From contig JAYVRU010000320.1 of assembly GCA_043775985.1 (NCBI GenBank), forward strand, positions 1 through 62,017: 62,017 nt of DNA. The letters are read 5' to 3'. The notes under the pieces were generated by a model. It did no database searches. It saw only the letters and a list, made by a program, of their open reading frames with translations, and was not told the DNA's origin. Both the position numbers and the translations under genes were made by a program. The stretch comes from Candidatus Kuenenia sp. (GTDB lineage Bacteria; Planctomycetota; Planctomycetia; Planctomycetales; Planctomycetaceae). Positions within the stretch are counted from its first letter, which is position 1. Each line of letters begins with the position of its first letter. Below, in pieces: positions 1 to 62,017 of this stretch.

Positions 1-3000
1 AAAGTTTCCGCCAACCTGCTGCACAAACGGATTGCGGCTGAAGAGCAGTTCCACATCCATCTCGTAGAAATTGATCTGCACAGTTTCGAGGTTGCGGTAA
101 CTCAGGTTGATCTTCTTCGCTTCCACCGTGAAGTCCAGGCTCGGTTCTGTTGCGGCAAGTTGCCCCTGCTGCTGTTCGCGATTTTCCAGATCGATCGCGG
201 CGGCACTCTTGCCGGAAGCTTCATCCAGTTGCGCGGTGATCACAGCAAACGTGTTGTGCCAGCGGTCTACCGGATGATCGGCGTATTTCACGGCAATCTC
301 TCGGGCGGCTTCGGGTTCATCCGAGAAAAAATTTACATAGGCGGCACAGTAATCGTACTGCATCTTCTCGGTGATGTTGTCGCGGTTGACTTTGGAAAAT
401 GTGGCCAGGGCTTCTTCGATGCGGTCCTGCAGGAACAGGTAATATGTCACGGCCAGTAGCTCTTCGTCCAGAAGCGTCCGTTCGTAGGCCAGTTCCTTCA
501 TGAAGCGATGGTACTGCCACAGCAGTCGCTCATTCACGATCTCTCGGCGTTTTCCCAAGCTGTGAGCCCTGGCGTTGACGAGCGGCTTGTACTCAAGGTG
601 TTCCATCGTTCGCCGATGCACGGGATTGATCGTCAGCAGTGAACTCCTGAGTCGCCCTCCTGCTTCGTTGACGATGTTGTCGGCATGCTGCAGGAATTCA
701 TTCGCAGCGGCCGTTTCGTTGTGGAGCAGCGCGTAGGACCACAACGTGTTTTGGTAGATGTGGCGAGCCGCGAGCAGCGGCAGAACAGTTTCCAGAACCG
801 CTTTGTCGTGCATCCGCCAGGCAATCCGGTCCAGATTCACTGCGTTGATGTTGTGCGTGTTCAAAAACGCGACAACGTCATCCAGAGTGCCGTATTGTGA
901 AACATAATCCCACGATTCCTTGTCGACTTTCGTCAGCCGGTCAACGACCGTTAGTGTCACTGGCTCGGCGGCGGCGATCAGTTTTTCGTTCTTTGCCACA
1001 TGGACCGGGAAGTGCGGAAACTGGCCCGCGGCGGGGAAGTAGAAGTGATATTCGACCGTCTGCGTGTGATAGGGCTCCAGATCGAGATGCAGAGTCTTCG
1101 TCGTCTGGCTGTTGAGAACTGGCAGGGCTCCGCGAGGAATCTGGACGAGCACATTCAGTTTCTGGCGTGACGACGTTGGGTTCGTGATGACCACCTGACA
1201 GCCGTAGACCGTGTGAATCAGGAATTCCTCGCTGACAAATTTGTCGACGGTTTCGCCGTTCTCAATCCGCTGACGATCACCATGCCGGAAGAAATTCTGG
1301 CTCACAAGCACCTTGGCCGCTCTGTCGGGCGCTACCGCTGGTTCAATTTCTTCGTGGAAGACAACGATCGGTCCGCCGGGTGTCAGCGTCATTTGAGTGC
1401 CATCGAATTTCGTTTCATGCTTTGGAGCTGCAAACGGCAGATCCAGGACGGCAAGCGCCAGCAGCATTTCGGGGAAGTTGCGAGAGGCTTCGGCCAGATT
1501 CCGCGACAGAAACGGCGTCTGCGGATCGTGCGCGGCAAAGTCTTTCCAAAACGCATTCACGGTGATCAGCTCGGCATTCTGCTGGTCGATCGTGAGATGG
1601 TGATAGTTGTTCTCGGCCCATTCCCATGTTTTGTCGAGCTTGCGATAGAGCATGCGAACAGATTCACGCTCACCGGATACGTCGGCAAAGAAATCCACGG
1701 ACTTCTCCAGCATCATCAACGATTCGTCGGAGCTGGAATCGGACTTTGCTCGATCGGCAGAATAGCGGTGAATCTGAGGGAGTCTTCCAAGTGACATCGC
1801 CCCCGATTTTTTCTTGTCGAATTCTGCCAATTGTTGTTTTACTTCTTCCTGACGTATTCTTCCCCCCATTGCTCCACCAGGTACCCCGGCCGCAGCTGCG
1901 GCCTCAGGCATGGGAGCGTCGAACGCCACAACTCCATCGGTGATTCTGATGTCTCGCAGGCGGACCGCCTCCATGGCATCTTTCAGTCCGAGCGCGTCAC
2001 CGGTCTCCAATGCACTCCGTTGAGACGCAGTGTCGAACAGGCGAATTAACCGGTCAACATCCGGCGGCAGCAGAGCCAGCAGATCAGCGACATGGCGAGC
2101 TGTCTTTGGACGTTCGCCGTCAATCCGACGCGCCAGCAGAATTCGTTCGACGATATTCAGCTGCCCGAACTTCCACGGCTGCACAAAGCCGGAAAGATCA
2201 TCCTTCAGCAGGTAATGATCCAGAAACGTCTTGTCCTTCTTGTTGGCAAGGTAAGGCTTGATCACCGCTACAAAGAACTCGGGGTCTTTCTGGGCAATGA
2301 AGAAACTCAATTCGTGGCTGGCATACTTGGAATACTGCGCGCGTTTTTCTTCAGGCTTCAATTTCGGCCAGTTGAGAAGAAACTCAAATTCCGCCAGCTT
2401 CGCATCCTTGTTGAGCGTCGCATACAGACCGTAAACGCGCGCCAGACTGTCATAGGCTTCGAACTTCGCCGTCGTGATGTCGCCGAGCGTGAAGGCCTGG
2501 CCTCCGGGCACAATACTGATCTGCTTTTGTCGCGTGAAATGAGCTGTGGGATGAAGGCCCGCGATCAGCCGCAGGTCGATAAAGGTCGGCATCGGCTCCG
2601 GCAGCGTGAGACTGCGATAGGTCGTATTGAGCGGATCAACGGCGACGACATGGATGTCCTGCTGCAATCCAAAGGCGTCCCGGTCCACTTCCACGACGCC
2701 GTTTTCGTCGGGAATCAGATTCATCAGCACGGCAGACGCAGACGCCAGGAAATCCAGGTCGGCGAAATTTTCTCCAATTCCGGCGGCGGCTCCGGCTTCT
2801 GCTGCGAGTCGACTAGCGTCGCCTGCGGCCATTTCTCCTTTGGGAGCGAAATCTTCGCCAGCAGCGGCAACTTGTTCACCTGTTTCCGTTTCGCGCACAG
2901 CCCACGGATTGAGCAGCAGCGACGGTCGTTCCAGCATGTTGCCGTAGAACTTGTTCGCATAGCGACGATCAATGATGTAGCGGTATTCATCGCCGATGTT

Positions 3001-5949
3001 ACGGCCTGTCAGATACACCGACTGCGCGGGGCTGAACTGATAAAGATACGGCTCCACATCCCGCACGCGGCTCAAATGACCATAGGCATCATATTCCGAA
3101 ACATATCGCGTCGCAAAAATGTGGACGCGGGCAAATTGTGAAATGTTCCGCAGCTGGATTTTCACCTTTGCGTCTGCGACCGTGATCGATTCGATCTGCA
3201 GCGGCTTGAGCGGCTTTGTTTCCAATTGCCGCTGTCTGCCAACGACAAAGCGTTCGAGCTGTTGGCCATCGGAAACACGCAGCGTAATCTTTGTGCCTGG
3301 CGACTTGAGTAGCAGGTCATAATCGCCAGCCGGAAGCTTTTCAATGACGAGCAGTCCGTTTTTGATCGCCAGATTTTTAAACCGATCAATGCCGTAAGAG
3401 CCACCGCTGAGTTCCAGCAGCGACAACTCGCTGCGAGTCGGTTCCTGATCTTTGCCAAGATACGGCAGCGTGATCGAGTTGCCGACTTTGGCATGCACGG
3501 TTTGCGAATACGTGTGCCGATCGCCCAGCAGCGTCCAGACGTGGCTCGTTCCTTCAGGACCGCTGGCCGTCAGCGTGGCAATGCCGTCCAGTGTGCCAAG
3601 CGCAATTCGGCCTTTGGGATTCGTCTTCAGCACAGTACCGATCGCGTCCCGAAAATCGCGATGTTTGAAGCTGAATGAGACTGGCCGTGAGCCTTTCGGT
3701 TCGCCCGTGCGGCCGCGAACTTCCAGCACATAGTTGCCATCGGCCCGCAGCAAATGCAGGTCATCCACTTTTTCGGTACGGTCGATGCCGTTGAGCGTGA
3801 AAGTTTGCTCGGCGGCGACATCCGTCTTGACGCCGGTAATCACCTGTTTGATCTTCGCCGTGAGCCGGAACGTCAGTGAAGTGAGCCGCTGCGGGACCTG
3901 GAATTCATGAACGGATTCCCGATCTTCAAACAGTTTAAAATCCGCCACATCGACTGATGACGCCACGCCGTCCAGATCGGTAGACGAAATCGTCAGCTTG
4001 ACTTCTTCCAGGAGCTTCAGTGACACGGGCGTGCCATTGACGAATAAGCCCGGACGAATCAGCAGGTCCGCCGTCTTGCGAGTCAGCAGTGCTTCCCGAT
4101 CGACATAAAATCCCGCCGTGAACTGATAGCCTTCTGGTTCGTGCTGAAAGAATCCCAGCGACGAATACGTGGCTCCATCGCCGCCAGGCGCTGGCGCTGT
4201 GATCACGATCGGCTGACGACCGGGACTAGAGCTGAACGGGACCGCAATCTGACCATCTTCGCTGGCAGCGTACTCATGGCCGGCCAGCCAAATCGAGGCG
4301 TTCTTGACCTGCTGTCCCTGCTCATCCAGGATCGTGAACGACTGCCCGGCGGGGGTTGTACGGACGAGATGCTTTAAATGTCCCTTGCGGATCAAAGCCC
4401 GGCTGCTTTGGCCGTTGCCGATAAAGTCGACGACATAAATTCCGGGTTTGTTGAGCATCGGAAACTCAAAGTGGCGTGCCACTCGACGGAGCGGAGGATC
4501 GTCGAATTGATGCGACTGTTCTACGTTCGCCACCAGACCGTCAAGATTGATGTCGGTATCGACCTCCAAGCCGTTTTGACGGTAGAAGCTCTTCCCGTTG
4601 ATCTCGAACACTTTGACGATCAGCGTCGAAACGTTCTTCACGTGCAGGTCGAGGCTCACTGGTGCTTCCGCAGCGAACTGCGTTTTGTTGGCCGGATCGA
4701 AATCGAGATCCACTCGGTCTTTCAGCTGACGAAACAACTCCGGCGGCAGCTGCGACGCCCACTGTTCTGGTTCGCCCAAGCCATTGACAATCTTCGTCTC
4801 AGCGAACAGATGTTTCAGGTAAATGTCGTTGACGTACGGCTCAAATTCTTTGGTGTTTCCGACATCGACGAAGAAATGAGCCAGGCACGACCGGATGAGC
4901 AGTTCATCATTCCCGATGACAGGCAGCAGCGTTGTGCCGTCATAGTTCGAGTTCAGATCGCAGGCAAAGAGCCTGATCGCTTCAGATTCCTGCATCGCTT
5001 TGGACAGGTATCCCACCGGCCGTGGCAGCTTCAGATACGCCAGCAGCAATTCTTTGGTGTACTTGCCCCGACTGCGCTCCAGCAACAGACGGTTATACAG
5101 GACATGCGCCTTCAGCGAGTTATGAACTGGATCCAGCCTGTCGGCGAACGCCTGCAGCCGTTCCAGATATTTCTGTAACTCATCAGCATCGTGTCGCCAG
5201 TCCACATCCGGGCCGGGTTGCAGTTTGGTCAGGTACGCGCGCACAAAAAGCTGCTGGTTCAGCAGGTCCGGTTTCGCCTTCAATGCGTCATCCAGCTGCG
5301 AATTCAGCAACTGACGATGGATGCCATGCGATCCAAAACCGCCGGAGTTTTCATGATTCAAATCGTCGATCACCAGTTTGACCAGGGAGTCATAATCCGG
5401 GCGAGTCAACCGTGCCAACAATTGCCGCCGCTGCTCCGGATCGAGTCCGCCAGCAATGAGCCAGTCAAGGGCCGTGTCTTCGAAGCCGTTCAGTGAGTTG
5501 GCATGGATGGCCAGGGCCTGCTGCTGGAAGGTTGCGCGGGAGACGACATTTGGATCCAGCGTCGTCGGCAGATTCGGCTCGGCGTTGAGCTCTTCCTTTT
5601 GATGCGGAAACTGGATGCCGAAACGACCACGCAGGTAGTCGAGCGATGCCTGTTGATTCCGGTCATACGTCAAAATCGCCCGGCGCGTGCGAATTTCCCA
5701 GACTCGCTGCGTCTCACCAAACCGCTGCACCCACGGAGCAAGCAGCCCTTCGACTTTCTCAAACTGTTCCGTATTCAGCAGATGCAGGCAATTCCAGTAG
5801 TAATAATCTTCCGTCCCCGGAATCAGTTGCTTGAGAGCCACCTCCCGGTCAGGAGACAGGGCAAACGTCTCAACAAACTCAATATCCCCGCCCAAACTCG
5901 CGGCGATCCCCTGAACCAACATGATTCCGTACAACATAAGACGTTTCAT
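1..5949 (-). CDS. Very large secreted hypothetical protein, C-terminus cut by the window edge (1983 codons inside the window)
   Basis: Absent from the supplied ORF track because it has no stop inside the window. The minus frame with codon ends at 3n is open from the stop at 6034-6036 down to base 1, and no minus ORF of that frame is listed in 1-6033. The first ATG is the complement of 5947-5949, with GGGAG 8 nt upstream. My manual translation starts MKRLMLYGIMLVQGIAASLGG (signal-like), continues ...DIEFVETFALSPDREVALKQLIPGTEDYYYWNCLHLLN..., and ends ...FVQQVGGNF at base 1. The long + ORFs listed here (1213-1794, 2092-3141, 4378-5178, 5503-6108) are Arg/Gln-rich antisense shadows. Confidence 0.8.
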   Translation of the reverse strand, partial: MKRLMLYGIMLVQGIAASLGGDIEFVETFALSPDREVALKQLIPGTEDYYYWNCLHLLNTEQFEKVEGLLAPWVQRFGETQRVWEIRTRRAILTYDRNQQASLDYLRGRFGIQFPHQKEELNAEPNLPTTLDPNVVSRATFQQQALAIHANSLNGFEDTALDWLIAGGLDPEQRRQLLARLTRPDYDSLVKLVIDDLNHENSGGFGSHGIHRQLLNSQLDDALKAKPDLLNQQLFVRAYLTKLQPGPDVDWRHDADELQKYLERLQAFADRLDPVHNSLKAHVLYNRLLLERSRGKYTKELLLAYLKLPRPVGYLSKAMQESEAIRLFACDLNSNYDGTTLLPVIGNDELLIRSCLAHFFVDVGNTKEFEPYVNDIYLKHLFAETKIVNGLGEPEQWASQLPPELFRQLKDRVDLDFDPANKTQFAAEAPVSLDLHVKNVSTLIVKVFEINGKSFYRQNGLEVDTDINLDGLVANVEQSHQFDDPPLRRVARHFEFPMLNKPGIYVVDFIGNGQSSRALIRKGHLKHLVRTTPAGQSFTILDEQGQQVKNASIWLAGHEYAASEDGQIAVPFSSSPGRQPIVITAPAPGGDGATYSSLGFFQHEPEGYQFTAGFYVDREALLTRKTADLLIRPGLFVNGTPVSLKLLEEVKLTISSTDLDGVASSVDVADFKLFEDRESVHEFQVPQRLTSLTFRLTAKIKQVITGVKTDVAAEQTFTLNGIDRTEKVDDLHLLRADGNYVLEVRGRTGEPKGSRPVSFSFKHRDFRDAIGTVLKTNPKGRIALGTLDGIATLTASGPEGTSHVWTLLGDRHTYSQTVHAKVGNSITLPYLGKDQEPTRSELSLLELSGGSYGIDRFKNLAIKNGLLVIEKLPAGDYDLLLKSPGTKITLRVSDGQQLERFVVGRQRQLETKPLKPLQIESITVADAKVKIQLRNISQFARVHIFATRYVSEYDAYGHLSRVRDVEPYLYQFSPAQSVYLTGRNIGDEYRYIIDRRYANKFYGNMLERPSLLLNPWAVRETETGEQVAAAGEDFAPKGEMAAGDASRLAAEAGAAAGIGENFADLDFLASASAVLMNLIPDENGVVEVDRDAFGLQQDIHVVAVDPLNTTYRSLTLPEPMPTFIDLRLIAGLHPTAHFTRQKQISIVPGGQAFTLGDITTAKFEAYDSLARVYGLYATLNKDAKLAEFEFLLNWPKLKPEEKRAQYSKYASHELSFFIAQKDPEFFVAVIKPYLANKKDKTFLDHYLLKDDLSGFVQPWKFGQLNIVERILLARRIDGERPKTARHVADLLALLPPDVDRLIRLFDTASQRSALETGDALGLKDAMEAVRLRDIRITDGVVAFDAPMPEAAAAAGVPGGAMGGRIRQEEVKQQLAEFDKKKSGAMSLGRLPQIHRYSADRAKSDSSSDESLMMLEKSVDFFADVSGERESVRMLYRKLDKTWEWAENNYHHLTIDQQNAELITVNAFWKDFAAHDPQTPFLSRNLAEASRNFPEMLLALAVLDLPFAAPKHETKFDGTQMTLTPGGPIVVFHEEIEPAVAPDRAAKVLVSQNFFRHGDRQRIENGETVDKFVSEEFLIHTVYGCQVVITNPTSSRQKLNVLVQIPRGALPVLNSQTTKTLHLDLEPYHTQTVEYHFYFPAAGQFPHFPVHVAKNEKLIAAAEPVTLTVVDRLTKVDKESWDYVSQYGTLDDVVAFLNTHNINAVNLDRIAWRMHDKAVLETVLPLLAARHIYQNTLWSYALLHNETAAANEFLQHADNIVNEAGGRLRSSLLTINPVHRRTMEHLEYKPLVNARAHSLGKRREIVNERLLWQYHRFMKELAYERTLLDEELLAVTYYLFLQDRIEEALATFSKVNRDNITEKMQYDYCAAYVNFFSDEPEAAREIAVKYADHPVDRWHNTFAVITAQLDEASGKSAAAIDLENREQQQGQLAATEPSLDFTVEAKKINLSYRNLETVQINFYEMDVELLFSRNPFVQQVGGNF

Positions 5950-6337
5950 GGACCACTCCCAGGACGAATTCAGAACCCGACGACCGTATTTCCAAAAAAT
6001 AGACTCAGCCGCCCGCGAGCAGACGATGAAATCCTAGCCAAGCGCGAGCGGCATCAACTCTGCCTGTCGGGGAGCCCAGTTTCGGAAACAGGATTTCCAT
6101 GCGTCTGACCCTGCTGACGGACGATTGATAGATATACGCAACGGTGCTGCCAGCATACTGCTGCTTATGGGCAGAAAGAGCCGGATTCCCGCGGGATTCA
6201 TCCGGCACGTGGGCAAATAGACGGCCCGCAGAGTGGATTAGTTCCCGGTTTCCGCGAAACAGCCCACGAATTGAACCCGCAACCGGGGGATCGGTCCGTT
6301 CAATTCCCTTTAGTCGTCGAATTGCCGGAGGTCTCAC

Positions 6338-6655
6338 ATGCGCACAGTGCTGGTTGGTGGCTTGGCAGTGTTGATCGGAGTGCTGGTTTTACGCGCCGAT
6401 CTTTCTCCCGAAGTGGGTCCGATTTGCAGCCGATCTTCAACCGAGGTGACGGATGCGGGGCTGCAGCAGCTGGATTCACTTGAGGCATTGCGGGAACTCG
6501 TTCTGCAGGAAACAGTAGTGACGGAAGCTGGCCTGATGAAGCTGGCACCACTCAGCGGCCTTCGAACCCTGTATCTGTCAAAGTCGAAAGTAACCGCGAG
6601 AGGGATCACTGAATTACAAAAGGCATTGCCCACATGCAATATCACTCAAGTCTAA
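6338..6655 (+). CDS. Small leucine-rich-repeat (LRR) protein with hydrophobic N-terminus
   Basis: 105-aa ORF. The N-terminal hydrophobic stretch is VLVGGLAVLIGVLVL. It is followed by about three 24-aa L-rich repeats (TDAGLQQLDSLEALRELVLQETVVTEAGLMKLAPLSGLRTLYLSKSKVTARGITELQKALP). Confidence 0.6.
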   Translation: MRTVLVGGLAVLIGVLVLRADLSPEVGPICSRSSTEVTDAGLQQLDSLEALRELVLQETVVTEAGLMKLAPLSGLRTLYLSKSKVTARGITELQKALPTCNITQV

Positions 6656-6831
6656 ATCGAGTGACGACTCGCCCGAATTCCTGAACCGCTCGTCGGAACT
6701 CGAGGGCTGTGTTCGCCGTTACGTCCCAGACAGTGGCGACTACCGGGCTTCCGCGAATTCCGACGACTGGCACAATTGAAAACCCTGAATACTACAGCTC
6801 AACCCGGGACCAGTTGTCATGGTCAACATGA

Positions 6832-7160
6832 ATTCCGCTCGACAGCGAGATTGGCGTGTACCGCACCATCAATGCATCGCCCGGCTTGTATCGCATCCGT
6901 GCAGCCGGGGTGAAGCCGCTGATCTACATCGGACAAACCGGCAGGAGCCTGCGTGAACGAACCAGAGCCGTGGCAAAAGGAGTCTATCAGCAAAGGAAAA
7001 CAGCAGTCAACAAGTGAACATTTGGGCGATGCACTATTCCACCGTGAGCCAGACCCGCCAACGCACGGTTTCCCACTGTCGCTTACGCGTAGCCTGAGCC
7101 GCGACGAATCGCAAAATGGAAACGTATTCCGAGGTGCTCTACTTCGCGACAGACAGTAAC
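6832..7160 (+). pseudogene. Possible decayed GIY-YIG nuclease gene fragment
   Basis: The frame opening after the TGA at 6829-6831 has no start codon. It reads IPLDSEIGVYRTINASPGLYRIRAAGVKPLIYIGQTGRSLRERTRAVAKGVYQ...*. The G-LYRI...LIYIGQTGRSLRER string matches the GIY...YIG N-terminal motif pair. Downstream pieces continue in other frames (NIWAMHYSTVSQ; RKMETYSEVLYF), consistent with frameshifts. The 3' part is overrun by the convergent kinase gene end. Confidence 0.35.
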
Positions 7161-10100
7161 GCTTCCGCTTCTTTGCGAAGGCGGCGCATTTCGATCTGCT
7201 CGGTCCACGGTACGCCAGAATAATACTCCTGATACCAGTCATTTGCCTGCTTAAAATACGCGTCTGCCTGCTCTGATTTTTTAAGATGATGGCACGTCAT
7301 TGCCAGGAAGTAGAAATCCCAGGCACGCTGTTGAATTTTGGTGGAGTTCGTTCGGGATGCCTCGAACTGTTGTTCGACCTGCTCAAACTGTCCGGCGCGA
7401 AACAGAGTCGCTCCGACCAGTCTTGAATCCCAGTCAAAGGGGGCTGCTGCTTTTCGCGCCAACTGGATGAGTTGATCGTATGCGGTGACTGCGTCGGATC
7501 CGGGAGTCAGGGTGTAGAGGATTCGAGCAGCAATGATCGGATCTTCCGTGTCGCCAAAGCGGCGGAGCATTTCAGTACAAAGGTCCCGGTATCCGGGGAG
7601 GTTGTCAGCCGCCAGCTGGCACAGTGCCGCCTGATAGAGCCGGTCTGCCTGCGTCTGTGGTGAAGCGTCACTTTGCTCCGAGAGCATCCGCAGGGGTTCT
7701 GAAGCTTCTGTCCACTGCTCCAGATTGCGCAGACAGGTGGCCAGTAGCGGAAGCGTCAATACTACATCTGCGCCAAGTTCCTGGGCGCGACGAACGTCAT
7801 CCAACGCCGTTTTCCAGGACTGCGCGGCCGCACGTTGTCGTGCACGGAACAGAATCAGACGCCAGTTACTGATACCTGGCGACACCATTTCGTTCAGAAT
7901 ATCCGTATTGATCCATGTTGTCTGTGTCAGCCCATTCTCATCGATCGGCACAGACTGTGTCAGGCCATGTTCGAACGCACTCTCGAGGAATCGGCCTGCT
8001 TCAGTCTTCTCTCTGACTTTGGCGAACGCATTGGCACATTCATTCATGATGAGCGGAATGGCACACCCCATGCCGATTGCCCGTTTCAGGGCGGCTGCTT
8101 CTTCGGAGTATTGTTCCGCCTGATAATGCCGACGCGCCTCGCCAAGGAGTTTGCCCCAGGGAGTCATGATCTCAGCCGCTTCCAGACCGGCATCGAGGGC
8201 GTAGAGGTTGCCGTAAGCCGTCTCAAATATCGACGCGGAGTTCACTCGCAGAAATGCGGTTTCAACCCGTTCGAACGCCGACTGCGCTTCTGCAACGCGT
8301 CCGAGCTGGTAAAGAGCCATTGCCTGAAAGGCAATGGAAACATCTGAGAGGTTTTTTGCAGCAGGGTTATCCGGATTGAAATTTGCCATGATCAGACGTT
8401 CGCTCTCTCGGAGCGTCTGCAGTGACTTCTCGAAATGGCCTGCGCGATATTGAGATACGCCAAGTGTATTCAGTTGGTACGGCTGATATTGCACTTTACC
8501 ATCATCCAACGTGTAACTTGATCGGAAACTGTTCGAGGAATCAAGTCGCATGGCTTCCGCCGCGTAACGCAGTGCTCTGGCGACTTGAGCGGGATCAGTA
8601 CTGCTGTGGAGCGGGCGAACAATGTTCCAGGCGGCGTCATTCAAATGTATCGCAGTGGGTTGCACTTGTGCGGCAATCCCCAGTGCTTGCTCGCGTACCA
8701 AGGGGCGCAGTCCTTCGTTTTCCTGAATGGCCTGTACAATTTCCTCCCGAAGCAACAGCGTACGTCCCAACTGTTTAACCAAATCGAAGGCCTCATACTC
8801 GGCCATTCGCCGGTCAACCTTCTGCGTCGTGGCTTTGTGCCAAAAGTGAATCCGTCCGTCACTCTGCCCGGAAATCAGAGTTTCACCATCGGGTGTGAAG
8901 GCGACTGCGACAACGGGTACGCTGCCGGCAGAAAATGTTGCCCGCTCAATACTGGTCGGCAAATCCCAGATCTTCACGGTGCCATCTTCACTGGCCGATG
9001 CGAGCGTGAGCCCATCAGCCGAAAACGCGAGGTCATATATGTCCTGCGAGTGTCCCTCGAACTTAGAGAGTGTCTGACCACTGTCGCGGTCGATCAGCCT
9101 GATATTTGCACCGTCCGCATAGACAAGTGTCTTGCCATCGGGAGAAAAATCGAGATCACAACAGGTCCCGACGTCGATCGATTTTTTCTCTGCCAGGCTC
9201 GCCAGGTCCCAGATCTTGATGGTCGAATTGTCGTCGATTGAAGCCAGCGTCTTACCGTCGGGGGAAAAATAGACGTCGTCGACATCGGAATTATGACCTC
9301 GCAGTGTCGCCTTTACTGCTCCACTTGCTGTGTCAAGCAGCAGGATCTGGCTGTCTGATCCTGCAGCAAGCGTTTGCCCGTCCGGGGAAGCGGCAAGGTC
9401 CCAGATCGAATCTGAATCCATATGGATACTTGTTCCGAGTTGTTTTCCGTCGGTCATACTCCAAAAATGAATTGATCCATTGGATTCGCCTGCAAAGGAA
9501 AATGACTTTCCGTCGGGCAACATCGCATAGGCAGGCCAAGCGCTTGGCCGATTCGGTATCTCAGCCAGTATTTCCATCTGGTCCACGTCCCAAAGTCGAG
9601 CGGGGCCGCGCTGATTGGCAGCTAAGAGTTTGTGGCCATCCCCGGAGATCATGAAACCATAGAGTTGGGTCTCGTGGAGTGATTCAACACCGCTCGTGGT
9701 TTGTGTATACTCCACTGGATTGAGGATTTCACATGGAGTAACCAGCCGTTCCGTTTCCCAGAGTCTGATGGTGCCATCAGAGCCCGCGGAGGCTAGATTG
9801 CTACCGTCAGGTGAAAAGGTGACGTGATTCACTCCACCAGCGTGCCCGCGAAGGATGGTTTGCTCTCTGCCCGCCACCACGTTCCACAATCGGACCGTGG
9901 AGTCATCGCTGGCGGAAGCGAGCCACTGACTATCGGGGGAAAAGGCAATCGAATTCACGTCCGCCACGTGTCCACGTAGCAAGAAATGATCTTCGCCGGT
10001 CGTCGCATCCCAAAGCCAGACAGACCGATCGACACCGCATGAAGCCAGTCGCTTGCCATCCGGAGAAAACACCAGATCGTTAATCTTCCCGGTATGTTTT

Positions 10101-12472
10101 GCGAGTAAAAACTTCTCATTCCCGGTTGCCACATCCCACACTTTGATCGTTCCGAAATCGCAACTGATGGCCAGACTCGCTCCGTCGGGTGAGAAGATCA
10201 TTTTGGTAGGACGTGGATCCGAGCCTCCCTTCAGCACAGAACTCTCGACGCTGGTCGTAATGTCCCAGAGTCTGACACTGTTGCCGACACTGTCCTGATC
10301 GAAGGTGGCCATGGATTCGCCGTCCGGCGAGAAACAAGCCATTCGAAAGGACTTGCCTGAGAAGGGGAATCTCTGGTGCTGTGTTGCAGTTCCGGCAACT
10401 TGCCGAAGTGCAATATGCCGAAGTGCGAACGACTGATCGTCGTGAAAGCCCCAGGCGAGGAAACGTCCATCCGTGAAGACGGAACTCGAATCATTAACCT
10501 CTTCCTCAGTGAGCTTCTCCCCCGTGATGGGGTTCCAAACCGTGGCGGCCCCGACTCCGCTTTCAACCAGAAACTGCCCATCTGGTGAAAACACAACAAA
10601 CACCCCGCCAGAGCTGTCGAAGCTGCTTTTAACTGCCCCCGTATCGACGCCCCACGTTCGAACTTCAGCGTCAAGACTGCTGGTCGATGCCAGCGTTTTC
10701 CCATCCGGTGAAAACGCGACCATTTCGACAGCATTTTTATGTCCGCGAAGCGTGAGTCGTTCGCGATGCAACTGATCAAAGTAGTAGTACCACTCAAATC
10801 CCCGCAAGTCCTCTTCGTTCGACTTCGGAGCTGTGGCTCGCAGCAGTTCGATTGAACGGCGGCCGTCCTGACGATCAAAAGCGGGTCCGAGCAGCAGCGT
10901 CTGAGTGTGGTGCAGATGACCGCGCGTCAATGCGGCTTCATTCGCCGCCTGCTCCAATCTGGCGTCGGCAAGCTGGAGCTCGGCTTTCGACTGCTCCATA
11001 CGCGCCGCGATTTCATCCTCGCGGGCTGTGACCTCTTTTTCGTGCGACAACTGAGCGGCGATGCGCTGCCGATGTTCCTCCGCACGAAGTCCCTGTTCAC
11101 GAACCCAGGCAATTGACATCACGACAGCGAGCCCCGTGAGCAGCATGATCGCCACACTGGTCAGGGCAGCCACCACAGGATTCCGTCTGGCCCAGCGATA
11201 CAGTCTTTCGACCCTGCCAACAGGCCTGGCATGAATCGGATCACCGTGCAGATAACGTCGCAGATCATTGGCGAATTCACTGGCGGTTTCATACCGACGT
11301 CCCGGCTCCTTCGCCATCGCTTTCAGACAGATCGTTTCCAGATCGCGCGGAATCCGATCATTCAGAGTTCTCGGATTGCGAGGTTCGTCGTTGAGCACCT
11401 GGTGCAGCAGCATCCGCTTCGTCCCGCGAAACGGGAGTTCGCCGGTGAGCAGTTCATAAAACACGACGCCCAGACTATAAACGTCCGTTCGGCCATCCAC
11501 CGTCGCGTGATCGCCCTTCGCCTGTTCGGGAGACATGTAAGCCGGCGTACCCAAAACCTGACCGTCCAGCGTGACGGTGATCTCGGCATCATCGCGGCGC
11601 GCCAGTCCAAAATCGGTCAGGTACGGTGTGAACTGCGATTTTGAGGCAGACACTGACCGTTGGGCAGATCCCGTCTGCAGCAGAATGTTGCTGGGTTTGA
11701 TATCGCGATGGATCACTTTTTGCCGGTGAGCGTAATCCACAGCATCGGCGAGGGTTGCAATAAGCTCGGTCGATTCCCGAAAATCAGGTCGGCCGCCGCT
11801 GATCAGGTCGGCCAGCGTCAGTCCCTCAATGTAGTCACTGACAATGTACGGCAGGCCGCGATCGTGTTCGATATGATGGACCTGCACGATAGATGAATGT
11901 CGCAGTCCGGCCGCGCTCCGCGCTTCTCTCAGAAACCGCTGCTCTTCTTCCGGCGTTGTAAAGTACTCCACGCGCGGGATTTTGATGGCCACAATCCGGT
12001 CGAGTTCCGGGTCGCGGGCTTTATAGACTTCTCCGAAGGCCCCTCGGCCGGCCAGTTCCAGGACCTCAAATCGACCGATTGTGACCCCCGGACCGTTTTC
12101 CCGATACGACAGTGTCGCATCGGGATCGACGTGGAAAGAACTGCCGCAGCCGGTACAGGTCAATTCCTTCCCGATCGGCTCAACCAGCTGCACACCGTTG
12201 CCGCAATGTGGACACTTGATGCGCTTTGTGATTGCGGCAGGAATGCGGCGACGCTTCCTGTCGCCCATATTCTCAGCCGCTCGGAACAGCCGCGCCACCA
12301 GCGCCAGCCGGCGTCCGAGTGGTTCAGCAATCTGTGGATGGGCCGTCAGTATCGGCTGGACATCAGGCGCTTCACCAGCCTGCAGGGCCGAGAGATATTG
12401 TTCGGCCAGAGCTTCAATCTGCTCCTCGATGTCGCCGGACCGAAAGCGGTCTATTTTTGATGAGTCGTTCAT
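7139..12472 (-). CDS. Giant Ser/Thr protein kinase: zinc-ribbon, Hanks kinase domain, TM helix, coiled coil, long WD40 region and TPR-like C-terminus
   Basis: 1777-aa ORF. It carries a zinc ribbon (CPHCGNGVQLVEP...CTGCGSSF) and the kinase motifs GRGAFGEVYKA, VAIK, HRDIKPSNILL, DFGLA and GTPAYMSPEQ. There is a TM helix (VVAALTSVAIMLLTGLAVVMSIAWV) and a long run of WD40 blades (e.g. GHKNAVEMVAFSPDGKTLAS, GHVADVNSIAFSPDSQWLASASDDSTVRLWN, GHSQDIYDLAFSADGLTLASASEDGTVKIWD). The tail is helical repeat. The ATG at 12470-12472 overlaps the sigma-gene stop (ATGA). Confidence 0.95.
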   Translation of the reverse strand: MNDSSKIDRFRSGDIEEQIEALAEQYLSALQAGEAPDVQPILTAHPQIAEPLGRRLALVARLFRAAENMGDRKRRRIPAAITKRIKCPHCGNGVQLVEPIGKELTCTGCGSSFHVDPDATLSYRENGPGVTIGRFEVLELAGRGAFGEVYKARDPELDRIVAIKIPRVEYFTTPEEEQRFLREARSAAGLRHSSIVQVHHIEHDRGLPYIVSDYIEGLTLADLISGGRPDFRESTELIATLADAVDYAHRQKVIHRDIKPSNILLQTGSAQRSVSASKSQFTPYLTDFGLARRDDAEITVTLDGQVLGTPAYMSPEQAKGDHATVDGRTDVYSLGVVFYELLTGELPFRGTKRMLLHQVLNDEPRNPRTLNDRIPRDLETICLKAMAKEPGRRYETASEFANDLRRYLHGDPIHARPVGRVERLYRWARRNPVVAALTSVAIMLLTGLAVVMSIAWVREQGLRAEEHRQRIAAQLSHEKEVTAREDEIAARMEQSKAELQLADARLEQAANEAALTRGHLHHTQTLLLGPAFDRQDGRRSIELLRATAPKSNEEDLRGFEWYYYFDQLHRERLTLRGHKNAVEMVAFSPDGKTLASTSSLDAEVRTWGVDTGAVKSSFDSSGGVFVVFSPDGQFLVESGVGAATVWNPITGEKLTEEEVNDSSSVFTDGRFLAWGFHDDQSFALRHIALRQVAGTATQHQRFPFSGKSFRMACFSPDGESMATFDQDSVGNSVRLWDITTSVESSVLKGGSDPRPTKMIFSPDGASLAISCDFGTIKVWDVATGNEKFLLAKHTGKINDLVFSPDGKRLASCGVDRSVWLWDATTGEDHFLLRGHVADVNSIAFSPDSQWLASASDDSTVRLWNVVAGREQTILRGHAGGVNHVTFSPDGSNLASAGSDGTIRLWETERLVTPCEILNPVEYTQTTSGVESLHETQLYGFMISGDGHKLLAANQRGPARLWDVDQMEILAEIPNRPSAWPAYAMLPDGKSFSFAGESNGSIHFWSMTDGKQLGTSIHMDSDSIWDLAASPDGQTLAAGSDSQILLLDTASGAVKATLRGHNSDVDDVYFSPDGKTLASIDDNSTIKIWDLASLAEKKSIDVGTCCDLDFSPDGKTLVYADGANIRLIDRDSGQTLSKFEGHSQDIYDLAFSADGLTLASASEDGTVKIWDLPTSIERATFSAGSVPVVAVAFTPDGETLISGQSDGRIHFWHKATTQKVDRRMAEYEAFDLVKQLGRTLLLREEIVQAIQENEGLRPLVREQALGIAAQVQPTAIHLNDAAWNIVRPLHSSTDPAQVARALRYAAEAMRLDSSNSFRSSYTLDDGKVQYQPYQLNTLGVSQYRAGHFEKSLQTLRESERLIMANFNPDNPAAKNLSDVSIAFQAMALYQLGRVAEAQSAFERVETAFLRVNSASIFETAYGNLYALDAGLEAAEIMTPWGKLLGEARRHYQAEQYSEEAAALKRAIGMGCAIPLIMNECANAFAKVREKTEAGRFLESAFEHGLTQSVPIDENGLTQTTWINTDILNEMVSPGISNWRLILFRARQRAAAQSWKTALDDVRRAQELGADVVLTLPLLATCLRNLEQWTEASEPLRMLSEQSDASPQTQADRLYQAALCQLAADNLPGYRDLCTEMLRRFGDTEDPIIAARILYTLTPGSDAVTAYDQLIQLARKAAAPFDWDSRLVGATLFRAGQFEQVEQQFEASRTNSTKIQQRAWDFYFLAMTCHHLKKSEQADAYFKQANDWYQEYYSGVPWTEQIEMRRLRKEAEALLSVAK

Positions 12473-13173
12473 ATGAGTCCCTTAAGCTGGCGCTCCAGAA
12501 AACGCAGACCTGCGTGATACCGGCTGCGGACGACGTCATAGCTGAGATCAAGCCGCTCTGCCACGGCTCGCAGAGAAAGTGATTCAAAGAAGCACAGTTG
12601 AAGAATCTGGCGATCCGTCGGATTCGGAATTTCATCCACAGCAGACTGCACCATTCGATCCAGTTCTTCGGATCCGGCAATGGAACTGGGTGATGGTGCA
12701 TCGTCCGCCGGCTCTTGTGCGGTCACAGGGTCACACAAATGATCAGCCGTTTGGTTGAGTCTCGTCATTGGTCCCTCATGGGCACGCCTGGCCGCACGAT
12801 GTGCCGCCTGACGGTTAATCGCGAGCCGTCGTACGAGTTGTTCGATCCATTTGTAGAACATAGCTGCAGTCGATTGATCATCGACTGATCCTTCAAATTG
12901 TGCAAGGCGTTCCCAAAGCCGCAGTGTCGCTTCCTGCGAGAGATCAGATGCGGTTTCTGCCGGAGAAATTTGGAAATCATACCGCTGTGACAACTGCTCC
13001 AAACTGGGCTGAAGTCGCTGCAACAAATCGATCTGTGCCTGACGGTCTCCCGCTTGTGCGCGCCGCACGAGTGCACATAGTCCGTCTGGAAAAATCATGC
13101 GTCTCACCTTCACAAGACAGGGATTCCCCGGAAGCGCGGGAACATTTTTGAGAAATTGTTTTGTGAATTTCAA
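12469..13173 (-). CDS. ECF-type RNA polymerase sigma-70 family factor
   Basis: Region 2-like segment: DLSQEATLRLWERLAQF. Region 4 HTH: LSLRAVAERLDLSYDVVRSRYHAGLRFL. The stop overlaps the kinase start by 4 nt. The real start may be the internal MIFPDGL Met at 13098. Confidence 0.9.
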   Translation of the reverse strand: MKFTKQFLKNVPALPGNPCLVKVRRMIFPDGLCALVRRAQAGDRQAQIDLLQRLQPSLEQLSQRYDFQISPAETASDLSQEATLRLWERLAQFEGSVDDQSTAAMFYKWIEQLVRRLAINRQAAHRAARRAHEGPMTRLNQTADHLCDPVTAQEPADDAPSPSSIAGSEELDRMVQSAVDEIPNPTDRQILQLCFFESLSLRAVAERLDLSYDVVRSRYHAGLRFLERQLKGLI

Positions 13174-13941
13174 TGTTCCTCAGTCGAGCCCGCTTCTGTT
13201 TCCGCCAACATCCGGATGTTACCGAATCAAAGCCTGCCACACCGTCACTGACAGCACGTTATCCCTCAACAAAGCGTCGGGAAATTCGGGGGAGCTTTCA
13301 GCCAGGATCAATTCGAGACCCGGATTTTGTCGTTCGATCGCGATGCGGAGAGGAGCGAGCACTGGGCAAAGTGCCAATCAGCCGTTGGCTCCTGGCCAAA
13401 TGCACAACTCACGAAGTCCGGTTCTCATTCTGAAATTAATTCAGATCTTGTTGTGCCGGGAGCAGGCTCCATTGCTGTCGAGGCTCCGCCAGTCGACATA
13501 CTGGAGACGTTCAGCGAACTGGCGGTCAAAGAGCCTGATCTGATCCGGTTGGTCTTGCAGGCCGCATGTTGGGGCGCTGGTGAATATACAGACTGTGGAA
13601 GGTGCGGACGCTGAAATAAAGAGACGGACTCAAGACCGAGGTTGCGACTAAAAGCATCCTTTGCCGTCGCACTTCTTTCACTTCGCGCTTCATTTCGGTG
13701 TTGAGCCCAATGCGATAAGCCTCATTCCGATTTGACCGCGCACTCAACGAAACAACGCACGCTTTCATACTTATTTTCACCCACAGAGTTTGCGGAGGAT
13801 CCTAAATAAGCGTTACAGCCAGCGTATTCACCGCGCAATATCCCGGAGCAACACCCTCAGTTGATACTTCGCCAGGAACCTGGCCAATTCCGAACACATG
13901 TTTAGGCATCAGGCCCGATTCTCCAGAGGACAGGACCAACA

Positions 13942-15069
13942 ATGAGTCTTGTGAGCCAATACGCCACCAGCAATTGCAAGGCTGATCAGTCGATCAAGTG
14001 GTCGCTCGTTGGCGTCGGAAACGGTGTGTCAGCTCATTCCGTCGTGATCAACAAGGAGACATTCCGAGTTGGACGACGAATAGATATGGACTTGTGCATC
14101 GACTCGATGTCCGTCAGTGGATTTCACGCCGAGATTCTTCAAGTAAAGGATTTCTTGTTTCTGAGGGACGCCGGAAGCACAAACGGCACATTCCTGAATG
14201 GAACACAAATCACTCGGGAAGTGGAACTTCACCACGAAGACTGCTTGGATTTGGCGGGCTCGACATTTCGAGTGATACGCCGTAGTGATGATTCTCGCGG
14301 GCCGCAACCCGGGTCATTCAGCACTGTCTTCAAGACTAGTTCCCTGGATGCTGCCGATGCCATGATGGGCAGAAGTCTCGCACGGCTGTTGGGCGGAGGA
14401 TCGTTGATTCCTTGTTATCAAGCGATCTACGACCTTCAGACGGGTGAAATTGTCGGATATGAGTTTCTCGCAAGAAGCGTTTATCCGGGAATTGAAACAC
14501 CCGATAAACTTTTCCATCAGGCGGCGCGTGTCAGCCGCGATATAGAACTCAGTCTTTTCTGCAGGAAACAGGCTTTTGCTCACTGTCATCTGACTCCATC
14601 GGATGTGCCTGTCTTTGTGAATACTCATCCGATTGAACCACTTCTCGACGTCGTTTTGCCGCAGATGCAAGACCTTCGTCAGGCGTACCCTAATCGAGGG
14701 ATGGTGCTTGAGATTCACGAGGCCGCGCACACCGAACCGGGGTTGATTCGTGAACTTCGGCATCAGCTGGCATTGATCAATGTGCAACTCGGATTTGATG
14801 ACTTTGGAGCAGGTCAAACTCGAATACGCGAAATGATTTGTGCATCTGCAGATTACATCAAGTTTGATCCGTCTCTCATTCGCGATCTTCTTCAGGTCTC
14901 CAATGATCAGCGGCGTTTCTTTGCGATGATTCTGGACAATATGAAGAGCGAAGGCACGATCACCATCGCTGAAGGCATTGAGACCGCCGAGATGGACGCG
15001 GTTTGCCACGACCTCGGCTTCGATCTGGTGCAGGGCTATCTATACGGCCGCCCGACGGTCATGAAATAG
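13942..15069 (+). CDS. FHA domain - EAL domain protein (putative c-di-GMP phosphodiesterase with a phosphothreonine-binding module)
   Basis: FHA motifs: FRVGRRIDMDLCIDSMSVSGFHAEI...LRDAGSTNGTFLNG. EAL-domain motifs in canonical order: YQAIYDLQTGEIVGYEFLAR, VNTHP, LEIHE, FDDFGAG, IKFD, IAEGIET, QGYLYGRP. Confidence 0.9.
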   Translation: MSLVSQYATSNCKADQSIKWSLVGVGNGVSAHSVVINKETFRVGRRIDMDLCIDSMSVSGFHAEILQVKDFLFLRDAGSTNGTFLNGTQITREVELHHEDCLDLAGSTFRVIRRSDDSRGPQPGSFSTVFKTSSLDAADAMMGRSLARLLGGGSLIPCYQAIYDLQTGEIVGYEFLARSVYPGIETPDKLFHQAARVSRDIELSLFCRKQAFAHCHLTPSDVPVFVNTHPIEPLLDVVLPQMQDLRQAYPNRGMVLEIHEAAHTEPGLIRELRHQLALINVQLGFDDFGAGQTRIREMICASADYIKFDPSLIRDLLQVSNDQRRFFAMILDNMKSEGTITIAEGIETAEMDAVCHDLGFDLVQGYLYGRPTVMK

Positions 15070-15390
15070 TAGTGTGAGATGTGGGACGGTTTGCCTGGCA
15101 ATCGCTACGATGCTGGAGACATGGCCAGACGTGCGAAAGAGATTCAGACCACACTGCTCGTGCGCGCACCAGAGGGTGCTGCCACTGTCCTTTATCCCAT
15201 GGCCTCGATGTTCCGAACGGGCAAATCGGGCCTGACCTTTTTTGTCGCTCCTTCACCCTTTTCCAAGAACTGCAACTTGTTTGAGCCAGTCGGTTTCGAG
15301 AGAATTCGCTCGTCAGACGTCACGCGGGCGGCCCCGACTAAAGGTCCGACGAGTCCGCGAAATGAAGTGAGAACGTGAAAGGATCAAAAA

Positions 15391-15816
15391 ATGAAACTGA
15401 AAATGAATGGCCACGAAAGGACGAACTTGCGGTACGTCAGCGCCGCAGAATTAAAACGAGTCTCTGACGGTAACTCGATGGGATATTTCAAAAGCGCCAT
15501 TGATTGGAACGATGCCGACGATCCCATTGTCGTGACAATTGTGAACACAACTTACATAAACCAGACGCTCACTGGTCAGCAGAAGAAGGACGTCGAGGTA
15601 CACGAGCAAAAACACTTCGCAGATTCCAAAGGTCTCGCAGAACAGATGAAGAAGGAAATCGAGGCCGCACTAAAAGCAGGGCGAGATCCGCAATTACAGG
15701 AACGGGTCGATTGGTACATTTATGAAAACTGTCAGAAGTCAGCTGCATTTCATCGTCAAACCACAGGATATTCTATTGAAATTTGCTCTCGCCCCTCTTC
15801 AGAGCGTCCGACGTAG
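15391..15816 (+). CDS. Small hypothetical protein with an HExxH motif (possible minimal zincin)
   Basis: 141-aa ORF with an ATG start. It contains ...KKDVEVHEQKHFADSKG... (H-E-x-x-H). I cannot name a recognisable family. The local sequence looks less GC-rich than the flanks (visual impression, not computed). Confidence 0.5.
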   Translation: MKLKMNGHERTNLRYVSAAELKRVSDGNSMGYFKSAIDWNDADDPIVVTIVNTTYINQTLTGQQKKDVEVHEQKHFADSKGLAEQMKKEIEAALKAGRDPQLQERVDWYIYENCQKSAAFHRQTTGYSIEICSRPSSERPT

Positions 15817-16210
15817 ATAGGTGCCAGCGGGAATTCTCGACGAGCGTACGGCAAGTTGCCGCAACCGCCTTCGATGGTCCATATGCTTCTGGCAACTGGT
15901 AGCTGCAGAAAACGTGAAACGCGGAATCAATATTGAGCCTTTGCGTGCCATCGAGGCTTGCCGAATAACGAATTGCGATCTGTGCGGCTTCAGGGATGCA
16001 GACACCGAGAAATGTCAATCGGTGGCATATCGGAGCGGCACTTGAACTCGCCAACAGGGTGACTGTGACCATTAGCCCGTCTGCGGAATCTTTGAAAAGT
16101 CCCGGACTCCACAGGGCGCTCCAGATGCTCATGCCACGTCCTGAAATATTTGCCAGGAGTAACTGTTGGACCCAGATATTACGCCCCTGGACTGGGCGTG
16201 TCACCAGCAT
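15773..16210 (-). CDS. Hypothetical ORF (weak)
   Basis: 145-aa ORF that converges on and overlaps the 3' end of 15391-15816 by 44 nt. The codon pattern looks plausible, but there are no recognisable motifs and no clear RBS. Confidence 0.25.
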   Translation of the reverse strand: MLVTRPVQGRNIWVQQLLLANISGRGMSIWSALWSPGLFKDSADGLMVTVTLLASSSAAPICHRLTFLGVCIPEAAQIAIRYSASLDGTQRLNIDSAFHVFCSYQLPEAYGPSKAVAATCRTLVENSRWHLSTSDALKRGESKFQ

Positions 16211-16378
16211 GGGAATTGATTACGCTGGACGCTCCGGTCTGGGCGACCGACGCGGGTATCCGCGTGGGAATTCGGGCACCAAAACGCGACGGAAGTCTGG
16301 TGTAACTGCGGTCTCTCAATCATCACGCCACTTGTTAACCAGTCAGTCGATTTTGTGAGCCTGCGGAAAACCAACCCG

Positions 16379-16414
16379 CCAGTTAACAGCTCTTGATCTC
16401 TGGCTGTTAACTGG
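16379..16414. other. Perfect 12-bp inverted repeat CCAGTTAACAGC-N12-GCTGTTAACTGG
   Basis: Read directly: ccagttaacagc tcttgatctctg gctgttaactgg. No U-tract follows on either strand. Confidence 0.7.
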
Positions 16415-16955
16415 CTCTTGAAAAGTTCGCGGTTGGTCGCTCTCGTATCGGCATACCTCGACAGAGACCCCGAAAACTGCGAGTTCAATTGTCGTAGCCG
16501 CTTACGGAAACTATCCCGGTCCGTCAGAGGCGAGCGTTGTTACGAAAAGGGTTCCTTTCGGGGAGACTGGCATCCGTATCTTCAGTGAAATCCCTGAGGA
16601 TCTGATTGTGCGTCAGATTTTGCAATTCCTGCGAAGCAGCATGGTTTTTGCCATGATTCCCCTGACTCTGTGGTCTACGCGGCAGTGAAAACTCATTTGG
16701 CGACCCACGGGACACCATCGTCGGATATCAACGAGGGAGCCACGGTCACCGGATTCAACGGCATGAGCGAGAAACTTGTCGCTGACGGCGTGGAAATGAC
16801 TGGTGCTTTGGTTAACACATAGTGCCTCGCATCGCCGCCCGCGCTGATACCCTTTGTTTCCGCCGATGGAGTAGACCGTCTAGCCAATTCACCCATACCC
16901 TGATCTGATCCCGTTGCCACGGGAGGTATATCGTCGTTACTTGCTTTGCGGATAT

Positions 16956-17318
16956 TTAACGTGAGATTGTCGAAAAGCGAGGTGTTTGCACGATAGGACG
17001 CTGCAGGGCTCGGCGGTGGTGTGATACCAGGTGAGCTGTTATTGGGGAGGACATCGCCGGATCCGCGTCCCAGGCGATTTGCATGAACGTGGGTGGCCCA
17101 TAGCCTGAATTCACCGGAATCTGCAGGTAGCTCCCTCGACCTGCGGTATTGCCAACTGGAATCTGCAGATATCCAGTTTGGCCAGATCCCATTCCCACCG
17201 GAAGTGACATGTATGTGCTCTGTCCGGTTGAGACTCCGCCCAATCCAGTTGACCCCGGAACCATCTTCATTGAGCTCCGCCCTCTCTCCCTGATCAACGC
17301 ACAAGAGACGATTCCCAC
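16956..17318 (-). CDS. Hypothetical repeat-peptide ORF (weak)
   Basis: The translation contains a reiterated peptide: TYMSLPVGMGSGQTGYLQIPVGNTAGRGSYLQIPVNSGYGPPTFMQI. There is no signal peptide. An overlapping alternative frame (16693-17304) is Ser/Pro-rich, so a frameshifted longer gene cannot be excluded. Confidence 0.3.
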   Translation of the reverse strand: MGIVSCALIRERGRSSMKMVPGSTGLGGVSTGQSTYMSLPVGMGSGQTGYLQIPVGNTAGRGSYLQIPVNSGYGPPTFMQIAWDADPAMSSPITAHLVSHHRRALQRPIVQTPRFSTISR

Positions 17319-17560
17319 TGTTGCCTCCTCCGGAACAAGACGATCTGCTGCAATGTTTGCGAATCCATTACCTGTTAAGCCAGTCTGCCGTCCAACGGCA
17401 TGCTAACACGTTCCCGGGTTCTCAATTAACGAATTCTGCCGAGTCGGCTGACGAATCCCTGCGAATCTTTGTCCTGTCTGATTAGAAGATTTCCATTACC
17501 AATGGTCAAAAGACTCTCAGCTCTGATCCTCTGCGCCGCAGTTTTCAGCATCTGCCGCCA

Positions 17561-17968
17561 CTACCACGGAGCAAAGTAATACGGTTGTGGATTGTAAATG
17601 CTGGTCGTCGGACCGGCTCCAGTATTGCTGTAGCCCTGATAAGACCCCGGTGTGCTGGTGTGTTGATGGGGCATAGCATCGTGTGGACCATTTCCGTACC
17701 ACGTATTTTGGCCAAAAGGCGTTTGCGTGACGTGCCAATGCGGTTGATAGTCATGGCCCCCGTTGCCGAAATACGATCCCACAGGCACTCCGCCGCCAAA
17801 GCCATTTCCGCTATATCCGCCTCGGCCGTACCCACCGTATCCGTACCCACCGTATCCGCCTCCACCGTATCCGCCTCCACCGTATCCGCGATAACATTGA
17901 GCCATCGCTGGTGCAGCAAATGCCATCAATCCACAGATCATCGCCAAAGTGATTGCAATTCGTTTCAC
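17561..17968 (-). CDS. Small secreted Gly/Tyr-rich, His-containing protein
   Basis: An in-frame GTG (complement of 17966-17968) is preceded by AAGGGGGA. It gives MKRIAITLAMICGLMAFAAPAMA|QCYRGYGGGGYGGGGYGGYGYGGYGRGGYSGNGFGGG..., followed by HDYQPHWH...HDAMPHQH...YNPQPYYFAPW*. The longer track ORF (to 18079) adds a non-signal N-extension. Confidence 0.7.
   Translation of the reverse strand: MKRIAITLAMICGLMAFAAPAMAQCYRGYGGGGYGGGGYGGYGYGGYGRGGYSGNGFGGGVPVGSYFGNGGHDYQPHWHVTQTPFGQNTWYGNGPHDAMPHQHTSTPGSYQGYSNTGAGPTTSIYNPQPYYFAPW
17831..17890. repeat. Four tandem copies of a 15-nt unit (yCCACCGTATCCGyn) inside the Gly/Tyr-rich gene
   Basis: Read directly: cccaccgtatccgta / cccaccgtatccgcc / tccaccgtatccgcc / tccaccgtatccgcg. 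It encodes the (GGYGG)n core on the minus strand. Confidence 0.9.
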
Positions 17969-18326
17969 AGCCAAATCCCCCTTTTTGGACTGCCGGGCGA
18001 ACCGGTCTTGACGCTGACCGAAGTCAAAGGATTTTGTCGTCGGCTGTCCTCCCTCCGATATCAGCACGAACCGTGCCATGAATAAAGAGAGTCGGGAGAT
18101 GCTCTCTGCCTCTCATTCGCATGTTGGTTTCACCAGCGCGAATACCAATTCAAATCGAAGAAGCAGAAAGGAAGGCGTGTCAAGCCGATATCAGTTGGCA
18201 TCAAACTGACACAGTTCCTGCCGCTCGCAAAGACAGTGACCTCGTGATGAAGTCGTGGCTGCATGCAACAAACCGGGGGACAATCGGGGCGGATCAGTGC
18301 GGAGCTAACCTTCGTCGGGGCTTCAA

Positions 18327-19313
18327 CTACCACTCTCCCACCACTTGCCCGTCATTTCTCGCACCCAGATTCCGCCAAACCTGCAAGTCAAGGTTTTCGC
18401 TCACGGTCCGCACGGAACCGTCCATCAACAGCGAATTGACAATGCCAGTATGGAAACTCCGGGAAGTAACCGCAGCGTAGGTGATTCCCGTGGCAGAATC
18501 TCCCTCCTCTTCCGACGTGTAGTCGATGCTGTAGGTCTTGCCCCCACTGATGTAAGGTATTTTCTGGTTTGGCGTGAATGTCGCCGTAAATCCGTCCTGA
18601 TGGACTCGACCTTCAACCCACTCCGTGTGTCCGTTGTCGACTTCGAAATTGCTTCCTCCAAATGCAGCGATCTGCGCGGGATTGCCTGGAATACTCGTCG
18701 GCGGGCTGCCACCTGTCTTTAAGATTGCCTGAAAGGATTTGATCTCGCTGAATGCCAGCGTGCTGCTTGTTCCGTCGGTGAAGTCACGAAACTTGAGATT
18801 GCTGTTTGGAAAAAATGCCCCGTCTCCTCCAACACCATTGGCAGGATTGTACACCATCCATGTACCAAGATTGGCACCATAATTCACAGGGTACTGCTGC
18901 AGATTGTCAGCCCCGCTGGCGCGATCATTGATTTCACTTGGACACATGTAGACCGGAATTCGCATTTTCACGACGGCAGGCTGCACCTTATACGTTCTGC
19001 TGAAATCAATCAGATTTTGCAGATTCGCCTGCTCAATGAAGGGAAGCAGTCTCGCCTGAGGCCCCCATTCTCCATATTCGCTGCCGTTGAGGGTCAAGCA
19101 CATTGACGGTGGCAGGGCGTTGTAAACGTCGTGGTAGTTGTGCAGCGCCAATCCAATTTGCTTGAGATTGTTCTTGCATTGGATGCGTCTCGCCGCCTCT
19201 CTCGCCTGTTGCACGGCAGGCAACAACAGCGCAATCAGGATCGCGATGATTGCGATCACAACCAGGAGTTCGATCAGAGTAAAACCAGAACGGAAATTGC
19301 GATGGATTTTCAT
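18327..19313 (-). CDS. DUF1559-type protein with N-terminal prepilin-type cleavage/methylation motif
   Basis: [62 protein letters not shown] is the hallmark planctomycete DUF1559 N-terminus. I prefer the internal ATG at 19313 (AAAGGG upstream) over the track start at 19367. Confidence 0.9.
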
Positions 19314-19480
19314 GACCAACAACCCTTTCGATTGATCAGATTCGGATCGGTAAAGCTGCCGGTCCACTGGCTTACTTGCTTGGTGAAAGAACGCTGGCAG
19401 TTTAGGGATCTACGAAATTCTACGGCCATTTTGTTTGGATTGGCCACACAGTCGATACTGAGACTCAATCGCAGAACGTT

Positions 19481-19773
19481 ATGCGATCCATCGGCGATGT
19501 CAAATTTAAACTCTTCGGCATGTCGGAATTCCACGGGACAGGAAGGCCATTTCGGACTTCCTGTTGCACGTGGTCAGGCGCGACAAAGACTCGGGGTTCA
19601 CGACAGCGTTCGGTGAAGTGCAGCCGTACTCTCGGAGAGCGGATTTGTGTCAACATCAAGATGCGGGATTTAATGGCCACTTGGTCAAGCCAGTGGACTT
19701 CGCCGCGTTGGAAAAGTTACTGGCCGGGTTCGCTTTCGTGCCATGGACGGTTTCCCGAGCGTCGTTTGAGTAG
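19481..19773 (+). pseudogene. Frameshifted remnant of a response-regulator receiver domain
   Basis: Frame 1 reads DVKFKLFGMSEFHG (compare D-x-x-L-D-x-x-MP-x-MDG). Frame 2 reads ...TTAFGEV...RRADLCQHQDAGFNGHLVKPVDFAALEKLLA, the typical receiver C-terminal AGF..H..KP motif. There is no intact N-terminus or start codon. Confidence 0.5.
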
Positions 19774-19965
19774 GACGTGCCAGACCGGGCGGACGCCACC
19801 TCAACGTTAACGAGCCTGGATTTTCGTCCTCCATACGCCGTGGTAAGCCGGTGTCCCAGCCAGCAATGCCCCCGAAAAAAAGTTCGATAGCCGTCGTGTC
19901 GCCCGGACTTCTTTTGAGGTGCAAGCATTCTAATGAAACTGAAACACTTTACCCGCGGAACCGCG

Positions 19966-22401
19966 CTATCTTGCGCGCGTCGGTGGCGCACACGAATGAA
20001 TCATGTGCTTGCGGCCGCCGATGACTTCGTGAAGTGCCGGGCTCTGCAGTCGTGTCATCAGCCTTGCACCACCTCCCTCAGCGGCCCCCTGAAACGCGGT
20101 GTACCGTGCATAAATGTCGAAGTCGCCGCCGATTGTGTAGCCCAGCGAAACGCTGCTGACTCGTGTCGTGACCGCCTTCATCAGCAATCCGCTTTTGGTG
20201 AGCGACACGTCTTTCTCCCACTCGCCGCTTGCCAGTCGAAACAATTCCGGAGGCAATCCGTGCGTGGAAAAATTATGCTGAAACAGTGCATTCAGATGAT
20301 CGCGATCTTTGTCGAGAAAGTCAGACTGCGATCCGGCAAGTTCGTCTTCATCCGTGGTTGGCAGAGTTCGTCGCCAACTGCCTGTCCAGCGAATGTTGCG
20401 AACTCGCAGCCCCTCCTGATCGGCATAGTGAAAGAGTCCGAAGAATCGCTGGTTCGTTGCGGGAAGGGTTTGTTCGGCGATGCGTTCGCCATTGAGACTC
20501 AGTGTGATCACGTCACCACGGAGACTCACTTGCATGCGATTCCATCCGTCCTGCTTCAGCGGCAACGGGATTGAACGCGGCGACAGCGAAGTGAGGTTCG
20601 CCGGATCAGCGGAAGTTTGATCGTAAATTCCATCCGTAAGCTGATGCAGTCCCACAAAGTCATTGTTCAGGATGAAGCACATTCGGTCGATTGCCGGATG
20701 AGCACACTTCGCTCCTGCTTCGTAGTAGAACTCGTATTCGATCGTGCCGTCCTCCAGCATTGGTCGATGATAGTACAACGCTTTTTCGTTCATCGTGCCG
20801 TGGTCAGATGCTGGAAACCGTCGGCCGACGATTTCGTCATCATTCAGACTCCATGTCAGTTGCTCCCACGGATCTTCCACAGCGTAGTAGTCGAACCAGG
20901 AATCCAGCCCGGGGCCGATCAGGTCAATCGTTTCTGGAATCGTTGGTGATCCGGAGATCAGAACGTTTCTTGCACCACCTTCATTGAGGTGTCGGCTGCG
21001 AATCCCAATCCATGGATCTCGAATCTTTCCGAACGTGTCCTGCTGCACCTTGTTTCCGTCAAGCGAAACGTCAGCCGTTTGGCTCTTGATATTTGTTCGA
21101 TGACGATACCAGTGGTCCATGCGGGTCGTCGGTCGCTCAGACTTGAAATCGCCGATTTTGCGACGCACCGTTCCAACAGAATGAAGATCGGCCTGATGAG
21201 CAGTGCCAACCCAGCGTGCGCCGACGATCATCTCCGCTTCGCGCCAGTTTGAAACGGTTGCGTCCGCTTCGAGAGTCAGATCGCCCAGCAATGGCATGTT
21301 GAAGTAGACGGCATCGTCACCATGATTCGCAACATTGATGACCTGAGATCGAGTAAACAGCCATTGAGCAGGCGGCATTCCGACGCCTCGTCTGGCAGCC
21401 AACGGATAAGTGACTGGAGTCCAGAATTTTGGAGCATCGACGATCGACGGAATTTCCTCGAGTGTTTTCGAGGTCAGGTCTTCGATCATCGCGGGCGTCA
21501 TTCGAAACGCAAGCCGGGTGAATTGCCGAGACCAGACGTCCATGTACGTGGGCCATCGTTCCGGGACAAGGACTTGCCGGACGTAATCAGCTATCGCCTC
21601 TTTCAGTTCCGGCGTCGTCGAAGCTTTGAGCATCAACAGCATTTCATCAGCACGGTACTGGCTGTTATGCGGATCACTGGCATTCGTCAGTTTCAAGAAC
21701 GCATCACAGTCCGCCAAAGCATCATCCCTGTTGTTCGCTGCAAGCTCAAAGAGGCACCGAAATGCAGCCAGCTGTTTCTCTTCAAGGCGGTTGCGCGGCT
21801 TGATTTTTGCAACCGCAGTTCGAACCAAGGCCAGCTTGTTCAACTGTGTTGCAGTGTCCAGCAAATCCACGGCCGGACAGATAATCTCTCCACCAGTCGA
21901 AATACGCTGGTCGCCAGCCTCTATTGGTTCGCCTTCTGCCTGTGAGGGATAGGTCGGAGAAAAAGCGAGGTTCAACCGCAGAGAAGTATGAGCGTCGTTC
22001 GGCAGGACCCATTGAGTCAAAAATGTAAATCGATCCTGAGGAGACATCGCCATGGCTCGTTCATGAACCCCCAGCGCCGCGTCAACGACGTGATCCTCAG
22101 CAAAGATCTCGCCAAGAGCGCGAGATCCTGCTTCGGAAGTCTGATCCGCAAACGCTGGCTGTAAGTCGACTTTTGTTCGAGTCACAAGCGTGAGCCGCAA
22201 GCCGCTAGCCGCGTGTACCTGCCTTGTGTCTTCTAAACATTCACCCGCAGCCAGCGCTTTGCGGCTGACAAAAACAAAAGCCTGCGATCCGAAAAGTATG
22301 AGTACGACCACAACGCAGCACATCAAGTGACCACGGCATCTTTGGCACGGGTGATGTGCTTTAATTAACGAACGCAGCCGCAGGAAATTCATGGCGATCA
22401 T
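19966..22401 (-). CDS. Paralogue 1 of 7: secreted DUF1583-like family protein (C-terminally truncated architecture)
   Basis: Family motifs: DRFTFLTQWVLPNDAHTSLRL, GGEIICPAVDLLD, HGDDAVYFNMPLLGDLTLEA, DPWIGIRS, YYHRPMLEDGTIEYEFYYEAGAKCAHPAIDRM, FFGLFHYADQEGLRVRNIRWTGSWRRTLP. Only a partial C-terminal GDFD module follows. Confidence 0.85.
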   Translation of the reverse strand: MIAMNFLRLRSLIKAHHPCQRCRGHLMCCVVVVLILFGSQAFVFVSRKALAAGECLEDTRQVHAASGLRLTLVTRTKVDLQPAFADQTSEAGSRALGEIFAEDHVVDAALGVHERAMAMSPQDRFTFLTQWVLPNDAHTSLRLNLAFSPTYPSQAEGEPIEAGDQRISTGGEIICPAVDLLDTATQLNKLALVRTAVAKIKPRNRLEEKQLAAFRCLFELAANNRDDALADCDAFLKLTNASDPHNSQYRADEMLLMLKASTTPELKEAIADYVRQVLVPERWPTYMDVWSRQFTRLAFRMTPAMIEDLTSKTLEEIPSIVDAPKFWTPVTYPLAARRGVGMPPAQWLFTRSQVINVANHGDDAVYFNMPLLGDLTLEADATVSNWREAEMIVGARWVGTAHQADLHSVGTVRRKIGDFKSERPTTRMDHWYRHRTNIKSQTADVSLDGNKVQQDTFGKIRDPWIGIRSRHLNEGGARNVLISGSPTIPETIDLIGPGLDSWFDYYAVEDPWEQLTWSLNDDEIVGRRFPASDHGTMNEKALYYHRPMLEDGTIEYEFYYEAGAKCAHPAIDRMCFILNNDFVGLHQLTDGIYDQTSADPANLTSLSPRSIPLPLKQDGWNRMQVSLRGDVITLSLNGERIAEQTLPATNQRFFGLFHYADQEGLRVRNIRWTGSWRRTLPTTDEDELAGSQSDFLDKDRDHLNALFQHNFSTHGLPPELFRLASGEWEKDVSLTKSGLLMKAVTTRVSSVSLGYTIGGDFDIYARYTAFQGAAEGGGARLMTRLQSPALHEVIGGRKHMIHSCAPPTRAR

Positions 22402-22595
22402 CGTATACGTACTCCGGCAGGGCGATCGTAGACTTCAGCGTGCACATCGATCGACTTCACCAAGACGCGGGCTTTCTTCCCGACTGCACCGGTATGGAGC
22501 AGGCAATGCAAGACGATCGGGCCGTCGAAGTGCTCGGTCTGATGGATCATTTCATCGGGTTCCGCGTTCTCATCGCATCTCATTCCTGTGGCCAT
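22398..22595 (-). pseudogene. Orphan relic of the family's C-terminal module between paralogues 2 and 1
   Basis: The 65-aa ORF ends ...EMIHQTEHFDGPIVLHCLLHTGAVGKKARVLVKSIDVHAEVY. This is clearly homologous to the last residues of paralogue 3 (...KDHSAGPIVLHCLLHTGATKQHSSVLLKSIQIHADSY) and resembles the paralogue 7 tail (LLRALIHTGGDNRKTVIRFKSFRIQAE). Confidence 0.7.
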
Positions 22596-25500
22596 TCTGT
22601 TGTCGCCGGCGGAGTGGTTGCTGAGAATGCAATGGTTTTGCCATCTGGCGACCAGTCACCGCCGGGAACGTCCCAACTCTCGGGCTGGCCGGGCAGTAGT
22701 CTGAGATCTCCCGGAGCATCACGATTCACAAGGAACAGTTTCGCTGTCGTCACCGTCGGTCGCTTCAGGGAAATCAGAACCTGCCGTCCATCAGGACTCA
22801 TCGTGAACTCTTCATTAATATGATCCGGTCCATCGTAGACGACTCCGAATCCTGTCGCAGAATCCGCATCTGCAACGGCCACAACGAACCCGGTTGCATC
22901 TCGTTTGCGGGCTTTAAACGCGATCGCGTTTCCATTCTGTGACCAACCAATATTCCAATAGACGTAACTAAACTGAGCGGATTGTTCAGTAGTCAACAGC
23001 TGGCGGCGTTTGTTAGTCTTTGTGTCCAACAGAACAACATTGTTGCCGAGAGCAAATGCAATGCACAGACCATCAGGTGACCACTGTGCACCCCAGCCAT
23101 TAGCGTCAATCAGCTTTCTTTCAGAGCCATCAGCTTTCATTCTCATGATGCCGGTTGAAGGCTGACTGAAGACAATCTCTTTGTTGTCAGGCGAAAAACT
23201 TGGCATACAACCTGGGCCGAGATCTTTTATAGATCTGCCTTCACTGTTCATAACGACGATACGAGAAGTCTCAACGCCGCCTTTTGACATGTCGCCAATC
23301 AGTTTCCGTCCGTCCGCCGACCACTCGAACGATCCCAATTGAATGTATTCAGGGCGTGGTTCTGCCAGCAATCGGACATCGGTGCCGTCCACGTTCATGG
23401 CATAGAGGTTGGTCAGCGATTTCGCATTCGCGTCCGGCTTCAGGGTCAGTCGTTCAGCTCGAATGCTGATCGACTTCCACATGACGCTCGTTTCCCCCTC
23501 GCCACTGCACATGGTGTGGAAATGCAGACCATCAGCGACTGAGGCACTGTCAGAGATCTCCTCCGTTTCCAGCACTCGAAACACAGACGATTCATTCTCT
23601 GCAAACAAGTAATAGAGCGTCGTGCCGCGTCGCGCCATTCGCAGGCGACCAGTGGCGGCATCTGTCTTCCTGGGTGGACGAGCAGAAAACGAACGACCTC
23701 CGTCCTGATGAATTTGAGACAGCGACGAGTGCAGTTCCTGACGTTGCAACTCGTCTCGAATTCGCAGGATGCGGCACTGCCGTCGCTTTTCATCGCTCAG
23801 TTCGACCACAAGCATAATGCAGCCATATTCATCGCCGACGGCTTTGAAGTCTTCAAAGCCGATTTCCATGTCAAAGTCGCCGTGAACCATGAACGGCAGG
23901 TTTACAAAAGTATCAAACCACGGCCCGCCACCGGGACGATCGATTTTCCATCCGTCCTTTCCCGGGTTGAGGGTGTCGCCGGGCTGATTCCGTCCTGCCG
24001 GGAAAAACCGGGCTGGAACCCCAGCCTTTGCAAAATCGTGCGTAAAGACATCCGAAAGCTTTACAAGATCCGCGTCGAGTTGCTCGGGACGTTTGTCAGC
24101 GGCTTCCTGTTCTTTTGGGCCGGGAAGTGTTTTCGGCCAGCTGCCGCTCATCCTGACGTTGCGAACTTTGGCTTCAGTCTGATCAGCGAAATGAAACAGT
24201 CCGAAGACTCGATCATTGGACGCGTCGATCCTTGTTTCGCAGATCTGGTGTCCGTTCAGATGCACAGTCGCCCTGTCGCTGTTGACAGAAATCGTCAGTT
24301 GATTCCATTCGCGTGGTTTCAGCGGAAGACGCGACAACGTCGTTTCGACAGGCTGTAGCTCAGACAAATTCTCGGGGCCCAGTTCAGTGCGGTCCAGCGA
24401 GCCATCGGTCAACCAGTGAATGCGGGCACCGTCTGGCTGAAGACAGAGCACCATCCGATCGAGCGCCGGGTGGACCTCCGTTTTTCCAGGTTCGTAGAGG
24501 AACTCGTAAGACATGGAACCGACCGAATCCAAAGGCCGTTGATATGCCAACAGACTTTCGCAAAACGTTCCCGCCAGTGCGCCACCATGACCAAGAATCA
24601 CACCCGACGATTTTTCGTCCGGTAAGTGTTCCCAGACCGCGCCCGAAGTGCCGACTGACACTTCATAGTACGGATACCAGCCTCGAAGATCTTCTGTCGC
24701 CGAGAGATCGACCGTTTCAGGAATGACCGGATTGCCCGTGATTCTGATGTCCCGTGCGGCCGCATGCAGTCGCCACCAGTTTCGGACGGCAAACCACGGA
24801 TCAAGCGTTGTGGCCGCACGCTCAGTGTGTGCGACAAGTCCATTCAGACTGGTTGTACAAGTGCCGTCGTAGACGACGCTGCGATGGTGAATCCAATCAT
24901 CAAATCCGGAGAACTTCAGGTCGCTCGCGACTCGACGTGCGCTGTTTCGAAACGTTCCCATCCAAAGATGCGATCGGTCACCATCATTGCCAACAAACGT
25001 GCCGGCTGCCATGGTCTGCGTCGTAAACGCCGTGACATCGCATTGCACTTCATAGTCACCGGTGAGAGGACTTCGAAAGAACAAATAGTCATCATCGTGT
25101 CCGCTGATCTTGAAGACCTGGGAGCCTGCTCGCCCCCAGCGTGACGCGGCCAGACCGGGGCCGCGCGTGAGAGCTCTGCGACGGCTGATCGGAATCCATT
25201 GCGTCAATTCAGCTTCCTCAGGTGACGAAACCTTCGGAGCCTGAGATTCCCGGTGACCATGCTCACCGGCAAGCGACGCAATCTGTGTGTGCCAATTTAG
25301 CTCATTGGGAAGAAAATCGAGCTGCGTCCGTTGTGAAAACAGAAAGCCTAAGATCTCATCAATTCCCGGTGCGGTCTGCTTCCGAACAATGTGTCGATAA
25401 ACGACAAGAGTCTCCGGCCACATCTCCGACACGGCTTTCGGACGAGAATTCCGAACGAGCTGCAGGAGCTGATCCGTTGCCTTCGCGGCTTCGTCGTTCT

Positions 25501-25993
25501 TCTGCAGATCAAGATGGATCATCGTTAGCAGAGCGGTCTTTACTCGCAGTTGCTCGTCTGTTCCAGGTTCCGGAATTGCATCGACTTTCTGCAGCAGTTC
25601 GACAAGCCGATCTGACTTCTTCGCCAGATCCAGGAGATCGAAAACAGGGGAGACGATTCGTCCGCCACGTGCATGCTCTTCAGTCGCATCGAACTTGTTT
25701 CCAGGTGCGGGATTTGTCTGAGTGAAGTCGCCGGTCATGCGAATCGTAGCATGGTCCTCGCACGGAAGAACCCAGCTCACGAGCCGATCAAAACGTGCTT
25801 CATCCGACATTTTCGCCGCACGACCACATACGGCTGCAGCGTTGTCAGCGAGAATGACTTCTTCAAACAACGCCGCAACGGGTCGTGGCTTTGGTGCAGA
25901 CGGCGTTTGCTGCCGCTGTATGGCGATGACTCGATCGGCCAGGAGCAGGCAGGTGACGCACAGCAGTGTTCCAAGAGGCTTCATCGTTTTCAT
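22580..25993 (-). CDS. Paralogue 2 of 7: DUF1583-like core, one GDFD module and a TolB/PD40-like beta-propeller
   Basis: Family motifs: ARFDRLVSWVLPCEDHATIRM, GGRIVSPVFDLLDLA, GHDDDYLFFRSPLTGDYEVQC, AYQRPLDSVGSMSYEFLYEPGKTEVHPALDRM, VFGLFHFADQTEAKVRNVRMSGSWPKTLP. The C-terminal repeats are FEWSADGRKL, SFSPDNKEIVF, QWSPDGLCIAF, TMSPDGRQVL and DWSPDGKTIAF. I prefer the signal-like start MKTMKPLGTLLCVTCLLLA (25993 or 25984) over the track start at 26071. Confidence 0.85.
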   Translation of the reverse strand: MKTMKPLGTLLCVTCLLLADRVIAIQRQQTPSAPKPRPVAALFEEVILADNAAAVCGRAAKMSDEARFDRLVSWVLPCEDHATIRMTGDFTQTNPAPGNKFDATEEHARGGRIVSPVFDLLDLAKKSDRLVELLQKVDAIPEPGTDEQLRVKTALLTMIHLDLQKNDEAAKATDQLLQLVRNSRPKAVSEMWPETLVVYRHIVRKQTAPGIDEILGFLFSQRTQLDFLPNELNWHTQIASLAGEHGHRESQAPKVSSPEEAELTQWIPISRRRALTRGPGLAASRWGRAGSQVFKISGHDDDYLFFRSPLTGDYEVQCDVTAFTTQTMAAGTFVGNDGDRSHLWMGTFRNSARRVASDLKFSGFDDWIHHRSVVYDGTCTTSLNGLVAHTERAATTLDPWFAVRNWWRLHAAARDIRITGNPVIPETVDLSATEDLRGWYPYYEVSVGTSGAVWEHLPDEKSSGVILGHGGALAGTFCESLLAYQRPLDSVGSMSYEFLYEPGKTEVHPALDRMVLCLQPDGARIHWLTDGSLDRTELGPENLSELQPVETTLSRLPLKPREWNQLTISVNSDRATVHLNGHQICETRIDASNDRVFGLFHFADQTEAKVRNVRMSGSWPKTLPGPKEQEAADKRPEQLDADLVKLSDVFTHDFAKAGVPARFFPAGRNQPGDTLNPGKDGWKIDRPGGGPWFDTFVNLPFMVHGDFDMEIGFEDFKAVGDEYGCIMLVVELSDEKRRQCRILRIRDELQRQELHSSLSQIHQDGGRSFSARPPRKTDAATGRLRMARRGTTLYYLFAENESSVFRVLETEEISDSASVADGLHFHTMCSGEGETSVMWKSISIRAERLTLKPDANAKSLTNLYAMNVDGTDVRLLAEPRPEYIQLGSFEWSADGRKLIGDMSKGGVETSRIVVMNSEGRSIKDLGPGCMPSFSPDNKEIVFSQPSTGIMRMKADGSERKLIDANGWGAQWSPDGLCIAFALGNNVVLLDTKTNKRRQLLTTEQSAQFSYVYWNIGWSQNGNAIAFKARKRDATGFVVAVADADSATGFGVVYDGPDHINEEFTMSPDGRQVLISLKRPTVTTAKLFLVNRDAPGDLRLLPGQPESWDVPGGDWSPDGKTIAFSATTPPATTEWPQE

Positions 25994-26090
25994 GTCCCCA
26001 TTTGCCGCACGGCGGCAAGTGTCTGGTTCCCCGTTGATTTTACAACCGGACGTCAATTCTTCGCAGGCCATTCAACCGGTTGGGGTCATA

Positions 26091-29000
26091 CTACTTTTCC
26101 TCAACCGAATTTAAGTTGTTCTCGCGCACTGGCGTATATGAGTCAGCATGAATCTGAATTGACTTCAACAAAACGCTCGAATGTTGCTTTGTCGCACCAG
26201 TGTGCAACAGGCAGTGCAGCACGATGGGGCCAGCAGAATGGTCCTTCTGGTAGATCACGCGATCGCGTTCTGCGTTCTTCGGACGAGCGAGCATGGTGTA
26301 CGTTCCGCCGTGTCGCGCGATTCTCAGGGAAGAAACCTGGTCGATCTCAAAACCACCATTCCAGGAGTACTCATCTTTCCCGGTCGGCAGTGTTCTATGT
26401 TGCTGCGACGACACTTTGTATTCCGTCGGAGTCCGGACAAACATTGAGGCAAATCGAGTCCGGTCGCCATCGAGCAACTGCACCTGCCACATCAGGGTCG
26501 TAGTTCTTCCGGCGGACGGCAGTGCGAGGCTTGCTGCGTCGAACGTGAGTGTCACATCGAAATCGCCCTGAATGGGGTAACGTGAACCAAAGAAAGCGGC
26601 CACCCAGCCATCGACACCCTCGGACTCCATCGTCCAACCTTTGTCCGCAGCCTTCCATTCTCGTGCATTTCCAGGCAGGGAAAAATTCTGTGGGTCCGGA
26701 GCAATCTTCATAAAGTCATGAACGACGAACACGGGAAATTGTTCACGCTGTTCGTTCAGACGGTCAACCTCGGCTTGCTGATTCAGCATTGCCATGCCCG
26801 ACAGCCGTTCCGCTCTGACGGATAGAGTTGTCCAGACTGTGCGGCAATGTGCCCGATCCGCAGCAAAAGCGGAGAGACACAGATCGCCAACTCTCAGATC
26901 CTGATCTCCCACATCATCCGTGCCGAATAACCGAAACACGCTGGAATCGTTTTCCGCCACAAGATAGTGCAGTGTCGTCCCAAGTCGCACCAGCCGCAAC
27001 GTGCCCTCCGTTCCCTCCCAGGCTTTCCACTGAGCAGCCCCCTGCCGATTGCCCTCCGGGTCAAGGTGGACGACTTCATGTTTGATCTCCTGACGATTGT
27101 TCGGTTGCCTGGTTCGGGCAATCCGAATCTCCTGACGAGTGCCTTCAAGAGTCGCCATCAACTGAATCCCGGAAGCGCCAGACTCAGAAAGACTCAGATC
27201 TCGAAACGAGGCTCTCAGGTCGAAATCACCGCCAACCTGCAATTGAGTCTGCAGATCCGACTGCGTCCAGTTGACGTTGCTCTGGAGGTCGATCACCACT
27301 CCCTCTTTGCTGGCCATAATTGACGAATTGCTTTTCGAAAAAGCATGCCCCGGCAGTTCTGAGTTGCGGAAATCGTGAAGAAACGACTTTGGCAATTCGG
27401 CTGCGGACTTTTCGAGCTCGAATGTACTGTTCTGAACCAGAAGGGGTTGCATGACTTCGTCGAGCGTCTTCGGCCAGTCGCCAGTCCAGATCATGTTCCG
27501 CACACGCGCCCCCGTTTGATCGGCAAAGTGAAACAGTCCAAACTGTCGATGATTGGATTCATCGAGCTGGAACTGGAAAATTTCGGTCCCATTGACGCTC
27601 AGGGAAACGCCATCGTTTTGTATTGAAACCCGACATTGATTCCAGTCATTCGCCTTCAATCGGATCGGAGTTGAGCCACCGATCTCATTTCCTCTGATCA
27701 TGTTGACGGGAGATTCCGGCTCAAACTGGAAGGCACCGTCGGTCACAAAATATGTCTGGACACTTTCCGGAGTAAGCAGCATCACCATTCGATCCAGGGC
27801 CGGATGAACCATGAACTCGTTTGGCACATAATAGAATTCGTATTCAATGACACCGTTCTCAACCATTGGCCGATGATGTAAGAGAAGGTTTTCTGCCTGA
27901 GTCCCGGCAAGACCGGGCTTCTTTCTGGAGACAAGTTCAAGCTCATCAGCAGTCCCCGCCACGGTCATCCATGAATTGCGATCGAGAATCGCATTGTGAA
28001 CAGGCGCAGCCTCCGGAGAATCAAAGTAAGACCACCAACCCGTTAGCTCAGAGTCATTGATCATATTCACCGTTCGGGGAATCTGCGGATCGCCCGTCAC
28101 TGTCAGGTTGCGGAAAGAGCCATGTCGCTGGCGGCGAGATCGCAGGGCTACCCAGGGAAACGAATCACCGTGCAGCGTTCTTTGCAGATATTTTCTGCCA
28201 TTCACGTAATGTGTGCAGACGCCGTCACGAACAACAATGTGGGCACTCAGCCATTCATTCGGGTACGTCATGGGCGGATCCAGAGTCACCATCTCCTGAT
28301 TCAGCAAGCCACCAACTTCTGCTTTGCTGAGCAGCCAGTGGTGAGCCGCGTAGACTCCGGCATAGGCCAGCGCAATTTCTCGATAATTGAACGCTGTGAC
28401 TTCACATTCAACATCAAAGTTGCCGGTCAGCGGAATTGGCAAGTACAGAAAATCATTTGAGTGACCTCCGAGTCTCTGCGTGGTATTTCCCGATGCACGC
28501 CAGGCCGCCGATGGCCAGCCGCACCCGCGAGATTCAGCCGTCATGACTTCGGCAGGGATCCAGCCTTGAAACGTTCGTTGTTTGAGGTACTGCTCTTTCG
28601 CACCAATATCATCCCGCCGACTGACCCGCGCAAAGCACTGAAAAACGTAGTTATCCCAAGCGGTGCGGCCACTCCACCGAGCCTGATCGATTTGTCGGTC
28701 AAAAATGCACGCCGCGAAATCCTTCATCTCTAAAGCGTCGATAGAATGCTCCATCCCGTAAGCCATCGCCAGAGTTTCCGGCCACCAGCGAACGCCATGA
28801 TTCTCCCCGCGAACTCGAACCAGTTCTGTAAGCAGCCCCAGCAACTTCGCCGCCGATTCCGCATCCTTCTGGGCGACAGCGATCATATACAACAACGCCA
28901 GCCGCGCTCGTTCGCGATGCGGTTCGCCGGCATCGCCGACAGCTTCGACTCGCTGCCGAAGCTCGTCCAGCCGCCCGGTTTCTTCGGCGGCAGCAATCAA

Positions 29001-29327
29001 AGCAAAGACAGGCGAATAGATTCCGTCGGCAGTTGCATTCGGCGAAAATTGAGCGTAGGCCGGAATCGGATCGACCGGCGGAAACACAGCGTTCATCCGA
29101 TACTCAGATCGATGCGCTGAAGGCAGAACCCAATCCGCGAGAACTTCGTATCGCTGGTCAGCAAGCAGCGATTCCGACTGCCGCATTAAGGCACCGACGT
29201 TATCAGCAAGGACCGCATCGTCCTTCGCAAACAACGGAGCAACAACGGTCTTCGAATCGTCTGCCGCCGCTATGGAAGCGTTTGAGACAGGCCAAAGGCA
29301 GGCAAGGATGATAAGCGTTTGCAGCAT
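26091..29327 (-). CDS. Paralogue 3 of 7: DUF1583-like core plus two GDFD modules
   Basis: Signal peptide: MLQTLIILACLWPVSNASIAA. Family motifs: QRYEVLADWVLPSAHRSEYRM, GHSNDFLYLPIPLTGNFDVECEV, LLHHRPMVENGVIEYEFYYVPNEFMVHPALDRM, QFGLFHFADQTGARVRNMIWTGDWPKTL. Two modules contain GGDFDLRASF and QGDFDVTLTF. The tail reads IVLHCLLHTGA. Confidence 0.9.
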   Translation of the reverse strand: MLQTLIILACLWPVSNASIAAADDSKTVVAPLFAKDDAVLADNVGALMRQSESLLADQRYEVLADWVLPSAHRSEYRMNAVFPPVDPIPAYAQFSPNATADGIYSPVFALIAAAEETGRLDELRQRVEAVGDAGEPHRERARLALLYMIAVAQKDAESAAKLLGLLTELVRVRGENHGVRWWPETLAMAYGMEHSIDALEMKDFAACIFDRQIDQARWSGRTAWDNYVFQCFARVSRRDDIGAKEQYLKQRTFQGWIPAEVMTAESRGCGWPSAAWRASGNTTQRLGGHSNDFLYLPIPLTGNFDVECEVTAFNYREIALAYAGVYAAHHWLLSKAEVGGLLNQEMVTLDPPMTYPNEWLSAHIVVRDGVCTHYVNGRKYLQRTLHGDSFPWVALRSRRQRHGSFRNLTVTGDPQIPRTVNMINDSELTGWWSYFDSPEAAPVHNAILDRNSWMTVAGTADELELVSRKKPGLAGTQAENLLLHHRPMVENGVIEYEFYYVPNEFMVHPALDRMVMLLTPESVQTYFVTDGAFQFEPESPVNMIRGNEIGGSTPIRLKANDWNQCRVSIQNDGVSLSVNGTEIFQFQLDESNHRQFGLFHFADQTGARVRNMIWTGDWPKTLDEVMQPLLVQNSTFELEKSAAELPKSFLHDFRNSELPGHAFSKSNSSIMASKEGVVIDLQSNVNWTQSDLQTQLQVGGDFDLRASFRDLSLSESGASGIQLMATLEGTRQEIRIARTRQPNNRQEIKHEVVHLDPEGNRQGAAQWKAWEGTEGTLRLVRLGTTLHYLVAENDSSVFRLFGTDDVGDQDLRVGDLCLSAFAADRAHCRTVWTTLSVRAERLSGMAMLNQQAEVDRLNEQREQFPVFVVHDFMKIAPDPQNFSLPGNAREWKAADKGWTMESEGVDGWVAAFFGSRYPIQGDFDVTLTFDAASLALPSAGRTTTLMWQVQLLDGDRTRFASMFVRTPTEYKVSSQQHRTLPTGKDEYSWNGGFEIDQVSSLRIARHGGTYTMLARPKNAERDRVIYQKDHSAGPIVLHCLLHTGATKQHSSVLLKSIQIHADSYTPVRENNLNSVEEK

Positions 29328-29410
29328 TGTGAACCAATCAGATTTGAGCTTGTTTATCCCGTAGCAAAAGATCAGACACCACCGAGCTCGGACCTGCGTT
29401 TGACGGATGA

Positions 29411-31450
29411 CTACTCGAGCGCAACCAGTTTCTGCAGTTGTTCGGGAGACAGCTTCTCCGGCCAGTCTCCCTTGAGTACCACGTTGCGAATTTGCACGGC
29501 CACCGTATTGCGGTCGTGATAGAAACCGATATGACGATTGAAAATGTCCGACACAGGACGCTCGTAGATCTCTTCACCGTTGAGCGACAGACTGACTTTG
29601 TTATCCGTCAGCTTCATGACGACAGCATTCCAGTCAGCAGCCTTCAATGGCAGCGACTTTGAACCTCGGCGATTGAGTGGTTCCACGATCGAATTGTCAG
29701 CGGCAAGACCTGTCCATTCGCTGGCGTTGTCGGTCAGCCAGTGCATGCGAACTCCACTCGCTTCGATCAGAAATGTGAGTCTGCCCAACACAGGATGGAC
29801 GGTCGTCTTGCCTTCGTCATAAAAGAACTCGTAACTCAGCGATTCGCCGTCAAGCAACGGCCGCATATAAGCGAGGTGACTTTGAGCCACTTTGTCCGTT
29901 TCCGGAGCAGCCGCCATGCGACCATGAATGATCCCTTCAGCCACATGCCAATCGGTCGGGTCCGTGGCTGGCGTTGCAGCGAGATCCGGCTGAAATGGTA
30001 CGATGGCTTTCGGAACCGTCTCACTATACGTCGCTGTCCAACCTCGTAAATCGCTGCTGTCCGCAATGCGAACTTCTCGAGGAATCACGGGCTCGCCAAC
30101 CAATTCGAGATTTCGGAAGTACACTCGCCCGTCCCCGAACGCATGCAGACCGAGCCATGGGCAACTGCTGCTGGACGCTGCAGGTTCGTTAAATCCAGGA
30201 TGAAGATTTGACAGGAACGTCACCTTTTCACCATCGCGGCGAATGTTGACTCGATTAAACATTCGTAGTTCTTTGGGAGCGACAAACGGCCAGATACGTT
30301 TTTCAGCACGCGATCGCTGCACTTCCCGCAGTGTGAATGCTTCTGCGTTCGCGTCGAACCCCAGACCACCGTAGGTCATTCCGGCTCCACCATGATCCAG
30401 CGCCGTCACTTCGCCCTTGAGTTCAAATGATCCAGTCAGCGGATATTTGAACAAGAGCAGATCGTCACCAGGCCCTGCGAGTCGCTTGATGTGCTCTTCA
30501 TGAGTCAGCCAGATCACTCGATCGGAACCAGTTGATAATCCGTCATGCTTCTGTTCATTCGCTGCAATCCACAGTTCTGGCGTTTCATAAAGAACAGTGG
30601 CCGGATTTATTTCCGGGCTGCGATTCTTCAGGATGACGGTCGCTCTCAGGCGCCTCAGAAACGCGATATGCGGCGAAGTGCCCTTAGTGAAATCGAACTG
30701 ATTCAGGCGTTCTGCGATCTGCTCACATACAGGCCCCAATCCGGTTCGCGTCATTGCGGCTGACATGAGCACAGCATCATTCAAAGCTGTTGCTCGAGCG
30801 TCTTCGCCTTCCGGTGCGACTCGGGCTGTGAGTTTCGCTATCAAGTCTGCATCGGTCGTGCGAGTGTCGCGGATCTTTGCCAGAGTCAGTACGAAGTCCG
30901 CGTTGGTCACCTTTTTTTCAGCCAGTCTTTCGAGTTCGCTGATCAGTTGCCGCAGACTGCCCGCATCGTCAGCCGCAACGATCATCGTCCATGCTGAACA
31001 AAACAGCCCCGGCATATCGCCGACCATCGAGACGGCAAAGGATTCCTTCTTCGGTCGCTGCCCAAGTGCTCGCGCGAATTCCATGGGAGGAGCGATCTCC
31101 GGCACAAGCGACGTCAGCACTCGTAACGGATTTGTCGCGTCCTTTTGAATTGACCATTTCCGTAGCAGATCGTACTGCTCGTCGGTGCCGAGTTGCGCCA
31201 GTGCTCGGTGCATTCCCCCCGAAGCCGCTGACAACTTTTTAAGGAATGGATCCTCTACAAGAACAGTCTGCGGATCGAACGATTCAAGAGCCTTGAGGGC
31301 TTTGGGAATGTCGTCATCATGCAGAGCATCGAGAACGGCTTTGTTCAATGCAGTTGTTGCCGATGCCGCAGCGGCATCTGGCTGCGATTGGGCGACTGTC
31401 GAGATCTGCAGTGCGACTGCAAGAAAAAGAATAAGAGAAACGGTTCGCAT
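29411..31450 (-). CDS. Paralogue 4 of 7: shortest and most divergent member (core only)
   Basis: Signal peptide: MRTVSLILFLAVALQISTVAQS. Family motifs: GPGDDLLLFKYPLTGSFELKGEV, LAYMRPLLDGESLSYEFFYDEGKTTVHPVLGRL, LPLKAADWNAVVMKL...LSLNGEEIY, HIGFYHDRNTVAVQIRNVVLKGDWPEKL. The protein ends right after the core. Confidence 0.85.
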   Translation of the reverse strand: MRTVSLILFLAVALQISTVAQSQPDAAAASATTALNKAVLDALHDDDIPKALKALESFDPQTVLVEDPFLKKLSAASGGMHRALAQLGTDEQYDLLRKWSIQKDATNPLRVLTSLVPEIAPPMEFARALGQRPKKESFAVSMVGDMPGLFCSAWTMIVAADDAGSLRQLISELERLAEKKVTNADFVLTLAKIRDTRTTDADLIAKLTARVAPEGEDARATALNDAVLMSAAMTRTGLGPVCEQIAERLNQFDFTKGTSPHIAFLRRLRATVILKNRSPEINPATVLYETPELWIAANEQKHDGLSTGSDRVIWLTHEEHIKRLAGPGDDLLLFKYPLTGSFELKGEVTALDHGGAGMTYGGLGFDANAEAFTLREVQRSRAEKRIWPFVAPKELRMFNRVNIRRDGEKVTFLSNLHPGFNEPAASSSSCPWLGLHAFGDGRVYFRNLELVGEPVIPREVRIADSSDLRGWTATYSETVPKAIVPFQPDLAATPATDPTDWHVAEGIIHGRMAAAPETDKVAQSHLAYMRPLLDGESLSYEFFYDEGKTTVHPVLGRLTFLIEASGVRMHWLTDNASEWTGLAADNSIVEPLNRRGSKSLPLKAADWNAVVMKLTDNKVSLSLNGEEIYERPVSDIFNRHIGFYHDRNTVAVQIRNVVLKGDWPEKLSPEQLQKLVALE

Positions 31451-31484
31451 ATTGTCAGTGTCTTTCGAAATGATTTCTTCTATT

Positions 31485-31679
31485 GAGCCACAAGGCGCTA
31501 GCCGCGGATGTTGTATTTAGTCCTACCCGAGTTACTTCCGTTTAACCCGACTCGAAGAGGAGGCAGGGCACTTCATAACCTCCTCTGCGAGTCGGGTTAA
31601 ACAACTCGATGAACACGTGCCTGGCCGCTCGTGTCGTCACATGATTATATCAACACCCGCGGCTAGCGCCTGGCGGCTC
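31485..31679. repeat. Composite element A: REP unit (fwd), 24-bp-stem hairpin, REP unit (rev)
   Basis: Forward unit gagccacaaggcgctagccgcggatg at 31485-31510. Hairpin arms gtttaacccgactcgaagaggagg (31540-31563) and cctcctctgcgagtcgggttaaac (31579-31602), with 1 mismatch. Reverse unit cacccgcggctagcgcctggcggctc at 31654-31679, abutting the stop of paralogue 5. Confidence 0.9.
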
Positions 31680-34600
31680 ATGGTGGCGGTTCGGCTGTGA
31701 ATACAATTTGATGTCCGTCGGGTGACCAGTCGCAATCGATGATTCTCCAGTTGCGTGGCTGGCCGGGAACGGGAATGAGTTTCTCTGGATCATCGCGTTT
31801 GACAATAAACATCTGAGGTGTCCCGGTGGGTGGATCGAGCCCGGAGAACAGTACCTGATTTCCATCCGGATGCCACGACACATCGGAATGCAGTCGAACA
31901 CCCGTACAAAGAACATTCAGCTCATCGGGCTTGTCGAGATCGATCGCCACGATGGCGACAGCATCGCCCTTATCTTTCGTCAACCTGGTTTTGAAAGCCA
32001 GCGACTTGCTGTCACGAGACCAGCCGATTCCCTTCTCAATCGCGCGAAATGGCGACGGCTGGTCGTCTGACGGGATCAATCGCTGCTCATCAGTTTTCAC
32101 GTCCAGCACAACGATCCGCTTGTTTGAGATCCACGCGATGAAGCGACCATCCGGGGACCATGCACCACTGTGGCCGGCTGGATCCAGATCTTTCGCGACA
32201 ACATTGCCGCCAGTCGCGGGAATGATTGATACGCCCCGCCCATCGTTCGTAATAGCGATTTTTGAGCCGTCCGGTGAGAGGCTCGGCAAAGTGCCGATCG
32301 CGAACGAACGCTGTTGAGAGTTGCTTAACGTGATTTGACTGAGAAGAGAATACTGGCCGTTGTTCATTTCATAGATGATGGACTTGCCATCGTGAGACCA
32401 CTCGGGCCACTTCAATTGCAAGTACACTTCACTGGCGTCCGCAAGCTTTTTGACCTTGTCTGGTGCAGGCGTTTGAACTTTCTGGTCATCAGGAGGAGCA
32501 GAGTTGTCTACATCAAGAAGGTAGAGATTTCTAAGTCCCAAACGCCTCGCGTCTTCAAGGGACTCTGCCCGGACTGAAATCTTCTTCCAGATCGCGCTGA
32601 CCTCGGAAGCTTCAGCACCCTGAGCATAGCAACTTATCCTCAGCAGAAAGTTCCCGGACAGAATGGGGATATCGGGTCCTGCCATTGAATGCAGCAGACG
32701 GAAATTATCGGAGTCCAGCGGGGCGATCAAATAGTGCCACATCGATCCACGCCGAGCCACACGCAGCCGCCCCGAACGACATTCATCTCCAAAAATAGCC
32801 GGATATTCGTAGCGAAATCCTTTGGCCCCTGAACTCAGTATCTCGACCTGGGTGAGTTCTCGAAGAGGAGTATTGGGATGCTGAACCATGCCGCGAAACA
32901 ACAAATGGGCTTCGAACTCCTTCTGGATCACTCGAGGCCCCAGATAGATTGCACAAACACCGTTGTCTGACGCCATGAGTTTGAGGTCAGAGAACTCGGC
33001 GATTACATCAAAGTCGCCGGAAATCACCATTCTTGGACCAACGGATGAAGTAGAGGACTCTTTCGGCCCAGCCGCCCCACGCATATGCAAACCATCGGGG
33101 CTTTGAAAAACATCCCAGTTGCTTTTATCCGACCCTCGCGACGACGTAACCAATTTGCCATCGACGATGCGTTGAATCTGAACCGATTGGCGTTTGTTGT
33201 CAGTGATCACAAATTCCGACTCAACTTCTTCATCAGTCTTGTCAGTGAAATCGAAATCGAAAAACTCCGCCAGTGCGTTGCGATCGCGGTCCAGAACGTC
33301 AGTTTCAGTTCCTTGCAGTTCCTGTTCCGCGACGGCTGGAACGAGCTTTGGCCAGTCGCCTTTCAGGACCACATTTCGCACCCGAGCTTCTGTCTGATCG
33401 CAGTAATAGAACAGTCCGAATGTCCGATCATTTGTTGCGGCGATCTCGGATTCATAGATCACGACTTCTTTCAGCCGCAGTCGGATAACATCGCCCGTCA
33501 TCTGAACAGCCATCCGATTCCATTCGCCGGACTTCAGCGGCAGGGAATCCACGGCAACGCGGTTGCCAGGTGCTGTTCGATTCAGCGGATCGATACTGGC
33601 TGTTTCCCAAACTCCGTTAGTCGTATCGTGGCACTTGACCCCGTCGCGTTCGAGCAGAAACGCTCTGCGACCAAGAGCAGGATGCACGATCGAATTTCCA
33701 TCCTCGCAGAAGAACTCGTAGGTGACTTCGCTGTCCCAGACAAGCGGCCAAAAGTACCGCAGCAATCGCTCAGCCCCCGTACCAGAAAGCTCCGGACTAT
33801 GTTGGCCGACGATTTGCGTTACACCCAAAGCGTCCGATTCCAGCTTCCATGAATTGTCGTCCGGGGTCCACGGATCTTCGTGCCAGGGATTCCAGCCCAG
33901 AAGATGCGAGACTGGTCTTTGCTGAGTGGCCGTTGAGTCTATGCCATCGCTCTCAAGTTTTGCGGACGCCTCCCAGGCTGCGGAACGAAGTTCTGAAATC
34001 CTCACTTCATCAGGCACTACGGGCTCGCCAGTGATACGAACATTCTTAATACTGCCAACACCACTGCTCAGATTTCGAATCGCGAGCCACGGATCATGCT
34101 CCTTTGGCAGAGTGTCGCGAGAAATCAGTCGACTGTTAATGTACCGCGAACAAACGCCGTCTCGCACATCGACTCGAAAACGAAGCCAGTTGTCAACTCG
34201 CGAAAGTTTGGGCTGCAGTTTGATCTCAGGATCAACACGATACATTTCACCAGTCTGCACAGACTCATGATGCCAAACCGGCGTGATCCATCGGCCATTG
34301 ATCAGCGGATGAATCTCCTTCCAGCCAAAGCCGGTACACAGACATTCCAGTGTGTAGTTGCCGCGCAGGGGGCTCGTGAACAACAGAAATTCGTCATCCT
34401 GTTTCGCAAAGACATCGACTTTGCCATGACTGGATTGAATATGTCCGGGAGGCATCCCAAGCCCGTTGGACCAGGAATGCGAACGAGTCACCCAATGCCA
34501 GGACTTCAAGCCCGGTGCTGCCGTCCAGGGCTGAATTCGTTGCTCGGGCGGCAACTTATGATGTCGTATGCGACCAATCAGATGGATTATCAGAACGTCC

Positions 34601-35349
34601 CATTCGGTGGGACCATGCGACTTGCCTGCGTGAATTTGTGAGTCTTCAATGCTGGCCAGAAACAACAAGGCTTCGTCGAGCAACAACACACCTCGCTCCG
34701 CCGCCGTCCAGAGCAGCAGAGTTTCAGGCATACGATCCTGTAGTCCATCAAATCGTTGGTTCACAAAACGCTGGTAGAGTTCATCAGTACTGCGAGCCGC
34801 CTCATTCAAATCCCCCTTTGCGATCGCAATCATCGCCAGCAAAGAAAACTGACATCGCTGCTGAACCTCCCCCTGCACGGTGGCGGACTGCACGGCAAAT
34901 CGCAGTTCATCCAGCTTGCCCAATTCTTTTGCTGCGTCAATCAAATCAAAAACGGGCGACACGAAAATGCCGCCAGTGCGAATTCGATTTTGAGTTCGCT
35001 GAACCCCCGCCTGTATTCTGGCCACATCAACAGGATGATTCGAGACTACCGATTCCGGTGGGTCGGTCGACGTTAATTTTCCGAGCAGTCGAAACTCCCG
35101 GTGCTGTTTCCCCGGCAACACGTGAGATTTGAGAAGCTCATACCGAGCGTCCACAGGGAGACTCTTCGCCGCCTCGCGCAGCCCAAAGACGTTATCTGAC
35201 ACCACATCGTTTTCGAACAAATCACCAACATCAATCGCTGCCGGCTTGTCATCCGCCAAGGCGCAGCATGAAGCAATGCTCAACGCCATCATCACAGCTG
35301 GCAGCAAGAGGCGGATCTTCAACAGAACAATTTGGACGGCTCGGTTCAT
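31678..35349 (-). CDS. Paralogue 5 of 7: DUF1583-like core, one GDFD module and a TolB/PD40-like beta-propeller
   Basis: Family motifs: ARYELLKSHVLPGKQHREFRL, GGIFVSPVFDLIDAAKELGKLDEL, KQDDEFLLFTSPLRGNYTLEC, DPWLAIRNLSSGVGSIKNVRITGEPVVP, VTYEFFCEDGNSIVHPALGRR, TFGLFYYCDQTEARVRNVVLKGDWPKL. Propeller repeats: EWSHDGKSIIY, SLSPDGSKIAI, AWSPDGRFIAW, SWHPDGNQVLF, DWSPDGHQIVF. Confidence 0.9.
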   Translation of the reverse strand: MNRAVQIVLLKIRLLLPAVMMALSIASCCALADDKPAAIDVGDLFENDVVSDNVFGLREAAKSLPVDARYELLKSHVLPGKQHREFRLLGKLTSTDPPESVVSNHPVDVARIQAGVQRTQNRIRTGGIFVSPVFDLIDAAKELGKLDELRFAVQSATVQGEVQQRCQFSLLAMIAIAKGDLNEAARSTDELYQRFVNQRFDGLQDRMPETLLLWTAAERGVLLLDEALLFLASIEDSQIHAGKSHGPTEWDVLIIHLIGRIRHHKLPPEQRIQPWTAAPGLKSWHWVTRSHSWSNGLGMPPGHIQSSHGKVDVFAKQDDEFLLFTSPLRGNYTLECLCTGFGWKEIHPLINGRWITPVWHHESVQTGEMYRVDPEIKLQPKLSRVDNWLRFRVDVRDGVCSRYINSRLISRDTLPKEHDPWLAIRNLSSGVGSIKNVRITGEPVVPDEVRISELRSAAWEASAKLESDGIDSTATQQRPVSHLLGWNPWHEDPWTPDDNSWKLESDALGVTQIVGQHSPELSGTGAERLLRYFWPLVWDSEVTYEFFCEDGNSIVHPALGRRAFLLERDGVKCHDTTNGVWETASIDPLNRTAPGNRVAVDSLPLKSGEWNRMAVQMTGDVIRLRLKEVVIYESEIAATNDRTFGLFYYCDQTEARVRNVVLKGDWPKLVPAVAEQELQGTETDVLDRDRNALAEFFDFDFTDKTDEEVESEFVITDNKRQSVQIQRIVDGKLVTSSRGSDKSNWDVFQSPDGLHMRGAAGPKESSTSSVGPRMVISGDFDVIAEFSDLKLMASDNGVCAIYLGPRVIQKEFEAHLLFRGMVQHPNTPLRELTQVEILSSGAKGFRYEYPAIFGDECRSGRLRVARRGSMWHYLIAPLDSDNFRLLHSMAGPDIPILSGNFLLRISCYAQGAEASEVSAIWKKISVRAESLEDARRLGLRNLYLLDVDNSAPPDDQKVQTPAPDKVKKLADASEVYLQLKWPEWSHDGKSIIYEMNNGQYSLLSQITLSNSQQRSFAIGTLPSLSPDGSKIAITNDGRGVSIIPATGGNVVAKDLDPAGHSGAWSPDGRFIAWISNKRIVVLDVKTDEQRLIPSDDQPSPFRAIEKGIGWSRDSKSLAFKTRLTKDKGDAVAIVAIDLDKPDELNVLCTGVRLHSDVSWHPDGNQVLFSGLDPPTGTPQMFIVKRDDPEKLIPVPGQPRNWRIIDCDWSPDGHQIVFTAEPPP

Positions 35350-35394
35350 TGTGTATGTTTGGCAACCATATCAACGTCAACCATCACCAATCTC

Positions 35395-35562
35395 GCGAGC
35401 CTCAAAACGCTTGCGGCCTGTTGATTTTGTCGCTCAATCAGCTGCTGGAGGCTAACCCACGTTTAAATTTGCTGTGTTTTTTTGGCAAAACCGGACGCTA
35501 GCGCGTTCCGGCTGATTTCGGTCGATAATTAATCAACACCCGCGGCTAACGCCTTGCGGCTC
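35395..35562. repeat. REP cluster: degenerate units, a type-2 unit and a type-1 reverse unit
   Basis: Type-2 unit ccggacgctagcgcgttccggctgat at 35491-35516. Type-1 reverse unit cacccgcggctaacgccttgcggctc at 35537-35562. The stretch aatttgctgtgttttt...aaaaccggacgctagcgcgttccggctgatt...aatcaaca is collinear with 56714-56780. Confidence 0.85.
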
Positions 35563-35636
35563 ACGGGAAGTTCACAAGACAGAGTCGCACCAGCATATCG
35601 ATTCACGTATGAATTTTCTCCTGCAGTAATAGGAAT

Positions 35637-38294
35637 CTACCTCTCTGGTTTGTTTTCTGCCTTTGTTTCAAGGTTCATTGCTGGACCTGTCATGCGTTGT
35701 GCTCGGATGCGGAGATTCTTCCAGATGATGCTGACTTTGCTGACACCATCAACACTGGAGTTCATTCCCGCGACCAGCCTGGCTCCGTCGAATCGAGACG
35801 GCTGCGTGGCCGAGTCTTCAACGTGGATAAGCCGGAATACAGTCGATTTTTCCGGGGCAAACATTGTGTAAGTCTTGTCCGCTCGTCGCGCGAGACGCAG
35901 TGTCCCCGATGTCACGGCTTCGGACCGCTTGTCAAGGAGTCCCTGATGAAACGGCTTGAGCTGCAGCAGGTCATGGTTGACCATTTTTTGCGGAAACTTG
36001 CCTGGATCAACATTCGTGGTCATCGAAGCTGCATGGTGACTGATCGGTTCGTCGGTGAGAGCCATTTGCAGCATTGCGTGGCAGAGTCCGTGTTTTGTGG
36101 GATTGATGTTTAGTTCCTCAAACGCAGCCGTAATGTCGAAATCACCTTCCACAACCAGCAACGGCGTCACGCAGACTCGACTATAGCCCTTGCCATTCAT
36201 TTCAGCATTGATGTGCAGACCATCGGCCTTCGCTTTCACATACTTGTCAGCCCCCTGATCCTGAATCTGAAACAGATTCAGCGGCAAGCCATTTTTCGCG
36301 AAGTTATGAGAGAACTCCGCCGTGAGCTGCGGTAACCCGGCGTCGAGTTCATCGGTTGTTTTGTCTCGAAGTTCCTGATCATGCAGCGCGGGCAATGTCT
36401 TCGGCCAATCACCCCGCCACCGCACGTTGCGAACTCGGATTTCTGTGTCGCCTTCATAGTGAAACAATCCAAAGATCCGCTCGTTTCCTTCGGCGTCCAT
36501 CGTACCACGATAAACCAATTGGCCATTCACCAACACCTCAAGCACGTCACGACGAATCTTTAGCAGCGTATGATTCCATTCGCCTGCCTTGAGCAGCAAT
36601 GGGCTCAAGGCAGAATCATCTGCATCCGGACGACGCTCATTGAGTGGGTCGGCACCGGTGCGATCGAAATGAGCGTCGGTGATGCGATGAATCATGACGC
36701 CTTCGGGATCAAGCAGCAGGACATCGCGGCCAATCGCAGGATGGACGTGTGACTTTTCTGGCTCAAAGAAGAATTCGTAGTCGATCTCACCATCTTCCAT
36801 TACAGGACGTTGATACTGCAGCAGACTTTCTTTGGCAGTCCCGGATCTCGATGCCGTATTGAGCCCCACAATCATGCCAATTCCCGACGCGTCGGTTTCA
36901 TGCCACCAATCATGTTCACTTCGATCACCGATGCCGCCGCCGTAGTATGAGGTCCAGCCGTGAAGCTGATTGTTGTCTGACAACCTGAGCGTGTCTGGAA
37001 TCTGCGGATTTCCCGTGATACAGAGATCCCGAACTCGACCAAACGTCGAAAATGGGACCCGGATCGCAAGCCACGGATCGTGACTGACCGGCAGCGTCTC
37101 CTCATGCACCAATCGACCATCGAGATAAAACGAACAGCGGTTGTCTCTGACCCTGGCCTGAAGCCGCATCCAATCGGTGATCTCGGACAATCGCGGACTG
37201 ATCTTTCCGATCGGCAGTTCACTGCCCACGTGACCCGCAAAATACGCGTCGTGCGAAAACGCGGGGACGACCCACGTACCAGCGACGAGCAATTGAGCTT
37301 CACGATAGTCAAAACCAGTCGACTCGCATTCAATCTCATAGTCGCCCGTTAACGGGCTGCGAAAATACAGGTAGTCATCGTTGTGGTGGGACAGCAGCCG
37401 GACCGATTTTCCGTCCCAGTCCCAATGTGCAACAGGGAAGCCGAGACCATGCGTCCCGAAGTCCTTCGCACTCACTGGAAACCATTCGTGCATGCGTGGC
37501 GCGTCGCCGAACTTTACCACCTGCAGTACCGTTTGCTTGTAGAGACTCAACTGCCCCAGCAATGACGGAATCAAACGATCCCACGAATCCGGGCCGTTGT
37601 TCTTTACTGATCGAATCTGTTGCTGCAGCATCCGAAGAAGAATCTCTTCGGTCGGTTCGCGAAGTCGCGCATGATGAATCGCTTCCGCCACAACAAGCGT
37701 CTCTGGCCACCGATCCTGTAGATCGACAAACACAAGTCTGCGATGCCGGTCGTAAAGATCATTCATCGCTTCACTCGCTGCGGCGAAGTCATCGTCGGCG
37801 ATATTTATCAGAGTCAAAAGGGCCAGCCGGGCTCGTTGCTGGGATTCAGTCTGACTTGAAATCGCGACGGTTCGCTCGCGGAGGTCAGCGACTCGCCCTG
37901 ACACTTTCGCCGCTGCAATCAAATCGAACACAGGTGATACAAGGCTGTCTGAGGCACGACGCTCAATATTTTGAGCAGTATTGGATGCGAAATGGGCGGT
38001 GAGCCGAATTGAGTCATGGCTCTGCGATGGCAACACCCAGTCTGTCAGAGTCCTGTATCGTTGATCAACCGGGAGCGAAATCGAGTTGTCGACAATATGG
38101 TCCGTGTTGTCGGCGAGGACAGTTTCCTCAAAGAGAACGCCGATCGTGCCTTGCATTGGCTGCTTGACCGTATTCCGTTGCGCTGGCTGTGCGGCGAATG
38201 GTTCGCCCTGTGACTGACCGTTCGCCACTTTTATAGCGATCAGCAAAATCAAAATGAATTGGCTGAAATATTTCATCGCCCATAAACGAAACAT
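35637..38294 (-). CDS. Paralogue 6 of 7: DUF1583-like core plus one GDFD module
   Basis: Family motifs: QRYRTLTDWVLPSQSHDSIRL, DSLVSPVFDLIAAAKVSGRV, HHNDDYLYFRSPLTGDYEIECES, DPWLAIRVP...ITGNPQIP, LLQYQRPVMEDGEIDYEFFFEPEKSHVHPAIGRD, IFGLFHYEGDTEIRVRNVRWRGDWPKTLP. One module contains EGDFDITAAF. Confidence 0.9.
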   Translation of the reverse strand: MFRLWAMKYFSQFILILLIAIKVANGQSQGEPFAAQPAQRNTVKQPMQGTIGVLFEETVLADNTDHIVDNSISLPVDQRYRTLTDWVLPSQSHDSIRLTAHFASNTAQNIERRASDSLVSPVFDLIAAAKVSGRVADLRERTVAISSQTESQQRARLALLTLINIADDDFAAASEAMNDLYDRHRRLVFVDLQDRWPETLVVAEAIHHARLREPTEEILLRMLQQQIRSVKNNGPDSWDRLIPSLLGQLSLYKQTVLQVVKFGDAPRMHEWFPVSAKDFGTHGLGFPVAHWDWDGKSVRLLSHHNDDYLYFRSPLTGDYEIECESTGFDYREAQLLVAGTWVVPAFSHDAYFAGHVGSELPIGKISPRLSEITDWMRLQARVRDNRCSFYLDGRLVHEETLPVSHDPWLAIRVPFSTFGRVRDLCITGNPQIPDTLRLSDNNQLHGWTSYYGGGIGDRSEHDWWHETDASGIGMIVGLNTASRSGTAKESLLQYQRPVMEDGEIDYEFFFEPEKSHVHPAIGRDVLLLDPEGVMIHRITDAHFDRTGADPLNERRPDADDSALSPLLLKAGEWNHTLLKIRRDVLEVLVNGQLVYRGTMDAEGNERIFGLFHYEGDTEIRVRNVRWRGDWPKTLPALHDQELRDKTTDELDAGLPQLTAEFSHNFAKNGLPLNLFQIQDQGADKYVKAKADGLHINAEMNGKGYSRVCVTPLLVVEGDFDITAAFEELNINPTKHGLCHAMLQMALTDEPISHHAASMTTNVDPGKFPQKMVNHDLLQLKPFHQGLLDKRSEAVTSGTLRLARRADKTYTMFAPEKSTVFRLIHVEDSATQPSRFDGARLVAGMNSSVDGVSKVSIIWKNLRIRAQRMTGPAMNLETKAENKPER

Positions 38295-38362
38295 GTTCGT
38301 CGTCCAGTCAAAGTCTGGCAGTATTCACTTTGCCCTGCGGCGAGTGTATCAAAATGCTGACG

Positions 38363-41300
38363 TTAGCCATCCACAATCTTCTCGGCCTGAATGCGAAAGG
38401 ACTTAAACCTGATGACTGTTTTACGATTGTCTCCGCCCGTGTGAATCAACGCTCGAAGCAGTCCCAGCGGGACCGGATCTGTTCCCATTTTCATCGCACC
38501 CAGAATCTGAGGAGGCGAATCGGGTTCGCCCTGGAAAATCTGATAGATCACGTCGCCTCGGCGAGCCAGTCTGAGCAGGCTGGCGGTGGTTTCCGGGCGA
38601 GACACGATTTCCTGATAGTTAAACGTCCCGTCGCCACGGATGCGACGCTGCTGAGTTTCCGCCTTTCGATCACCACCGTGGTGAATCGAAAACTTAACTT
38701 CGCTGTTCGATTTGCGTTTATCGTTGAATTCCGCCTGCAGCAGAACGACGGATTCGTCGCCCGACTTGCAAGGTTCCATGTGCACAACATCCAGCTCCAG
38801 CGAAATGTCGAAGTCCCCGTCCAGAGCCAATCTAGGAACCAAGCCGGCCGCCTGCCAGTTTTCGCTGCCTGGGACCGTAATCGTCAGTCCATCCTTGTCC
38901 TGCGAATAGGTCGCGTTCGTGTGGCTCCACACATCGAAAGGACCGATCCCAGTTGTACCGGCGACAGGCTTTGACCTCGCGAAATTGTAGACACGCTCGG
39001 CCAGCAGCGAGGAGCGTTCTTCGTCGAGCAACGCAACGGACTTCAGGGACTGCTCCGGCCCGCCAAAGGATGATTGAGCCTGCACCGATAACTTCTTCCA
39101 GACGGTTTGCGAGAATCCGGATTTGTGTTGCCCGACAATAAGTTTTACCGTGCCATCGGCATCAGAAACGGGCTCTGTATGGATCAGACGAAACTCAGTC
39201 GAATCATCCTCCGCGTAAAGATAGGACAACTTGATGCCTCGCCGAATCAGCCGCATTCTTCCGGTGTTCGATTCTTCGGGCGGGTTGTCGAAGAAGAGAT
39301 ATTGAGTCTCCCCGCCTCGCTTCTCAAAAATCGCTGCCTGAATCAATTGCTCGCGCGTGTCGGGAGGAACGCCGAACACTTTGCGAAACAGAAAGCATTC
39401 TCGGGACCTGTCATCATCAAGAGTCACCGCGAGTTGGATATTGCCTTCCCCATAATCGAGCTCCGTTTGAGTAGCAAAATCTTCGAAACTGGCCGTGATA
39501 TCGAAATCTCCGGTCAGCAAAACCGGTGAGACGATGGAATAGTTGACATACTCGCCACCGGGACGCCTCAACTGGGCGCCATTCTGAACCTGCTTGAGAT
39601 TCTCTTCCCATTTTTCACCAGCAACGGAAAACAAGCCTGATGGCACGCCCTTGCTAAAGTCATGTTCGAAGACAAGTGGCAACGCATTGGGGTCACCGAT
39701 CAATTTTTCGACTTCATCACTCGCAAGCTCCTGCTTCAGCGGTGCAGGCAGTTCCTTCGGCCAGTCGCCGCGCCAGCGAATGTTTCGGACTCGAGCTTCT
39801 GTCTGGTCGGCATAGTGAAACAATCCAAACGTACGCAGATTGGTGGCTTCGAGTTCCCGCGAAAACACCAGAGTGCCATTTAACGCTACATCGACGGTGT
39901 TACCTCGCACCGTCAATGCCATCAAGTTCCATTCGTTGGGCTTGAATGGCAACAGCCCTTTGTGTTTCTGATGCTGCGGTTCGGCAGTGACATTGTCCGG
40001 GCCAAGCGATGTTGGATCGTGGCGACCATCAGTGATCCAGTGCACATCAACGCTTGTGGGATTCAGCAGCAGCGACAGCCGATCCAGCGTAGGATGCACG
40101 AGCGACTGCCCGGGCTGATAGAAGAATTCGTACTCAATCGTGCCATCCTCAGCCATCGGGCGATGGTATCGAAGCAGACTCTGGCTGAACGTGCCTTCGC
40201 GATCGAGCCGCCGGGGACTGACGAGTTCGGTCGAATCGCCGAGTTCTTTTTGGCCGACTTTTGTTTGGCCGAGTTCCCGCAAGTCTGTGACGAACCAGTC
40301 TTCGCCTCGCCCGCCGACTGATTCATCGAAGTACGCTAACCAGCCGCCGAGGTCCGGTGTGATCAGTTTCACTTCGTCTGGGATGACCGGATCACCGAGC
40401 ACACGCAAGTTCTTCACTGATCCGTTGGTGTACCACCAACTGTGAATCGAAAGCCACGGATCGTCGTTCACGCCATGTTTTCGTTCATAAATTTTTCGTC
40501 CATTCGTCAACGTTGTGCGCGTTTCGTGATCCACGAGCATCCGAAGTCGCATCGACTCGAACATGCGGGTCAACGGAGGATTGATCGGAATCGCACCTCC
40601 TTCAATACGAAAACTGGCATTCACACAACTCTGCCGGTCATGTCCCGCACCCGCCCAATAGCCTCCGAATCCAAGATGAATGTCGCGAAAGTCAAAAGTT
40701 GTCAGATCCGCTTCAACCGAGAAGTCTCCAGTCAGCGGAGATGCAAAATACAGATAGTCATCGTGATGACCGGCCAGATGAGTCGCCTTGCCCGCCTCGA
40801 CACGCCACACAGGAATCGGGTACCCAGCTCCGCGCGTTTCCGACGTCATCCGGCTCACTGGTACCCAGTGTTTCAGTGATGGCTGCTGAGACGCCGCTTC
40901 ATCGGGCTTCTTGCCGACTTCCAATGCTGCATCAAGACGAAACTGCCTGCCAATAATCTGTCGAATCCAACGTTCATTTCGTGGAGGCGTTCCAGCCCAT
41001 GCGTGCTGATGCAGCAGTACTGCCAGTTCGCGAGCCAGCTCGCGAGTTTCAGCAAAGTCGCCGCCAGCCCAAACGGCGACAGCTTCAGTATGTGCTTCCC
41101 GGGCAGATCCCGGCAACGATCCGGCCAATGCCAGGACCTCGCGCATGCGAAGTTCCGCAACAGCGGCATCCTGTTGAGCAATCGCGACGAGAAGCTGAAA
41201 CACGATTCGAGATTTCTGATCCTCTGGCGATGTCACCTTCCACCGGTTAACAACCGTTTGAATTTCATCCAGCCGATTCAAACTGGCCGCGACGTTGACC

Positions 41301-41692
41301 AGATCGATTGCGGGCGAAACAAGATCACCGCCTGTAAATTTGCTGTGTTCCGATCCGGACGAATCACTTGCAACTCCGCTGGATCGGTCAACAATCGGAG
41401 CAGGGCAGGTCGGAGTAAACTCACACTGCATTCGCAACGAATGGTGGTCGTCGGACGGCAAGACCCACTGTGACAGAAATTCAAACCGCGCTGTCTCATT
41501 CAGTCGCAACGCCTGTTCATGAATCAGCAGGGCCTCCTGTGCCACATGATCATCAGCGAAGATCGCCCCCAATGCGGATCGAACACCCGCTGGCCGTCTT
41601 GCGTCGTCGTCCTGCGGCAGGGCAGCGACAAGCAACGGCGTGGAATACGGCATCGCTGTGATTATGAAAAGCAGAGTTCTGCAGAACCGCAT
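38363..41692 (-). CDS. Paralogue 7 of 7: DUF1583-like core plus two GDFD modules
   Basis: Family motifs: ARFEFLSQWVLPSDDHHSLRM, GGDLVSPAIDLVNVA, GHHDDYLYFASPLTGDFSVEADL, DPWLSIHS...VLGDPVIP, LLRYHRPMAEDGTIEYEFFYQPGQSLVHPTLDRL, TFGLFHYADQTEARVRNIRWRGDWPKELP. Modules contain TGDFDITASF and DGDFDISLEL. I prefer the signal-like start MRFCRTLLFIITAMPYSTPLLVAA (41692) over the track start at 41743. Confidence 0.9.
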   Translation of the reverse strand: MRFCRTLLFIITAMPYSTPLLVAALPQDDDARRPAGVRSALGAIFADDHVAQEALLIHEQALRLNETARFEFLSQWVLPSDDHHSLRMQCEFTPTCPAPIVDRSSGVASDSSGSEHSKFTGGDLVSPAIDLVNVAASLNRLDEIQTVVNRWKVTSPEDQKSRIVFQLLVAIAQQDAAVAELRMREVLALAGSLPGSAREAHTEAVAVWAGGDFAETRELARELAVLLHQHAWAGTPPRNERWIRQIIGRQFRLDAALEVGKKPDEAASQQPSLKHWVPVSRMTSETRGAGYPIPVWRVEAGKATHLAGHHDDYLYFASPLTGDFSVEADLTTFDFRDIHLGFGGYWAGAGHDRQSCVNASFRIEGGAIPINPPLTRMFESMRLRMLVDHETRTTLTNGRKIYERKHGVNDDPWLSIHSWWYTNGSVKNLRVLGDPVIPDEVKLITPDLGGWLAYFDESVGGRGEDWFVTDLRELGQTKVGQKELGDSTELVSPRRLDREGTFSQSLLRYHRPMAEDGTIEYEFFYQPGQSLVHPTLDRLSLLLNPTSVDVHWITDGRHDPTSLGPDNVTAEPQHQKHKGLLPFKPNEWNLMALTVRGNTVDVALNGTLVFSRELEATNLRTFGLFHYADQTEARVRNIRWRGDWPKELPAPLKQELASDEVEKLIGDPNALPLVFEHDFSKGVPSGLFSVAGEKWEENLKQVQNGAQLRRPGGEYVNYSIVSPVLLTGDFDITASFEDFATQTELDYGEGNIQLAVTLDDDRSRECFLFRKVFGVPPDTREQLIQAAIFEKRGGETQYLFFDNPPEESNTGRMRLIRRGIKLSYLYAEDDSTEFRLIHTEPVSDADGTVKLIVGQHKSGFSQTVWKKLSVQAQSSFGGPEQSLKSVALLDEERSSLLAERVYNFARSKPVAGTTGIGPFDVWSHTNATYSQDKDGLTITVPGSENWQAAGLVPRLALDGDFDISLELDVVHMEPCKSGDESVVLLQAEFNDKRKSNSEVKFSIHHGGDRKAETQQRRIRGDGTFNYQEIVSRPETTASLLRLARRGDVIYQIFQGEPDSPPQILGAMKMGTDPVPLGLLRALIHTGGDNRKTVIRFKSFRIQAEKIVDG

Positions 41693-41953
41693 GAGATCCT
41701 CTTTTGCCATTCCAATTGACGTCCTCAGAATCCACGCGGTCAATCAGGGGATTAACATCCCCCGCTCGCCGAAGCCATGCATCAACCACGATCGCTGCAG
41801 TATAACCAATGCAGCGCCAGATGACGGAACGACGTTTCACCATGCCTCACTTTGGTGCCAGCGATCCCATCGCTGTCGTCCAAACCCGTGGAATCACGCG
41901 GTGAATTTCTGAGAAAGCCGTGTTCCGAAATGCCACGGTGCTTTTGAATTAGT

Positions 41954-41979
41954 GAGCCGTAAGGCGCGAACTGCGGGTG
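41954..41979 (+). repeat. Degenerate solitary REP unit
   Basis: gagccgtaaggcgcgaactgcgggtg differs from the consensus gagccgcaaggcgctagccgcgggtg by 5 mismatches out of 26. Confidence 0.6.
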
Positions 41980-42150
41980 AGTGCTCCAGGATTCAAAGCC
42001 GGGAAACCCGCAGCTATTACATCGCAGCTCAGTCATATGAGTAATCAGTTTTCATCCGATCGTCAGCTTTTTTCTGAATGATTCCGCTGCAATCTTCGAC
42101 TACGCAGTTGAGTCAATGCTTGTACCAATAACAGACTTTGGAAGGCGAAA

Positions 42151-43110
42151 ATGCGAGGTCCATTGCGATTTCTGGTTCTTTTGGCATGCATGTGCCCAAG
42201 TGCGGTTTTCGGCGAAGAACCTGAAAAGATCGTGAAACGAATCTGGTTCCCCAGATTCTCCGCAGACAGCAAGCTTCTGGCGACAGCCCACGGCGGCTGG
42301 GATGCCAATGAAGGCGGCGAGGCCCGCATCTGGGACGCAGTTTCGGGAAAACAAAAGTTCGTGCTGAAACAGCCGCGAGGAATTCGGAGCGTAGCTTTGT
42401 CGAAGGACTCGACCTTGCTGGCCGCTGGCGGATATGGCTCGACGATCACAGTCTATGACCTGCAGTCGGGGAAGCCGATTCAGGAATGGAAGACTCCCAG
42501 CGGTGTTGAAAATCTGGCGTTTCATCCTGATGGACTTCATTTGTTCTCCGCACTTGGTGATGGTTCTGTTCGACTTTGGGATGCAAAAGCGGGTAAAGAA
42601 ACTCAGACTCTGTCCGGGCTCCATTCTGGAGAAATCTGGGGGATGGCCGTGTCGCCGGATGGAACGCATGTTGCCACCGCTGGCCAGGACCTGACGATCA
42701 ATGTGACGAATGTGAAGACGGGAAATCATCCGCCTCAATTCCCTCAACTCGGCTCCAACAGCGTCGCGTTCACAAGCGATGGCAAGCGACTGGCCGCTGG
42801 TGGTGCAGATTCCGTGATCATAATTTATGACCTTGAGACAGGGGCGGAACTTCATAAGTTGAAAGGACATCAGGGAGGCAAAGTCACGGACCTGCATTTC
42901 GGGGCGAACGATCAGATTCTGGCCAGTGGCGGCATGGACAAAACCGTGCGCGTATGGGATCTCAGTGATTCGCAGGCCCCAATACTGAAGAAGACACTGA
43001 CCGCACATCAGGACTTTGTGTTCGGCGTCGCACTGTCACCTGATGGAAAACTACTTGCCTCTGCCGGCTGGGACGATCGCATCAACGTCTGGGACACCAA
43101 GTTCGTTTAA
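42151..43110 (+). CDS. Secreted seven-blade WD40 repeat protein
   Basis: Signal peptide: MRGPLRFLVLLACMCPSAVFG. WD40 blades: ARIWDAVSGK, ITVYDLQSGK, SVRLWDAKAGK, GHQGGKVTDLHF...DKTVRVWDL, AHQDFVFGVALSPDGKLLASAGWDDRINVWD. Confidence 0.9.
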   Translation: MRGPLRFLVLLACMCPSAVFGEEPEKIVKRIWFPRFSADSKLLATAHGGWDANEGGEARIWDAVSGKQKFVLKQPRGIRSVALSKDSTLLAAGGYGSTITVYDLQSGKPIQEWKTPSGVENLAFHPDGLHLFSALGDGSVRLWDAKAGKETQTLSGLHSGEIWGMAVSPDGTHVATAGQDLTINVTNVKTGNHPPQFPQLGSNSVAFTSDGKRLAAGGADSVIIIYDLETGAELHKLKGHQGGKVTDLHFGANDQILASGGMDKTVRVWDLSDSQAPILKKTLTAHQDFVFGVALSPDGKLLASAGWDDRINVWDTKFV

Positions 43111-43661
43111 GGAAATATGGTCCTGGGACCGAGCAGAGCAGAAGTAGGCTGGTTCATTTGCGTGAACGACATCACACATTTCTATGCATGTCTCGGCCTA
43201 TTCCTTTTTTGTTCTTCATTGCTTCTGGCTTGTTTGCTTCTTCAACGACACGTCCACTTGACGTGCGTTTGGTCCGGGTCGGTGTCCAGAGCAAGGCGGC
43301 CTGCGCGTCGTTCCTCTTGACACCGTGTTCAATCTTTTCGGGCCACTTTCCTCGATCGACTCCGCTGATGCTTCAGCAGCATCGCTGTTCGCCGACGTCG
43401 CAGGTACTATGGACTCATCTGCCCGCCTCGCTTCATCGTGAGGCAAGCTCAACTCGAAAGTGGTGTCCCAATTCAATTAGAAAACCGGGAGCTCAATGGC
43501 TGGCCTGCGTTTCCCTTCGCACGGACGCTTAGGACAGACCGGTCGCCCGATCCGCCCCTCCGCTGAAGGCCGAAGTCGTTGACCAAACTTTCCTCGTAAG
43601 ATACTTGCATTCTCTATTCCAAACCGGTTTTATCCCGGCACACCCTGACCCCTTTGAGTTT

Positions 43662-46331
43662 TCAAGGCGGCCAGCGTCGGAACTGATAGGGCGGAAAAAC
43701 GTTGGTGCAGCCACGTTTGCTTTTGCCGGTCAACGTCAGCAGGCTGCCTTCGCTACCGCTGACGGATGCAGCGGCAGTGACAATCGCGGGGGCAGCGTTG
43801 ACGACCGGCCCTTCAACAGCACCGATGTCCGGCCGACCCACACCGCGACTGAAAGCGTTTACCGGGCGCACTTGTCCTCGTTGATCCGTGCTTCCGTTCA
43901 ATAGGGAATCTCCGGCTTCCAGTGCGGGGCTGTCTGGCAAAGGCAGATGAGTCAGTGTCGGCCCACCGTTATCCGCGAGTGGCCCCAGTCGAGGGTCAAT
44001 CCGGTTCAGGAAATCGCCAACGATATCGGTGCCTGATCCGGACCAGCCGACCGCCGTGCCCGACAATAGGTTTTACCCGCCGGACAGCACATTCGAAGCA
44101 TTCCGAGAAAGAACCGTCTGAGCGGAGTTTCCAGCGATAATCGAATTGTGGACGGTGACTGATCCGGCATTTGAAATCACCGGCAGCACAGCCGCTGCAC
44201 TGGCTGCTGTTCCATTACCTGTTATTGTTGACTGATCAATCAAAAGCGACCCCGTCGAGATTGCGGCAATCTGCGATTGCCCGGAAATCGTTGAGTTCAC
44301 AATCGAACCGCTGGTCATGCGAACTCCGTGTCCGATCCCGTTGGCGATTGTTGATCTTTGGAGGGTGACCGTAGATTCCGAATCTATAGTGTAACCTTCA
44401 TTGCGAAGCAGTTGAGACTGAGAGACAGTTAGAGGCACAGTCGCATACACCGTCGCTCTCTGCCAAAGCGCATCGGTCAAACGATTGTCGTGAATGAATG
44501 AATGAATTCTCAAGGCGTCCTCCCGGGGCTCGTCCCGCGAAAACAACGCCAGCACCATTGGTAGTCGTTGTCAGGGGATGAACAACAGTGTCTGCGACGG
44601 TCACGTTGCGAAACACAATCTCGGACAGGCTGTTGGAGTTAACACCGATCCCGCCGCCCCACTGAGTTCCAACTCTGTTGCCCAAAACTTCACTGTTCTC
44701 CACGATTACTGCGCCAGAGCCCGGACTATAGATCCAGGCTCCCCAGCCGTCGGGTGCGTTCACGCTGGCCTGAGGGCCGTTGCTGTTGAAGTGACTGTTA
44801 TTGACGGTGGCAGCATTGATCGAGTACGCCAACAACCCAAAACCTGCATTCCCGGACGAAATCCACTCGTCGTGCCGGACCAGTTTCGGTCAAATCGCGA
44901 AGTGGACACACTGGTCGATCCCAGTGTGCCCGACAGCACCGTTCCATAGGACGTATTGCCTGTTGCCGTCAGACCGGAAATCACTGCACCATCGAATCCG
45001 AACAGATCCATTCCCAGCCCGATATTGCGCCGCGATTCACCGCCGGAAAACGTCAGACTCGGCAACGCTGCACCAGCAGCAAGTATATTCTGGCCTATCA
45101 GCGTTCCCGTCCGACCATTGTCATTCGTCGTCAGACTGGCAAGAGAGACATTCCCCGTCATGTTCGTCAACAGGATGCCCCAGAACGAATTGTGGTTGGC
45201 ATTGATTCCCGATAACTGGGCCGTTCCGGCAATGCCGATGGCTGCAAACCCGGCCGCCAAATTATTCAAAAATTCGCCGCCGGACACAGAGACAGAATTT
45301 ACATCTGTCGCGAAGAAACCGTCGAAATCATTGCGATTTGCCGTAATATTCTGTCCCGCGACGCTGCCATGGCCCTGCCACACAACGAAGCCTCTTGCGT
45401 TATCGCTGGCTTCCACGTTAGCCAGAGTCGTTGTTGTGACCATATTCAGATATGCACCGATGCCAGCGTTGTTGTTAAACGATGAGTTGCTGACGTTGAC
45501 GGTGATGTTGCTGCCGACATCAAGGCCGTTACCTGTCGCGCCGTTCACTGTCACATTGTTAGCCGTCAGAACTGCCGGTGCGTTGATCGGCGGCGTTGGA
45601 AAACCTGTGCTGCTGCGCGTGGTGTTAGAGACAAACAGTCCCGTCCCGGAGACCACTCCGACGCTCAAGCCATTGATACTCAACTGATGAACCCAACTGG
45701 CACTGACGCCACCCCCATTGGGATTGTCGATCGAGACCTGGTTTAACGTGGCCGTCCCGATGTCGCTCAGGTCGATGCGACCGCGAATCGTCGCTACATT
45801 TGTCGCCGAAAACGAATGGAGACCAATCAGCGACAGAGCGGTCCCCGGACCATTGAGCATGTTGATGCTGATATTCTCCAGCGTCAGGTTTCCGGATCGA
45901 CGGTAAACGTCGTTACCCACCCCAAAGCGGTTGACTCCGATCGCGAGGGAGCCTGTTGGCCGGAGCTGAAAATTCCTGAACGCGGTCGTGCCAAATGGCG
46001 CACTCAACGTCAGCGGGAATGAGCCGGTAAGAATCGGGCGAGACACCGCATCGCCGATCACAGTCACTTCGCCTGGGTCGCTCACCGACACGATTTCTTC
46101 ATAGGTTCCGGCTGCAACCTGAATCTCATCCGTACCAGCATTCGCTTTGGCTGCCTCAAGAGCCGATGCAATCCGTGTAAATGGATTTTCTGGGGTCCCT
46201 GTGCCGCCGACCTCGCCGGTCGCACTTTGTTGCACATGAAAAACAGCCAGCAGTACTTTCTGCTCCAACTGCTCAGTCGTGAAGGAATTTCGAACAGTAC
46301 GACGACGTGAATAGATTTGCCCGCGAAACAT
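43662..46331 (-). pseudogene. Disrupted right-handed beta-helix / choice-of-anchor-Q-type secreted adhesin-like gene
   Basis: Four collinear ORF pieces: 44760-46331, 44398-44835, 44073-44558 and 43662-44066. The N-terminus has the planctomycete TTEQLEQKVLLA motif. It is followed by many beta-helix repeats (NNAGIGAYLN, NDFDGFFAT, NHNSFWGILL, ENSEVLGNRVG, HNSIIAGNSA) and then RIDPRLGPLADNGGPTLTHLPLPDSPALEAGD. The frame changes twice (end-coordinate mod 3 goes 2, 0, 2). There is an in-frame TAA at 44073-44075 (...NVLSGG*NLLSGTAVGW...). Confidence 0.75.
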
Positions 46332-46659
46332 GATACCACTCTCGAATCAAGACTGTTCAAAAGTACCGTGACGACTTCCGAAACCTAACAAACATGATCA
46401 ATGGGTTCAAGTAATTTCGCGACGATACATGACAGTCAGGCGCAGCTTGAATCAACGTTCAAAATTCAAATGGAGCAACCCGATGTCTGGTAAGGAGAGA
46501 CAAGAGTGAAAACGGTCCGGCCCTGCGCGATATTCCGACGAAGAACGCAAAAGGGGGAATCGCAAAAGAATCGCAAAAGGGGACATTGTATTTATCAAGT
46601 AATGCAGAATGTCCCCATTTTCCCTTCCCATTTTCTCTTTTTATTCACTCCTTGCCCAA

Positions 46660-46854
46660 TCCACAACGCATTCCGCACTGCAGATTAATCCCTGCTGGGA
46701 AGTCGATCTCGGCCAACCATTCGACCTCGACCGCGTCCTCATCTGGAACCGCTCTGACTTCGGGCAAAACCTCCTCCACTGCTTCCGAGTCCACCTCCTT
46801 GACGAACAGCGCGAGCTCGTTTGGCAAAACTCCCCGCTCCCGCGAGACAAGTAA
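46660..46854 (+). pseudogene. Orphan C-terminal fragment of a discoidin (F5/8 type C)-like domain
   Basis: ...ALQINPCWEVDLGQPFDLDRVLIWNRSDFGQNLLHCFRVHLLDEQRELVWQNSPLP* follows the W.VDLG....I..V.IWNR.D....RL..F.V pattern of galactose-binding-like domains. There is no matching N-terminal part and no credible start. Confidence 0.45.
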
Positions 46855-46964
46855 GGTACTGGTCGAGAAATTACTGTCGGATTGTCGCCTTTCGCTCTGC
46901 GAAAGTTGCGTTGCTTTCGCGAAGCGAAAGACGACACTACCATCGAGCGGATTATTACCGTCTT

Positions 46965-47027
46965 ATCAGCCGGAACGCGCTAGCGTCCGGTTCAGGGAAA
47001 ACCGTGAGCTAGCGCTCTGCGGCTGAT
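46965..47027. repeat. REP type-2 unit (reverse) plus a hybrid unit
   Basis: atcagccggaacgcgctagcgtccgg (46965-46990) is the exact reverse complement of the type-2 unit at 35491-35516. gtgagctagcgctctgcggctgat (47004-47027) is a hybrid or degenerate unit. Confidence 0.8.
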
Positions 47028-47086
47028 TTCAGTCACGACACTTATTGATCGCTCGATGCTTATACGACAGCGGAAAGTCATTCCGC

Positions 47087-47868
47087 TCATGGGGTATCTG
47101 AGGTGGCCGACTCCTTGAATGGCGGCTCAGCTGTGAACACGATTTGACGTCCGTCCGGTGACCAGGCGCAGTCGATAATTCGCCAGTTGCGTGGCTGGCC
47201 GGGAACGGAGACTATCGTTGCAGGTTTGTCGCGTTGCCCGGTGATACGGACGTTTTTCACAATGCCAACACCGCTGCTCGGATTGCGAATCGCGATCCAC
47301 GGATCATGCTCTGTCGGTAGTTTCTCCTGCAGAGCAAATCGACTATTGATGTATCACAAATCAATTCATTGCCCGTGACGCGAATGATGTTTGGTTTCTC
47401 AGTGTGCTCGTCATCCGGGGAGGCAAAGTAATCGATTGTCCAGGTGCCTTGAAGAGACTTGAGTCGTGCGGCGATTTCTTCAGGCGCGCGTTGATTCAGA
47501 ACGGAGGTCGTCTCGGACGCCGCTCCCTCTTGTCCAAGCGCCTGTGGAAACATCGATTTCAATTGCTCCACGGGCGCCGCCAGCAGCAGATTTCGCATGT
47601 CGAGCGACTGCTAAGTCTGCAACAGGCGAGTCTGCATCTCGAGCAGCTCGGCCCGCAGCAGGCTTTGTCGCAAAGTGAACGCTCGCCGCAAGGCCGTTCG
47701 CAGCTCGGCGTTCTTCCCCGCATCCGGAGTTTGCCGAAGCGACGCAGCCAGATCATGAGCCTGCTTGTTGGCGGTTTCGTAGTCGATTCGCAATTGAACG
47801 ATCTTCAACGCGATAGGGTTTGTTGCCGTGTCCGTTGCTGGTTCAGCTTCTTCTGACGAGCGTGGCAC
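47087..47868 (-). pseudogene. Chimeric pseudogene: coiled-coil / LQGTW-domain N-part (in-frame TAG) fused to an internally deleted paralogue-5-like fragment
   Basis: The minus strand reads ...RAELLEMQTRLLQT*QSLDMRNLLL..., with a TAG at 47611-47613 in frame with ORF 47257-47598. It continues ...LKSLQGTWTIDYFASPDDEHTEKPNIIRVTGNELI. After a frame change it reads YINSRFALQEKLPTEHDPWIAIRNPSSGVGIVKNVRITGQRDKPATIVSVPGQPRNWRIIDCAWSPDGRQIVFTAEPP...*. The DNA at 47111-47215 matches 31681-31790 and 47228-47345 matches 34011-34150, at roughly 80-85% identity judged by eye. Confidence 0.7.
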
Positions 47869-47944
47869 CGGAAAATTCGTATCTTCCCAACGTGGGCGTT
47901 TTTCAACGGATGCTGGTTCGGGCGGTGCGAAGAATTCCCCTGCC

Positions 47945-48388
47945 TCAGTTCCCTCTCATCCTATGTAAGCCATGACCAAAGGCAATCTGCACTGCTTCGC
48001 CGCCGTTCGTGCAGCACTTTCGATTCTGTGCAATTCGTCGGTCATATATCCCGGGTGTGCATGCAGGATGAGAGCATTTTGTTCCTCTTCCCCCGTCAGT
48101 TCGGACTCCTCCCGCGTGGAAGGAGATCTGCTGAACTCCGACGTTCCTCAGGGCTTCGATCAACTGCTTGAGTTTCTCGTACGACTCATCGCTTCGCATG
48201 CCAAGAGTCACGCTGATCGACGAATTTGCGGGTGGAGCTGTCTCCGCAGTTTTCCCCGTCGCAATCCCTGCCCTCTCAAGAGCCTCTACGACCTGTTTGA
48301 CGACATCGGACTGCTGCGCGTCAGCGTCTATCACAAGAACGATGGCCTTCGATTCCAACGGGATGGCTTCCTTTGCGGGTTCGTGCAC
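47945..48388 (-). CDS. Hypothetical ORF (weak, possibly frameshifted)
   Basis: 147-aa ORF. The first 95 aa look protein-like (AIVLVIDADAQQSDVVKQVVEALERAGI...ISVTLGMRSDESYEKLKQLIEALRNVGVQQISF). The C-terminal third is Cys/Arg/Gly-rich, and an alternative frame reads more naturally there. Confidence 0.3.
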   Translation of the reverse strand: MHEPAKEAIPLESKAIVLVIDADAQQSDVVKQVVEALERAGIATGKTAETAPPANSSISVTLGMRSDESYEKLKQLIEALRNVGVQQISFHAGGVRTDGGRGTKCSHPACTPGIYDRRIAQNRKCCTNGGEAVQIAFGHGLHRMRGN

Positions 48389-48872
48389 TGCCTTTGAATG
48401 TGGTACGCCTCACGGAGGGCTGACGCATGACGTTCGGATGCAGGATGGTGGCGGTGGCCAGACGGCCCGATCTAGTGTAGTGAGTCCCCGCACGGGCCAG
48501 GAACTCACGCACAAAAAGAAAAGAATCCGAAAAGAATCCACGGGATGATGTTGAGCCAAAATCCGAAGGCACCCGCGTTTGTGAGGAGCACCGTCAGAAA
48601 AAGCCATGCGAAAAAAGCCTGCCTGCGGCCCGATGTCAAACGAGAACGCCGTTCGGATATCGACTCACGACTCGGCCCGTGGCAGCGTTCGCGGAGTTGT
48701 GCGATCCTCTGCTCAAGTGTCTCATGTGGGTTGCAGCCATGGTGATCGGCCTCTTCCATCGACAGAAAGATCGACGGGTAAGTCTCGAGGACTCACAGAC
48801 CACCGCACACAGCCGCCCACTGACGCACAACGTTGTGTGATGGGGGGCCTTTTTGCGGGTCGTATTCTTAGT

Positions 48873-48948
48873 GAGCCGGCGGAAGTGGTGCCATATAGAG
48901 CCTTCGTCAACTGACGAAAGAATTGGCACCACACCAGGCGGCTCGCGC
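48873..48948. repeat. Nested long palindrome with REP-like termini
   Basis: Outer ends gagccggcgg... and ...ccaggcggctc. Middle arms gtggtgcca (48885-48893) and tggcaccac (48924-48932). Inner perfect palindrome ttcgtca-ac-tgacgaa (48903-48918). It lies just downstream of the minus-strand DUF1579 gene. Confidence 0.75.
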
Positions 48949-48983
48949 CGCTTCGCAACAATTGGCACGTGCGGTCTGCGGCA

Positions 48984-49574
48984 CTATTCCTTCACCCGTT
49001 CGTAGACTGTCTCGACCGCCTTCGACTCCTGGTCGACCATAATGTTGTACGCGGTAATCGTCAGATGATCGGCGTCGATTAATTCGTAGTCCGTTCGCCA
49101 TCCACCCTGGGGTTGGTCAACCGCCCAGTCGTATTTGCCAGAAACCGAAAAACCCCGCTCGATCGCATCCCCTTCGCTGATCAGGATCGCACTGCTCATG
49201 TGAAAATCGTCGAACCAAAAGACCTGAAACTTCTTCGTCACGTCGTTCATCGCCAGAGTTTCTTCGCCATGTCGCGGTTTGCCGCGCATCGATCCTTCGT
49301 AAGTGTGCCGAAAGAAGTTTCCGTTCAGCAGCGACACGATCTCACCCGAGACTTTCGATTCATCGACCAGTTTTCCCGGCTCGAACCATGTTTTTACTGT
49401 CCCCTGCCACTTCCCAACACATTTCCCGAGAAATTTTTCCGGTTCGGCCATCTTCTTTGTCGCTTTCTGTGTTGATTGTTTGTCCACCGATTCGGCATCA
49501 CGATTCTGCCCTATGGCATGTGTGGTGACAATGAATAAGCACGCGACAAGGAACATTTTCGTAAACAGTCGCAT
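48984..49574 (-). CDS. DUF1579-like secreted protein
   Basis: Signal peptide: MRLFTKMFLVACLFIVTTHAIG. FLGKCVGKWQGTVKTWFEPGKLVDESKVSGEIVSLLNGNFFRHTYEGSMRGKPRHGEETLAMNDVTKKFQVFWFDDFHMSS fits the G.W.G....W..PG......G......G.F....Y.G...G....G......D.....F...W.D pattern I recall for DUF1579. I prefer the internal ATG at 49574 (AAGGGCGGA upstream). Confidence 0.75.
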   Translation of the reverse strand: MRLFTKMFLVACLFIVTTHAIGQNRDAESVDKQSTQKATKKMAEPEKFLGKCVGKWQGTVKTWFEPGKLVDESKVSGEIVSLLNGNFFRHTYEGSMRGKPRHGEETLAMNDVTKKFQVFWFDDFHMSSAILISEGDAIERGFSVSGKYDWAVDQPQGGWRTDYELIDADHLTITAYNIMVDQESKAVETVYERVKE

Positions 49575-49930
49575 TGGTCCGCCCTTTGATAAAGACAAGA
49601 TAACGAGAACGGCCGAACTGGAATTCAATGTAATCGGAACATCTGTCGCAACCTGGATGAAGAAAATCCACGATCACGATCTGCACTCAGTCGCCGCAGC
49701 ATACGATTTCACTCTGGAAATACGCAGCAATGCGGATAAAACGACCGTGACCAAGGGAGTGCGTACGCGATTTTTTCGCCAGCTTTCATCAAACTCGGCA
49801 GACGGAAGCTGAGTGCACATTCCGGTGGGAACTGCCAAAATCGGGCTTTGATCGTTAACCTTCTGGCATCGGCTGACAAATCCCGGAAAATCGTCGCATG
49901 ATTGGTGCCTGGTCTGCGACATAACAGCAA

Positions 49931-50626
49931 TTGCTGAACAAAAATCCGGTGCTGCCACTGGGGGTAAGAGGAAATGAGGCCCGATTGAACGATTCTGCTC
50001 TGGTCGAAGGACTTCGTCGTCACGACCCGGCGGCAGTGAAGCATCTGAGTGATTGCTTTCTGCCTTCGGTTTGGCGCTTCGTCTACGTCCGGGTGAAAGG
50101 CGATCGGCATTTGGCGGAAGATATTGTCAGTGAATCAGTGCTGGCGTTGATTCGAGCTGTTTCGGACCCGGAGTTGGAGATTGGTAATCCAATCGCGTGG
50201 CTTAGGTCGGTCGCGGCTCATAAGGTCGCCGACCATTTTCGCGCGGCGGCTCGAGTGCAGCATCTGATCGATCAAGCCAGGCACACGGCTCCTGTAAGTC
50301 TTGGCCACGATGCCGTACAGGCGCAGGAGTTACAGGAACGTCGCGACGAAATTCGGCAGGTGCTGGATCGCTTGCCAGAGCAGACTCGGCTGGCTCTGGA
50401 GTGGAAGTACATTGATAAGTTGAGTGTCAAAGAAATTGCCGCACGGCTGGATGTGAGTGAAAAAGCAGCGGAGTCGATTTTGTTTCGCGGTCGGAAGGAG
50501 TTTCGACAGCGAATATTGATGAAGGAAGAACAAGACAATTCCCCTACCGCCACGAGCTGCAACGGTTGCCGTCAGAGGATTGAGAATAGCGAACGGGTAG
50601 AAGAGCAAACAGATGTGGTTTCATAA
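49931..50626 (+). CDS. ECF-type RNA polymerase sigma-70 family factor
   Basis: Region 2-like segment: DRHLAEDIVSESVLALIRAV. Region 4: LPEQTRLALEWKYIDKLSVKEIAARLDVSEKAAESILFRGRKEFRQRI. The track start at 49931 is TTG. In-frame alternatives are GTG at 49949 and TTG at 49985 (AGAGGA upstream). Confidence 0.85.
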   Translation: MLNKNPVLPLGVRGNEARLNDSALVEGLRRHDPAAVKHLSDCFLPSVWRFVYVRVKGDRHLAEDIVSESVLALIRAVSDPELEIGNPIAWLRSVAAHKVADHFRAAARVQHLIDQARHTAPVSLGHDAVQAQELQERRDEIRQVLDRLPEQTRLALEWKYIDKLSVKEIAARLDVSEKAAESILFRGRKEFRQRILMKEEQDNSPTATSCNGCRQRIENSERVEEQTDVVS

Positions 50627-50649
50627 TGTAGTTTCCTGGTACAGCTTCA

Positions 50650-53181
50650 ATGATTAATTCCAACATGAACAATGCATCGCCGGAAACGGTGGACGATCGC
50701 GAGCTGGAGGAGCTGCTCGCAGGAGCCCTGGATGCGCCGCCGGTTCCGCGGTCGCTGCTGAAGCGGCTTGACCAGGGCATCGAAAACGTATGGGGCGAGT
50801 CGCCTCGTCTGGCTGATTCTCGGGCAGACAGGCTGCAGCGAAGGTTTACCCAGGGTTCTCGCTGGGTCCGCGGTCTTCCGATCGCAGCGGCAGTTGCGGT
50901 AGCCGTCGTCTGTGTTGCCTTGATGAATAGTACCGGAACGGCCTACGCATGGTCGTCCATGTTGAGCGCGTTGAGGCAACAGGGAATTGTGGAGTATCAG
51001 CAGAACGGTGTGACTCGCTGGTTATCGTTGTCAGAAGGTCTGGTGAGTGAATCGACGTCGGAATCCTGTGTGCTGCTCGATACCAATAAGAAGATTGTCC
51101 TGCGGCGGCTGCATGACGGAAACGTGATTGAACGTGAATCGTTGACGTTTGAGAACAGTGAAGCTCAGGATCGCCTGATGTTCGCCTTCTTCGCTGGAGA
51201 TTCCGATGGAGCATTTTCCGGTACGTCGGCAACAATAGTTGATCGGGGTTGGGAAGAAATCACGATCGACGGCAAGTCACAAGTTCAGTTGAACGTCTCC
51301 TGCGAGTCAGGTGGCGCTCCGACGAAATTGCATATCCTGGTGGACCCGGAGACGCAACTTCCGTTGGCGTGTGAAGTTCCTGAAGCCGACGATGATATCG
51401 CAGCAACGTCGGCGGTAGTTACAGCATCCCGCTTTCAGCCACTCACCTATTCCAGCGACGTCGCTGCAACTCGGGTCGCGGCAGTGTTTCCCGACGACAT
51501 GCCGATTGCTGATGTCACACCCGCCGATGAAATCAAGACAGCTTCGAATGAATCGCCAAAACCTGCTCGACGAGCGGTTGCTGCCGTCGATCCTCCAAAA
51601 GTCGATGGCAAGGCTGCGACAGATCCTCATGGTGGTGCTCCGTTGATGGGTGACGCCTCAAAATGGCGAGCTGTTCAGATTCAGCCAAGTGCCACGGGGA
51701 ATGCGGTCCAGGATCTTGATCTCCTGCTGGCAAGGCTGTGGGAAGAAAACAGCGTGAAGCCTGTGGGGCTGGCTTCAGATGAGGAACTACTTCGTCGCGT
51801 CTATCTGGATCTTGCTGGTCGCACTCCGAGCGTCAACGAGGTTCGCGATTACCTAAAGAATACCTCTTCGGACCGTTACGAATCACTGGTGAGCCGGCTA
51901 CTCGACAGCCCGGACCATTCAAGCCATCTCGCGGCGAAGTTTCGATCGTTCCTGCTTCCTGAGGGTGTGGACCTGACAAGCTTCGGTGGTGTCGAAGCCT
52001 TCGAAAAATGGCTGGCCGCTCGCTTCCAGAGCAACGAGCCTTACGACAAAACAGTCCAGAGCCTGTTGCTCGCAGAAGGTCGTCTGGCTCAATCGGGGCC
52101 GTTGTTGTTTTATTCAGCGACGAAGCTTGAGGCCGATCAGCTTGCGGGTCGAACGGCTCGAGTGTTTCTCGGGATGCGGCTGGAGTGTGCTCAGTGTCAT
52201 GATCATCCGTTCGAACCGTGGACTCAGGAAGACTTCTGGGGCTTCGCTGCCTTCTTCGCTCGCATCTCGCGACCTCGTGGCAAACTGGAAACCGTCTCCA
52301 CGGTGATGCAGGTTCGAGACGTGGATCGTGGTGAAGTGATGATGCCTGAATCTAAGGCGGCTGTTCTGCCTAAGTTCCTGAATGCCGACAATGTTCTGAC
52401 GGATGAGAAGTCGAATGCCCGCCGAAAGAAACTAACAGCGTGGCTGACGGGCAGTGACAATCCGTACTTCGCCCGAGCGACAGGCAATCGAGTCTGGTCG
52501 ATGCTGTTTGGCAAGGGGATTGTAAATCCGGTGGACGATTTTGGTGTAGGCAACCCACCGCTGTCACCGGAATTGCTCGATCTTCTTGCAGGCAACTTCA
52601 TTAAATCAAAGTTCAATTTGAAGGAACTGTTTCGAGTCGTCGCATTGTCAAAAGCTTACCGTCTTTCCAGCGGAGCTGAAGAGGCCGACGAGCTTCGCCA
52701 GGATTGGTTTGCTCAGATGAACGTGAAGATGCTGACGGCCGAGCAGGTCTATGACTGCATCACCGTGGCCACGATGCCAGGCTCGACTCAGACAACCGAC
52801 ATGACAGGCCTGGTGACTCGCTTCGGAAACGTTTCGCGAGACGAATTCCTGCGTGATTTCAGAACGCCATCGGGTCGTTCAACAGAGTATCAGGGCGGGA
52901 TTCCACAGGCGTTGACTCTGATGAATGGAACTCTGATCGATAGTGCAACGGGGCTCGCATCCAGCGGCTTGTTAAAGTCTCTGCAGGCTCCGTTCTTCAC
53001 TCGAGATCAGCGGATTGAGATCGTGTACTTTGCAACATTGTCTCGTCAGCCAAAGCCTTCCGAGAAAGAGCTGCTGAGTCAGTATATCACCGAAGATATG
53101 TCCGGTAACGATCTCCGTGAAGCGTTGTCGGATGTGCTCTGGGCACTGTTGAACAGTGCTGAGTTCACGATGAATCATTAG
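50650..53181 (+). CDS. Membrane-anchored DUF1549/DUF1553 (PSD1-type) protein with an anti-sigma-like N-terminus
   Basis: It starts 23 nt after the sigma stop. A roughly 80-aa cytoplasmic-looking head is followed by a TM helix (GLPIAAAVAVAVVCVALM). The DUF1549 signature is LWEENSVKPVGLASDEELLRRVYLDLAGRTPSVNEVRDYL. The DUF1553 signatures are FLGMRLECAQCHDHPFEPWTQEDFWGFAAFF and NPYFARATGNRVWSMLFGKGIVNPVDDFG. Confidence 0.85.
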   Translation: MINSNMNNASPETVDDRELEELLAGALDAPPVPRSLLKRLDQGIENVWGESPRLADSRADRLQRRFTQGSRWVRGLPIAAAVAVAVVCVALMNSTGTAYAWSSMLSALRQQGIVEYQQNGVTRWLSLSEGLVSESTSESCVLLDTNKKIVLRRLHDGNVIERESLTFENSEAQDRLMFAFFAGDSDGAFSGTSATIVDRGWEEITIDGKSQVQLNVSCESGGAPTKLHILVDPETQLPLACEVPEADDDIAATSAVVTASRFQPLTYSSDVAATRVAAVFPDDMPIADVTPADEIKTASNESPKPARRAVAAVDPPKVDGKAATDPHGGAPLMGDASKWRAVQIQPSATGNAVQDLDLLLARLWEENSVKPVGLASDEELLRRVYLDLAGRTPSVNEVRDYLKNTSSDRYESLVSRLLDSPDHSSHLAAKFRSFLLPEGVDLTSFGGVEAFEKWLAARFQSNEPYDKTVQSLLLAEGRLAQSGPLLFYSATKLEADQLAGRTARVFLGMRLECAQCHDHPFEPWTQEDFWGFAAFFARISRPRGKLETVSTVMQVRDVDRGEVMMPESKAAVLPKFLNADNVLTDEKSNARRKKLTAWLTGSDNPYFARATGNRVWSMLFGKGIVNPVDDFGVGNPPLSPELLDLLAGNFIKSKFNLKELFRVVALSKAYRLSSGAEEADELRQDWFAQMNVKMLTAEQVYDCITVATMPGSTQTTDMTGLVTRFGNVSRDEFLRDFRTPSGRSTEYQGGIPQALTLMNGTLIDSATGLASSGLLKSLQAPFFTRDQRIEIVYFATLSRQPKPSEKELLSQYITEDMSGNDLREALSDVLWALLNSAEFTMNH

Positions 53182-53192
53182 TGTAAGTAATT

Positions 53193-53302
53193 GAGCCGCA
53201 AGGCGCTAGCCGCGGGTAATTTCCTTATGTTTTTAAGACTCGCACCCGCAGCTAGCGCTTTGCGGCTCACAAAATCAACAACCTCCTGGCGCCTTGCGGC
53301 TC
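53193..53302. repeat. REPIN-like doublet plus a half unit
   Basis: Forward unit gagccgcaaggcgctagccgcgggta at 53193-53218. After a 24-nt spacer, reverse unit cacccgcagctagcgctttgcggctc at 53243-53268. Half unit tggcgccttgcggctc at 53287-53302. Confidence 0.9.
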
Positions 53303-53331
53303 ACGCGAACACAATTTTCAAAGGATCTCCC

Positions 53332-54666
53332 ATGAACCCTATGATCTCAAGACGCAGATGGATTTCTTCCCTTGCGGCCAGTGTGGCTGGAATTAGTGCG
53401 AGCGGGTGGTTTCCGCTATTGGCTCAGCAGCAATTGGCGGAAGCGAAGAAGAAGTCTCGCCGTGTCATCCTGCTGTGGATGAGCGGCGGGCCATCTCAGA
53501 CGGACACCTGGGACTTAAAGCCGGGGCACGCCAACGGCGGTGAGTTCAAGGAAATCCAAACGGCATCACCTGGGCTGCGATTCAGTGAGCATTTGCCGAA
53601 ACTTGCCGCAATGTCAGACAAACTGGCCGTGCTGCGAGGTCTTTCGACACGTGAAGGCGATCACGGGCGAGGCACCTATTATATGAGAACCGGCTACGCT
53701 CCGATGGGGCCGGTTCGATATCCGAGCATTGGAAGTTCGCTGGCCAATCAATTGGGATCGCCTGAATTTGGCCTGCCCGGCTGCGTCAGTGTCGGAGCAT
53801 TTCGAACGTTTAACGAAGACGCGTTTGGTGCAGGATTTCTGGGCCCAAAAATGCAGCCTTTGATGGTTGGGGCTTCGGACATGACCGGTGCGATGACGAC
53901 CGGTGGCGACGGATTTCCTCAACTTCAAGTCCAGGGAATGACTCGTCCGGCCAGTATTACGGATGTGCGAATGGAAAAACGTCTGAACATGTGGAAGAAC
54001 CTGCAATCGGGTTTTCTGGCCGAACATCAGGCCGGGGCTCCGAAGACTCATAATACGATTTACGAAAGTGCCGTGAGGCTGATGAACAGCAAGGACGCCG
54101 AGGCCTTTGATCTTTCAAAAGAACCAATCGAACTGCGTGAAGCGTACGGACGCAACGTTTTTGGACAGGGTTGCTTGTTAGCTCGGCGATTGATCGAACA
54201 GGGCGTATCATTCGTGGAAGTGTCCCTCGGGACCAGCAGCGGCGGAGCGGGCTGGGATACTCATACGGATAACTTTAATGCAGTGAAAGCTCTGTCCACG
54301 GATCTCGACAACGGCTGGGCGACGCTGATGAAGGACCTATCCGATCGCGGCCTGTTGGAATCGACCACGATTCTTTGGATGGGCGAGTTCGGCCGGACTC
54401 CTCAAATCAACGGTACTAATGGACGTGACCATTTTCCTGCCGCCTGGTCTGCTGTGCTCGCCGGAGCGGGTATCGCTGGTGGTCAGGCGTATGGCCGAAC
54501 CAGTGACAGTGGCATGGCTGTGGAAGACGGGCAGATGAGTGCCGAAGATCTGCTGGCAACCTTGTGCATGGCAGCCGGTGTGGAAGAGAAAGCCACGCAG
54601 ATCGATGACAACGGGCGGCCCATTCGAATCACAGAAGGAGTGGCCGCTAAAGCCGTGTTAGCGTGA
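53332..54666 (+). CDS. DUF1501 (sulfatase-like fold) protein with Tat-type signal
   Basis: The N-terminus MNPMISRRRWISSLAASVAGISA looks like a twin-arginine signal. Family motifs: VILLWMSGGPSQTDTWDLKPG, REGDHGRGTYYMRTG, GAGWDTHTDNF, WMGEFGRTPQINGTNGRDHFP. The track start at 53191 (TTG) lies inside REP units (peptide SRKALAAG), so I prefer ATG 53332 with AAAGGA 7 nt upstream. Confidence 0.9.
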   Translation: MNPMISRRRWISSLAASVAGISASGWFPLLAQQQLAEAKKKSRRVILLWMSGGPSQTDTWDLKPGHANGGEFKEIQTASPGLRFSEHLPKLAAMSDKLAVLRGLSTREGDHGRGTYYMRTGYAPMGPVRYPSIGSSLANQLGSPEFGLPGCVSVGAFRTFNEDAFGAGFLGPKMQPLMVGASDMTGAMTTGGDGFPQLQVQGMTRPASITDVRMEKRLNMWKNLQSGFLAEHQAGAPKTHNTIYESAVRLMNSKDAEAFDLSKEPIELREAYGRNVFGQGCLLARRLIEQGVSFVEVSLGTSSGGAGWDTHTDNFNAVKALSTDLDNGWATLMKDLSDRGLLESTTILWMGEFGRTPQINGTNGRDHFPAAWSAVLAGAGIAGGQAYGRTSDSGMAVEDGQMSAEDLLATLCMAAGVEEKATQIDDNGRPIRITEGVAAKAVLA

Positions 54667-54678
54667 ATGTCCGTCGGT

Positions 54679-54829
54679 GAGCCGCAAGGCGCTAGCCGCG
54701 GGTGCAGTTGATCGTTTAACCCGACTCGAAGAGGAGGTTGGCAATCAGCTCCTCCTCTTCGAGTCGGGTCAAACGAAAACGGTCAATGTGTGATGAAAAC
54801 AAACACCTGCGGCTAGCGCCTTGCGGCTC
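54679..54829. repeat. Composite element B: REP unit (fwd), 24-bp-stem hairpin, REP unit (rev)
   Basis: Forward unit at 54679-54704. Hairpin arms gtttaacccgactcgaagaggagg (54714-54737) and cctcctcttcgagtcgggtcaaac (54751-54774). Reverse unit cacctgcggctagcgccttgcggctc at 54804-54829. The architecture and hairpin arm sequence are the same as at 31485-31679. Confidence 0.9.
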
Positions 54830-54844
54830 AATTGAAAAAATAAT

Positions 54845-56644
54845 ATGCAGCCTTTCCATTCTATAATCAAATTTTTGAAGCGTCTCGCGATAGTCGGACT
54901 GCTTTCACTCGCAGCATTCTCAGCCGCACAGGCTGACGAAAACGAACTCACTGTCCCTGTGCGAATTCTCGGCGCTCCGGCTCCCGAACCAGCGATGGGG
55001 CCGATGATGGTGGCACGCGAAGAAGCACCGCCGGCGACTCCTGCTGCGAAGATGCCGCAATATCAGTTGCATCATAAGGATCTCGGCGATCTTGGCGACC
55101 CGTCGTCGCCGCACATTCGATTCGTGCTCGCGCTGCCCGAAAAGCCTCTGCTGATCGAAGCCGCAATCTTCATTGATGGCCAGCCGTTTCGACAGGCTCG
55201 GGAAAAACGAGTTCAGGAGATCATGCGGTACATCTCCGATCCCGTTGCCTTCAACGCCGAAGCGGCAAAGATTGCAGCGGAAGCTCAAGCGGCTGCTACT
55301 GCCGCTGAGGCGACGAAGAAACTGGGGCTTTTGGAATCAGTCGTCAACCTAGTGACCGGCAACGAGGCAGCAGCCGAAACAACTCCGCAAGTCACACCGG
55401 AAAAAGATCAAACGCCTGCTCCAGAAGAAGCGACTCCGGATGCAAAGGCCGAGGCAGTCGAAACACCAGATCCTGCAGAAGAAAAGCCAGAAGCCGCGAC
55501 TCCAGAGCCCGAGACGCCCGCTGAACCAGTTGTTCCGGCAACGCCCAAATACTCGGCACCTGCCACGATCTACGAACGCATCGAACGTTACACAAAATCT
55601 ACCGGCACGCCGCCGAGCGTCGATGAAGTTCGATGGTTGCTCACAAACTGGGTGGATGGCCCGTTGCTGTTGTTCCTGAACGACAACTTCCAGCGTTTCC
55701 GAGCCGACCAGCAGCCTGTATTCAAAGTCCTTGATCGAGATCGCGACGGCATCGTGTCGGCTGACGAATTGACAAAGGCCGTCGCGGCGTTTCAGGAATG
55801 CGATCTCAATCGTGACGACATGGTCGATGCCACCGAACTTGCTGAGGCGGCGAAAGATGTTCGCGATCAGCCAACGAATTCAACGGGCAAGCTGATCTTC
55901 CGCCTTCCTGATGAGAAAACCGCGACTGTTTTTCTGCGTCGCGTGGCAGCTCACTATGTGGCTCCGGATGCAAAGTTACCAACACCGCCGCAGTTCGATC
56001 CGGACAGCGATGGTGTCCTGTCTCCTGAAGAACTCAAGCAACTCCAGGAACGCCCGGCCGACGTTCGTTTAAAGATCGAACTGACGACCGGCCAGCCGGA
56101 AGCATCTCGATTGACCATCGACGGATTCAGCGACGAGTTTGCCGGACTGAGGGACTCGACGAAGAAGAATCCATCGAGCATGACGCTCAACTTCCCGTCG
56201 TTCAATCTGGAATTTCTGGCCGCACAAGGAGCCAGCAGCGATCAAATTTCAATAGGAGCTGTCAATGACGGCTACGCCATGCTTCAGGAAATCGATCCGA
56301 ATGCCGACGGTCGATTTTCGATCCGCGAGCTGCGGCAGTTGAATGAACGCCTCGCAGCTTTTGATCAGAATTCCGACGGACAAATTGGATCCGGTGAGAC
56401 TCATCCGACGTTTCGAGTCTGCATCGGCCTGGGACCGACGGCCCATCAGCCGCTGGCGTTGTTGCGTGAAATCAATTCACCGAGCGCGGCAGCTCAGGAA
56501 CCTGGCCCGGATTGGTTCATAGAGATGGATAAGAACAAGGATTACGATTTAACTCGCCAGGAGTTTCCTGGCACAGACGAACAGTTTAAGCAGCTTGATA
56601 GTGATGACGATGAATTGATCAGTTCTGTAGAAGCCAATAAATGA
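54845..56644 (+). CDS. Secreted multi-EF-hand-like (Ca-binding loop) protein with a Pro/Glu/Ala-rich linker
   Basis: Signal-like N-terminus: IVGLLSLAAFSAAQA. The linker reads ...PEEATPDAKAEAVETPDPAEEKPEAATPEPETPAEPVVPATP. Seven D-x-(D/N)-x-D-type loops are present: DRDRDGIVSADEL, DLNRDDMVDATEL, DPDSDGVLSPEEL, DPNADGRFSIRELRQL, DQNSDGQIGSGE, DKNKDYDLTRQEF, DSDDDELISSVE. Confidence 0.8.
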   Translation: MQPFHSIIKFLKRLAIVGLLSLAAFSAAQADENELTVPVRILGAPAPEPAMGPMMVAREEAPPATPAAKMPQYQLHHKDLGDLGDPSSPHIRFVLALPEKPLLIEAAIFIDGQPFRQAREKRVQEIMRYISDPVAFNAEAAKIAAEAQAAATAAEATKKLGLLESVVNLVTGNEAAAETTPQVTPEKDQTPAPEEATPDAKAEAVETPDPAEEKPEAATPEPETPAEPVVPATPKYSAPATIYERIERYTKSTGTPPSVDEVRWLLTNWVDGPLLLFLNDNFQRFRADQQPVFKVLDRDRDGIVSADELTKAVAAFQECDLNRDDMVDATELAEAAKDVRDQPTNSTGKLIFRLPDEKTATVFLRRVAAHYVAPDAKLPTPPQFDPDSDGVLSPEELKQLQERPADVRLKIELTTGQPEASRLTIDGFSDEFAGLRDSTKKNPSSMTLNFPSFNLEFLAAQGASSDQISIGAVNDGYAMLQEIDPNADGRFSIRELRQLNERLAAFDQNSDGQIGSGETHPTFRVCIGLGPTAHQPLALLREINSPSAAAQEPGPDWFIEMDKNKDYDLTRQEFPGTDEQFKQLDSDDDELISSVEANK

Positions 56645-56793
56645 GCCGCAAGGCGCTAGCTGCGGGTGTTGATCTAGTCTGTTTATCAGCCGCCGGGCGC
56701 TAGCCCCCGGTTGAATTTGCAGTGTTTTTGTACCGAAAACTGGACGCTAGCGCGTTCCGGCTGATTAAATCAACAGCCCGCTAGCCGCGGGTG
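56643..56793. repeat. REP cluster (type-1 fwd, variant, type-2, truncated type-1)
   Basis: gagccgcaaggcgctagctgcgggtg at 56643-56668, overlapping the TGA of the EF-hand gene. cagccgccgggcgctagcccccggtt at 56687-56712. ctggacgctagcgcgttccggctgat at 56740-56765. cagcccgctagccgcgggtg at 56774-56793. Confidence 0.85.
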
Positions 56794-56805
56794 CTGATTT
56801 GAAAT

Positions 56806-56943
56806 GGCGAGCGGGGGATGTGAATCCCCTGATAGATCGTTCTGGCAACACGCCCCAATCACTTGAATACCACGAACTCATGCACAAATAGAATCACATA
56901 ATCGCAGGAATCACAATCAGGGGACTGACGTCCCCCGCTCGCC
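56806..56943. mobile_element. MITE-like element or second REPIN family: 28-nt terminal inverted repeats around an 82-nt core
   Basis: Left end ggcgagcgggggatgtgaatcccctgat (56806-56833). Right end atcaggggactgacgtcccccgctcgcc (56916-56943). They are complementary at 25 of 28 positions. Each end also carries its own small hairpin (GGGGA-N6-TCCCC; GGGGAC-TGAC-GTCCCC). Confidence 0.6.
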
Positions 56944-56951
56944 AAACTCAA

Positions 56952-56977
56952 CGCCCGCAGCTAGCGCCTTGCGGCTC
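56952..56977 (-). repeat. REP type-1 unit (reverse)
   Basis: cgcccgcagctagcgccttgcggctc, 22 nt upstream of the MoxR ATG. Confidence 0.85.
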
Positions 56978-56998
56978 ACTTGTTGGAATAAAATTGAT

Positions 56999-58084
56999 AT
57001 GAATCGAATCGACTCCCACCTTGCAACAGACCGAACCCGCACAGGCAGCGACAACGGGCACGCGAAGGCTCCGATAGTGGAGAATTCTCAGGACGTCGCC
57101 GAAGCGATCGACGCCATGCACGAGCGGTTCGTGGAGCTGCGAAGGCAGCTTGCGGGCGTGATTGTGGGGCAGGATGAAGTCGCCGAACAACTCCTGATCG
57201 CGATGCTCTGCAAAGGTCACTGTATCCTGCAGGGGATGCCGGGGCTCGCGAAGACAATGCTCGTGTCGACCATGGCGTCGCTGATCGATCTGTCGTTTCG
57301 ACGAGTCCAGTTTACTCCCGACCTGATGCCGGGCGACATCACTGGCACTGAGGTTTTGCAGGAAGACCAGACAACGGGCAAGCGAGTCTTCCAATTCATC
57401 GAAGGGCCATTGTTCGGCAACGTGATTCTGGCCGATGAAATCAATCGCACACCGCCGAAGACTCAGAGTGCTCTCCTGGAAGCGATGCAGGAACGCCAGT
57501 TGACCGTGTGTGGCAAGACGTACAAGCTTCCGGATCCGTTCTTCGTTCTTGCGACGCAGAATCCAGTGGAGACTGAAGGCACGTATCCGCTGCCGGAAGC
57601 TCAGCTGGACCGATTCCTGCTGAAGATCCATGTGAAGTATCCATCCCGCGCGGAAGAACTTGAGATCGCTCGTCGCCAGACAACGGACTATAGCTTCAAG
57701 ACGAAAACGGTCATTGATATCGACCACATGCACGCGATGCAGTCGCTGGTTCGCAACGTGGTTGTCGCGGATCATGTTTACGAAGCAGCGCTGGATCTTG
57801 TGCGAGGAACTCGGCCTGACGAAGGTTCCATGGCGGCCGATCTTCAGAGTCTCATCCAATGGGGCGCGGGGCCTCGTGCGACGATTGCACTGCTGCTGGC
57901 CGCGAAGGCTCGTGCATTGCTGAACCGTCGATGTCATGCGACGACGGCGGATCTGGCTGCGGTTGCGTTGCCGGTGTTACGGCATCGAGTGATCCTGACG
58001 TTTAATGCCGAAGCCGCCGGGATCGATGCAGATTCAGTGCTGAACAGAATTCTGGAGAATACGAAGTCGTTGCAAAAGGCCTAA
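56999..58084 (+). CDS. MoxR-family AAA+ ATPase
   Basis: Walker A GMPGLAKT and Walker B VILADEINR, plus ATQNPVETEGTYPLPEAQLDRF and the C-terminal GAGPRATIALLLAAKARALL. I prefer ATG 56999; the track TTG at 56969 lies inside a REP unit. Confidence 0.95.
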   Translation: MNRIDSHLATDRTRTGSDNGHAKAPIVENSQDVAEAIDAMHERFVELRRQLAGVIVGQDEVAEQLLIAMLCKGHCILQGMPGLAKTMLVSTMASLIDLSFRRVQFTPDLMPGDITGTEVLQEDQTTGKRVFQFIEGPLFGNVILADEINRTPPKTQSALLEAMQERQLTVCGKTYKLPDPFFVLATQNPVETEGTYPLPEAQLDRFLLKIHVKYPSRAEELEIARRQTTDYSFKTKTVIDIDHMHAMQSLVRNVVVADHVYEAALDLVRGTRPDEGSMAADLQSLIQWGAGPRATIALLLAAKARALLNRRCHATTADLAAVALPVLRHRVILTFNAEAAGIDADSVLNRILENTKSLQKA

Positions 58085-58094
58085 GGAAAGTACA

Positions 58095-59051
58095 ATGTTC
58101 CGTCTCTTTCGATCAAAACCGAATCCTCCGACACCCGCTCCGGGTGCTGCGGTGGGGTACGCTTCGGAATTGATTGATCCGAAGGTGATGGAGCAGATCG
58201 GCTATCTTGAGTTGCTGTCGAGAACCGTGGTCGATGGTCTGCTGGCAGGCAAGCATCGATCCACGACAAAGGGCGGATGTTGCGAGTTCGCTCAGCATCG
58301 CCAGTATGCTCCGGGCGACGAGATTCGCCAGATCGACTGGCAGGTGTTCGCTCGCAACGACAAGTACTTTATCAAGCAGTTTGAAGAAGAAACCAATCTC
58401 CACGCTGTGATGGCGCTCGACACCAGTGGGTCAATGAAGTTTGGCTTATCGACGGTGAGCAAGCTCGATTACGCTCGCCAGGCGGCGGCGTGCATTTCTC
58501 GTATGTTGCTGCGACAGCGAGATGCCGTCGGTACGGCGATCCTGAATGAGCAGACTCCAATGTTTCTGCCGCCGAAACAGAACGCCGCCCATCTGCAGGC
58601 GATCCTGTCGACTCTTTCCGCTGCGAAGCCATCGAATGGTGGTTCTCTTGCGACTCAGATTCGCGCTATGGTGCCGCGGATGCGTCGAAGGGGGCTGTTT
58701 GTTCTGTTCTCGGATTGTTTTGGGGATCTTGATGAACTTTCGACATCGCTTCGCATCGTTCGGGCACGAGGTCATGACGTGGTTGTGATGCATGTGCTCG
58801 CACCTGAGGAAATTCATTTCGTTTTCCGGCACTGGTCGTCGTTTCAGTCGCTGGAAGTTGCCGGACATCGCATGAATCTCGATCCGGCAGCGATTCGAGA
58901 TGAGTATCTAAAACGCATTCGGGCCTTCGTGGAGAAACTGGAAAGCATCGTCACGGGGCTCGGAGGTGACTATGTGAGGATGACGACGAACAAAGATCTG
59001 GCGGAAACGCTGGGATGGTTTTTGCGGCAACGTGCGGCAAGGTCGATTTAA
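58095..59051 (+). CDS. DUF58 family protein (vWA-like, MoxR partner)
   Basis: HRSTTKGGCCEFAQHRQYAPGDEIRQIDWQVFARNDKYFIKQFEEETN is the DUF58 signature. It starts 10 nt after the MoxR stop. Confidence 0.9.
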   Translation: MFRLFRSKPNPPTPAPGAAVGYASELIDPKVMEQIGYLELLSRTVVDGLLAGKHRSTTKGGCCEFAQHRQYAPGDEIRQIDWQVFARNDKYFIKQFEEETNLHAVMALDTSGSMKFGLSTVSKLDYARQAAACISRMLLRQRDAVGTAILNEQTPMFLPPKQNAAHLQAILSTLSAAKPSNGGSLATQIRAMVPRMRRRGLFVLFSDCFGDLDELSTSLRIVRARGHDVVVMHVLAPEEIHFVFRHWSSFQSLEVAGHRMNLDPAAIRDEYLKRIRAFVEKLESIVTGLGGDYVRMTTNKDLAETLGWFLRQRAARSI

Positions 59052-59066
59052 GGACCAATCACCAAC

Positions 59067-61346
59067 GTGGGTTTTCTGAGTATCACATTTCTGGTCGCTT
59101 TGCCTTTAGCATTGGCACCGATTCTATTGCACTTGTTTGATCGTCGACGCAATGTCACGATCGAGTGGGGAGCGATGGAATTCCTGCTGGATGCCGCCAC
59201 GCGCCGGACGAGTGCTCGAAAGCTCAAGCAATGGCTGTTGCTGGCTCTGCGAGTCCTCGCGATCGCCGCGTTGGTGCTGGCGCTGGCAAGACCGAAACTG
59301 CCGGGGCATTGGTTCGGAAACAACGATCGAGGCGAAACAGTTTTTGTCATCGACAATTCGATGTCCACGCTTCGCGAATCGGAAGACTCGACGCTCTTCG
59401 CAAAACTCATTGTACGTGCGACCACAGAACTGAATGCGATGCCGTCTGGCGACACTGTTCGCATTCTGCTGGCGTCACCTTATCCGGTGTGGGCGACGGC
59501 CGGGGATTTGCGAGTTGACTCAGGCTCGCGAGACATGCTTGCCGAGCAGCTTAAGGAGATCCGTCCAACTAATGGAAGCAGTGATCTGCTGGCGGCGATG
59601 TTTACAGCCGTGCAGGCGGATTCAGAACAGAAGACTGAAAAGCGTCGCATCATTTTGCTCACCGATGGTCAGGCGGCGGACTGGAAAACGGCGGATACCA
59701 GCGGCTGGCAGCGATTTCAGGAAGTACTCAAGTCGGCAATTGTTCCGACTCAACTGGACGTGATTGAACTGAACGCGAAAACTGCCAAGTCGACAAATAT
59801 CGCGGTGAACACGCTACGATCGAATCGCCTGGTAACGGGCATCGATCAGACGTTCACAGTCACCGCGCAGATTCAGAATCACTCGGCCGTCGATTCTCCG
59901 GGCTGCACGGTCTCGTGGCAGGTCGGAACGCATGAAGAACAGACGGCCGAAGTTCCATCGTTGACCGGCGGCAATACACATGAAGCTGTTTGGCGTCATT
60001 CGTTTTCAAAGCCGGGCGTCTATTCACTTTCTTGCCAACTCAAAGCAGATGACAATCTCGCGCCCGACAACCGCGCGACGGTTGTGATTGAAGTCATCGA
60101 AGAAGTGCCGGTGCTCGTCGTTGAAAGCGCAGCGGGCCAGGCAGAACTTCAGCAGGATGCATTCTTTCTTCAGGCCGCGATGGGATGGATCAACGGCGAA
60201 GCGATGGCGGCTCACAGTGTCTACCGACCGGTCACTGTCAGCCCTGATCAATTGGAAGGCATGAGTCTGGCTGAGTACCGAGCCGTCATTATCCCAAACT
60301 TCACAGCGATCTCGGAACGGTCGGTTGCAGAGCTGAAGGCTTTCGCATTCAACGGTGGCGGCGTCTGGATTGCGCTTGGTCCGCGAGCCGACATCGAAAT
60401 GTTCAACCAGTACGTGTTTGCTCATGGTGACGGATTGTCTCCGCTTGCCATTGATGGGATCGTCGCTGAGCAAAGTGCCGATGCCGCTCCGAAGATCAAT
60501 GCCGGGTTGCGAGAGCATCCGGCGACGATGGCTTTGGCAGACAACGAAAAGCTGGACACGAGCGATATTCGAGTCCGTCGTCGATTTCGATTTGTGCCGC
60601 CTCCACGTGATGAAGATGTGTCGGCCTTGTTGAGTCTTACCAACGGCGAATCGCTGGCGGTCGAAAAGTATGTTGGGCAGGGACGAGTCATCGTGCTGGG
60701 CATTCCTTTAACGATGCGCGACTGGAGTGAGCTGGCGAAGTCTCAGGCGTTTGTTGTGATGGTGCAGGATTGGGTGGCGTATCTGACTCAGCCTCAGGCG
60801 ACGCGGCATAATCTTTCGCCCGGTGACCCTATTTCCGTGCATCTTGCTGAGACCGATAACCGCGACGCGTTTCTGAAAACGCCACACGGTGACCAGATCG
60901 AACTGACGGCCGACACGGTTCCTGATGGAGTCATCTTTCGCTCAAGCCGGACAATTTTGCCAGGGGATTACAGCTTGCAGTTGGGTCTTTCGGGAGATTC
61001 CATCCCGTTTCATGTGCAGCGAAATCCGAAGGAGTCGAATCTCACAGGGCTTTCCGACGAGGATCACAAGCTTCTCGCGGATACGGCTGGCTTGAGTGGC
61101 AGTTTGTTAAATCCGAATCTGAGCAGTACCAGTCAGAGCGATCCAGTCTGGCCGATGCTGTTGATGATGTTGATCGCGTTTATGAGTTTTGAACTGATTC
61201 TGTCTGGAATGATTTCTCGCGAACGTTTCGGCACTGCCGCGATCTCGGAGACATCGGAGAGAATTGGCGACGCCGGTTTTTGGATGCCGGTAGAGTTTGG
61301 GAAGAAGACCGTCTCCCGTGAGCCGCAAGGCGCTAGCCGCGGGTGA
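59067..61346 (+). CDS. BatA-N / von Willebrand A domain membrane protein
   Basis: GTG start. The N-terminal double-TM aerotolerance-type motif is FLSITFLVALPLALAPILLHLFDRRR...EWGAMEFL. The vWA MIDAS motif DxSxS is VFVIDNSMST. There is a C-terminal TM (VWPMLLMMLIAFMSFELILSGMI). The last 9 codons (REPQGASRG*) are encoded by the REP unit at 61320-61345. Confidence 0.9.
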   Translation: MGFLSITFLVALPLALAPILLHLFDRRRNVTIEWGAMEFLLDAATRRTSARKLKQWLLLALRVLAIAALVLALARPKLPGHWFGNNDRGETVFVIDNSMSTLRESEDSTLFAKLIVRATTELNAMPSGDTVRILLASPYPVWATAGDLRVDSGSRDMLAEQLKEIRPTNGSSDLLAAMFTAVQADSEQKTEKRRIILLTDGQAADWKTADTSGWQRFQEVLKSAIVPTQLDVIELNAKTAKSTNIAVNTLRSNRLVTGIDQTFTVTAQIQNHSAVDSPGCTVSWQVGTHEEQTAEVPSLTGGNTHEAVWRHSFSKPGVYSLSCQLKADDNLAPDNRATVVIEVIEEVPVLVVESAAGQAELQQDAFFLQAAMGWINGEAMAAHSVYRPVTVSPDQLEGMSLAEYRAVIIPNFTAISERSVAELKAFAFNGGGVWIALGPRADIEMFNQYVFAHGDGLSPLAIDGIVAEQSADAAPKINAGLREHPATMALADNEKLDTSDIRVRRRFRFVPPPRDEDVSALLSLTNGESLAVEKYVGQGRVIVLGIPLTMRDWSELAKSQAFVVMVQDWVAYLTQPQATRHNLSPGDPISVHLAETDNRDAFLKTPHGDQIELTADTVPDGVIFRSSRTILPGDYSLQLGLSGDSIPFHVQRNPKESNLTGLSDEDHKLLADTAGLSGSLLNPNLSSTSQSDPVWPMLLMMLIAFMSFELILSGMISRERFGTAAISETSERIGDAGFWMPVEFGKKTVSREPQGASRG

Positions 61347-61445
61347 GTGCAAGAGAAATTAAAAAGTATAAGTAGAACAAGACTTTTCCAAATGAATCAT
61401 AAGAACAGGTTCAGACAGGTACCCGCGGCTAGCGCCCGGCGGCTC
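61320..61445. repeat. REPIN-like doublet (fwd 61320-61345, rev 61420-61445, 74-nt spacer)
   Basis: gagccgcaaggcgctagccgcgggtg ... tacccgcggctagcgcccggcggctc. Confidence 0.9.
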
Positions 61446-61986
61446 GGAAACGGAAACAGGCAATCATGATTGAACGGGGCACCTACTTCATCACATGGAC
61501 GACATATGGTACGTGGTTACCGGGCGATGAAAGTGGCTGGAGAAAGCACGGTGAAAGCGTAAAGCCGCCACAACCGCGACTCGAGGAATGGTGTCGCGAG
61601 CAGATGACAGGAGAGCCAGTGGTGTTGACGGAGTTACAACGAAAGAAGGTCGAATCGGTTTGCTATGAACATGCTGAGCATCGACGGTGGGAACTGCATG
61701 CGGTGAATGCTCGAACCAATCATGTCCATTTGGCTGTGACGGCAGACCAGGCTTCGAAGACAGTGCGTGATCAGTTCAAGGCCAATGCAACTCGGGTTCT
61801 TCGTTTGGAGCCTGAACCAATGACCGCGGGAATAATTTGGACAAAGGGTGGGGATGTTGAAATTGTTGATGGCGAACAGGATCTTGAGAATGTTGTGAAA
61901 TACATAGTCGAAGCGCAGGACAGAATGGATCGTGGTAAATGAGCCACAGGTAGGTCTGGTGAGCCGCAAGGCGCTAGCCGCGGGTG
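61420..61986 (+). mobile_element. RAYT-like gene bracketed by inverted REP units
   Basis: The reverse REP unit ends 20 nt before the ATG (61420-61445). The forward REP unit starts 18 nt after the stop (61961-61986). A further reverse unit starts at 62010 and is cut by the window end. Confidence 0.75.
61466..61942 (+). CDS. HUH / Y1 (IS200-IS605-type) transposase-like protein, candidate REP-associated tyrosine transposase (RAYT)
   Basis: 158 aa. The N-terminus is YFITWTTYGTWLPGD. The HUH motif is NHVHLAV. The C-terminal Tyr motif is VVKYIVEAQD. The gene is single and carries no TnpB-like partner. Confidence 0.8.
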   Translation: MIERGTYFITWTTYGTWLPGDESGWRKHGESVKPPQPRLEEWCREQMTGEPVVLTELQRKKVESVCYEHAEHRRWELHAVNARTNHVHLAVTADQASKTVRDQFKANATRVLRLEPEPMTAGIIWTKGGDVEIVDGEQDLENVVKYIVEAQDRMDRGK

Positions 61987-62017
61987 AATGTCAGAAAAAC
62001 GTGCACAGACACCCGCG
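61961..62017. repeat. REP doublet truncated by window end
   Basis: Forward unit gagccgcaaggcgctagccgcgggtg at 61961-61986. The start of a reverse unit, cacccgcg, lies at 62010-62017. Confidence 0.8.

Follow-up and report, generated by a model that had tools for sequence, protein, structure and literature searches.

The minus strand of the window (the whole 62,017-nt stretch of DNA analysed here) carries seven co-oriented ORFs, G1 to G7, at 19966-41743. They are an operon-like set of ancient DUF1581/DUF1583 paralogues; we consider it probable that a dedicated ECF sigma factor controls them as its output regulon and that their products bind ligands in the envelope. New in this account are a sigma unit linked to such arrays and a bipartite promoter motif; for the family it also adds a domain-level fold, subfamilies (short, four-sandwich and propeller) and a conserved array order. 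Searches of the literature on DUF1583 and DUF1581 found nothing relevant, and the linked sigma factor would provide a practical handle for studying the DUF1583 family.

Table 1. Array genes, domains, sigma unit, predicted promoters and relics in the window
Feature	Position	Strand	Remarks
G1	19966..22401	-	811 aa
G2	22580..26071	-	1163 aa; gene caller's version 1134 aa, start 25984
G3	26091..29327	-	1078 aa
G4	29411..31450	-	679 aa
G5	31678..35349	-	1223 aa
G6	35637..38294	-	885 aa
G6 model domains	aa 6-24; 46-253; 271-437, 447-628, 659-869		signal peptide; helices; sandwiches
G7	38363..41743	-	1126 aa, TTG start; first gene of the array
G7 TPR-like helical domain	40919-41581	-	after signal peptide
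G7 sandwich 1/DUF1581	40367-40867	-	
G7 sandwich 2/DUF1583_N	39767-40342	-	
G7 sandwich 3/DUF1583-C	39065-39676	-	
ECF sigma factor	49931..50626	+	sigma2 and sigma4 only
DUF1549 (PSCyt2) and DUF1553 (PSD1) protein	50650..53181	+	candidate anti-sigma/sensor
DUF1501 protein	53191..54666	+	conserved third gene of sigma unit
EF-hand protein	54845..56644	+	conserved fourth gene of sigma unit
Predicted ECF-type promoter of G7	41863..41905	-	-35 CGCGTGAT 41900-41893; -10 ACGAC 41879-41875
Predicted internal ECF-type promoter, G6-G5 gap	35572..35614	-	TACGTGAA 35609-35602; GCGAC 35588-35584
Predicted autoregulatory promoter of sigma gene	49890..49932	+	CGCATGAT 49895-49902; GCGAC 49916-49920
Relic, G2-G1 gap	22428..22571	-	48 codons, 58% identical to G3 C-terminal end (aa 1017-1064)
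Relic of G5 copy	47120..47353	-	internally deleted: aa 403-442 fused to aa 1184-1222

Homology, age and order of the array

The seven ORFs lie precisely where a preliminary description of this DNA had placed them. The proteins leave no doubt that all are homologous to one another: identities between paralogues are 23-33%, pairwise BLASTP E values range from 1e-33 to 1e-142, and the ordered set of motifs reported earlier is visible in a seven-way alignment. Pfam finds DUF1581 (PF07619) and DUF1583_N (PF20407) in all seven, far above cut-offs, and DUF1583-C (PF07622) in six, with G4 as the exception, so that the family named in that description was the right one. The domains stand in canonical family order, and the source databases name the homologues 'DUF1583 domain-containing protein'. 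The family is restricted to Planctomycetota, to which all 76 loci belong; it comprises 1062 clusters at 50% identity (E<=1e-10). Each of the seven N-termini has a hydrophobic, signal-peptide-like segment, as had been noticed. The true start of G2 is likely 29 codons downstream of the listed one, and that of G7 is likely the ATG at 41692, 17 codons downstream. Intergenic gaps, from G1 to G7, are 178, 19, 83, 227, 287 and 68 bp.

At the DNA level, likeness between paralogues is limited to eight blocks of 52-110 nt with 70-81% identity in the FGLFHYADQTEARVRN region, in agreement with an earlier estimate of about 70% in the best blocks. In a tree of 123 members the window paralogues are never sisters, each pairing with members of other genomes. 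Orthologues also keep their order in other Planctomycetota genomes, with G5-G4-G3 preserved at locus L049 and G7-G4-G2 at L032. It follows that the array is ancient and operon-like, and that neither local expansion nor faulty assembly produced it. The earlier proposal of long-term diversifying duplication survives in its first half, given the low protein identities and the tree; since orthologues of each paralogue occur elsewhere in the same order, the set is conserved and not diversifying in this lineage.

The region does recombine, as seen from the seven tandem paralogues, two relics and many REP-like repeats, and one of the two relics, a partial copy of G5, is comparatively recent (85-89% DNA identity to G5). 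These features would suit ongoing lineage-specific diversifying amplification, as at a contingency or variable surface-protein locus, or a mis-assembly of repeats. This is, however, highly improbable and largely refuted, because such protein identities, and a longest DNA match of 110 nt at 75%, leave an assembler nothing that it could collapse or join wrongly; the conserved order of orthologues includes complete genomes, and a search for defence-system matches returned none.

A linked ECF sigma unit and a predicted promoter motif

On the plus strand, at 49931-56644, the window contains a conserved unit of genes for an ECF sigma factor, a DUF1549/DUF1553 protein, a DUF1501 protein and an EF-hand protein. 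The preliminary description had missed this cassette (49.9-56.6 kb). In other genomes the four-gene unit adjoins DUF1583 arrays divergently: in Maioricimonas rarisocia Mal4 and Fuerstiella marisgermanici, both complete genomes with independent gene calls, the sigma, PSCyt2/PSD1, DUF1501 and EF-hand genes run in one direction and five DUF1583 genes, starting beside the sigma gene, run in the other. The window's sigma factor is orthologous (48-85% identity) to those divergently adjoining DUF1583 arrays at 17 other loci. Compared with the array-adjacent pair at L050, the sigma factor is 85% and the PSCyt2/PSD1 protein 83% identical; with pairs in other loci the values are 48-66% and 45-63%. In the window, the unit is 8.2 kb away from G7 and not adjacent to it, which counts against the proposed regulation.

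The sigma factor could be placed in no specific NCBIfam subfamily, and the true start of its gene is probably a few codons downstream. The annotated start of the DUF1501 gene overlaps a REP element, so that its true start is probably also downstream. In the candidate sensor, about 75 conserved N-terminal residues in the cytoplasm are followed by a single TM helix and by periplasmic DUF1549 and DUF1553 domains in which a CAQCH (CXXCH) motif is invariant. No known anti-sigma domain was detected in it, which, like the sigma factor's lack of a specific subfamily, speaks against the proposed regulation.

ECF sigma/anti-sigma modules for surface signalling adjoin their target operons, as in FecI-FecR and the pairs of Bacteroides polysaccharide utilisation loci. 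The present unit resembles FecI-FecR-type modules in having, after a minimal sigma2-sigma4 ECF sigma factor, a membrane protein with one membrane-spanning segment and a large periplasmic domain, in adjoining divergently an operon of exported proteins, and in the same bipartite AAC/CG-rich promoter type before sigma and target genes. In contrast to them, the periplasmic part of the sensor is DUF1549/DUF1553 with CXXCH and not FecR-like, neither a recognised anti-sigma domain nor a TonB-dependent receptor is present, and the predicted targets are DUF1583 proteins. PSCyt2 and PSD1 followed by DUF1501 is the standard pairing of planctomycete PSCyt1-PSCyt2-PSD1/DUF1501 pairs (Pfam descriptions, PMC2754498). 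The usual PSCyt1 head of a signal peptide and cytochrome-c (e.g. L009 13452-15362) is, however, replaced in the window protein by the conserved cytoplasmic segment and TM helix, which makes it a candidate for trans-membrane signalling.

A bipartite motif, TGCGTGAA-N15-GCGAC, lies upstream of G5, of G7 and of the sigma gene. The sequence comparisons show this predicted promoter to be specific. The sites before G7 and the sigma gene, both correctly oriented, are the best and second-best matrix matches in the whole window (20.6 and 19.0, against a maximum of 16.9 over 20 shuffles), the sigma-gene site being weaker under the core matrix (14.5); the G5 orthologue in L049 is likewise preceded by a site, 57 nt upstream. 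Of 12 sigma-array intergenic regions, 11 have the motif pointing towards the array and 8 have it pointing towards the sigma gene, and the same sites are found in both cultured strains, M. rarisocia Mal4 and F. marisgermanici. Loci totalling 1.14 Mb contain 54 matches, compared with 6-9 in shuffles. When only loci outside the motif training set are counted, the motif precedes 15 of 50 lead family genes versus 4 of 279 control genes (Fisher p 2e-10), so that no more than 30% of these independent lead genes score high enough to pass the matrix threshold, which counts against the proposal. Co-transcription, suggested earlier, is plausible, as the motif precedes array lead genes but none of 48 internal family genes in other genomes; it also precedes none of seven giant members.

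We propose that an extracytoplasmic cue, possibly redox, would act on the DUF1549/DUF1553 sensor and release the sigma factor, which with RNA polymerase would initiate at the TGCGTGAA-N15-GCGAC promoters of its own operon, G7 and G5. Read-through of the arrays would then give polycistronic units.

Domain architecture and candidate ligands

An AlphaFold model was made of G6, which has the bare core architecture and is 95% identical to its nearest relative (L001). The model (pLDDT 89.9, pTM 0.86) shows a signal peptide and a core in which one TPR-like helical domain is followed by three beta-sandwiches of the concanavalin type. Foldseek retrieved with it ConA-like/LamG folds only, led by the tandem DUF1080 protein BT3469 (E 9e-12), and the jelly-roll modules anticipated earlier are thus present at the level of the fold. 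TPR-like matches of the helical domain (~210 aa) are weak (best E 0.012, TM about 0.4) and include YbgF/CpoB TPR, YfgM and BcsC TPR. Other members elaborate this core with a fourth sandwich, which is a second DUF1583-C in G7 and of the GDFD type in G3, or with a PD40/TolB-like beta-propeller in G2 and, at the C-terminus, in G5 (orthologue L049_560); from its ...LSIAS-C... segment, G5 may be a lipoprotein. G4 belongs to a short subfamily that stops after sandwich 2, lacking sandwich 3/DUF1583-C. Its clade is conserved, with members of roughly 700 aa and a few longer or fragmentary ORFs, and a member is never the sole family ORF of its locus.

The earlier suggestion of hydrolase modules fared less well. 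It would make sandwich 2 an active DUF1080-type enzyme (3-keto-glycoside 1,2-lyase/hydratase) and the array a glycan-degrading enzyme set, which we regard as unlikely. PF06439 overlaps DUF1583_N and reaches at least the gathering score in G1 (27.8), G3 (37.4) and G6 (28.7; cut-off 26.8 bits), and the leading Foldseek match is itself a DUF1080 protein. Both groups share the concanavalin-like jelly-roll of DUF1080/3-keto-disaccharide hydrolases (PF06439; BT2-type 3-keto-alpha-glucoside 1,2-lyase/hydratase; 4jqt, 3imm, 3s5q) and the strand pattern 'K-x-x-EWN ... LNG ... RN(I/V)', and both are exported and abundant in Planctomycetes, an abundance reported for DUF1080 proteins (PMC5673643) that counts for an enzyme. 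However, the PF06439 matches are partial and marginal, confined to the C-terminal third of the model, and a domain-only profile finds 3s5q/3imm over just 37 residues (E about 5e-3), as well as LamG/SHBG, and does not retrieve BT2-type enzymes. In the family's FGLFH motif F, G and H are invariant and L and F nearly so; aligned by eye with DUF1080 GLQxH from the C-terminal PF06439 matches, Phe would replace the substrate-binding Gln273. Unlike DUF1080 proteins, moreover, the domain is embedded in a far larger TPR and three-sandwich protein, and no Gfo/Idh/MocA oxidoreductase or sugar-isomerase-like partner was found near the array. Membership among DUF1080 enzymes is consequently unsupported, as a generic strand motif alone matches, with Phe for the catalytic Gln in the by-eye alignment.

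A less improbable alternative, though still a doubtful one, is that the products serve an envelope-stress response as protein-binding scaffolds of the envelope or as chaperone-like factors, and do not bind glycans. Their TPR domains and TolB-like propellers would, as in Tol-Pal, bind proteins or partners associated with peptidoglycan. The helical-domain matches to YbgF/CpoB, YfgM and BcsC would agree with this, but they are not significant; the G2 and G5 propellers match the TolB model TIGR02800 (E 1e-11 to 1e-14), but far under the family cut-off (52 vs 343 bits) and in only two of the seven proteins. Protein binding is frequent among LamG/neurexin-type sandwiches, whereas the fold that matches the core best is carbohydrate-active and of the DUF1080 type. 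Envelope stress is a typical trigger of ECF sigma factors, and in R. baltica heat, cold and salt induce an ECF sigma gene that lies beside one for a PSD1/PSCyt2 protein (PMC2754498), a case that resembles the window's in its gene pairing.

Our best guess is still that the exported proteins would serve as ligand-binding modules, either periplasmic or on the cell surface, the most likely ligand being a glycan or another envelope polymer; the preference for glycan comes from the modelled fold and from conserved aromatic and polar residues. The distinct conserved paralogues might then have different specificities or be different subunits.

Probable degeneracy of G1 and family relics

From its sequence G1 is probably degenerate. 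Two REP-like elements lie within its first 80 codons, and only 19996-22119 is homologous to L046, the relative nearest to it at 56% identity; relative to L046 about 320 C-terminal residues are missing, with sandwich 3 cut after about 95 residues. The window also holds two family relics absent from the preliminary description (Table 1). The G5-derived one sits in the 8-kb segment between the array and the sigma unit.

Seven paralogues of a planctomycete protein family

The seven minus-strand ORFs of the array (G7 is its first gene and G1 its last) lie exactly where the preliminary description had placed them, with intergenic gaps from G1 to G7 of 178, 19, 83, 227, 287 and 68 bp. All-against-all BLASTP comparison gave 23-33% identity with E-values of 1e-33 to 1e-142, which establishes these co-oriented genes as members of one family. 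The ordered motif set attributed to them is visible in a seven-way alignment, and the signal-like N-terminus is found as a hydrophobic, signal-peptide-like segment at the start of all seven proteins. DNA likeness, put by eye at about 70% in the best blocks, is confined to eight blocks of 52-110 nt with 70-81% identity; no repeat is thus of sufficient length to generate an assembly artefact, and the array is not a mis-assembly. A PADLOC search for defence systems matched none of the seven proteins, and an Rfam scan of the window at gathering thresholds gave zero matches.

The resemblance to DUF1583/DUF1581 proteins, noted in the preliminary description, was confirmed with Pfam. PF07619 (DUF1581) matched all seven proteins at 53.9-101.3 bits (cut-off 27), and PF20407 (DUF1583_N), C-terminal to it, matched all seven at 140-188 bits (cut-off 22.9) with near full-length model coverage. 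The DUF1583 C domain, PF07622, exceeded its cut-off in six; G4 ends after DUF1583_N and lacks this domain, like the entire G4 subfamily, and the G1 match spans only positions 2-95 of 256. Further modules are a C-terminal PD40/TolB-like propeller in G2 and G5 and a second GDFD-type DUF1583-C module in G3 and G7. In NCBIfam the core belongs to no family, and the propellers give only sub-threshold TolB matches.

An exhaustive search returned 1062 clusters at 50% identity (E<=1e-10), many of them proteins of 1500-4500 aa with the family core at the C-terminus. A locus census that sampled one genome per GTDB species yielded 76 loci, 75 of them titled Planctomycetota or a subgroup of it; the proposed restriction to Planctomycetes stands for these, the remaining locus (L033) being titled only 'bacterium'. 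The sole name borne by homologues is 'DUF1583 domain-containing protein', and a full-text literature search for DUF1583 or DUF1581 found nothing on function: DUF1583 led only to unrelated phage work and DUF1581 to no paper. The array adds an example to a family that is known but uncharacterised, and would not surprise a planctomycete specialist; the family is a sizeable one in Planctomycetota, its function is unpublished, and families of this kind dominate planctomycete genomes. Giant members of 3500-4050 aa, again with a C-terminal core, occur in seven loci (L061, L066, L068, L070, L074, L075 and L076) from Singulisphaera sp., Gemmataceae, Pirellulaceae, Pirellulales and unclassified Planctomycetota MAGs, and a divergent MoxR-type AAA ATPase adjoins five of them (L066, L068, L070, L074 and L076).

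Array genes, neighbouring genes and predicted promoters in the window (L numbers denote related loci from other genomes)
Feature	Position	Strand	Remarks
G1	19966-22401	-	tree partner L046
G2	22580-26071	-	tree partner L032_11077
G3	26091-29327	-	tree partners L049_6560 and L024
G4	29411-31450	-	tree partner a clade of short members
G5	31678-35349	-	tree partner L049_560
G6	35637-38294	-	tree partners L001 and L002
G7	38363-41743	-	tree partners L054, L050 and L032_5194
Predicted promoter in G6-G5 gap	35614-35572	-	core score 18.2
Predicted promoter of G7	41905-41863	-	score 20.6; ~130 nt upstream of G7
WD40 gene	42151-43110	+	inside 8.2-kb segment
Two beta-helix ORFs	44073-46331	-	inside 8.2-kb segment
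DUF1579 gene	48984-49628	-	inside 8.2-kb segment
Predicted promoter of sigma gene	49890-49932	+	score 19.0; abuts sigma gene
ECF sigma	49931-50626	+	window copy of recurrent array neighbour
PSCyt2/PSD1 (DUF1549/DUF1553)	50650-53181	+	window copy of recurrent array neighbour
DUF1501	53191-54666	+	sigma unit
EF-hand	54845-56644	+	sigma unit

Fold of the proteins and their relation to DUF1080

An AlphaFold2 model of G6, which is the bare core of the family, was built on an 84-sequence alignment and is confident (pLDDT 89.9, pTM 0.86). From the N-terminus it comprises a signal helix (residues 6-24), a purely helical domain (46-253) and three beta-sandwiches, the first (271-437) containing DUF1581, the second (447-628) DUF1583_N and the third (659-869) DUF1583-C. 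Foldseek returned 477 matches to the PDB at E<=1e-3, and the best 50 of these were all ConA-like/LamG-type or related beta-sandwich proteins, headed by the tandem DUF1080 protein BT3469 and followed by neurexin LNS, laminin LG, galectin-8, GH43 C-domains and SPRY. As modelled, the sandwiches of the array proteins have the concanavalin A-like lectin/glucanase fold, a beta-sandwich jelly roll. The helical domain modelled alone (pLDDT 86.8) gave no significant match in a fold search, with weak generic TPR-like folds at best (E 0.012). Sandwich 2 is the most conserved part of the proteins, and its many invariant aromatic and polar residues are as expected for a specific binding pocket.

The preliminary description had proposed jelly-roll binding or hydrolase modules from a likeness to DUF1080. 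The model and the Foldseek matches bear out the jelly roll; DUF1080 membership does not follow, the matches being marginal and partial. G1, G3 and G6 lie marginally above the 26.8 bits of PF06439 and the other four proteins below, and the matches span only model positions ~116-186 of 187, the last third. Profiles of the whole family and of sandwich 2, searched against PDB sequences, found only marginal DUF1080 and LamG matches; the sandwich-2 profile aligned with 37 residues of two DUF1080 structures (E ~5e-3), matched LamG/SHBG domains nearly as well, and did not retrieve BT2-type chains. The active-site set of BT2 comprises E103, N134, E164, Q166, Y190, K245, Q273 and H275, and the set conserved in DUF1080 includes Lys245, Gln273 and His275 (bioRxiv 10.1101/2024.03.25.586180). 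Only the strand around K245 aligns with the array family, and in a by-eye alignment the family's FGLFH lies opposite the GLQxH of DUF1080, so that Phe would sit at the Gln273 position. Furthermore, DUF1080 enzymes work in an oxidise-eliminate-hydrate pathway with a Gfo/Idh/MocA partner, whereas the DUF1583 array has no such gene nearby: a scan of the larger window ORFs (>=150 aa) and of the L077/L078 cassette, from complete genomes of cultured strains, found no Gfo/Idh/MocA oxidoreductase. Membership of the DUF1080 / 3-keto-disaccharide hydrolase family is not supported, and the marginal PF06439 scores, the 37-residue match, the Phe in place of Gln273 and the missing partner together point to a relation at the superfamily or fold level.

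The array products would be ligand-binding proteins working in the periplasm or on the cell surface. Given the ConA-like/DUF1080-like fold, the most likely ligand would be a glycan; protein or envelope ligands, with which the TPR and TolB-like modules of the array proteins would agree, seem less likely than a glycan.

An ECF sigma unit and a predicted promoter motif

When the neighbours of family genes in related loci were clustered, two genes divergent from the family genes were found to recur, one for an ECF sigma factor and the other for a DUF1549/DUF1553 protein of ~850 aa (PSCyt2/PSD1). Compared with the array-adjacent pair of L050, the window pair shows 85% (sigma) and 83% (PSCyt2/PSD1) identity; for the pairs in other loci the values are 48-66% and 45-63%, respectively. 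In Maioricimonas rarisocia Mal4 (CP036275, 3.16-3.19 Mb) and Fuerstiella marisgermanici NH11 (CP017641, 3.41-3.43 Mb), where the unit rests on complete genomes with independent gene calls, it is present in full in the order EF-hand<-DUF1501<-PSCyt2/PSD1<-sigma, and five DUF1583 genes run divergently from it. The sigma factor consists of regions 2 and 4 only (Sigma70_r2 and r4_2; TIGR02937 81 bits, cut-off 42.9). In the PSCyt2/PSD1 protein, a cytoplasmic N-terminal stretch of ~75 aa is conserved; it is followed by a single TM helix and a periplasmic part in which CAQCH, a CXXCH haem-c signature inside 'RLECAQCHDHPFEPW', is invariant. Orthologues of this sigma-adjacent protein are very uniform in length (830-870 aa; >200 clusters at E<=1e-60). 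This topology is that of an anti-sigma factor or sensor, which makes such a role a candidate one; no Pfam anti-sigma domain was detected in the protein even at E<=1. Part of the ECF classification literature makes no mention of DUF1549, DUF1553 or DUF1583. In R. baltica, heat, cold and salt induce an ECF sigma encoded beside a PSD1/PSCyt2 protein (the stress-induced pair RB10049/RB10051; PMC2754498). This pair may correspond to that of the window; R. baltica proteins are absent among the best 120 of 211 matches of either search.

The array and the sigma unit are 8.2 kb apart in the window (41744-49930), against 579 bp in L050, and this distance, with the extra genes within it, points to an insertion or rearrangement in the window. 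Directly downstream of the EF-hand gene is a MoxR (AAA_3)-DUF58-BatA/VWA set (56969-61346, plus strand). MoxR also follows the EF-hand gene in L010 and L023 (77-81% identity), window collinearity extending there, and the set may belong to the same conserved neighbourhood as the sigma unit. Elsewhere in the window, a second ECF sigma gene (12469-13173, minus strand) overlaps by 4 nt the start of a gene (7139-12472, minus strand) whose product is a Ser/Thr kinase of 1777 aa that contains many WD40 repeats, the planctomycete ECF-kinase pairing, and an FHA-EAL protein is encoded at 13942-15069 (plus strand).

Enumeration of bipartite k-mers in the sigma-array intergenic regions yielded a motif of fixed spacing, TGCGTGAA-N15-GCGAC. 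Of 12 loci, 11 have this motif oriented towards the array and 8 have it oriented towards the sigma gene. The sites before G7 and the sigma gene are the two best matches of the weight matrix in the 62-kb window, where the maximum over 20 shuffles was 16.9; across 1.14 Mb of related loci there were 54 matches, against 6-9 in shuffled sequence. The motif precedes 9 of 17 lead family genes (the first of their arrays) in training loci and 15 of 50 in loci outside the training set, compared with 0/48 internal array genes, 0/7 giants and 4/279 controls (Fisher p 2e-10, independent lead genes against control genes). Both cultured strains carry the same sites before the sigma gene and before each sub-array. 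Such a distribution would be expected if the ECF sigma were autoregulated and had the DUF1583 family as its regulon, each array being a putative operon read from the first gene; the window array probably comprises two transcription units, G7-G6 and G5 to G1. Scans of the array for sigma-70 promoters and intrinsic terminators gave counts at or below shuffle expectation and are uninformative on transcript boundaries. A weak copy of the motif (49720-49678) precedes the DUF1579 gene, with a spacer resembling that of the G5 promoter. Another match (3789-3831, plus strand; core score 18.2) lies ~550 nt upstream of an ORF without a Pfam match (4378-5178, plus strand) and may be due to chance or mark a further regulon member.

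In the mechanism that we propose, the sigma factor would stay bound by the DUF1549/DUF1553 protein pending an extracytoplasmic cue, perhaps a redox one, and the arrays would then be co-transcribed. It is conceivable, though on balance rather unlikely, that the DUF1583 arrays and the sigma/DUF1549-DUF1553(CXXCH)/DUF1501/EF-hand unit form a phylum-specific envelope sensing-and-response system, in which non-interchangeable paralogues (long, short, four-sandwich and propeller types) build one hetero-oligomeric periplasmic or surface machine that captures or remodels a polymer. If true, this would open a first way into the function of the PSCyt/PSD/DUF1501 families, which are hugely expanded in Planctomycetes and Verrucomicrobia. 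What is new here is that the array is linked with a dedicated ECF sigma unit and with a predicted promoter. This ties the DUF1583 family to the equally unexplained DUF1549/DUF1553/DUF1501 proteins and opens it to experiment: with conserved multi-paralogue arrays that are probably operons, a sharply defined promoter motif and, as candidate sensor, a trans-membrane protein of haem type, an anonymous DUF becomes a regulon that can be tested. Two cultured strains whose genomes are complete, F. marisgermanici and M. rarisocia, possess the system.

Age, decay and repeats of the array

Six-frame ORFs of the 76 related loci were searched with the family HMM. Tandem co-oriented arrays are common among them, with up to 5-7 members, and a short type of ~700 aa like G4 recurs beside longer members in at least 11 arrays. 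In a neighbour-joining tree of 123 members, based on the two-sandwich core, no two window paralogues are sisters. Each groups with members from other genomes, and gene order is kept as G5-G4-G3 in L049 and as G7-G4-G2 in L032; the duplications are therefore older than the split between these genera. The array had been taken as the product of long-term diversifying duplication rather than recent amplification. Its age is upheld by the tree and the low mutual identity, and the kept order speaks against diversification: the set is conserved, not diversifying, and not recently amplified. Decay and some recent recombination are nevertheless visible: compared with L046, G1 is short of ~320 residues at the C-terminus, and its 5' end contains two REP-like repeats, the G2-G1 gap holds a relic of 48 codons of a G3-like C-terminus, and an internally deleted copy of G5 with 85-89% DNA identity lies at 47120-47353, inside the 8.2-kb segment. 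A DUF1559 / N-terminal-methylation (pseudopilin-like) gene at 18327-19367 (minus strand), 598 bp downstream of G1, is from a very large planctomycete family and showed no conserved link to arrays in other loci.

The REP-like element of ~30 nt (CCGCGGCTAGCGCCTTGCGGCTCA) has at least 13 copies in the window, against 0 expected, and is present in L050 too. The copies (22191-22214, 22245-22273, 31484-31507, 31657-31680, 35540-35563, 41953-41985, 53192-53269, 54678-54830, 56642-56978, 61319-61446 and 61960-61983) are mostly inverted pairs at gene boundaries; G1 and the DUF1501 gene have copies across their annotated starts, which casts doubt on both start codons. Inverted copies at 61423-61446 and 61960-61983 flank an ORF (61466-61942, plus strand) that has an IS200-like Y1 transposase domain and a weak match to REP-associated tyrosine transposase, and that looks like the RAYT of this REP-like family. 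In the G5-G4 gap, two inverted REP copies around an inner stem of ~30 bp let the transcript (31451-31677) fold into a nested hairpin of exceptional stability (-112.9 kcal/mol, z = -9.8), which may be an mRNA stabiliser, an attenuator or a processing site within the array. A second short hairpin repeat (GGCGAGCGGGGGATGTTAATCCCCTGAT) occurs at 41743-41770, 56803-56833 and 56916-56943, and at 2626-2653 of L050; one copy lies directly 5' of the G7 ORF.

Follow-up and report, generated by a model that had tools for sequence, protein, structure and literature searches.

An open reading frame in a DUF1581/DUF1583 gene array of Candidatus Kuenenia sp. as the very probable remnant of a deleted eighth paralogue

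What is the origin of a 65-codon open reading frame (ORF) that lies wedged between two members of a tandem gene array? The window analysed here, i.e., the whole stretch of 62,017 nucleotides (nt) of DNA from Candidatus Kuenenia sp. (contig JAYVRU010000320.1), has on its minus strand an array of seven paralogues (p1 to p7; 19966-41743), which consist of DUF1581, DUF1583_N and between zero and two DUF1583 C-modules. The ORF (22398-22595, minus strand) is situated between p2 and p1. An earlier note on this DNA offered two versions of its origin: either a propeller-encoding segment replaced most of a second module of p2 and stranded its last codons, or an intervening paralogue was almost completely deleted.

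All seven paralogues are encoded on the minus strand. p1 (19966..22401) is a damaged copy with a partial C-module; p2 (22580..26071; 1163 amino acids) comprises DUF1581, DUF1583_N, one C-module (about 23414-24112) and a PD40 propeller (about 22583-23401); p3 (26091..29327) has two C-modules; p4 (29411..31450) has none, and has the same end in its orthologue on the related contig L019 (81% identical); p5 (31678..35349) has one C-module and a PD40 propeller, with no stub behind it; p6 (35637..38294) has one; and p7 (38363..41743) has two. These module counts, taken from Pfam, agree with those of the earlier note, whose “GDFD module” is Pfam PF07622 (the DUF1583 C domain). The seven paralogues, together with a gene from related contigs designated pX, match PF07619 and PF20407 (with or without PF07622) above gathering scores and in the canonical order (E 1e-14 to 1e-56), the matches for the pX pieces and for the p2 orthologues being precomputed hits. 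The NCBIfam search gave no match for any piece, and nothing relevant to the family came up in literature searches on DUF1583, DUF1581 and the Pfam accessions. A neighbour-joining tree of the core did not resolve the branching (bootstraps 43-70%) and did not pair p2 with p5, so that it neither proves nor excludes an ancient transfer of the propeller.

The ORF shares the last 16 nt of p2 in a different frame, as the earlier note had correctly described, along with the peptides it quoted. The gene caller's version is 61 amino acids long and starts from the ATG at 22583, which is overlapped by the stop codon of p2 (TGA, 22580-22582) in the form ATGA. At the other end, the ATG of p1 (22399-22401) overlaps the stop codon of the ORF, again as ATGA. 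The ORF comprises the first ~8 codons (22572..22595, minus strand, encoding MATGMRCD; compare MAAEMNRL in L019) and the last 57 codons (22401..22571, minus strand, encoding the last three β-strands of a second DUF1583 C-module) plus the stop codon of a paralogue of ~1078 amino acids. The junction between these two parts lies within the start remnant, at about 22572-22577, where we infer the exact breakpoint to within 6 nt on either side; there is one extra base at 22574 relative to the related contig L010. The junctions are not assembly artefacts, because independent Logan contigs from two sediment-metagenome runs cover 19300-23300 with zero differences. A scan of 22100-22800 for sigma-70 promoters and intrinsic terminators found nothing, but such a scan is not informative for planctomycetes.

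The family to which the ORF belongs can be seen from its alignments. Positions 22571-22428 match the terminal segment of the second module of p3 (26136-26279), as had been noticed from the letters alone, with 58% identity over 48 amino acids (tblastn, E 2e-14); blastp against the p3 tail gives an E of 1.9e-16, and the nucleotide match is also significant (72% over 85 nt; blastn, E 3e-7). As any two extant paralogues are only 23-33% identical (blastp), this similarity is far above chance and above the family background. The match to full-length pX tails extends along the entire ORF and takes in the terminal VR.R-stop (65% of amino acids in L011 and 63% in L013; E 1e-23 to 1e-25), and overall the ORF can be aligned to PF07622-bearing tails, namely those of p3 and of the proteins P0003 and P0005, with 58-65% identity (E 1e-14 to 1e-25). 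Scans of the ORF against Pfam and NCBIfam were without a match, and among 5.8 billion proteins searched the only database relatives were the window's own ORF and its copy in L010. Given that the p3 tail is the best match within the window, the 3′ end of p3 might have been copied downstream of p2 by gene conversion or recombination, as part of an ongoing exchange. This is hardly conceivable: in nucleotides, the ORF is nearer to pX of other genomes (71-74%) than to p3 of its own genome (61%), its terminal VR.R-stop/ATGA junction with p1 is specific to pX and absent from p3, and it is found at the same place in L010 and in L001.

In related metagenome contigs (L019, L012 and L011), the position between p2 and p1 is taken by pX, a two-module paralogue of ~1078 amino acids. 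The order in L019 and L020 is the p4 tail, the p2 orthologue and then a gene whose ATG lies within the last 16 nt of p2 (the overlap being ATGGCCGCTGAAATGA in these contigs and ATGGCCACAGGAATGA in the window) and whose product is 46% identical to amino acids 6-443 of p3. The first 38 nt of L012 equal the last 38 nt of L019, and L012 carries the L019 protein on to the pX tail. In L011, the stop codon of pX overlaps the ATG of p1 (CGATGAT), likewise in the window, L010 and L001; pX is thus joined to both neighbours exactly as the ORF is. The full picture is pieced together from these overlapping short contigs, as no single one carries p2, intact pX and p1. The closest extant relative of pX is p3 (46-52% identical), and in the L019/L012/L011 lineage pX has one in-frame TAA. 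A metagenome scan with the p3/pX tail alignment gave no confirmed locus; a second, with p1, gave only 5′-truncated copies of p1 and a distant homologue, none with pX upstream; and a genome scan with p1 found L001 and L002, whose contigs both end or are rearranged just upstream. The spacer between p4 and p2 in L019, checked for a remnant of p3 (p3 having been lost there or gained here), contains only a REP-like element.

The same contigs bear on the version in which a propeller displaced most of a second module of p2 and stranded its last ~50 codons. This version has in its favour that a propeller takes up, in p2 and p5, the place that module 2 has in p3 and p7, and that the homology to a module end begins 8 nt after the p2 stop. 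However, the p2 orthologue of L019 has identical last codons and an identical stop, and pX starts within its last 16 nt as a gene of its own; the presence or absence of pX makes no difference to the C-terminus of p2 (...EWPxx-stop), and this natural end is conserved in L010 and L019. Thus, with the 3′ end of p2 unaltered next to a full-length pX, the propeller replaced nothing. Moreover, the ORF is 58-65% identical to the p3 and pX tails, whereas p2 is only 29% identical to p3, and the ORF has kept pX's own start codon. The propellers of p2 and p5 (PD40, PF07676; scores of 39 and 48.6 bits, the cutoff being 20.9) have the same junction with the module but share no more than 35% identity, which makes the fusion ancient, as old as the paralogues; it also occurs in the metagenomic planctomycete proteins P0006, P0011, P0012, P0014 and P0017. 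Replacement by a propeller is therefore very unlikely and the propeller architecture of p2 and p5 is unrelated to the ORF, while the other version offered in the earlier note, the near-complete deletion of an intervening paralogue, is borne out by pX in the same slot. L022 was considered as a case of the propeller as a separate cistron, and was rejected when the break proved to be a frameshift inside module 1.

The ORF is, with high confidence, the remnant of an eighth, p3-like paralogue after internal deletion, probably in one event, i.e., a result of gene decay and not of domain swapping. The array would once have had pX, with two modules and closest to p3, between p2 and p1. In the lineage of the window, a deletion of about 3 kb, probably a single, non-homologous and internal one, would have removed codons ~9 to ~1020 (~1,010 of 1,078), leaving the start of pX, its last 57 codons and its stop, which would now be read as a 65-codon ORF. 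A full-length homologue occupies the same syntenic slot (its start in L019, its continuation in L012 and its end in L011), and only ~65 of ~1078 codons are left in the window, without the signal peptide or the domain cores.

How little of a protein is left can be seen from the fold. In an AF2 model (pLDDT 88.5, pTM 0.86), the C-module is a β-sandwich of 13 strands, of which the stub retains the last three (strands 11-13). The fold is ConA-like (Foldseek probability 1.00, TM 0.55-0.66), and PL7 lyases, L-type lectins and GH16 head the 185 PDB matches that reach E ≤ 1e-3; in Pfam, DUF1583_N also matches PF06439 and Laminin_G_3. The segment resembling a signal peptide which pX has in L019 (RLRFFATLLLTLPW...) is absent. 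The stub is most probably non-functional, because the signal peptide is lost and only three of the 13 ConA-like strands are kept. It has probably persisted since any further deletion would impair p2 at its end or p1 at its start.

The stub is old, because it is also present in L010, a relative with 89.7% nt identity to the window and an identical p2/stub/p1 junction. In L010, the stub has a 1-nt indel and a premature TGA, 5 codons early; an ORF opens there 1 nt past the p2 stop and closes 15 nt ahead of the p1 ATG. In L001, only about 35-40 of the stub codons are kept, there is a 7-nt indel and an IS3 upstream, and there is no ORF ≥50 amino acids. Between the window and L010, the stub has diverged faster than p2 (15.2% versus 9.3% of nt; 19% at fourfold sites of p2), its 26 differences falling 8/4/14 by codon position in this single comparison, with a dN/dS of 0.27 and 13 amino acid changes against 17.5±2 in a neutral simulation (P=0.028). 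The identities to L001 by codon position are 0.80/0.80/0.54, and five sequences share an invariant 13-nt core, TGAAGTCGATCGA. The dN/dS and the simulation are weak evidence, at the sequence level, that some residual constraint may act on the stub, and the coding-like pattern of substitution between the window and L010 is not predicted for a completely neutral remnant.

Could the stub, then, now be maintained as a small gene, encoding a peptide of 54-65 amino acids or serving as a bridge that couples initiation of p1 to termination of p2 via the ATGA overlaps? As well as the substitution pattern and the invariant core, the reading frame would agree with this: in the window it runs uninterrupted from the stop codon of p2 to where p1 begins, and in L010 it opens 1 nt after the p2 stop. 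However, the constraint signal consists of 26 substitutions in one comparison; the periodicity against L001 can date from an intact pX, since the truncations there are independent; the start is shifted between the window and L010 by the 1-nt indel, L010 stops early and L001 has the 7-nt indel and no ORF of that size; the peptide would be three sandwich strands without a signal peptide; the copy of p1 in this genome is itself a damaged one; and the ORF has no Pfam or NCBIfam match. A maintained gene is unlikely, and an independently conserved small gene, which the earlier note had regarded as fatal to its reading, is not what was found: start and stop vary among the window, L010 and L001, and the databases hold only the L010 copy. 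The mini-ORF may still be translated, because the deletion kept the pX start over the p2 stop and the pX stop over the p1 start. If it is, and if selection keeps it open, it would be a small ORF that arose from what a deletion left at either end of a gene.

The remnant of pX is not the only lesion in the array and its surroundings. A second, p5-like stub (47087..47353, minus strand) is a DUF1581 fragment fused in frame to a propeller tail: amino acids 403-442 of p5 (70% identical) are joined to amino acids 1184-1222 (77% identical), and it is what is left after near-total deletion of a p5 duplicate. Its junction, the sole one that can be compared with a close parent, has ≤3 nt of microhomology to the p5 parent sites, which indicates illegitimate deletion rather than exchange between members. 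Homology of p1 to its 1084-amino-acid orthologues, which have two full modules, stops at 19993/19994 after ...KHMIHS, so that module 2 is missing entirely and module 1 by half, and its partial module is a 3′ truncation. Its N-terminal coding region also has a palindromic REP-like element of about 100 nt (22170..22275, minus strand), an in-frame insert of ~41 extra codons that is absent from the L001 orthologue. At 19564-19773, a Pfam scan gave no match for a possible response-regulator tail. Different deletions affect each of p1, p2 and pX in related genomes.

The truncation of p1, the 47-kb stub and the deletions in related genomes show the same process at work, and because of this the differences in module number are better explained by birth-and-death with deletional loss than by swapping of modules. 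The domain swapping and ongoing recombination among members proposed in the earlier note find no support in a stub shared with a relative that is ~10% diverged, the microhomology at the 47-kb junction, the ancient propeller junction or the truncation of p1. The reading of the locus is corrected accordingly: repeated deletional loss in a birth-and-death array, not cassette swapping, with an ancient propeller fusion. In annotation, the label of hypothetical protein should not be given to 22398-22595, which needs a flag as a remnant; p1 should be marked as truncated, and 47087-47353 as a second remnant. The locus is an example of how an internal deletion can yield a clean, in-frame mini-ORF, start plus tail, that gene callers report as a gene.

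Several known systems can be compared with this locus. The models of the planctomycete DUF1581/DUF1583_N/DUF1583 family (PF07619, PF20407, PF07622) are found in the canonical order in p1-p7 and pX, while the stub by itself is too short to match any of them. The C-module can be superposed on ConA-like lectin/glucanase β-sandwiches (PL7 alginate lyases, L-type lectins, GH16 and Pfam 3keto-disac_hyd/DUF1080) as a two-sheet jelly roll, at a sequence identity of 6-13%; this establishes only the fold class. The predicted fold is a first functional lead: the proteins of the family would be secreted and multi-lectin-like, and they may bind glycans. Stand-alone “TolB family” proteins of ~300 amino acids from planctomycetes share 30-35% identity with the C-termini of p2 and p5. 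In p2 and p5, however, the propeller is fused to DUF1583 proteins, and nothing points to a Tol-Pal role.

A stranded 3′ gene end directly downstream of a full-length member, as here, could recall the orphan C-terminal modules of rhs/cdiA polymorphic-toxin genes. Displacement of those orphans runs through a conserved junction motif that they have in common with the main gene, and a cognate immunity gene accompanies them. In contrast, the stub has no junction motif in common with p2 (upstream of the junction, the sequences of p2 and the stub are not similar, and homology to pX begins within ~10 nt of the p2 stop), it has no partner gene (the next gene is p1, a member of the family), it is a fragment of a structural β-sandwich, and its parent is a separate gene. 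The locus also resembles bacterial pseudogene erosion and birth-and-death in tandem arrays: there is a syntenic full-length counterpart elsewhere, most of the coding sequence is lost, relatives have further frame breaks, sister members have independent lesions, and the junction that was checked, that of the 47-kb stub, is non-homologous. It differs from the usual erosion in that the deletion spared both the start codon and the stop codon of pX and, in the window, the frame, with both ends overlapping the neighbours, an outcome that is tidy but not unprecedented.

The array comprises seven minus-strand paralogues, p1 (19966-22401, 811 aa), p2 (22580-26071, 1163 aa), p3 (26091-29327, 1078 aa), p4 (29411-31450, 679 aa), p5 (31678-35349, 1223 aa), p6 (35637-38294, 885 aa) and p7 (38363-41743, 1126 aa), all of which belong to the planctomycete DUF1581 (PF07619) and DUF1583_N (PF20407) family (Pfam) and share only 23-33% identity with one another. 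The "GDFD module" of about 200 amino acids described in the earlier note is real and corresponds to PF07622, the DUF1583 C domain; Pfam also bears out its counts (none in p4, one in p2, p5 and p6, two in p3 and p7, a partial one in p1) and the PD40 repeats that close p2 and p5. The window was recovered in two sediment-metagenome runs, and the related contigs (numbered with L) come from Fuerstiella-like Planctomycetaceae MAGs. A literature search for DUF1581/DUF1583 proteins found nothing on them.

Between p2 and p1 lies an ORF of 65 amino acids (22398-22595, minus strand), here called the stub, which, read in a different frame, takes in the final 16 nt of p2 and has a TGA that overlaps the ATG of p1. 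The observation that its end resembles the end of p3 is confirmed: the final 48 residues of the stub share 58% identity with residues 1017-1064 of p3 (tblastn E 2e-14; blastp E 1.9e-16), with 72% DNA identity to the p3 tail over 85 nt. The tail of p7, proposed as a second comparison, gave about 37% over 27 aa only; the match thus singles out the p3 lineage and far exceeds the family background. Logan contigs from two runs, assembled independently, span 19300-23300 with zero differences to the window, so the stub junctions are real.

The stub preserves the start and the tail of a lost eighth paralogue, pX, which is p3-like and full-length between p2 and p1 in related contigs: a real, well-observed feature with an ordinary explanation, and a new instance of a known phenomenon. 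The only relative found with the stub as query was a 54-aa ORF on the 1.6-kb contig L010, which has 89.7% DNA identity to the window and the same order of p2 propeller, stub and p1 start. The second module of p3 as query yielded three proteins (P0003, P0004 and P0005), two of which, the pX products, have tails closer to the stub than the p3 tail is: 65% and 63% amino acid identity across all 57 codons, 71-74% nucleotide identity (versus 61% for p3), and the shared ending '..VR.R-stop'. On L011, pX and p1 overlap at the stop of the former and the start of the latter (CGATGAT), an arrangement also seen for the stub in the window, L010 and L001. At the other end, contigs L019 and L020 have, in order, the end of a p4 orthologue (81% identity), a p2 orthologue (66-75%) and the start of pX, the ATG of which lies within the last 16 nt of p2 (ATGGCCGCTGAAATGA; window counterpart ATGGCCACAGGAATGA) and the product of which shares 46% identity with residues 6-443 of p3. 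L019 ends in 38 nt that are also the opening 38 nt of L012, and L012 carries the L019 protein onward (…AYFDDSVADAVD…) as far as the pX tail. Thus, the start in L019/L020 and the end in L012/L011 together give pX as a two-module paralogue of about 1078 aa between p2 and p1 that overlaps both neighbours. The array probably once had pX in this position, and an internal deletion probably took codons ~9 to ~1020, leaving as the stub a start ('MATGMRCD') and a tail ('ENAEPDEM…VRIR-stop') that meet at about 22572-22577.

Of the two histories offered in the earlier note, the near-complete deletion of an intervening paralogue is right, as full-length pX occupies the slot in relatives; the other, in which a propeller segment replaced the second module of p2 itself, is wrong. 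The last codons and stop of p2 are unchanged in L019, where pX is full-length; identity to p3 is only 29% for p2 versus 58% for the stub; and the module-propeller junction is common to p2 and p5, yet their propellers are just 35% identical, which makes the propeller architecture about as old as the paralogues. DUF1583-PD40 fusions are present in further metagenomic planctomycete proteins, and the propeller shares 30-35% identity with free-standing "TolB family" proteins of ~300 aa. An NJ tree puts the second module of p3 together with those of p7 and the p1 orthologue (92% bootstrap), so the two-module form is ancient. In the NJ core tree, which has weak resolution, p2 and p5 do not pair; on this tree a very old propeller transfer may or may not have occurred.

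The stub is not recent, judging from its identical junction in L010 at about 10% DNA divergence. In L001 (p1 80% identical), the last ~35-40 pX codons are kept directly before p1, with a 7-nt indel, and a pair of IS3-family transposase genes lies at L001 105-1224, ~650 nt upstream of this pX stub (Fuerstiella MAG), which suggests that an IS-associated rearrangement removed pX independently of the deletion in the window.

Deletion is a general habit of the array. The module reported as partial in p1 is indeed so, by 3′ truncation: homology to the 1084-aa two-module orthologues stops at 19993/19994, after '…KHMIHS', followed by unrelated sequence and a stop 8 codons on, whereas in L001 (1084 aa) and L002/L015 the orthologous genes carry on through the remainder of module 1 and a complete module 2. 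A second, p5-like stub (47087-47353, minus strand; Pfam DUF1581 and PD40), located 5 kb upstream and outside the array, consists of p5 residues 403-442 (DUF1581, 70% identical) fused in frame to 1184-1222 (propeller tail, 77%), which implies that a duplicate of p5 was deleted almost in its entirety; the gene-sized ORFs just upstream of it (47257-47598 and 47611-47868) gave no family matches. This is the only stub with a junction that can be compared to a close parent, and the microhomology of 3 nt or less points to illegitimate deletion rather than recombination between members. Hence, neither the "domain swapping" nor the "ongoing recombination among members" of the earlier note is supported; deletional birth-and-death evolution is, with the array losing pieces in several lineages. 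Contig L011 mirrors the window, with pX full-length and p1 reduced (1261-2098) to a 249-aa ORF of ~15 N-terminal codons joined to the last part of module 1 and to module 2; pX in L011/L012 has an in-frame TAA in module 1 (L011 440, L012 1088). The p2 orthologue of L019/L020 (683-3318) is missing module 1 together with the first blade of its propeller, with 62 nt in place of the 834 nt that correspond to window 23300-24133, and is split into ORFs of 653 aa and 236 aa, as two assemblies show; this lineage has no p3 between p4 and p2. In L002/L015/L017, p1 is 5′-truncated and frameshifted, and lesions in more distant p2-like genes include an in-frame TGA in module 1 (L021 4943) and a module 1 frameshift in five contigs (L022 ~2750-2980, also L023-L026). 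Such frequent lesions across metagenomes may be real decay or assembly errors driven by microdiversity.

The stub has evolved under mostly relaxed conditions: it differs from L010 at 15.2% of sites (p2 9.3%, p2 4-fold sites 19%), and the L010 copy has its start shifted by a 1-nt indel and its TGA five codons early. It seems improbable that its translation matters, for coupling p1 to p2 or as a peptide, but some observations point that way: the differences from L010 are unevenly spread over codon positions (8/4/14; dN/dS 0.27), with 13 amino acid changes where neutral simulation expects 17.5±2 (P=0.028), the stub is tied to p2 and p1 by ATGA overlaps at both ends, and the L010 ORF still runs from 1 nt past the p2 stop to 15 nt short of the p1 ATG; however, this signal comes from a single comparison with 26 substitutions, and in the window p1 is itself a damaged gene.

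Several features of the neighbourhood were observed. Palindromic elements of a REP/MITE-like family (half-site about GTGAGCCGCAAGGCGCTAGCCGCGGGTG) occupy intergenic spacers, near 31484-31506, 31645-31681, 35541-35565, 41940-41984, 53190-53306, 54677-54852, 56640-56668, 56960-56979, 61317-61456 and 61956-62009, and also the p4-p2 spacer of L019. One copy of ~100 nt (22170-22275, minus strand; hairpin ΔG -57.5 kcal/mol) lies in frame in the N-terminal region of p1 as ~41 extra codons, which the L001 orthologue lacks. Truncated p1 and a DUF1559/N-methyl gene (18327-19367) are 600 nt apart, and in this gap the segment 19564-19773 (plus strand) reads '...DAGFNGHLVKPVDFAALEKLL...' on the strand opposite the array; by eye it looks like the final part of a response-regulator receiver domain, possibly a third gene tail left stranded, with no match in Pfam or NCBIfam. 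A Ser/Thr kinase of 1777 aa that carries long WD40 arrays, the abutting ECF sigma factor ORF directly before it (12469-13173; together 7139-13173, minus strand), and an FHA-EAL protein (13942-15069, plus strand) are unrelated to the stub.

An AlphaFold2 model of the p3 second module, built from a 10-sequence alignment, is a 13-strand β-sandwich (pLDDT 88.5, pTM 0.86). Of these strands the stub covers just 11-13, and it has none of the hydrophobic segment at the N-terminus of pX, so that, going by the model, it is unlikely to fold or be secreted independently. The family is predicted to consist of secreted proteins, each a chain of lectin-like sandwiches: DUF1583_N also matches the 3-keto-disaccharide hydrolase and Laminin_G_3 models (Pfam), and the modelled module matches, in Foldseek, the ConA-like lectin/glucanase folds of PL7 alginate lyases, L-type lectins and GH16.

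Follow-up and report, generated by a model that had tools for sequence, protein, structure and literature searches.

What are the short palindromic repeats that lie scattered between the genes of this planctomycete contig, and what has multiplied them? The window, by which we mean the whole stretch of 62,017 nt analyzed, carries about 25 copies or remnants of the unit GTGAGCCGCAAGGCGCTAGCCGCGGGT, where 0 would be expected by chance (Table 1). The existence of a REP-like family, put at about 20 copies in a first-pass annotation, is borne out by a scan with the 26-mer GAGCCGCAAGGCGCTAGCCGCGGGTG, which gave 13 matches at ≤3 mismatches versus 0.00 expected (100 shuffles).

A family of short repeats in the window and beyond

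The 14-mer core of the unit also has 13 matches (at ≤1 mismatch) in the window, the type-2 unit has 3, and 18 of the 18 GCTAGC sites of the 62 kb lie inside units. Every coordinate given earlier for type-1, type-2, and hybrid units was recovered; what had been missed were a degenerate doublet at 22192/22242, outside the range then considered, and the remnant at 42005. The orientation of type 2 had to be reversed: when the foot and loop, which both types share, are brought into register, the copies called forward turn out to be reverse with respect to type 1. The recurring "junk peptides" EPQGASRG and SRKALAAG, already ascribed to the unit, are indeed its two open reading frames, as direct reading of the sequence reveals.

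TABLE 1 Repeat units and the transposase gene in the window
Feature	Position	Strand	Remarks
Degenerate type-1 unit	22192..22217	+	3 mismatches; outside the range of the first-pass annotation
Degenerate partner of 22192	22242..22267	-	4 mismatches
Type-1 unit	31485..31510	+	2 mismatches; left arm of doublet between two DUF1583 paralogues
Type-1 unit	31654..31679	-	Right arm of the DUF1583-paralogue doublet
Type-2 unit	35489..35514	-	In tandem with 35537; followed by TTTT
Type-1 unit	35537..35562	-	Downstream of gene 35637-38294(-)
Degenerate unit	41954..41979	+	4 mismatches; GCTAGC site lost
Strongly degenerate partner of 41954	42005..42030	-	8 mismatches
Type-2 unit	46967..46992	+	Left arm of tight variant doublet
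Variant unit CAGCCGCAGAGCGCTAGCTCACGGTT	47000..47025	-	Inner stem GAGC/GCTC; right arm of doublet with 46967
Type-1 unit	53193..53218	+	Left arm of compact doublet, PSD1/DUF1501 gap
Type-1 unit	53243..53268	-	Right arm of compact doublet; 24-nt loop
Half unit	53277..53302	-	5' half GAGCCGCAAGGCGCCAG only
Type-1 unit	54679..54704	+	0 mismatches; left arm of doublet, DUF1501/EF-hand gap
Type-1 unit	54804..54829	-	Right arm, DUF1501/EF-hand gap; 99-nt spacer with a second, unrelated palindrome
Type-1 unit	56643..56668	+	Outer left arm of mosaic 56634-56986
Variant unit CAGCCGCCGGGCGCTAGCCCCCGGTT	56687..56712	+	Compensated inner stem GGGC/GCCC
Type-2 unit CAGCCGGAACGCGCTAGCGTCCAGTT	56738..56763	-	
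Variant, 3' half of unit only, after TTAAATCAACAG	56768..56793	+	Form recurs in other genomes
Type-1 unit	56952..56977	-	Outer right arm of mosaic 56634-56986
Type-1 unit	61320..61345	+	0 mismatches; left arm of doublet upstream of transposase gene; forms the last 9 codons of BatA-like gene
Type-1 unit	61420..61445	-	3 mismatches; right arm of upstream doublet; 74-nt spacer
RAYT-like class 3 Y1/HUH transposase gene (158 aa)	61466..61942	+	PF01797, motifs, and modeled fold
Type-1 unit	61961..61986	+	0 mismatches; left arm of doublet downstream of transposase gene
Start of right arm (ACCCGCG), downstream doublet	62011..62017	-	Cut by window/contig end

In total, 263 units were collected from the window and 118 genome loci, and units without a partner are common among these loci. 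Their logo holds about 1.6 to 2 bits over most of positions 0 to 25, with dips to about 1.0 to 1.2 bits at positions 5, 9, and 22, which covary or are variable, and falls to about 0 beyond. A REP/REPIN-type hairpin family of 26 to 27 nt in the window is thus confirmed. The first-pass annotation had also considered that the motif might be confined to this window, but it is not, because exact matches to the 20-mer core are present in at least 46 further assemblies of Planctomycetota, in unrelated contexts. The concentration of copies at 49.9 to 62 kb and a contig end that falls inside a repeat could have been taken as signs of local duplication or an assembly artifact, and the array as an attC site or a CRISPR-like locus. 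However, the flanks are not shared between copies, their spacing is irregular, and the ORFs scanned included neither integrase nor cas genes; this explanation, which retains practically no probability, is refuted by the other assemblies and the unshared flanks.

Hairpin structure and doublet geometry

As a single strand, the unit forms a 27-nt hairpin: GTGAG is its 5' foot, the outer part of the stem (CCGC/GCGG) is followed by an A-rich bulge of 2 nt and an inner part (GGC/GCC), and GCTA closes it as a tetraloop. Within the foot GTGA(G), the first base is G in 75% and the second is T in 98% of the units. This hairpin is supported by compensatory changes in the stem: positions 5 and 22 form C:G in 184 units and G:C in 67, leaving 12 with other combinations, and across the 115 distinct cores 88.7% of the cells are paired, compared to 20 to 52% when the partners are slid against each other. 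The covariation score of these cores was 0.238 versus 0.074 after shuffling, a value reached in 0 of 500 shuffles. Rfam 15 gave 0 matches at the gathering score, only sub-threshold miRNA-precursor matches to the long hairpins, and hence no known structured RNA family.

Most units of the window belong to inverted doublets that fold into long hairpins. Where units are paired, they are arranged head to head (forward, then reverse) in 105 cases and tail to tail (reverse, then forward) in only 7, which bears out, together with the doublets on both sides of a Y1/HUH gene described below, the REPIN geometry proposed earlier. The spacers cluster at 9, 13 to 14, and 24 to 26 nt, and the doublets fold with z scores of −7 to −16. 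For the pair 53193-53268 (−30.4 kcal/mol, z = −7.3), the 24-nt loop and the folding of the 26-nt arms were correctly predicted, although the arms have 3 mismatches in 26 and not 2. An identical doublet, including its loop, was found on unlinked contigs of one assembly. The doublet (two head-to-head units plus a short spacer, a REPIN) appears to be the entity that multiplies.

A doublet also resembles the two terminal inverted repeats of a MITE around a short core, and the variable spacers, some of which hold other sequences, would fit a nonautonomous element whose 26-nt termini are moved by an unseen cut-and-paste DDE transposase. We regard this as hardly credible: a target-site duplication of any length was found at none of 104 doublets, single units are frequent, each of the two arms forms a covarying hairpin of its own, and there is no DDE transposase nearby but a Y1 transposase.

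Position relative to genes

Between 31485 and 62017, all units lie between genes or at gene ends, as had been claimed. The family is depleted from coding interiors: 10% of units fall into the interior of open frames compared to 65% of random positions. The apparent exceptions are of three kinds. Units overlap ORFs 53191-54666 and 56969-58084 only through over-long upstream extensions of these frames, whose orthologues in L119, a syntenic relative, are 47 and 36 aa shorter. Units 31654 and 56643 share nothing but the stop codon with a gene: the flanking T and the first two bases of the unit, GA, form the stop codons of gene 31678-35349(-) and of the EF-hand gene, respectively. Finally, the unit at 61320 overlaps the very end of a coding sequence (Table 1). 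Outside this range, the doublet 22192/22242 appears to be read in frame inside the 5' part of a DUF1583 paralogue.

Comparison with L119, whose enzyme is 78% identical to that encoded in the window, revealed sites that are empty in one genome and filled in the other. The MoxR/DUF58 gap holds a doublet and an extra unit in L119 versus 10 nt in the window, with the junction falling at the T of the stop codon, and the DUF58/BatA gap of L119 contains a collapsed remnant. Doublets of the window and L119 thus show precise, duplication-free presence/absence at orthologous gene junctions. Such differences could also stem from hairpin-promoted deletion instead of transposition.

A Y1/HUH transposase gene flanked by doublets

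The gene at 61466-61942, the decisive feature of the locus, had gone unnoticed in the first-pass annotation. Its product matches Pfam PF01797 (Y1_Tnp, E = 2e-8) and carries the HUH motif NHVHLAV, the W motif IWTKGGD, and the catalytic tyrosine in KYIVEAQ (Y-x4-Q), with A and not E at Y+4; among 28 homologues, no variation was seen in the HUH, W, and Y-x4-Q motifs. The AlphaFold2 model, searched with Foldseek, gave 2F4F, 2VIH, and 2XMA as top matches (probability 1.0, TM 0.5 to 0.67), which makes IS200/IS608/ISDra2 TnpA its best fold matches; the E. coli RAYT 4ER8 was matched as well (probability 1.0). The NCBIfam models for RAYT (NF047646; 19.2 bits, cut-off 80) and IS200 (29 bits, cut-off 55) both scored far below their cut-offs, IS200 slightly above RAYT, and the Y-x2-NP and WQ/WE motifs of canonical RAYTs are absent from the protein.

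Unit doublets flank the gene on both sides, the downstream one cut by the window end, and the same arrangement is present in other Planctomycetota, among them L088, L111, and L119, and at most of the metagenomic homologue loci. Flanks of 350 nt sharing an exact 12-mer were found at 65 of 66 metagenomic homologue loci versus 2 of 26 control regions. Units of the GCGCTAGC type accompany 36 of the 37 homologues with ≥52% identity, 8 of 14 at 45 to 52%, and none of the 15 below 45%, which have other hairpins with GCAA loops at their flanks instead. From one protein clade to another, the type of hairpin changes as well. By analogy, the product of the gene at 61466-61942 is most likely the mobilizer of the units.

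Might the hairpins instead be host RNA signals (intrinsic terminators or stabilizers of mRNA 3' ends) under selection, with the transposase nearby only by accident? Units overlap stop codons or follow them directly, oriented like the gene that precedes them, some copies, such as 35489, are followed by T-rich sequence, and the core is unusually conserved across species. The logo, however, shows no consistent T-tract after the unit, and a terminator scan found no enrichment (18 versus 13.1 ± 4.9) and rarely flagged units. Moreover, termination does not require inverted doublets or nested mosaics, Rfam has no match, the repeats flank the gene at nearly all enzyme loci, and the repeat type follows the enzyme clade. 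We therefore consider this explanation highly unlikely.

Relation to known REP systems and insertion sequences

Canonical REP/REPIN-RAYT systems of Proteobacteria include the REP/BIME elements of E. coli with TnpA-REP (PDB 4ER8) and the REPINs of Pseudomonas (Nunvar 2010; Bertels and Rainey 2011). Both they and the system described here have short, imperfectly palindromic repeats whose 5' foot is unpaired and whose location is strongly extragenic. In both, inverted doublets form long hairpins, BIME-like heterodimers and mosaics occur, a Y1/HUH gene is flanked by repeats, target duplication is lacking, and the repeats co-vary with the enzyme. They differ in that canonical class 2 RAYTs have the Y-x2-NP and WQ/WE motifs that our enzyme lacks. 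Furthermore, the canonical foot is GT[AG]G and ours is GTGAG, our stem is bulged and closed by a tetraloop, and our core spans many species and families, in contrast to the usual lineage specificity of REPIN sequences.

A closer relative is found in the class 3 TnpA-Y1 proteins, which were defined by Quentin et al. (2018, BMC Genomics 19:475, PMC6006769) and occur principally in Planctomycetes. In that study, one paragraph with one Planctomycete example is given to class 3, whose genes are flanked by several small "atypical secondary structures" that are multi-copy elsewhere in the genome; the hairpin of Planctopirus limnophila, CACGAGCCGGAAGCGTGAGCGACGGGT, has the same architecture as ours, and one of Legionella, CCGAGCCGCGACCGTAAGGGAGCGGA, is also given. 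Like our enzyme, class 3 proteins have NHVH, W[TA], and Y-x4-Q motifs, a length of about 155 to 160 aa, and a conserved N-terminal extension, and their hairpins likewise consist of a foot nGA(G), an outer stem CCG(C/G)/(C/G)CGG, and, beyond a small internal bulge, a short inner stem that ends in a GNNA tetraloop. The GA of the foot and the GCCGC that follows are the same in ours and in the published examples. There are also differences: the foot reads G-T-G-A in our units, where the T is nearly invariant, but C-n-G-A in class 3, the loop is GCTA within the invariant GCGCTAGC compared to GTAA, GTGA, GTTA, or GTCA, and the tyrosine motif is YIVEAQ compared to YV[VI][AENY]EQ. Judged from protein motifs and hairpin architecture, the system would match the class 3 TnpA-Y1 kind, and it is therefore to be seen as a new, well-resolved member and not as the first REP system of the phylum. 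The earlier suggestion that REP/REPIN systems are undocumented in Planctomycetota is contradicted by PMC6006769 and by Di Nocera et al. (2013, PMC3733652), who reported GTAG-type REPs in Planctomycetes; such systems have been briefly noted there already and are barely studied. Beyond what is described in PMC6006769, we add the head-to-head doublets, the phylum-wide spread of one core, the co-variation with the enzyme clade, and the empty and filled orthologous sites.

The resemblance to IS200/IS605 elements (IS608, ISDra2) has to be weighed as well. They provide the best structural matches and share the Y-x4-Q motif, subterminal hairpins on single-stranded DNA would be the expected substrate in both cases, and they insert 3' to a short target that is not duplicated, with which our T^ junction agrees. 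The gene with its end hairpins could accordingly be an autonomous, selfish, and horizontally transmitted insertion sequence in place of a single-copy, vertically inherited REPtron, and the dispersed doublets its nonautonomous, MITE-like or PATE-like derivatives. The slightly higher IS200 score points the same way, as do the statements in PMC6006769 that class 3 resembles insertion sequences and REPtrons alike and that Solibacter carries three closely related copies, and the synteny of the gene, which is confined to the close relatives L119 and L120 and absent at more distant loci. On the other hand, the window holds one copy of the gene and no tnpB, the homologue clusters comprise 1 to 4 contigs each and not many, and the short repeats vastly outnumber the gene. 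In genomes with enzymes only 69 to 78% identical, the gene occupies the same place in the same operon neighborhood. Its flanks are inverted doublets and arrays, unlike in IS200/IS605, where a single left end and a single right end lie on one strand. We judge an insertion sequence of this type to be unlikely.

Proposed mode of spread

Taken as a whole, it is likely that we are dealing with a REP/REPIN-type "REPtron" of the class 3 TnpA-Y1 kind. By analogy with TnpA of IS200/IS608 and the E. coli RAYT, the 158-aa HUH/Tyr enzyme would act on single-stranded DNA, such as that of the replication fork: it would bind the hairpin in its folded form, may recognize the foot and loop of the hairpin, and would cleave with its tyrosine. 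The doublet would then be moved or copied to another position, immediately 3' to a T, and the target would not be duplicated. Copies would persist only where they do no harm and would, therefore, build up in intergenic gaps and at the extreme 3' ends of coding sequences, to which they may at times contribute the stop codon or a few final codons. By analogy with the REPs of E. coli, hairpins at mRNA 3' ends probably also affect transcript stability or translation termination.

A further reading, which is tentative and seems to us unlikely, is that the class 3 system of Planctomycetota is an ancient, largely vertically inherited, and domesticated REPtron, whose near-invariant 27-nt hairpin (the GCGCTAGC loop region and the GTGAG foot) is kept by enzyme recognition together with host co-option as a gene-end signal. 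If true, this would explain why the same core is found in dozens of species despite enzymes that have diverged to about 50% identity. Candidate host roles would be mRNA 3'-end protection, operon punctuation, or control of translation termination at stop codons. The unit core is unchanged across dozens of species whose enzymes are only about 52 to 78% identical. Such conservation of one 20-mer core exceeds what REPINs usually show, and a further constraint imposed by the host might be at work.

A repeat family and its adjacent transposase gene

The repeats and the transposase gene next to them are best read as a REPtron, i.e., REP-type repeats together with the gene of their Y1 transposase. The consensus of the unit, GAGCCGCAAGGCGCTAGCCGCGGGTG, has 13 matches in the window at ≤3 mismatches and none in shuffled sequence; the 14-mer core also has 13 and the type-2 stem variant has 3, and with looser matching, the count of units and remnants rises to 24, not including a further one of which the window end leaves only the initial bases. 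GCTAGC occurs 18 times in the 62 kb, always within a unit. Every unit position listed in the first-pass annotation was recovered, and two overlooked sites were added (see table). The evidence supports its reading of the repeats as REP/REPIN, and the finding of the transposase gene, which has doublets (two units head-to-head) on both sides, extends this reading. CTAG as such occurs only 28 times in the 62 kb, and because 18 of these are the centers of units, it is strongly avoided outside the repeats.

Coordinates of repeats, genes, and other features in the window
Feature	Position (nt)	Strand	Remarks
Transposase gene	61466-61942	+	158 aa; Pfam Y1_Tnp (IS200-like) match
Doublet upstream of transposase gene	61320/61420
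Doublet downstream of transposase gene	61961/62011		Cut
Unit	31654		Flanking T + first two unit bases = stop codon
Unit	56643		Flanking T + first two unit bases = stop codon
Unit	61320		Codes for final nine codons of BatA-like gene
Degenerate doublet	22192/22242 (22190-22269)		Overlooked in first pass
Remnant	42005		Overlooked in first pass
Over-long ORF	53191-54666		Relative's orthologue 47 residues shorter
Over-long ORF	56969-58084		Relative's orthologue 36 residues shorter
DUF1581/DUF1583 array	19966-41743	-	Seven paralogous genes, 679-1223 aa
DUF1581/1583 paralogue ORF	19966-22401	-
Nested mosaic (gap)	56634-56986		Five units + another palindrome family
Second palindrome	31540-31602, 54712-54776		Nested in two doublet spacers
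Third hairpin family	41743-41770, 56805-56833, 56916-56944
"Truncated" unit	56765-56793
Type-2 units	46967-47025, 35489, 56738
Inverted repeat	48873-48944
15-nt tandem repeat	17817-17889		≥4 copies, within overlapping ORFs
Contig end	62011-62017		Inside right arm of a doublet

Genuine overlaps of units with genes are restricted to three cases in the window (units 31654, 56643, and 61320). Two further ORFs overlap units only apparently; since the orthologous proteins of a relative are shorter, these overlaps are artefacts of over-long ORF extension. In a crude open-frame test, 10% of the units fell into open-frame interiors, compared to 65% of random positions. Selection of the unit as a source of TGA stops was considered and rejected, and the stops are treated as a by-product: unit TGAs end 36 open frames of ≥100 codons, the numbers of such frames that enter a unit in its remaining two reading frames are 27 and 25, so that no frame is clearly preferred, and compared to random TGAs, the enrichment is just about 1.7-fold.

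The transposase contains the motifs NHVHLAV (HUH) and IWTKGGD and a tyrosine in KYIVEAQ, and the motif residues are invariant or nearly so among 28 homologues. A sequence search of the PDB gave marginal matches only (IS608 TnpA, E about 0.1), and therefore, a fold comparison was needed. The AlphaFold2 model (pLDDT 72.7) matched TnpA of IS200, IS608, and ISDra2 as well as the REP-associated transposase of E. coli (4ER8), each with a probability of 1.0. When clustered at 50% identity, the family (E ≤ 1e-10) amounts to 633 clusters; many homologues carry the JGI annotation "REP element-mobilizing transposase RayT," and the protein scores far below the NCBIfam cut-offs for RAYT and IS200 alike. 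That the locus is an ordinary insertion sequence accompanied by miniature derivatives appears unlikely to us. In the REPtron that we favor, the HUH/Tyr enzyme encoded next to the hairpins would use them, as single-stranded DNA, as its substrates, the doublet would be the form that multiplies, and copies would persist where they are neutral, i.e., in intergenic gaps and at the very 3′ termini of genes. By analogy, effects of the units on mRNA ends are plausible.

Spread of the units and association with the enzyme

Blocks of 8 kb that contain the exact 20-mer GCAAGGCGCTAGCCGCGGGT number at least 118, and they come from no fewer than 46 species-level assemblies. Hence, the family is not a local duplication, and a local artefact is refuted. 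Among the matches listed, nearly all assemblies belong to the Planctomycetota, with Planctomycetaceae, Pirellulaceae, Fuerstiella, Schlesneria, and Ca. Laterigemmans represented.

We retrieved 80 metagenomic loci encoding homologues of the transposase, 66 of which had sufficient flank for testing. The upstream and downstream 350 nt had an exact 12-mer in common in 65 of the 66 loci versus 2 of 26 control regions, and in two loci from other genomes (L088 and L111), the homologous gene likewise lies between doublets on both sides. Furthermore, the type of repeat tracks the enzyme clade: GCGCTAGC-type units flank 36 of 37 genes whose product is ≥52% identical to the window protein, 8 of 14 at 45 to 52% identity (often with compensated stems), and 0 of 15 at <45%. 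In the most distant group, hairpins of another kind, with GCAA loops, are found instead. No other finding argues as strongly as this co-variation for a functional coupling of enzyme and hairpin. BatA, DUF58, and MoxR genes were found beside none of the 80 homologues, and in a synteny check across the family, the downstream gene was common to one locus only (L120).

Structure of the unit and geometry of the doublets

An alignment of 259 units from the window and other genomes yields a sharply bounded 27-mer, GTGAGCCGCAAGGCGCTAGCCGCGGGT, with flanks that carry no information. It folds into a foot (GTGAG), an outer stem (CCGC/GCGG), a two-base bulge, an inner stem (GGC/GCC), and the loop GCTA. 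One unit alone has no significant folding energy (z = −1.4); it is covariation that supports the structure. At positions 5/22, 184 units have C:G, 67 have G:C, and 12 have no pair. Pairing holds for 88.7% of the cells in a set of 115 distinct cores, versus 20 to 52% with the partners slid; double changes number 79, compared to a shuffle value of 20.8, and none of 500 shuffles reached the covariation score. The type-2 and "hybrid" units of the window keep the foot and the GCGCTAGC center and have compensated stems.

Pairs of units are arranged head-to-head in 105 cases versus 7 tail-to-tail, with favored spacers of 9, 13 to 14, and 24 to 26 nt. The doublets form long hairpins (z = −7 to −16), and many combine a unit of the C:G stem type with one of the G:C type in a heterodimer, reminiscent of the BIMEs of E. 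coli. Hairpins of this kind could be pure RNA signals or terminators; however, no consistent T-tract follows the units, and a consensus terminator scan was not enriched and did not flag them systematically, which disfavors this explanation. Rfam gave no match for the repeats at gathering thresholds and, in E-value mode, only sub-threshold matches to miRNA precursors, i.e., generic long hairpins.

Insertion dynamics

The syntenic relative L119 shares PSD1, DUF1501, EF-hand, MoxR, DUF58, BatA, and then the transposase gene with the window at 50.6 to 62 kb, and its enzyme is 78% identical. L119 has 19 units; insertions common to both include the unit forming the BatA C terminus and the doublets on either side of the transposase gene. 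Between MoxR and DUF58, the window has 10 nt, whereas L119 has 112 nt with a doublet and an extra unit, and the left junction lies exactly 3′ of the stop-codon T (TAA in the window, T+GAGCC in L119). The DUF58-BatA gap of L119 (7577-7637) contains GTGAGCCTTGCGGCTCAC, a collapsed remnant without counterpart in the window. This remnant looks like both outer ends of one doublet, fused with loss of the interior, and may be an excision or deletion footprint.

No target duplication was found at 104 doublets (offsets 0 to 2), which disfavors a DDE-type MITE as the source of the repeats. Identical doublets, including loops, recur on unlinked contigs of single assemblies. Filled and empty sites, recurring doublets, and the absence of target duplications are, taken as a whole, consistent with events of either polarity, insertion or excision, that occur beside T and duplicate nothing, as is expected of Y1 transposases.

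Relation to known systems

The first-pass annotation suggested that REP-type systems are undocumented in Planctomycetota, a view that the literature does not support (PMC6006769, PMC3733652): GTAG-type REPs have been described in Planctomycetes (Di Nocera et al. 2013, PMC3733652), and Quentin et al. 2018 (PMC6006769) define class 3 TnpA-Y1 by the motifs NHVH, W[TA], and Y-x4-Q, with Planctomycetes, Acidobacteria, and Proteobacteria as main hosts. According to that paper, atypical hairpins whose foot is CnGA flank the class 3 genes and reach up to about 600 copies in Solibacter; the supplementary table includes CACGAGCCGGAAGCGTGAGCGACGGGT of Planctopirus limnophila and CCGAGCCGCGACCGTAAGGGAGCGGA of Legionella. 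The window unit resembles these in its GA-GCCGC start, CCGC/GCGG outer stem, bulge, and GNNA loop. Foot and protein signature differ from those of the canonical class 2 RAYT/GTAG-REP family, and therefore, the window system is not a member, but by analogy it would work like one. Later literature on class 3 was not found.

According to an earlier proposal, class 3 enzymes may be intermediate in evolution between IS200 transposases and domesticated RAYTs. To our knowledge, the literature devotes one paragraph to them and holds no experiments. Thus, the kind of system is already known, though uncharacterised; new here are the GCGCTAGC family, its spread over many Planctomycetota, the doublet geometry, the enzyme-hairpin co-variation, and the empty and filled orthologous sites. 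The locus and its relatives provide a clean, well-bounded class 3 example with a defined 27-nt putative substrate, a covariation-supported structure, a defined doublet form, and enzyme clades matched to different hairpin types, and an orthologous empty/filled site suggests duplication-free insertion beside T. Biochemistry with the cognate substrate and tests of vertical REPIN persistence outside Proteobacteria can now be designed directly, and cultivable relatives exist (e.g., Gimesia and Planctopirus). The units are also an annotation hazard, giving spurious ORF extensions, "junk" C termini (EPQGASRG, SRKALAAG), and broken assemblies.

Further repeats and minor observations

The second palindrome, unrelated to the unit, consists of (GT)TTAACCCGACTCGAAGAGGAGG, a 13- to 15-nt loop, and its complement; it makes very stable composite hairpins with the doublets (−66 and −70 kcal/mol) and has only weak matches in other loci (L031, L085). 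The third hairpin family, GGCGAGCGGGGGAYGTNARTCCCCTGAT, forms an inverted pair within the 56.6- to 57.0-kb mosaic and recurs in other Planctomycetota assemblies (L044, L053, L106); no associated gene was identified. The "truncated" unit has the junction TTAAATCAACAG-NCC-GCTAGCCGCGGGT, and because the same junction recurs in several genomes (L010 1587, L023 1749, L109 3658), it is a distinct conserved variant and no random truncation; it has a possible hairpin of its own (CCCGC/GCGGG). The type-2 units (CAGCCGGAACGCGCTAGCGTCCGGTT) form their own doublets elsewhere (L047, L063, L083) and resemble hairpins beside a different enzyme clade (L163, L148: GTGAGCCGAACGCGCTAGCGTCGGGCC), a hint that the source genome may carry a second class 3 paralogue at some other site. 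The inverted repeat GAGCCGGCGGAAGTGGTGCCA/TGGCACCACACCAGGCGGCTC starts with a GAGCCG foot, has no GCTAGC, and may represent a further pair of units that has decayed or diverged. The tandem repeat is of the CCACCGTATCCGC type.

By the gene-call record, the window is identical with one entire contig of 62,017 bases. Because the contig ends inside a doublet arm, the assembly probably broke at the repeat. Three junctions of the DUF1581/DUF1583 array carry units. The degenerate doublet apparently falls within the coding region of one paralogue, between a paralogue-aligning, signal-peptide-like N terminus and the conserved domain, and reads in frame as ...SRKALAAGE...HAASGLRL...; it may be a tolerated intragenic REPIN insertion of ~26 codons.

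Follow-up and report, generated by a model that had tools for sequence, protein, structure and literature searches.

How did the tail end of a DUF1581/DUF1583-family gene come to lie outside the tandem array of its relatives, fused to DNA of an unrelated gene? In the window (the whole stretch of DNA analysed here, 62,017 nucleotides), seven tandem paralogues occupy positions 19966–41743. The fifth, paralogue 5 (31678–35349), encodes a protein of 1223 amino acids (aa) with DUF1581, DUF1583_N, DUF1583 and PD40 domains. A first-pass annotation described a chimeric, internally deleted copy of this gene beyond the array, preceded by an unrelated N-terminal part, and proposed that clusters of REP units serve as recombination or mobilisation substrates for the family. 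The account favoured here, at a probability of roughly 75%, is that 47087–48388 on the minus strand is a non-functional composite pseudogene, left when two resident genes in the same orientation decayed by stepwise deletion. The pieces of the tract, designated A to D in reading direction, can be read directly from the DNA, as can their order, orientation and lesions; they are collected in Table 1, where gene 1 denotes the upstream parent and remnant the paralogue 5-like part.

Table 1. Features of the composite tract, of paralogue 5 and of the REP units (positions in the window)
Feature	Position	Strand	Details
Gene-1 first segment	48108–48388	−	aa 47–140 of the intact 818-aa L024 protein
Gene-1 frameshift zone	48097–48107	−	small indels, net −2 nt vs L024
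Gene-1 second segment	47897–48096	−	aa 145–215 of the L024 protein
In-frame TGA, gene 1	47956–47958	−	AYIG(stop)EGTEAG vs AMRGLEGTEAG in L024
Piece A, gene-1 coiled-coil segment	47593–47871	−	
In-frame TAG in coiled coil	47611–47613	−	CAA (Gln) in relatives
A/B junction	47592/47593	−	in frame; ...QSLDMR joined to (N)LLLAAPVEQLK
Piece B	47363–47591	−	end of middle domain, linker, first ~35 aa of TIGR03067-like domain (LQGTWTIDYF...IIRVTGNEL)
B/C junction zone	47354–47362	−	gene 1 fused to paralogue 5-like gene; reading frame changes
Piece C	47238–47353	−	last ~39 codons of DUF1581 domain (YINSR...NVRITG); paralogue 5 34028–34143
C/D junction	47236–47238	−	in frame (ITG joined to QRD); orphan G at 47237
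Piece D	47087–47236	−	last PD40 strand, tail FKESATSDTP, stop codon 47087–47089
3′ flank homologous to 3′ flank of the L016 gene	47075–47086	−	~12 nt; from alignments
REP pair	46964–47028		inverted, REPIN-like; nhmmer E 1.4e-7, 4.4e-7; 59 nt beyond remnant stop
Paralogue 5 segment equivalent to piece C	34028–34143	−	
Paralogue 5 segment equivalent to piece D	31684–31800	−	
REP units flanking paralogue 5	31482–31513, 31651–31681 and 35486–35517, 35534–35564		
REP sites, 22–47 kb	22.2, 31.5–31.7, 35.5, 41.95, 47.0 kb		
REP sites, 53–62 kb	53.2, 54.7–54.8, 56.6–57.0, 61.3–61.4, 61.96 kb		

Pieces C and D and their parent

Comparison of 46901–48000 with the whole window by blastn returned two matches to paralogue 5, both in the same strand orientation as that gene: 47120–47208 with 31684–31772 (88.8%, 89 bp, E 5e-28) and 47238–47311 with 34028–34101 (85.1%, 74 bp, E 3e-18). 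Both are strong, and pairwise nucleotide alignment, the check that had been proposed for the breakpoints, places them: local alignment carries piece C to 47353 (34143 in paralogue 5) and piece D to about 47236 (about 31800). Two pieces matching paralogue 5 are thus joined in frame with some 2.2 kb missing between them, as first described; about 2,226 nt are absent. The peptides given for the two pieces in the first-pass annotation are likewise recovered. At the protein level the pieces are 71–79% identical to paralogue 5, with p6 second among the array members at 49% and the rest at 49% or below. Piece C matches Pfam DUF1581 (E 1.4e-6, 28.8 bits, cut-off 27) over profile positions 13–59 of 84, short of the complete domain of an intact family member; DUF1583, and DUF1583_N, which is present in all seven array members, gave no match in the tract on an HMM scan. 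Outside the array, the 62 kb window holds no DUF1581/1583 debris beyond 47120–47353, and its other weak matches are translated REP units.

The first-pass annotation took the remnant for a close copy of the present paralogue 5, and the pattern of divergence speaks against this. In a codon alignment of C+D with paralogue 5, 21 differences are synonymous and 10 non-synonymous (pS 0.47, pN 0.07), corresponding to a dN/dS of about 0.10 at a dS of about 0.73. Such a bias has P = 2e-7 under complete neutrality, and P ≤ 8e-4 under neutrality of the remnant lineage from the start; hence the two genes were both functional during most of their divergence. The 3′ ends differ as well. The remnant ends ...EPPFKESATSDTP followed by a stop codon, while paralogue 5 of the window is without such a tail and ends ...EPPP-stop. 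A word-indexed search of 5.8 billion proteins with the C+D peptide returned a single protein, P0008, which ends ...VPGQPRNWRIIDCDWSPDGRQIAFTAEPPFKESATSDTP and a stop, its tail identical to that of the remnant. It is encoded on contig L016 of the metagenome-assembled genome GCA_043774905.1, and the remnant is 92.9% identical to L016 10338–10464, a match of 127 nt that takes in the tail and runs a few bases beyond the stop. The remnant and L016/P0008 therefore have in common a tail of 10 codons, followed by about 12 nt of 3′ flank, both of them absent from paralogue 5 of the window. In contigs L026 and L027, the gene has the EPPP-stop ending and is followed by the p4 orthologue, as in the window. 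Together, these endings define two 3′-end types, and the remnant belongs to the long-tail type.

Piece D, likewise, is more similar to L016 (92.1% identity) than to paralogue 5 (88.8%), and five substitutions group it with L016. In piece C, the remnant retains the states of the outgroup L027 (WIAIRNP), while paralogue 5 of the window and L016 share derived states, from which it follows that the parent separated before the window and L016 genomes diverged. The two pieces thus group differently with L016, on small counts, and divergence along the remnant is patchy, with scrambled patches of 12 nt and about 28 nt; together, the conflicting groupings and the patchiness argue for a history with gene conversion or more than one donor. 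A three-way branch-length test pointed to a difference in age between C and D, albeit from few, clustered substitutions, and the branch counts for piece D (2, 8, 5, with 2 remnant-specific changes in 89 nt) are not significantly unlike equal branch lengths. A recent intragenomic copy should hold nothing beyond its donor and be closest to it; the remnant has a tail and flank that paralogue 5 lacks, and piece D lies nearer L016. As judged from the mostly synonymous divergence and the L016-type tail, the parent is a once-functional paralogue 5-like gene (hereafter gene 2) and not today's paralogue 5.

The upstream gene

The upstream DNA had been read as an N-terminal part reaching 47868. Instead, its homology shows it to be the wreck of a second gene, from a secreted multidomain family with a coiled coil and TIGR03067-like domains, which bears five further lesions and reaches 48388, some 520 bp further upstream. 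The tract originally delimited is real, but its upstream limit lay too far downstream; the in-frame TAG and the frame change ahead of piece C are both present as described. A protein search found few relatives with the read-through N-terminal part. Contig L024 contains an intact 818-aa open reading frame (ORF) of this family, whose layout comprises a signal peptide, N-terminal domains, a coiled coil, at least one LEGDW/LQGTW lipocalin-like domain and a middle domain ending ...GDLFLVVPVSQLKTMFP. By tblastn, the first and second segments of gene 1 match this protein at 70% identity over 94 aa and 65% over 95 aa, respectively, and the 147-aa ORF at 47945–48388 belongs to the same gene as its aa 47–140. 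At the DNA level, 48351–47897 is 81% identical to L024 over 458 nt (blastn). The frameshift zone was located by pairwise DNA alignment of this interval with L024 5585–6041, past which the peptide resumes in another frame. Upstream of 48388, there is no start codon or signal peptide, and the frames there hold an in-frame stop.

Closer to the remnant, 47849–47593 in piece A matches the P0002 gene of L004, L005 and L006 at 85% over 257 nt, and 47714–47593 is 88.5% identical to L024. Piece B is 81% identical to L002 over 229 nt and 85% to L003 over 162 nt. Its LQGTW segment had been likened to the start of a TIGR03067-type domain, a comparison that stands by way of the L002 homologue: read across one frameshift, it matches TIGR03067 positions 7–106 of 107 (E 1.2e-8, 35.2 bits), below the curated cut-off of 40.15 bits. 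The window piece by itself gives no such support, as its N-terminal part had no match to TIGR03067 or any other NCBIfam or Pfam HMM at E ≤ 1. Another relative, P0006, scores 29.4 bits against TIGR03067, and the L024 protein has weak Secretin_N and Lipocalin_4 matches.

Junctions

At the A/B junction, ...ATGCGA is followed by AATCTGCTG, and at most about 2 nt are common to the parental proxies; homology to the L004 family stops at 47593, and homology to L002/L003 begins at 47591. In L008–L010, L013 and L024, pieces A and B both lie within one gene family, A before B, and in L008–L010 and L013 the two parts belong to a single gene tract, with 0.7 to at least 1.7 kb between them. The junction would thus most simply be an in-frame internal deletion of that size within gene 1. 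At the B/C junction there is possible microhomology of at most 4 nt (GTTT/TTTGT); on a short alignment, this junction may at first have been in frame and have lost 4 nt afterwards. The C/D sequence runs ...ATCACCGG, then the orphan G, then CAACGCGAC. Microhomology, which the first-pass annotation proposed to look for, is thus possible over 0–4 nt at the junctions, a range too loose for a firm call because the parental proxies are 11–19% diverged and a base at one junction is an orphan. The deletions were probably illegitimate events of the ordinary kind, either blunt or involving up to 4 nt of microhomology. Two of the three junctions (A/B and C/D) are in frame, an outcome with a chance of about 1 in 9. 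With two in-frame junctions, the fusion could have been briefly under selection.

REP units near the remnant and across the window

An nhmmer model built from 16 strict-core units (core GCGCTAGC) places 20 REP units at 10 intergenic sites of the window. They form a palindromic family of about 30 nt, often in inverted pairs, and occur in roughly 10 of the 15 spacers between 20 and 62 kb, about two thirds by a rough gene list. This census bears out two earlier observations: paralogue 5 alone in the array is flanked by REP units on either side, and REP units do lie near the 3′ end of the remnant, as the pair in Table 1, whose word depth in metagenome runs is about 5,800. The inference drawn from these observations, that REP clusters acted as recombination or mobilisation substrates, does not hold up. 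No REP unit was found at or beside any of the three remnant junctions, the nearest being 46998–47028, and the association does not rise above the background of 20 units and 10 spacers in 62 kb. With units in 10 spacers of the window, one lying 59 bp from the remnant is expected from REP density and carries no weight. Homology to the sequence just 3′ of the L016 gene stops about 47 nt short of the pair, and no REP unit lies downstream of that gene. Among the ORFs scanned, no RAYT gene was noticed.

The same REP family occurs in related contigs. In L016, p6 is absent and a REP pair stands at that spot, and in L027, p3 is absent and REP units are found there, the order being p5-p4-REP-p2. The REP unit at 31651–31681 begins with the TGA of paralogue 5, and insertion of a REP unit was considered as the event that cut off the tail of this gene; the candidate was rejected, since in L026 and L027 the gene also ends EPPP-stop with the REP unit 15–20 nt further on, so that the short tail must be older than the overlap with the REP unit. 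Overall, these results remove the proposal that REP elements shuffle the DUF1581/DUF1583 family.

Relatives and a common breakpoint

The first-pass annotation suggested a search for the same chimera in related genomes, and none turned up in the contigs or proteins searched. A read-through mosaic query retrieved 3 and 5 loci from genome and metagenome contigs, respectively, none of them alike. With C+D as the phmmer query against 1.84 billion representatives, no protein with C joined directly to D appeared among the best 150 of 7,520 matches, and the matches listed were mostly PD40 repeat proteins. The product of the 113-aa ORF is not on record, by exact look-up. In the window, the tract lies between a beta-helix gene (44760–46331) and a DUF1579 gene (48984–49571). 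Among the relatives retrieved, no genome has the same flanking genes: orthologues of the flanking DUF1579 gene (81–82% aa identity, in L017–L020) sit in unrelated neighbourhoods, and gene 1 and DUF1581 genes are non-adjacent in L013 and L024. Decay is visible among relatives of both parents. Homologues of gene 1 carry a frameshift in L002, a 116-nt deletion in L003, and frameshifts in L008–L010 and L013. In L026, a paralogue 5-type gene is down to its last 265 nt behind a signal-peptide-like leader, forming a 122-aa ORF (P0158) of leader plus the last 85 aa. The paralogue 5 orthologue in L016 has its own out-of-frame deletion of 1.72 kb, in which the equivalent of paralogue 5 positions 34025–34028 is joined to that of 32301, across two GCGA tetranucleotides (microhomology).

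The left ends of the L016 deletion and of the C/D deletion in the remnant coincide within resolution (34028), and this common left breakpoint falls exactly where the DUF1581 match ends. The right ends differ, at about 31800 for the remnant and 32301 for L016, and the DUF1583 module is lost from both. By a rough estimate that allows for six possible comparisons, the coincidence has a chance of about 1.5%. It is not predicted by simple random deletion. Single-strand DNA folds at the three paralogue 5 breakpoints and at the remnant junction are unremarkable (z −0.8 to +0.4), and hence offer no hairpin explanation. That the site at ...NVRITG (34025–34028 in paralogue 5) is a recurrent deletion hotspot in paralogue 5-type genes is a doubtful proposition, although, if true, it would, with the L026 derivative, imply sequence-directed or selected repeated removal of domains rather than random decay. 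This shared breakpoint is the sole non-trivial lead that the locus provides.

Origin of the tract

Under the favoured account, two genes would once have stood adjacent, head to tail, on the minus strand. Gene 1 would have encoded a secreted multidomain planctomycete protein, with a signal peptide, N-terminal domains, a coiled coil and TIGR03067/lipocalin-like domains, and gene 2 a full-length DUF1581/DUF1583/PD40 protein near paralogue 5 but with its own 3′ end. Of gene 1, the 5′ end is gone, and what is left bears two stop codons, a frameshift and an internal deletion that keeps the frame. A deletion extends from inside its last TIGR03067-like domain to about codon 403 of gene 2, and another, in frame and about 2.2 kb long, took from gene 2 the DUF1583 domains and the greater part of the PD40 propeller. 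To judge from the excess of synonymous differences, gene 2 probably remained functional during most of the period after it and the paralogue 5 lineage separated. Pieces A to D share one strand and follow one another as in their parent genes (A before B, C before D), which is what successive deletions predict, while a random patchwork would yield this arrangement about once in 32. Homology to intact genes is combined with a frame disrupted by stops, frameshifts, the lack of a start and three large deletions, as expected of a pseudogene. The tract, whose sequence occurs in DNA metagenome runs only and which is assumed not to be expressed, probably makes no functional product now.

Among the rival explanations, a single complex repair event, in which template switching during replication or break repair stitched the segments into the spacer, is unlikely but has several observations in its favour. 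Pieces C and D are short (about 115–150 bp) and meet with 0–4 nt of microhomology and one orphan base; they relate differently to paralogue 5 and L016; scrambled patches of 12–28 nt interrupt them; and ancestral adjacency of the two genes is not seen among the relatives retrieved. Such an event, however, fits poorly with pieces on one strand in parental order, and with about 1 kb of gene 1 that bears several independent point lesions, as in decay in place. Moreover, piece D brings its natural stop codon and native 3′ flank, and the donor, by its synonymous bias, was a diverged functional gene that is absent from the 62 kb window. A piece of the present paralogue 5 copied or moved 13–15 kb via REP clusters, and internally deleted later, is markedly less probable. 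It could appeal to paralogue 5 being the only REP-bracketed gene of the array, to the REP pair 59 nt from the remnant, and to the REP units at the spacers where relatives differ in gene presence (p6 in L016, p3 in L027). Against it stand junctions that lie neither in nor beside a REP unit, L016 homology that reaches some 12 nt beyond the stop but leaves about 47 nt up to the pair uncovered, proximity of a kind expected by chance with REP units in 10 spacers, a tail and 3′ flank foreign to paralogue 5, the greater similarity of piece D to L016, and a dS of about 0.7 with dN/dS of 0.10, which exclude a recent dead copy.

Could part of the tract instead be a live small chimeric gene, namely the 57-aa ORF at 47087–47260 or the 113-aa ORF at 47257–47598? 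Two in-frame junctions, the few remnant-specific changes in piece D and the precedent of the 122-aa ORF in L026 would fit. The prospect is nevertheless very poor, given that no domain is complete (DUF1581 from 13 to 59 of 84 positions, one PD40 strand), that the 57-aa ORF begins at a GTG within the old reading frame, that the searches, with the best 150 of 7,520 matches listed, gave no homologue of the same architecture and no record of the 113-aa product, and that the piece D branch counts do not depart significantly from equal lengths. Least credible of all, to the point of being almost negligible, is a mosaic created by metagenome assembly. The window is a metagenome contig, and Logan contigs do break at 47650–47671, where the coiled-coil motif is multi-copy and word depth rises to about 55. 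Yet a 673-nt Logan contig, present in each of two sediment-metagenome runs at about 8x word depth, covers 46999–47671 with 0 differences and spans the A/B, B/C and C/D junctions, and the 5,572-nt contig L001 is 100% identical to 47650–53221. Furthermore, a k-mer assembler cannot be led astray by junction microhomology of at most 4 nt.

Decay of two neighbouring genes by successive deletions thus remains the preferred reading, and the biology is that of ordinary gene decay within a family whose birth-and-death turnover can be seen. The ORFs at 47087–47260, 47257–47598, 47611–47868 and 47945–48388 should accordingly be entered in annotations as a single composite pseudogene rather than four hypothetical proteins. 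Turnover is documented in the DUF1581/DUF1583 array, in that there was once a paralogue 5-like gene with another type of 3′ end, and paralogue 5-type genes have been independently truncated in at least two related genomes.

Comparison with known systems

Pseudogenes formed by deletional decay are familiar from bacteria such as Rickettsia and Mycobacterium leprae, and reflect the deletional bias of bacterial genomes. Like these, the tract is homologous to functional genes and combines loss of the start, stops, a frameshift and large internal deletions, and some 6–7 kb of coding DNA has shrunk to about 1.3 kb with parental order and strand kept. Unlike them, it fuses two unrelated neighbouring genes and has two of its three junctions in frame. 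In terms of the DUF1581/DUF1583 families (PF07619, PF20407, PF07622), piece C is the end of DUF1581 and piece D the last PD40 repeat, but the remnant is without DUF1583_N, DUF1583 and nearly all of the C-terminal PD40 propeller; its 3′ end is of the long-tail type, as in L016, not the EPPP-stop type of paralogue 5 in the window, L026 and L027. The LQGTWTIDYF...IIRVTGNEL segment, at 81–85% nucleotide identity to the start of the L002/L003 domain, resembles TIGR03067 (Planc_TIGR03067), although only about 35 of its roughly 105 residues survive in the window.

REP elements are mobilised by RAYT transposases, and REPINs are inverted pairs of REP units (PMC3116915, PMC3337134). The units of the window resemble REPINs in that they are often inverted pairs in intergenic spacers (PMC3116915, PMC3337134). 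In contrast to what REP-mediated rearrangement entails, they are neighbours of the remnant and not components of it. At the level of the junctions, there is a likeness to microhomology-mediated deletion, of which the GCGA join in L016 is an example and with which the 0–4 nt of possible microhomology in the remnant is consistent.

Truncated paralogue 5 genes and array content in relatives

Shortened derivatives of paralogue 5, a member of the tandem DUF1581/DUF1583 array, also occur outside the window. The orthologue in MAG GCA_043774905.1 (contig L016) carries an out-of-frame internal deletion of 1.72 kb with GCGA microhomology, and is called as two ORFs of 506 and 152 aa. At the extreme 3′ end, this orthologue shares the type of the remnant, the composite pseudogene of the window, and not that of the window's own paralogue 5. 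A third truncated derivative is P0158, a 122-aa ORF of contig L026 in which a signal-peptide-like leader is fused to the 85 C-terminal residues from a paralogue 5-type gene, directly upstream of a paralogue 4 orthologue. Array content itself varies among relatives: paralogue 6 is missing from L016 and paralogue 3 from contig L027, and at both gaps a REP unit or pair (~30-nt palindromic repeats) occupies the relative's spacer.

The gene 1 family, secreted multidomain proteins that include the upstream part of the remnant, is broken in most relatives retrieved, among which a long intact ORF (818 aa) is found only in contig L024. Within the remnant, word depth over the coiled-coil motif AFTLRQSLLRAELLEMQ rises to ~55 vs 8-13 in the flanks, and Logan contigs end inside it; several of the genes or organisms sampled have this motif in common.

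Coordinates of the genes, gaps and repeats discussed
Source	Position	Feature	Detail
L016	8500-10459	Paralogue 5 orthologue	
L026	177-545	P0158 ORF	
L016	8278-8437	Paralogue 6 gap	vs window 35406-38359
L027	6003-6085	Paralogue 3 gap	vs window 26009-29420
L002	177-745	Gene 1 family member	Frameshift
L003	231-629	Gene 1 family member	116-nt deletion in TIGR03067-like domain
L008-L010		Gene 1 family members	Frameshift and stop
L013	7818-9889	Gene 1 family member	Frameshift
Window	47639-47705	Coiled-coil motif	
Window	31651-31681	REP unit	Leading TGA(GCC) is paralogue 5 stop codon, 31678-31680
Window	56640-56671	REP unit	Leading TGA(GCC) is stop codon (56642-56644) of EF-hand gene 54845-56644
Window	61318-61346	REP unit	Holds final codons of ORF 59067-61346
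Window	19966-22401	Paralogue 1, mechanical ORF	REP pair at 22190-22270
Window	46884-46935	GTCGCCTTTCGCTCTGCGAAAG palindrome	Adjoins REP pair 46964-47028
Window	31527-31600	cccgagttacttccgtttaacccgactcg...cgagtcgggttaaac palindrome	

REP units, gene ends and neighboring palindromes

REP units overlap several gene ends in the window. The mechanical ORF of paralogue 1 reads through a REP pair, and because homology to the other paralogues starts near 22119, its real start probably lies downstream of that pair. Translated REP units also yield spurious protein matches at 53.2 and 61.3-62.0 kb.

Other palindromes lie beside the REP units. A separate long one is nested between both REP units 3′ of paralogue 5. 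Near the remnant, a second palindromic element, GTCGCCTTTCGCTCTGCGAAAG with its inverted copy, is unrelated to REP. It occurs once within the window, and its word depth in metagenome runs reaches 340-990 vs ~10 in the flanks; the element is therefore a multi-copy repeat in the community.
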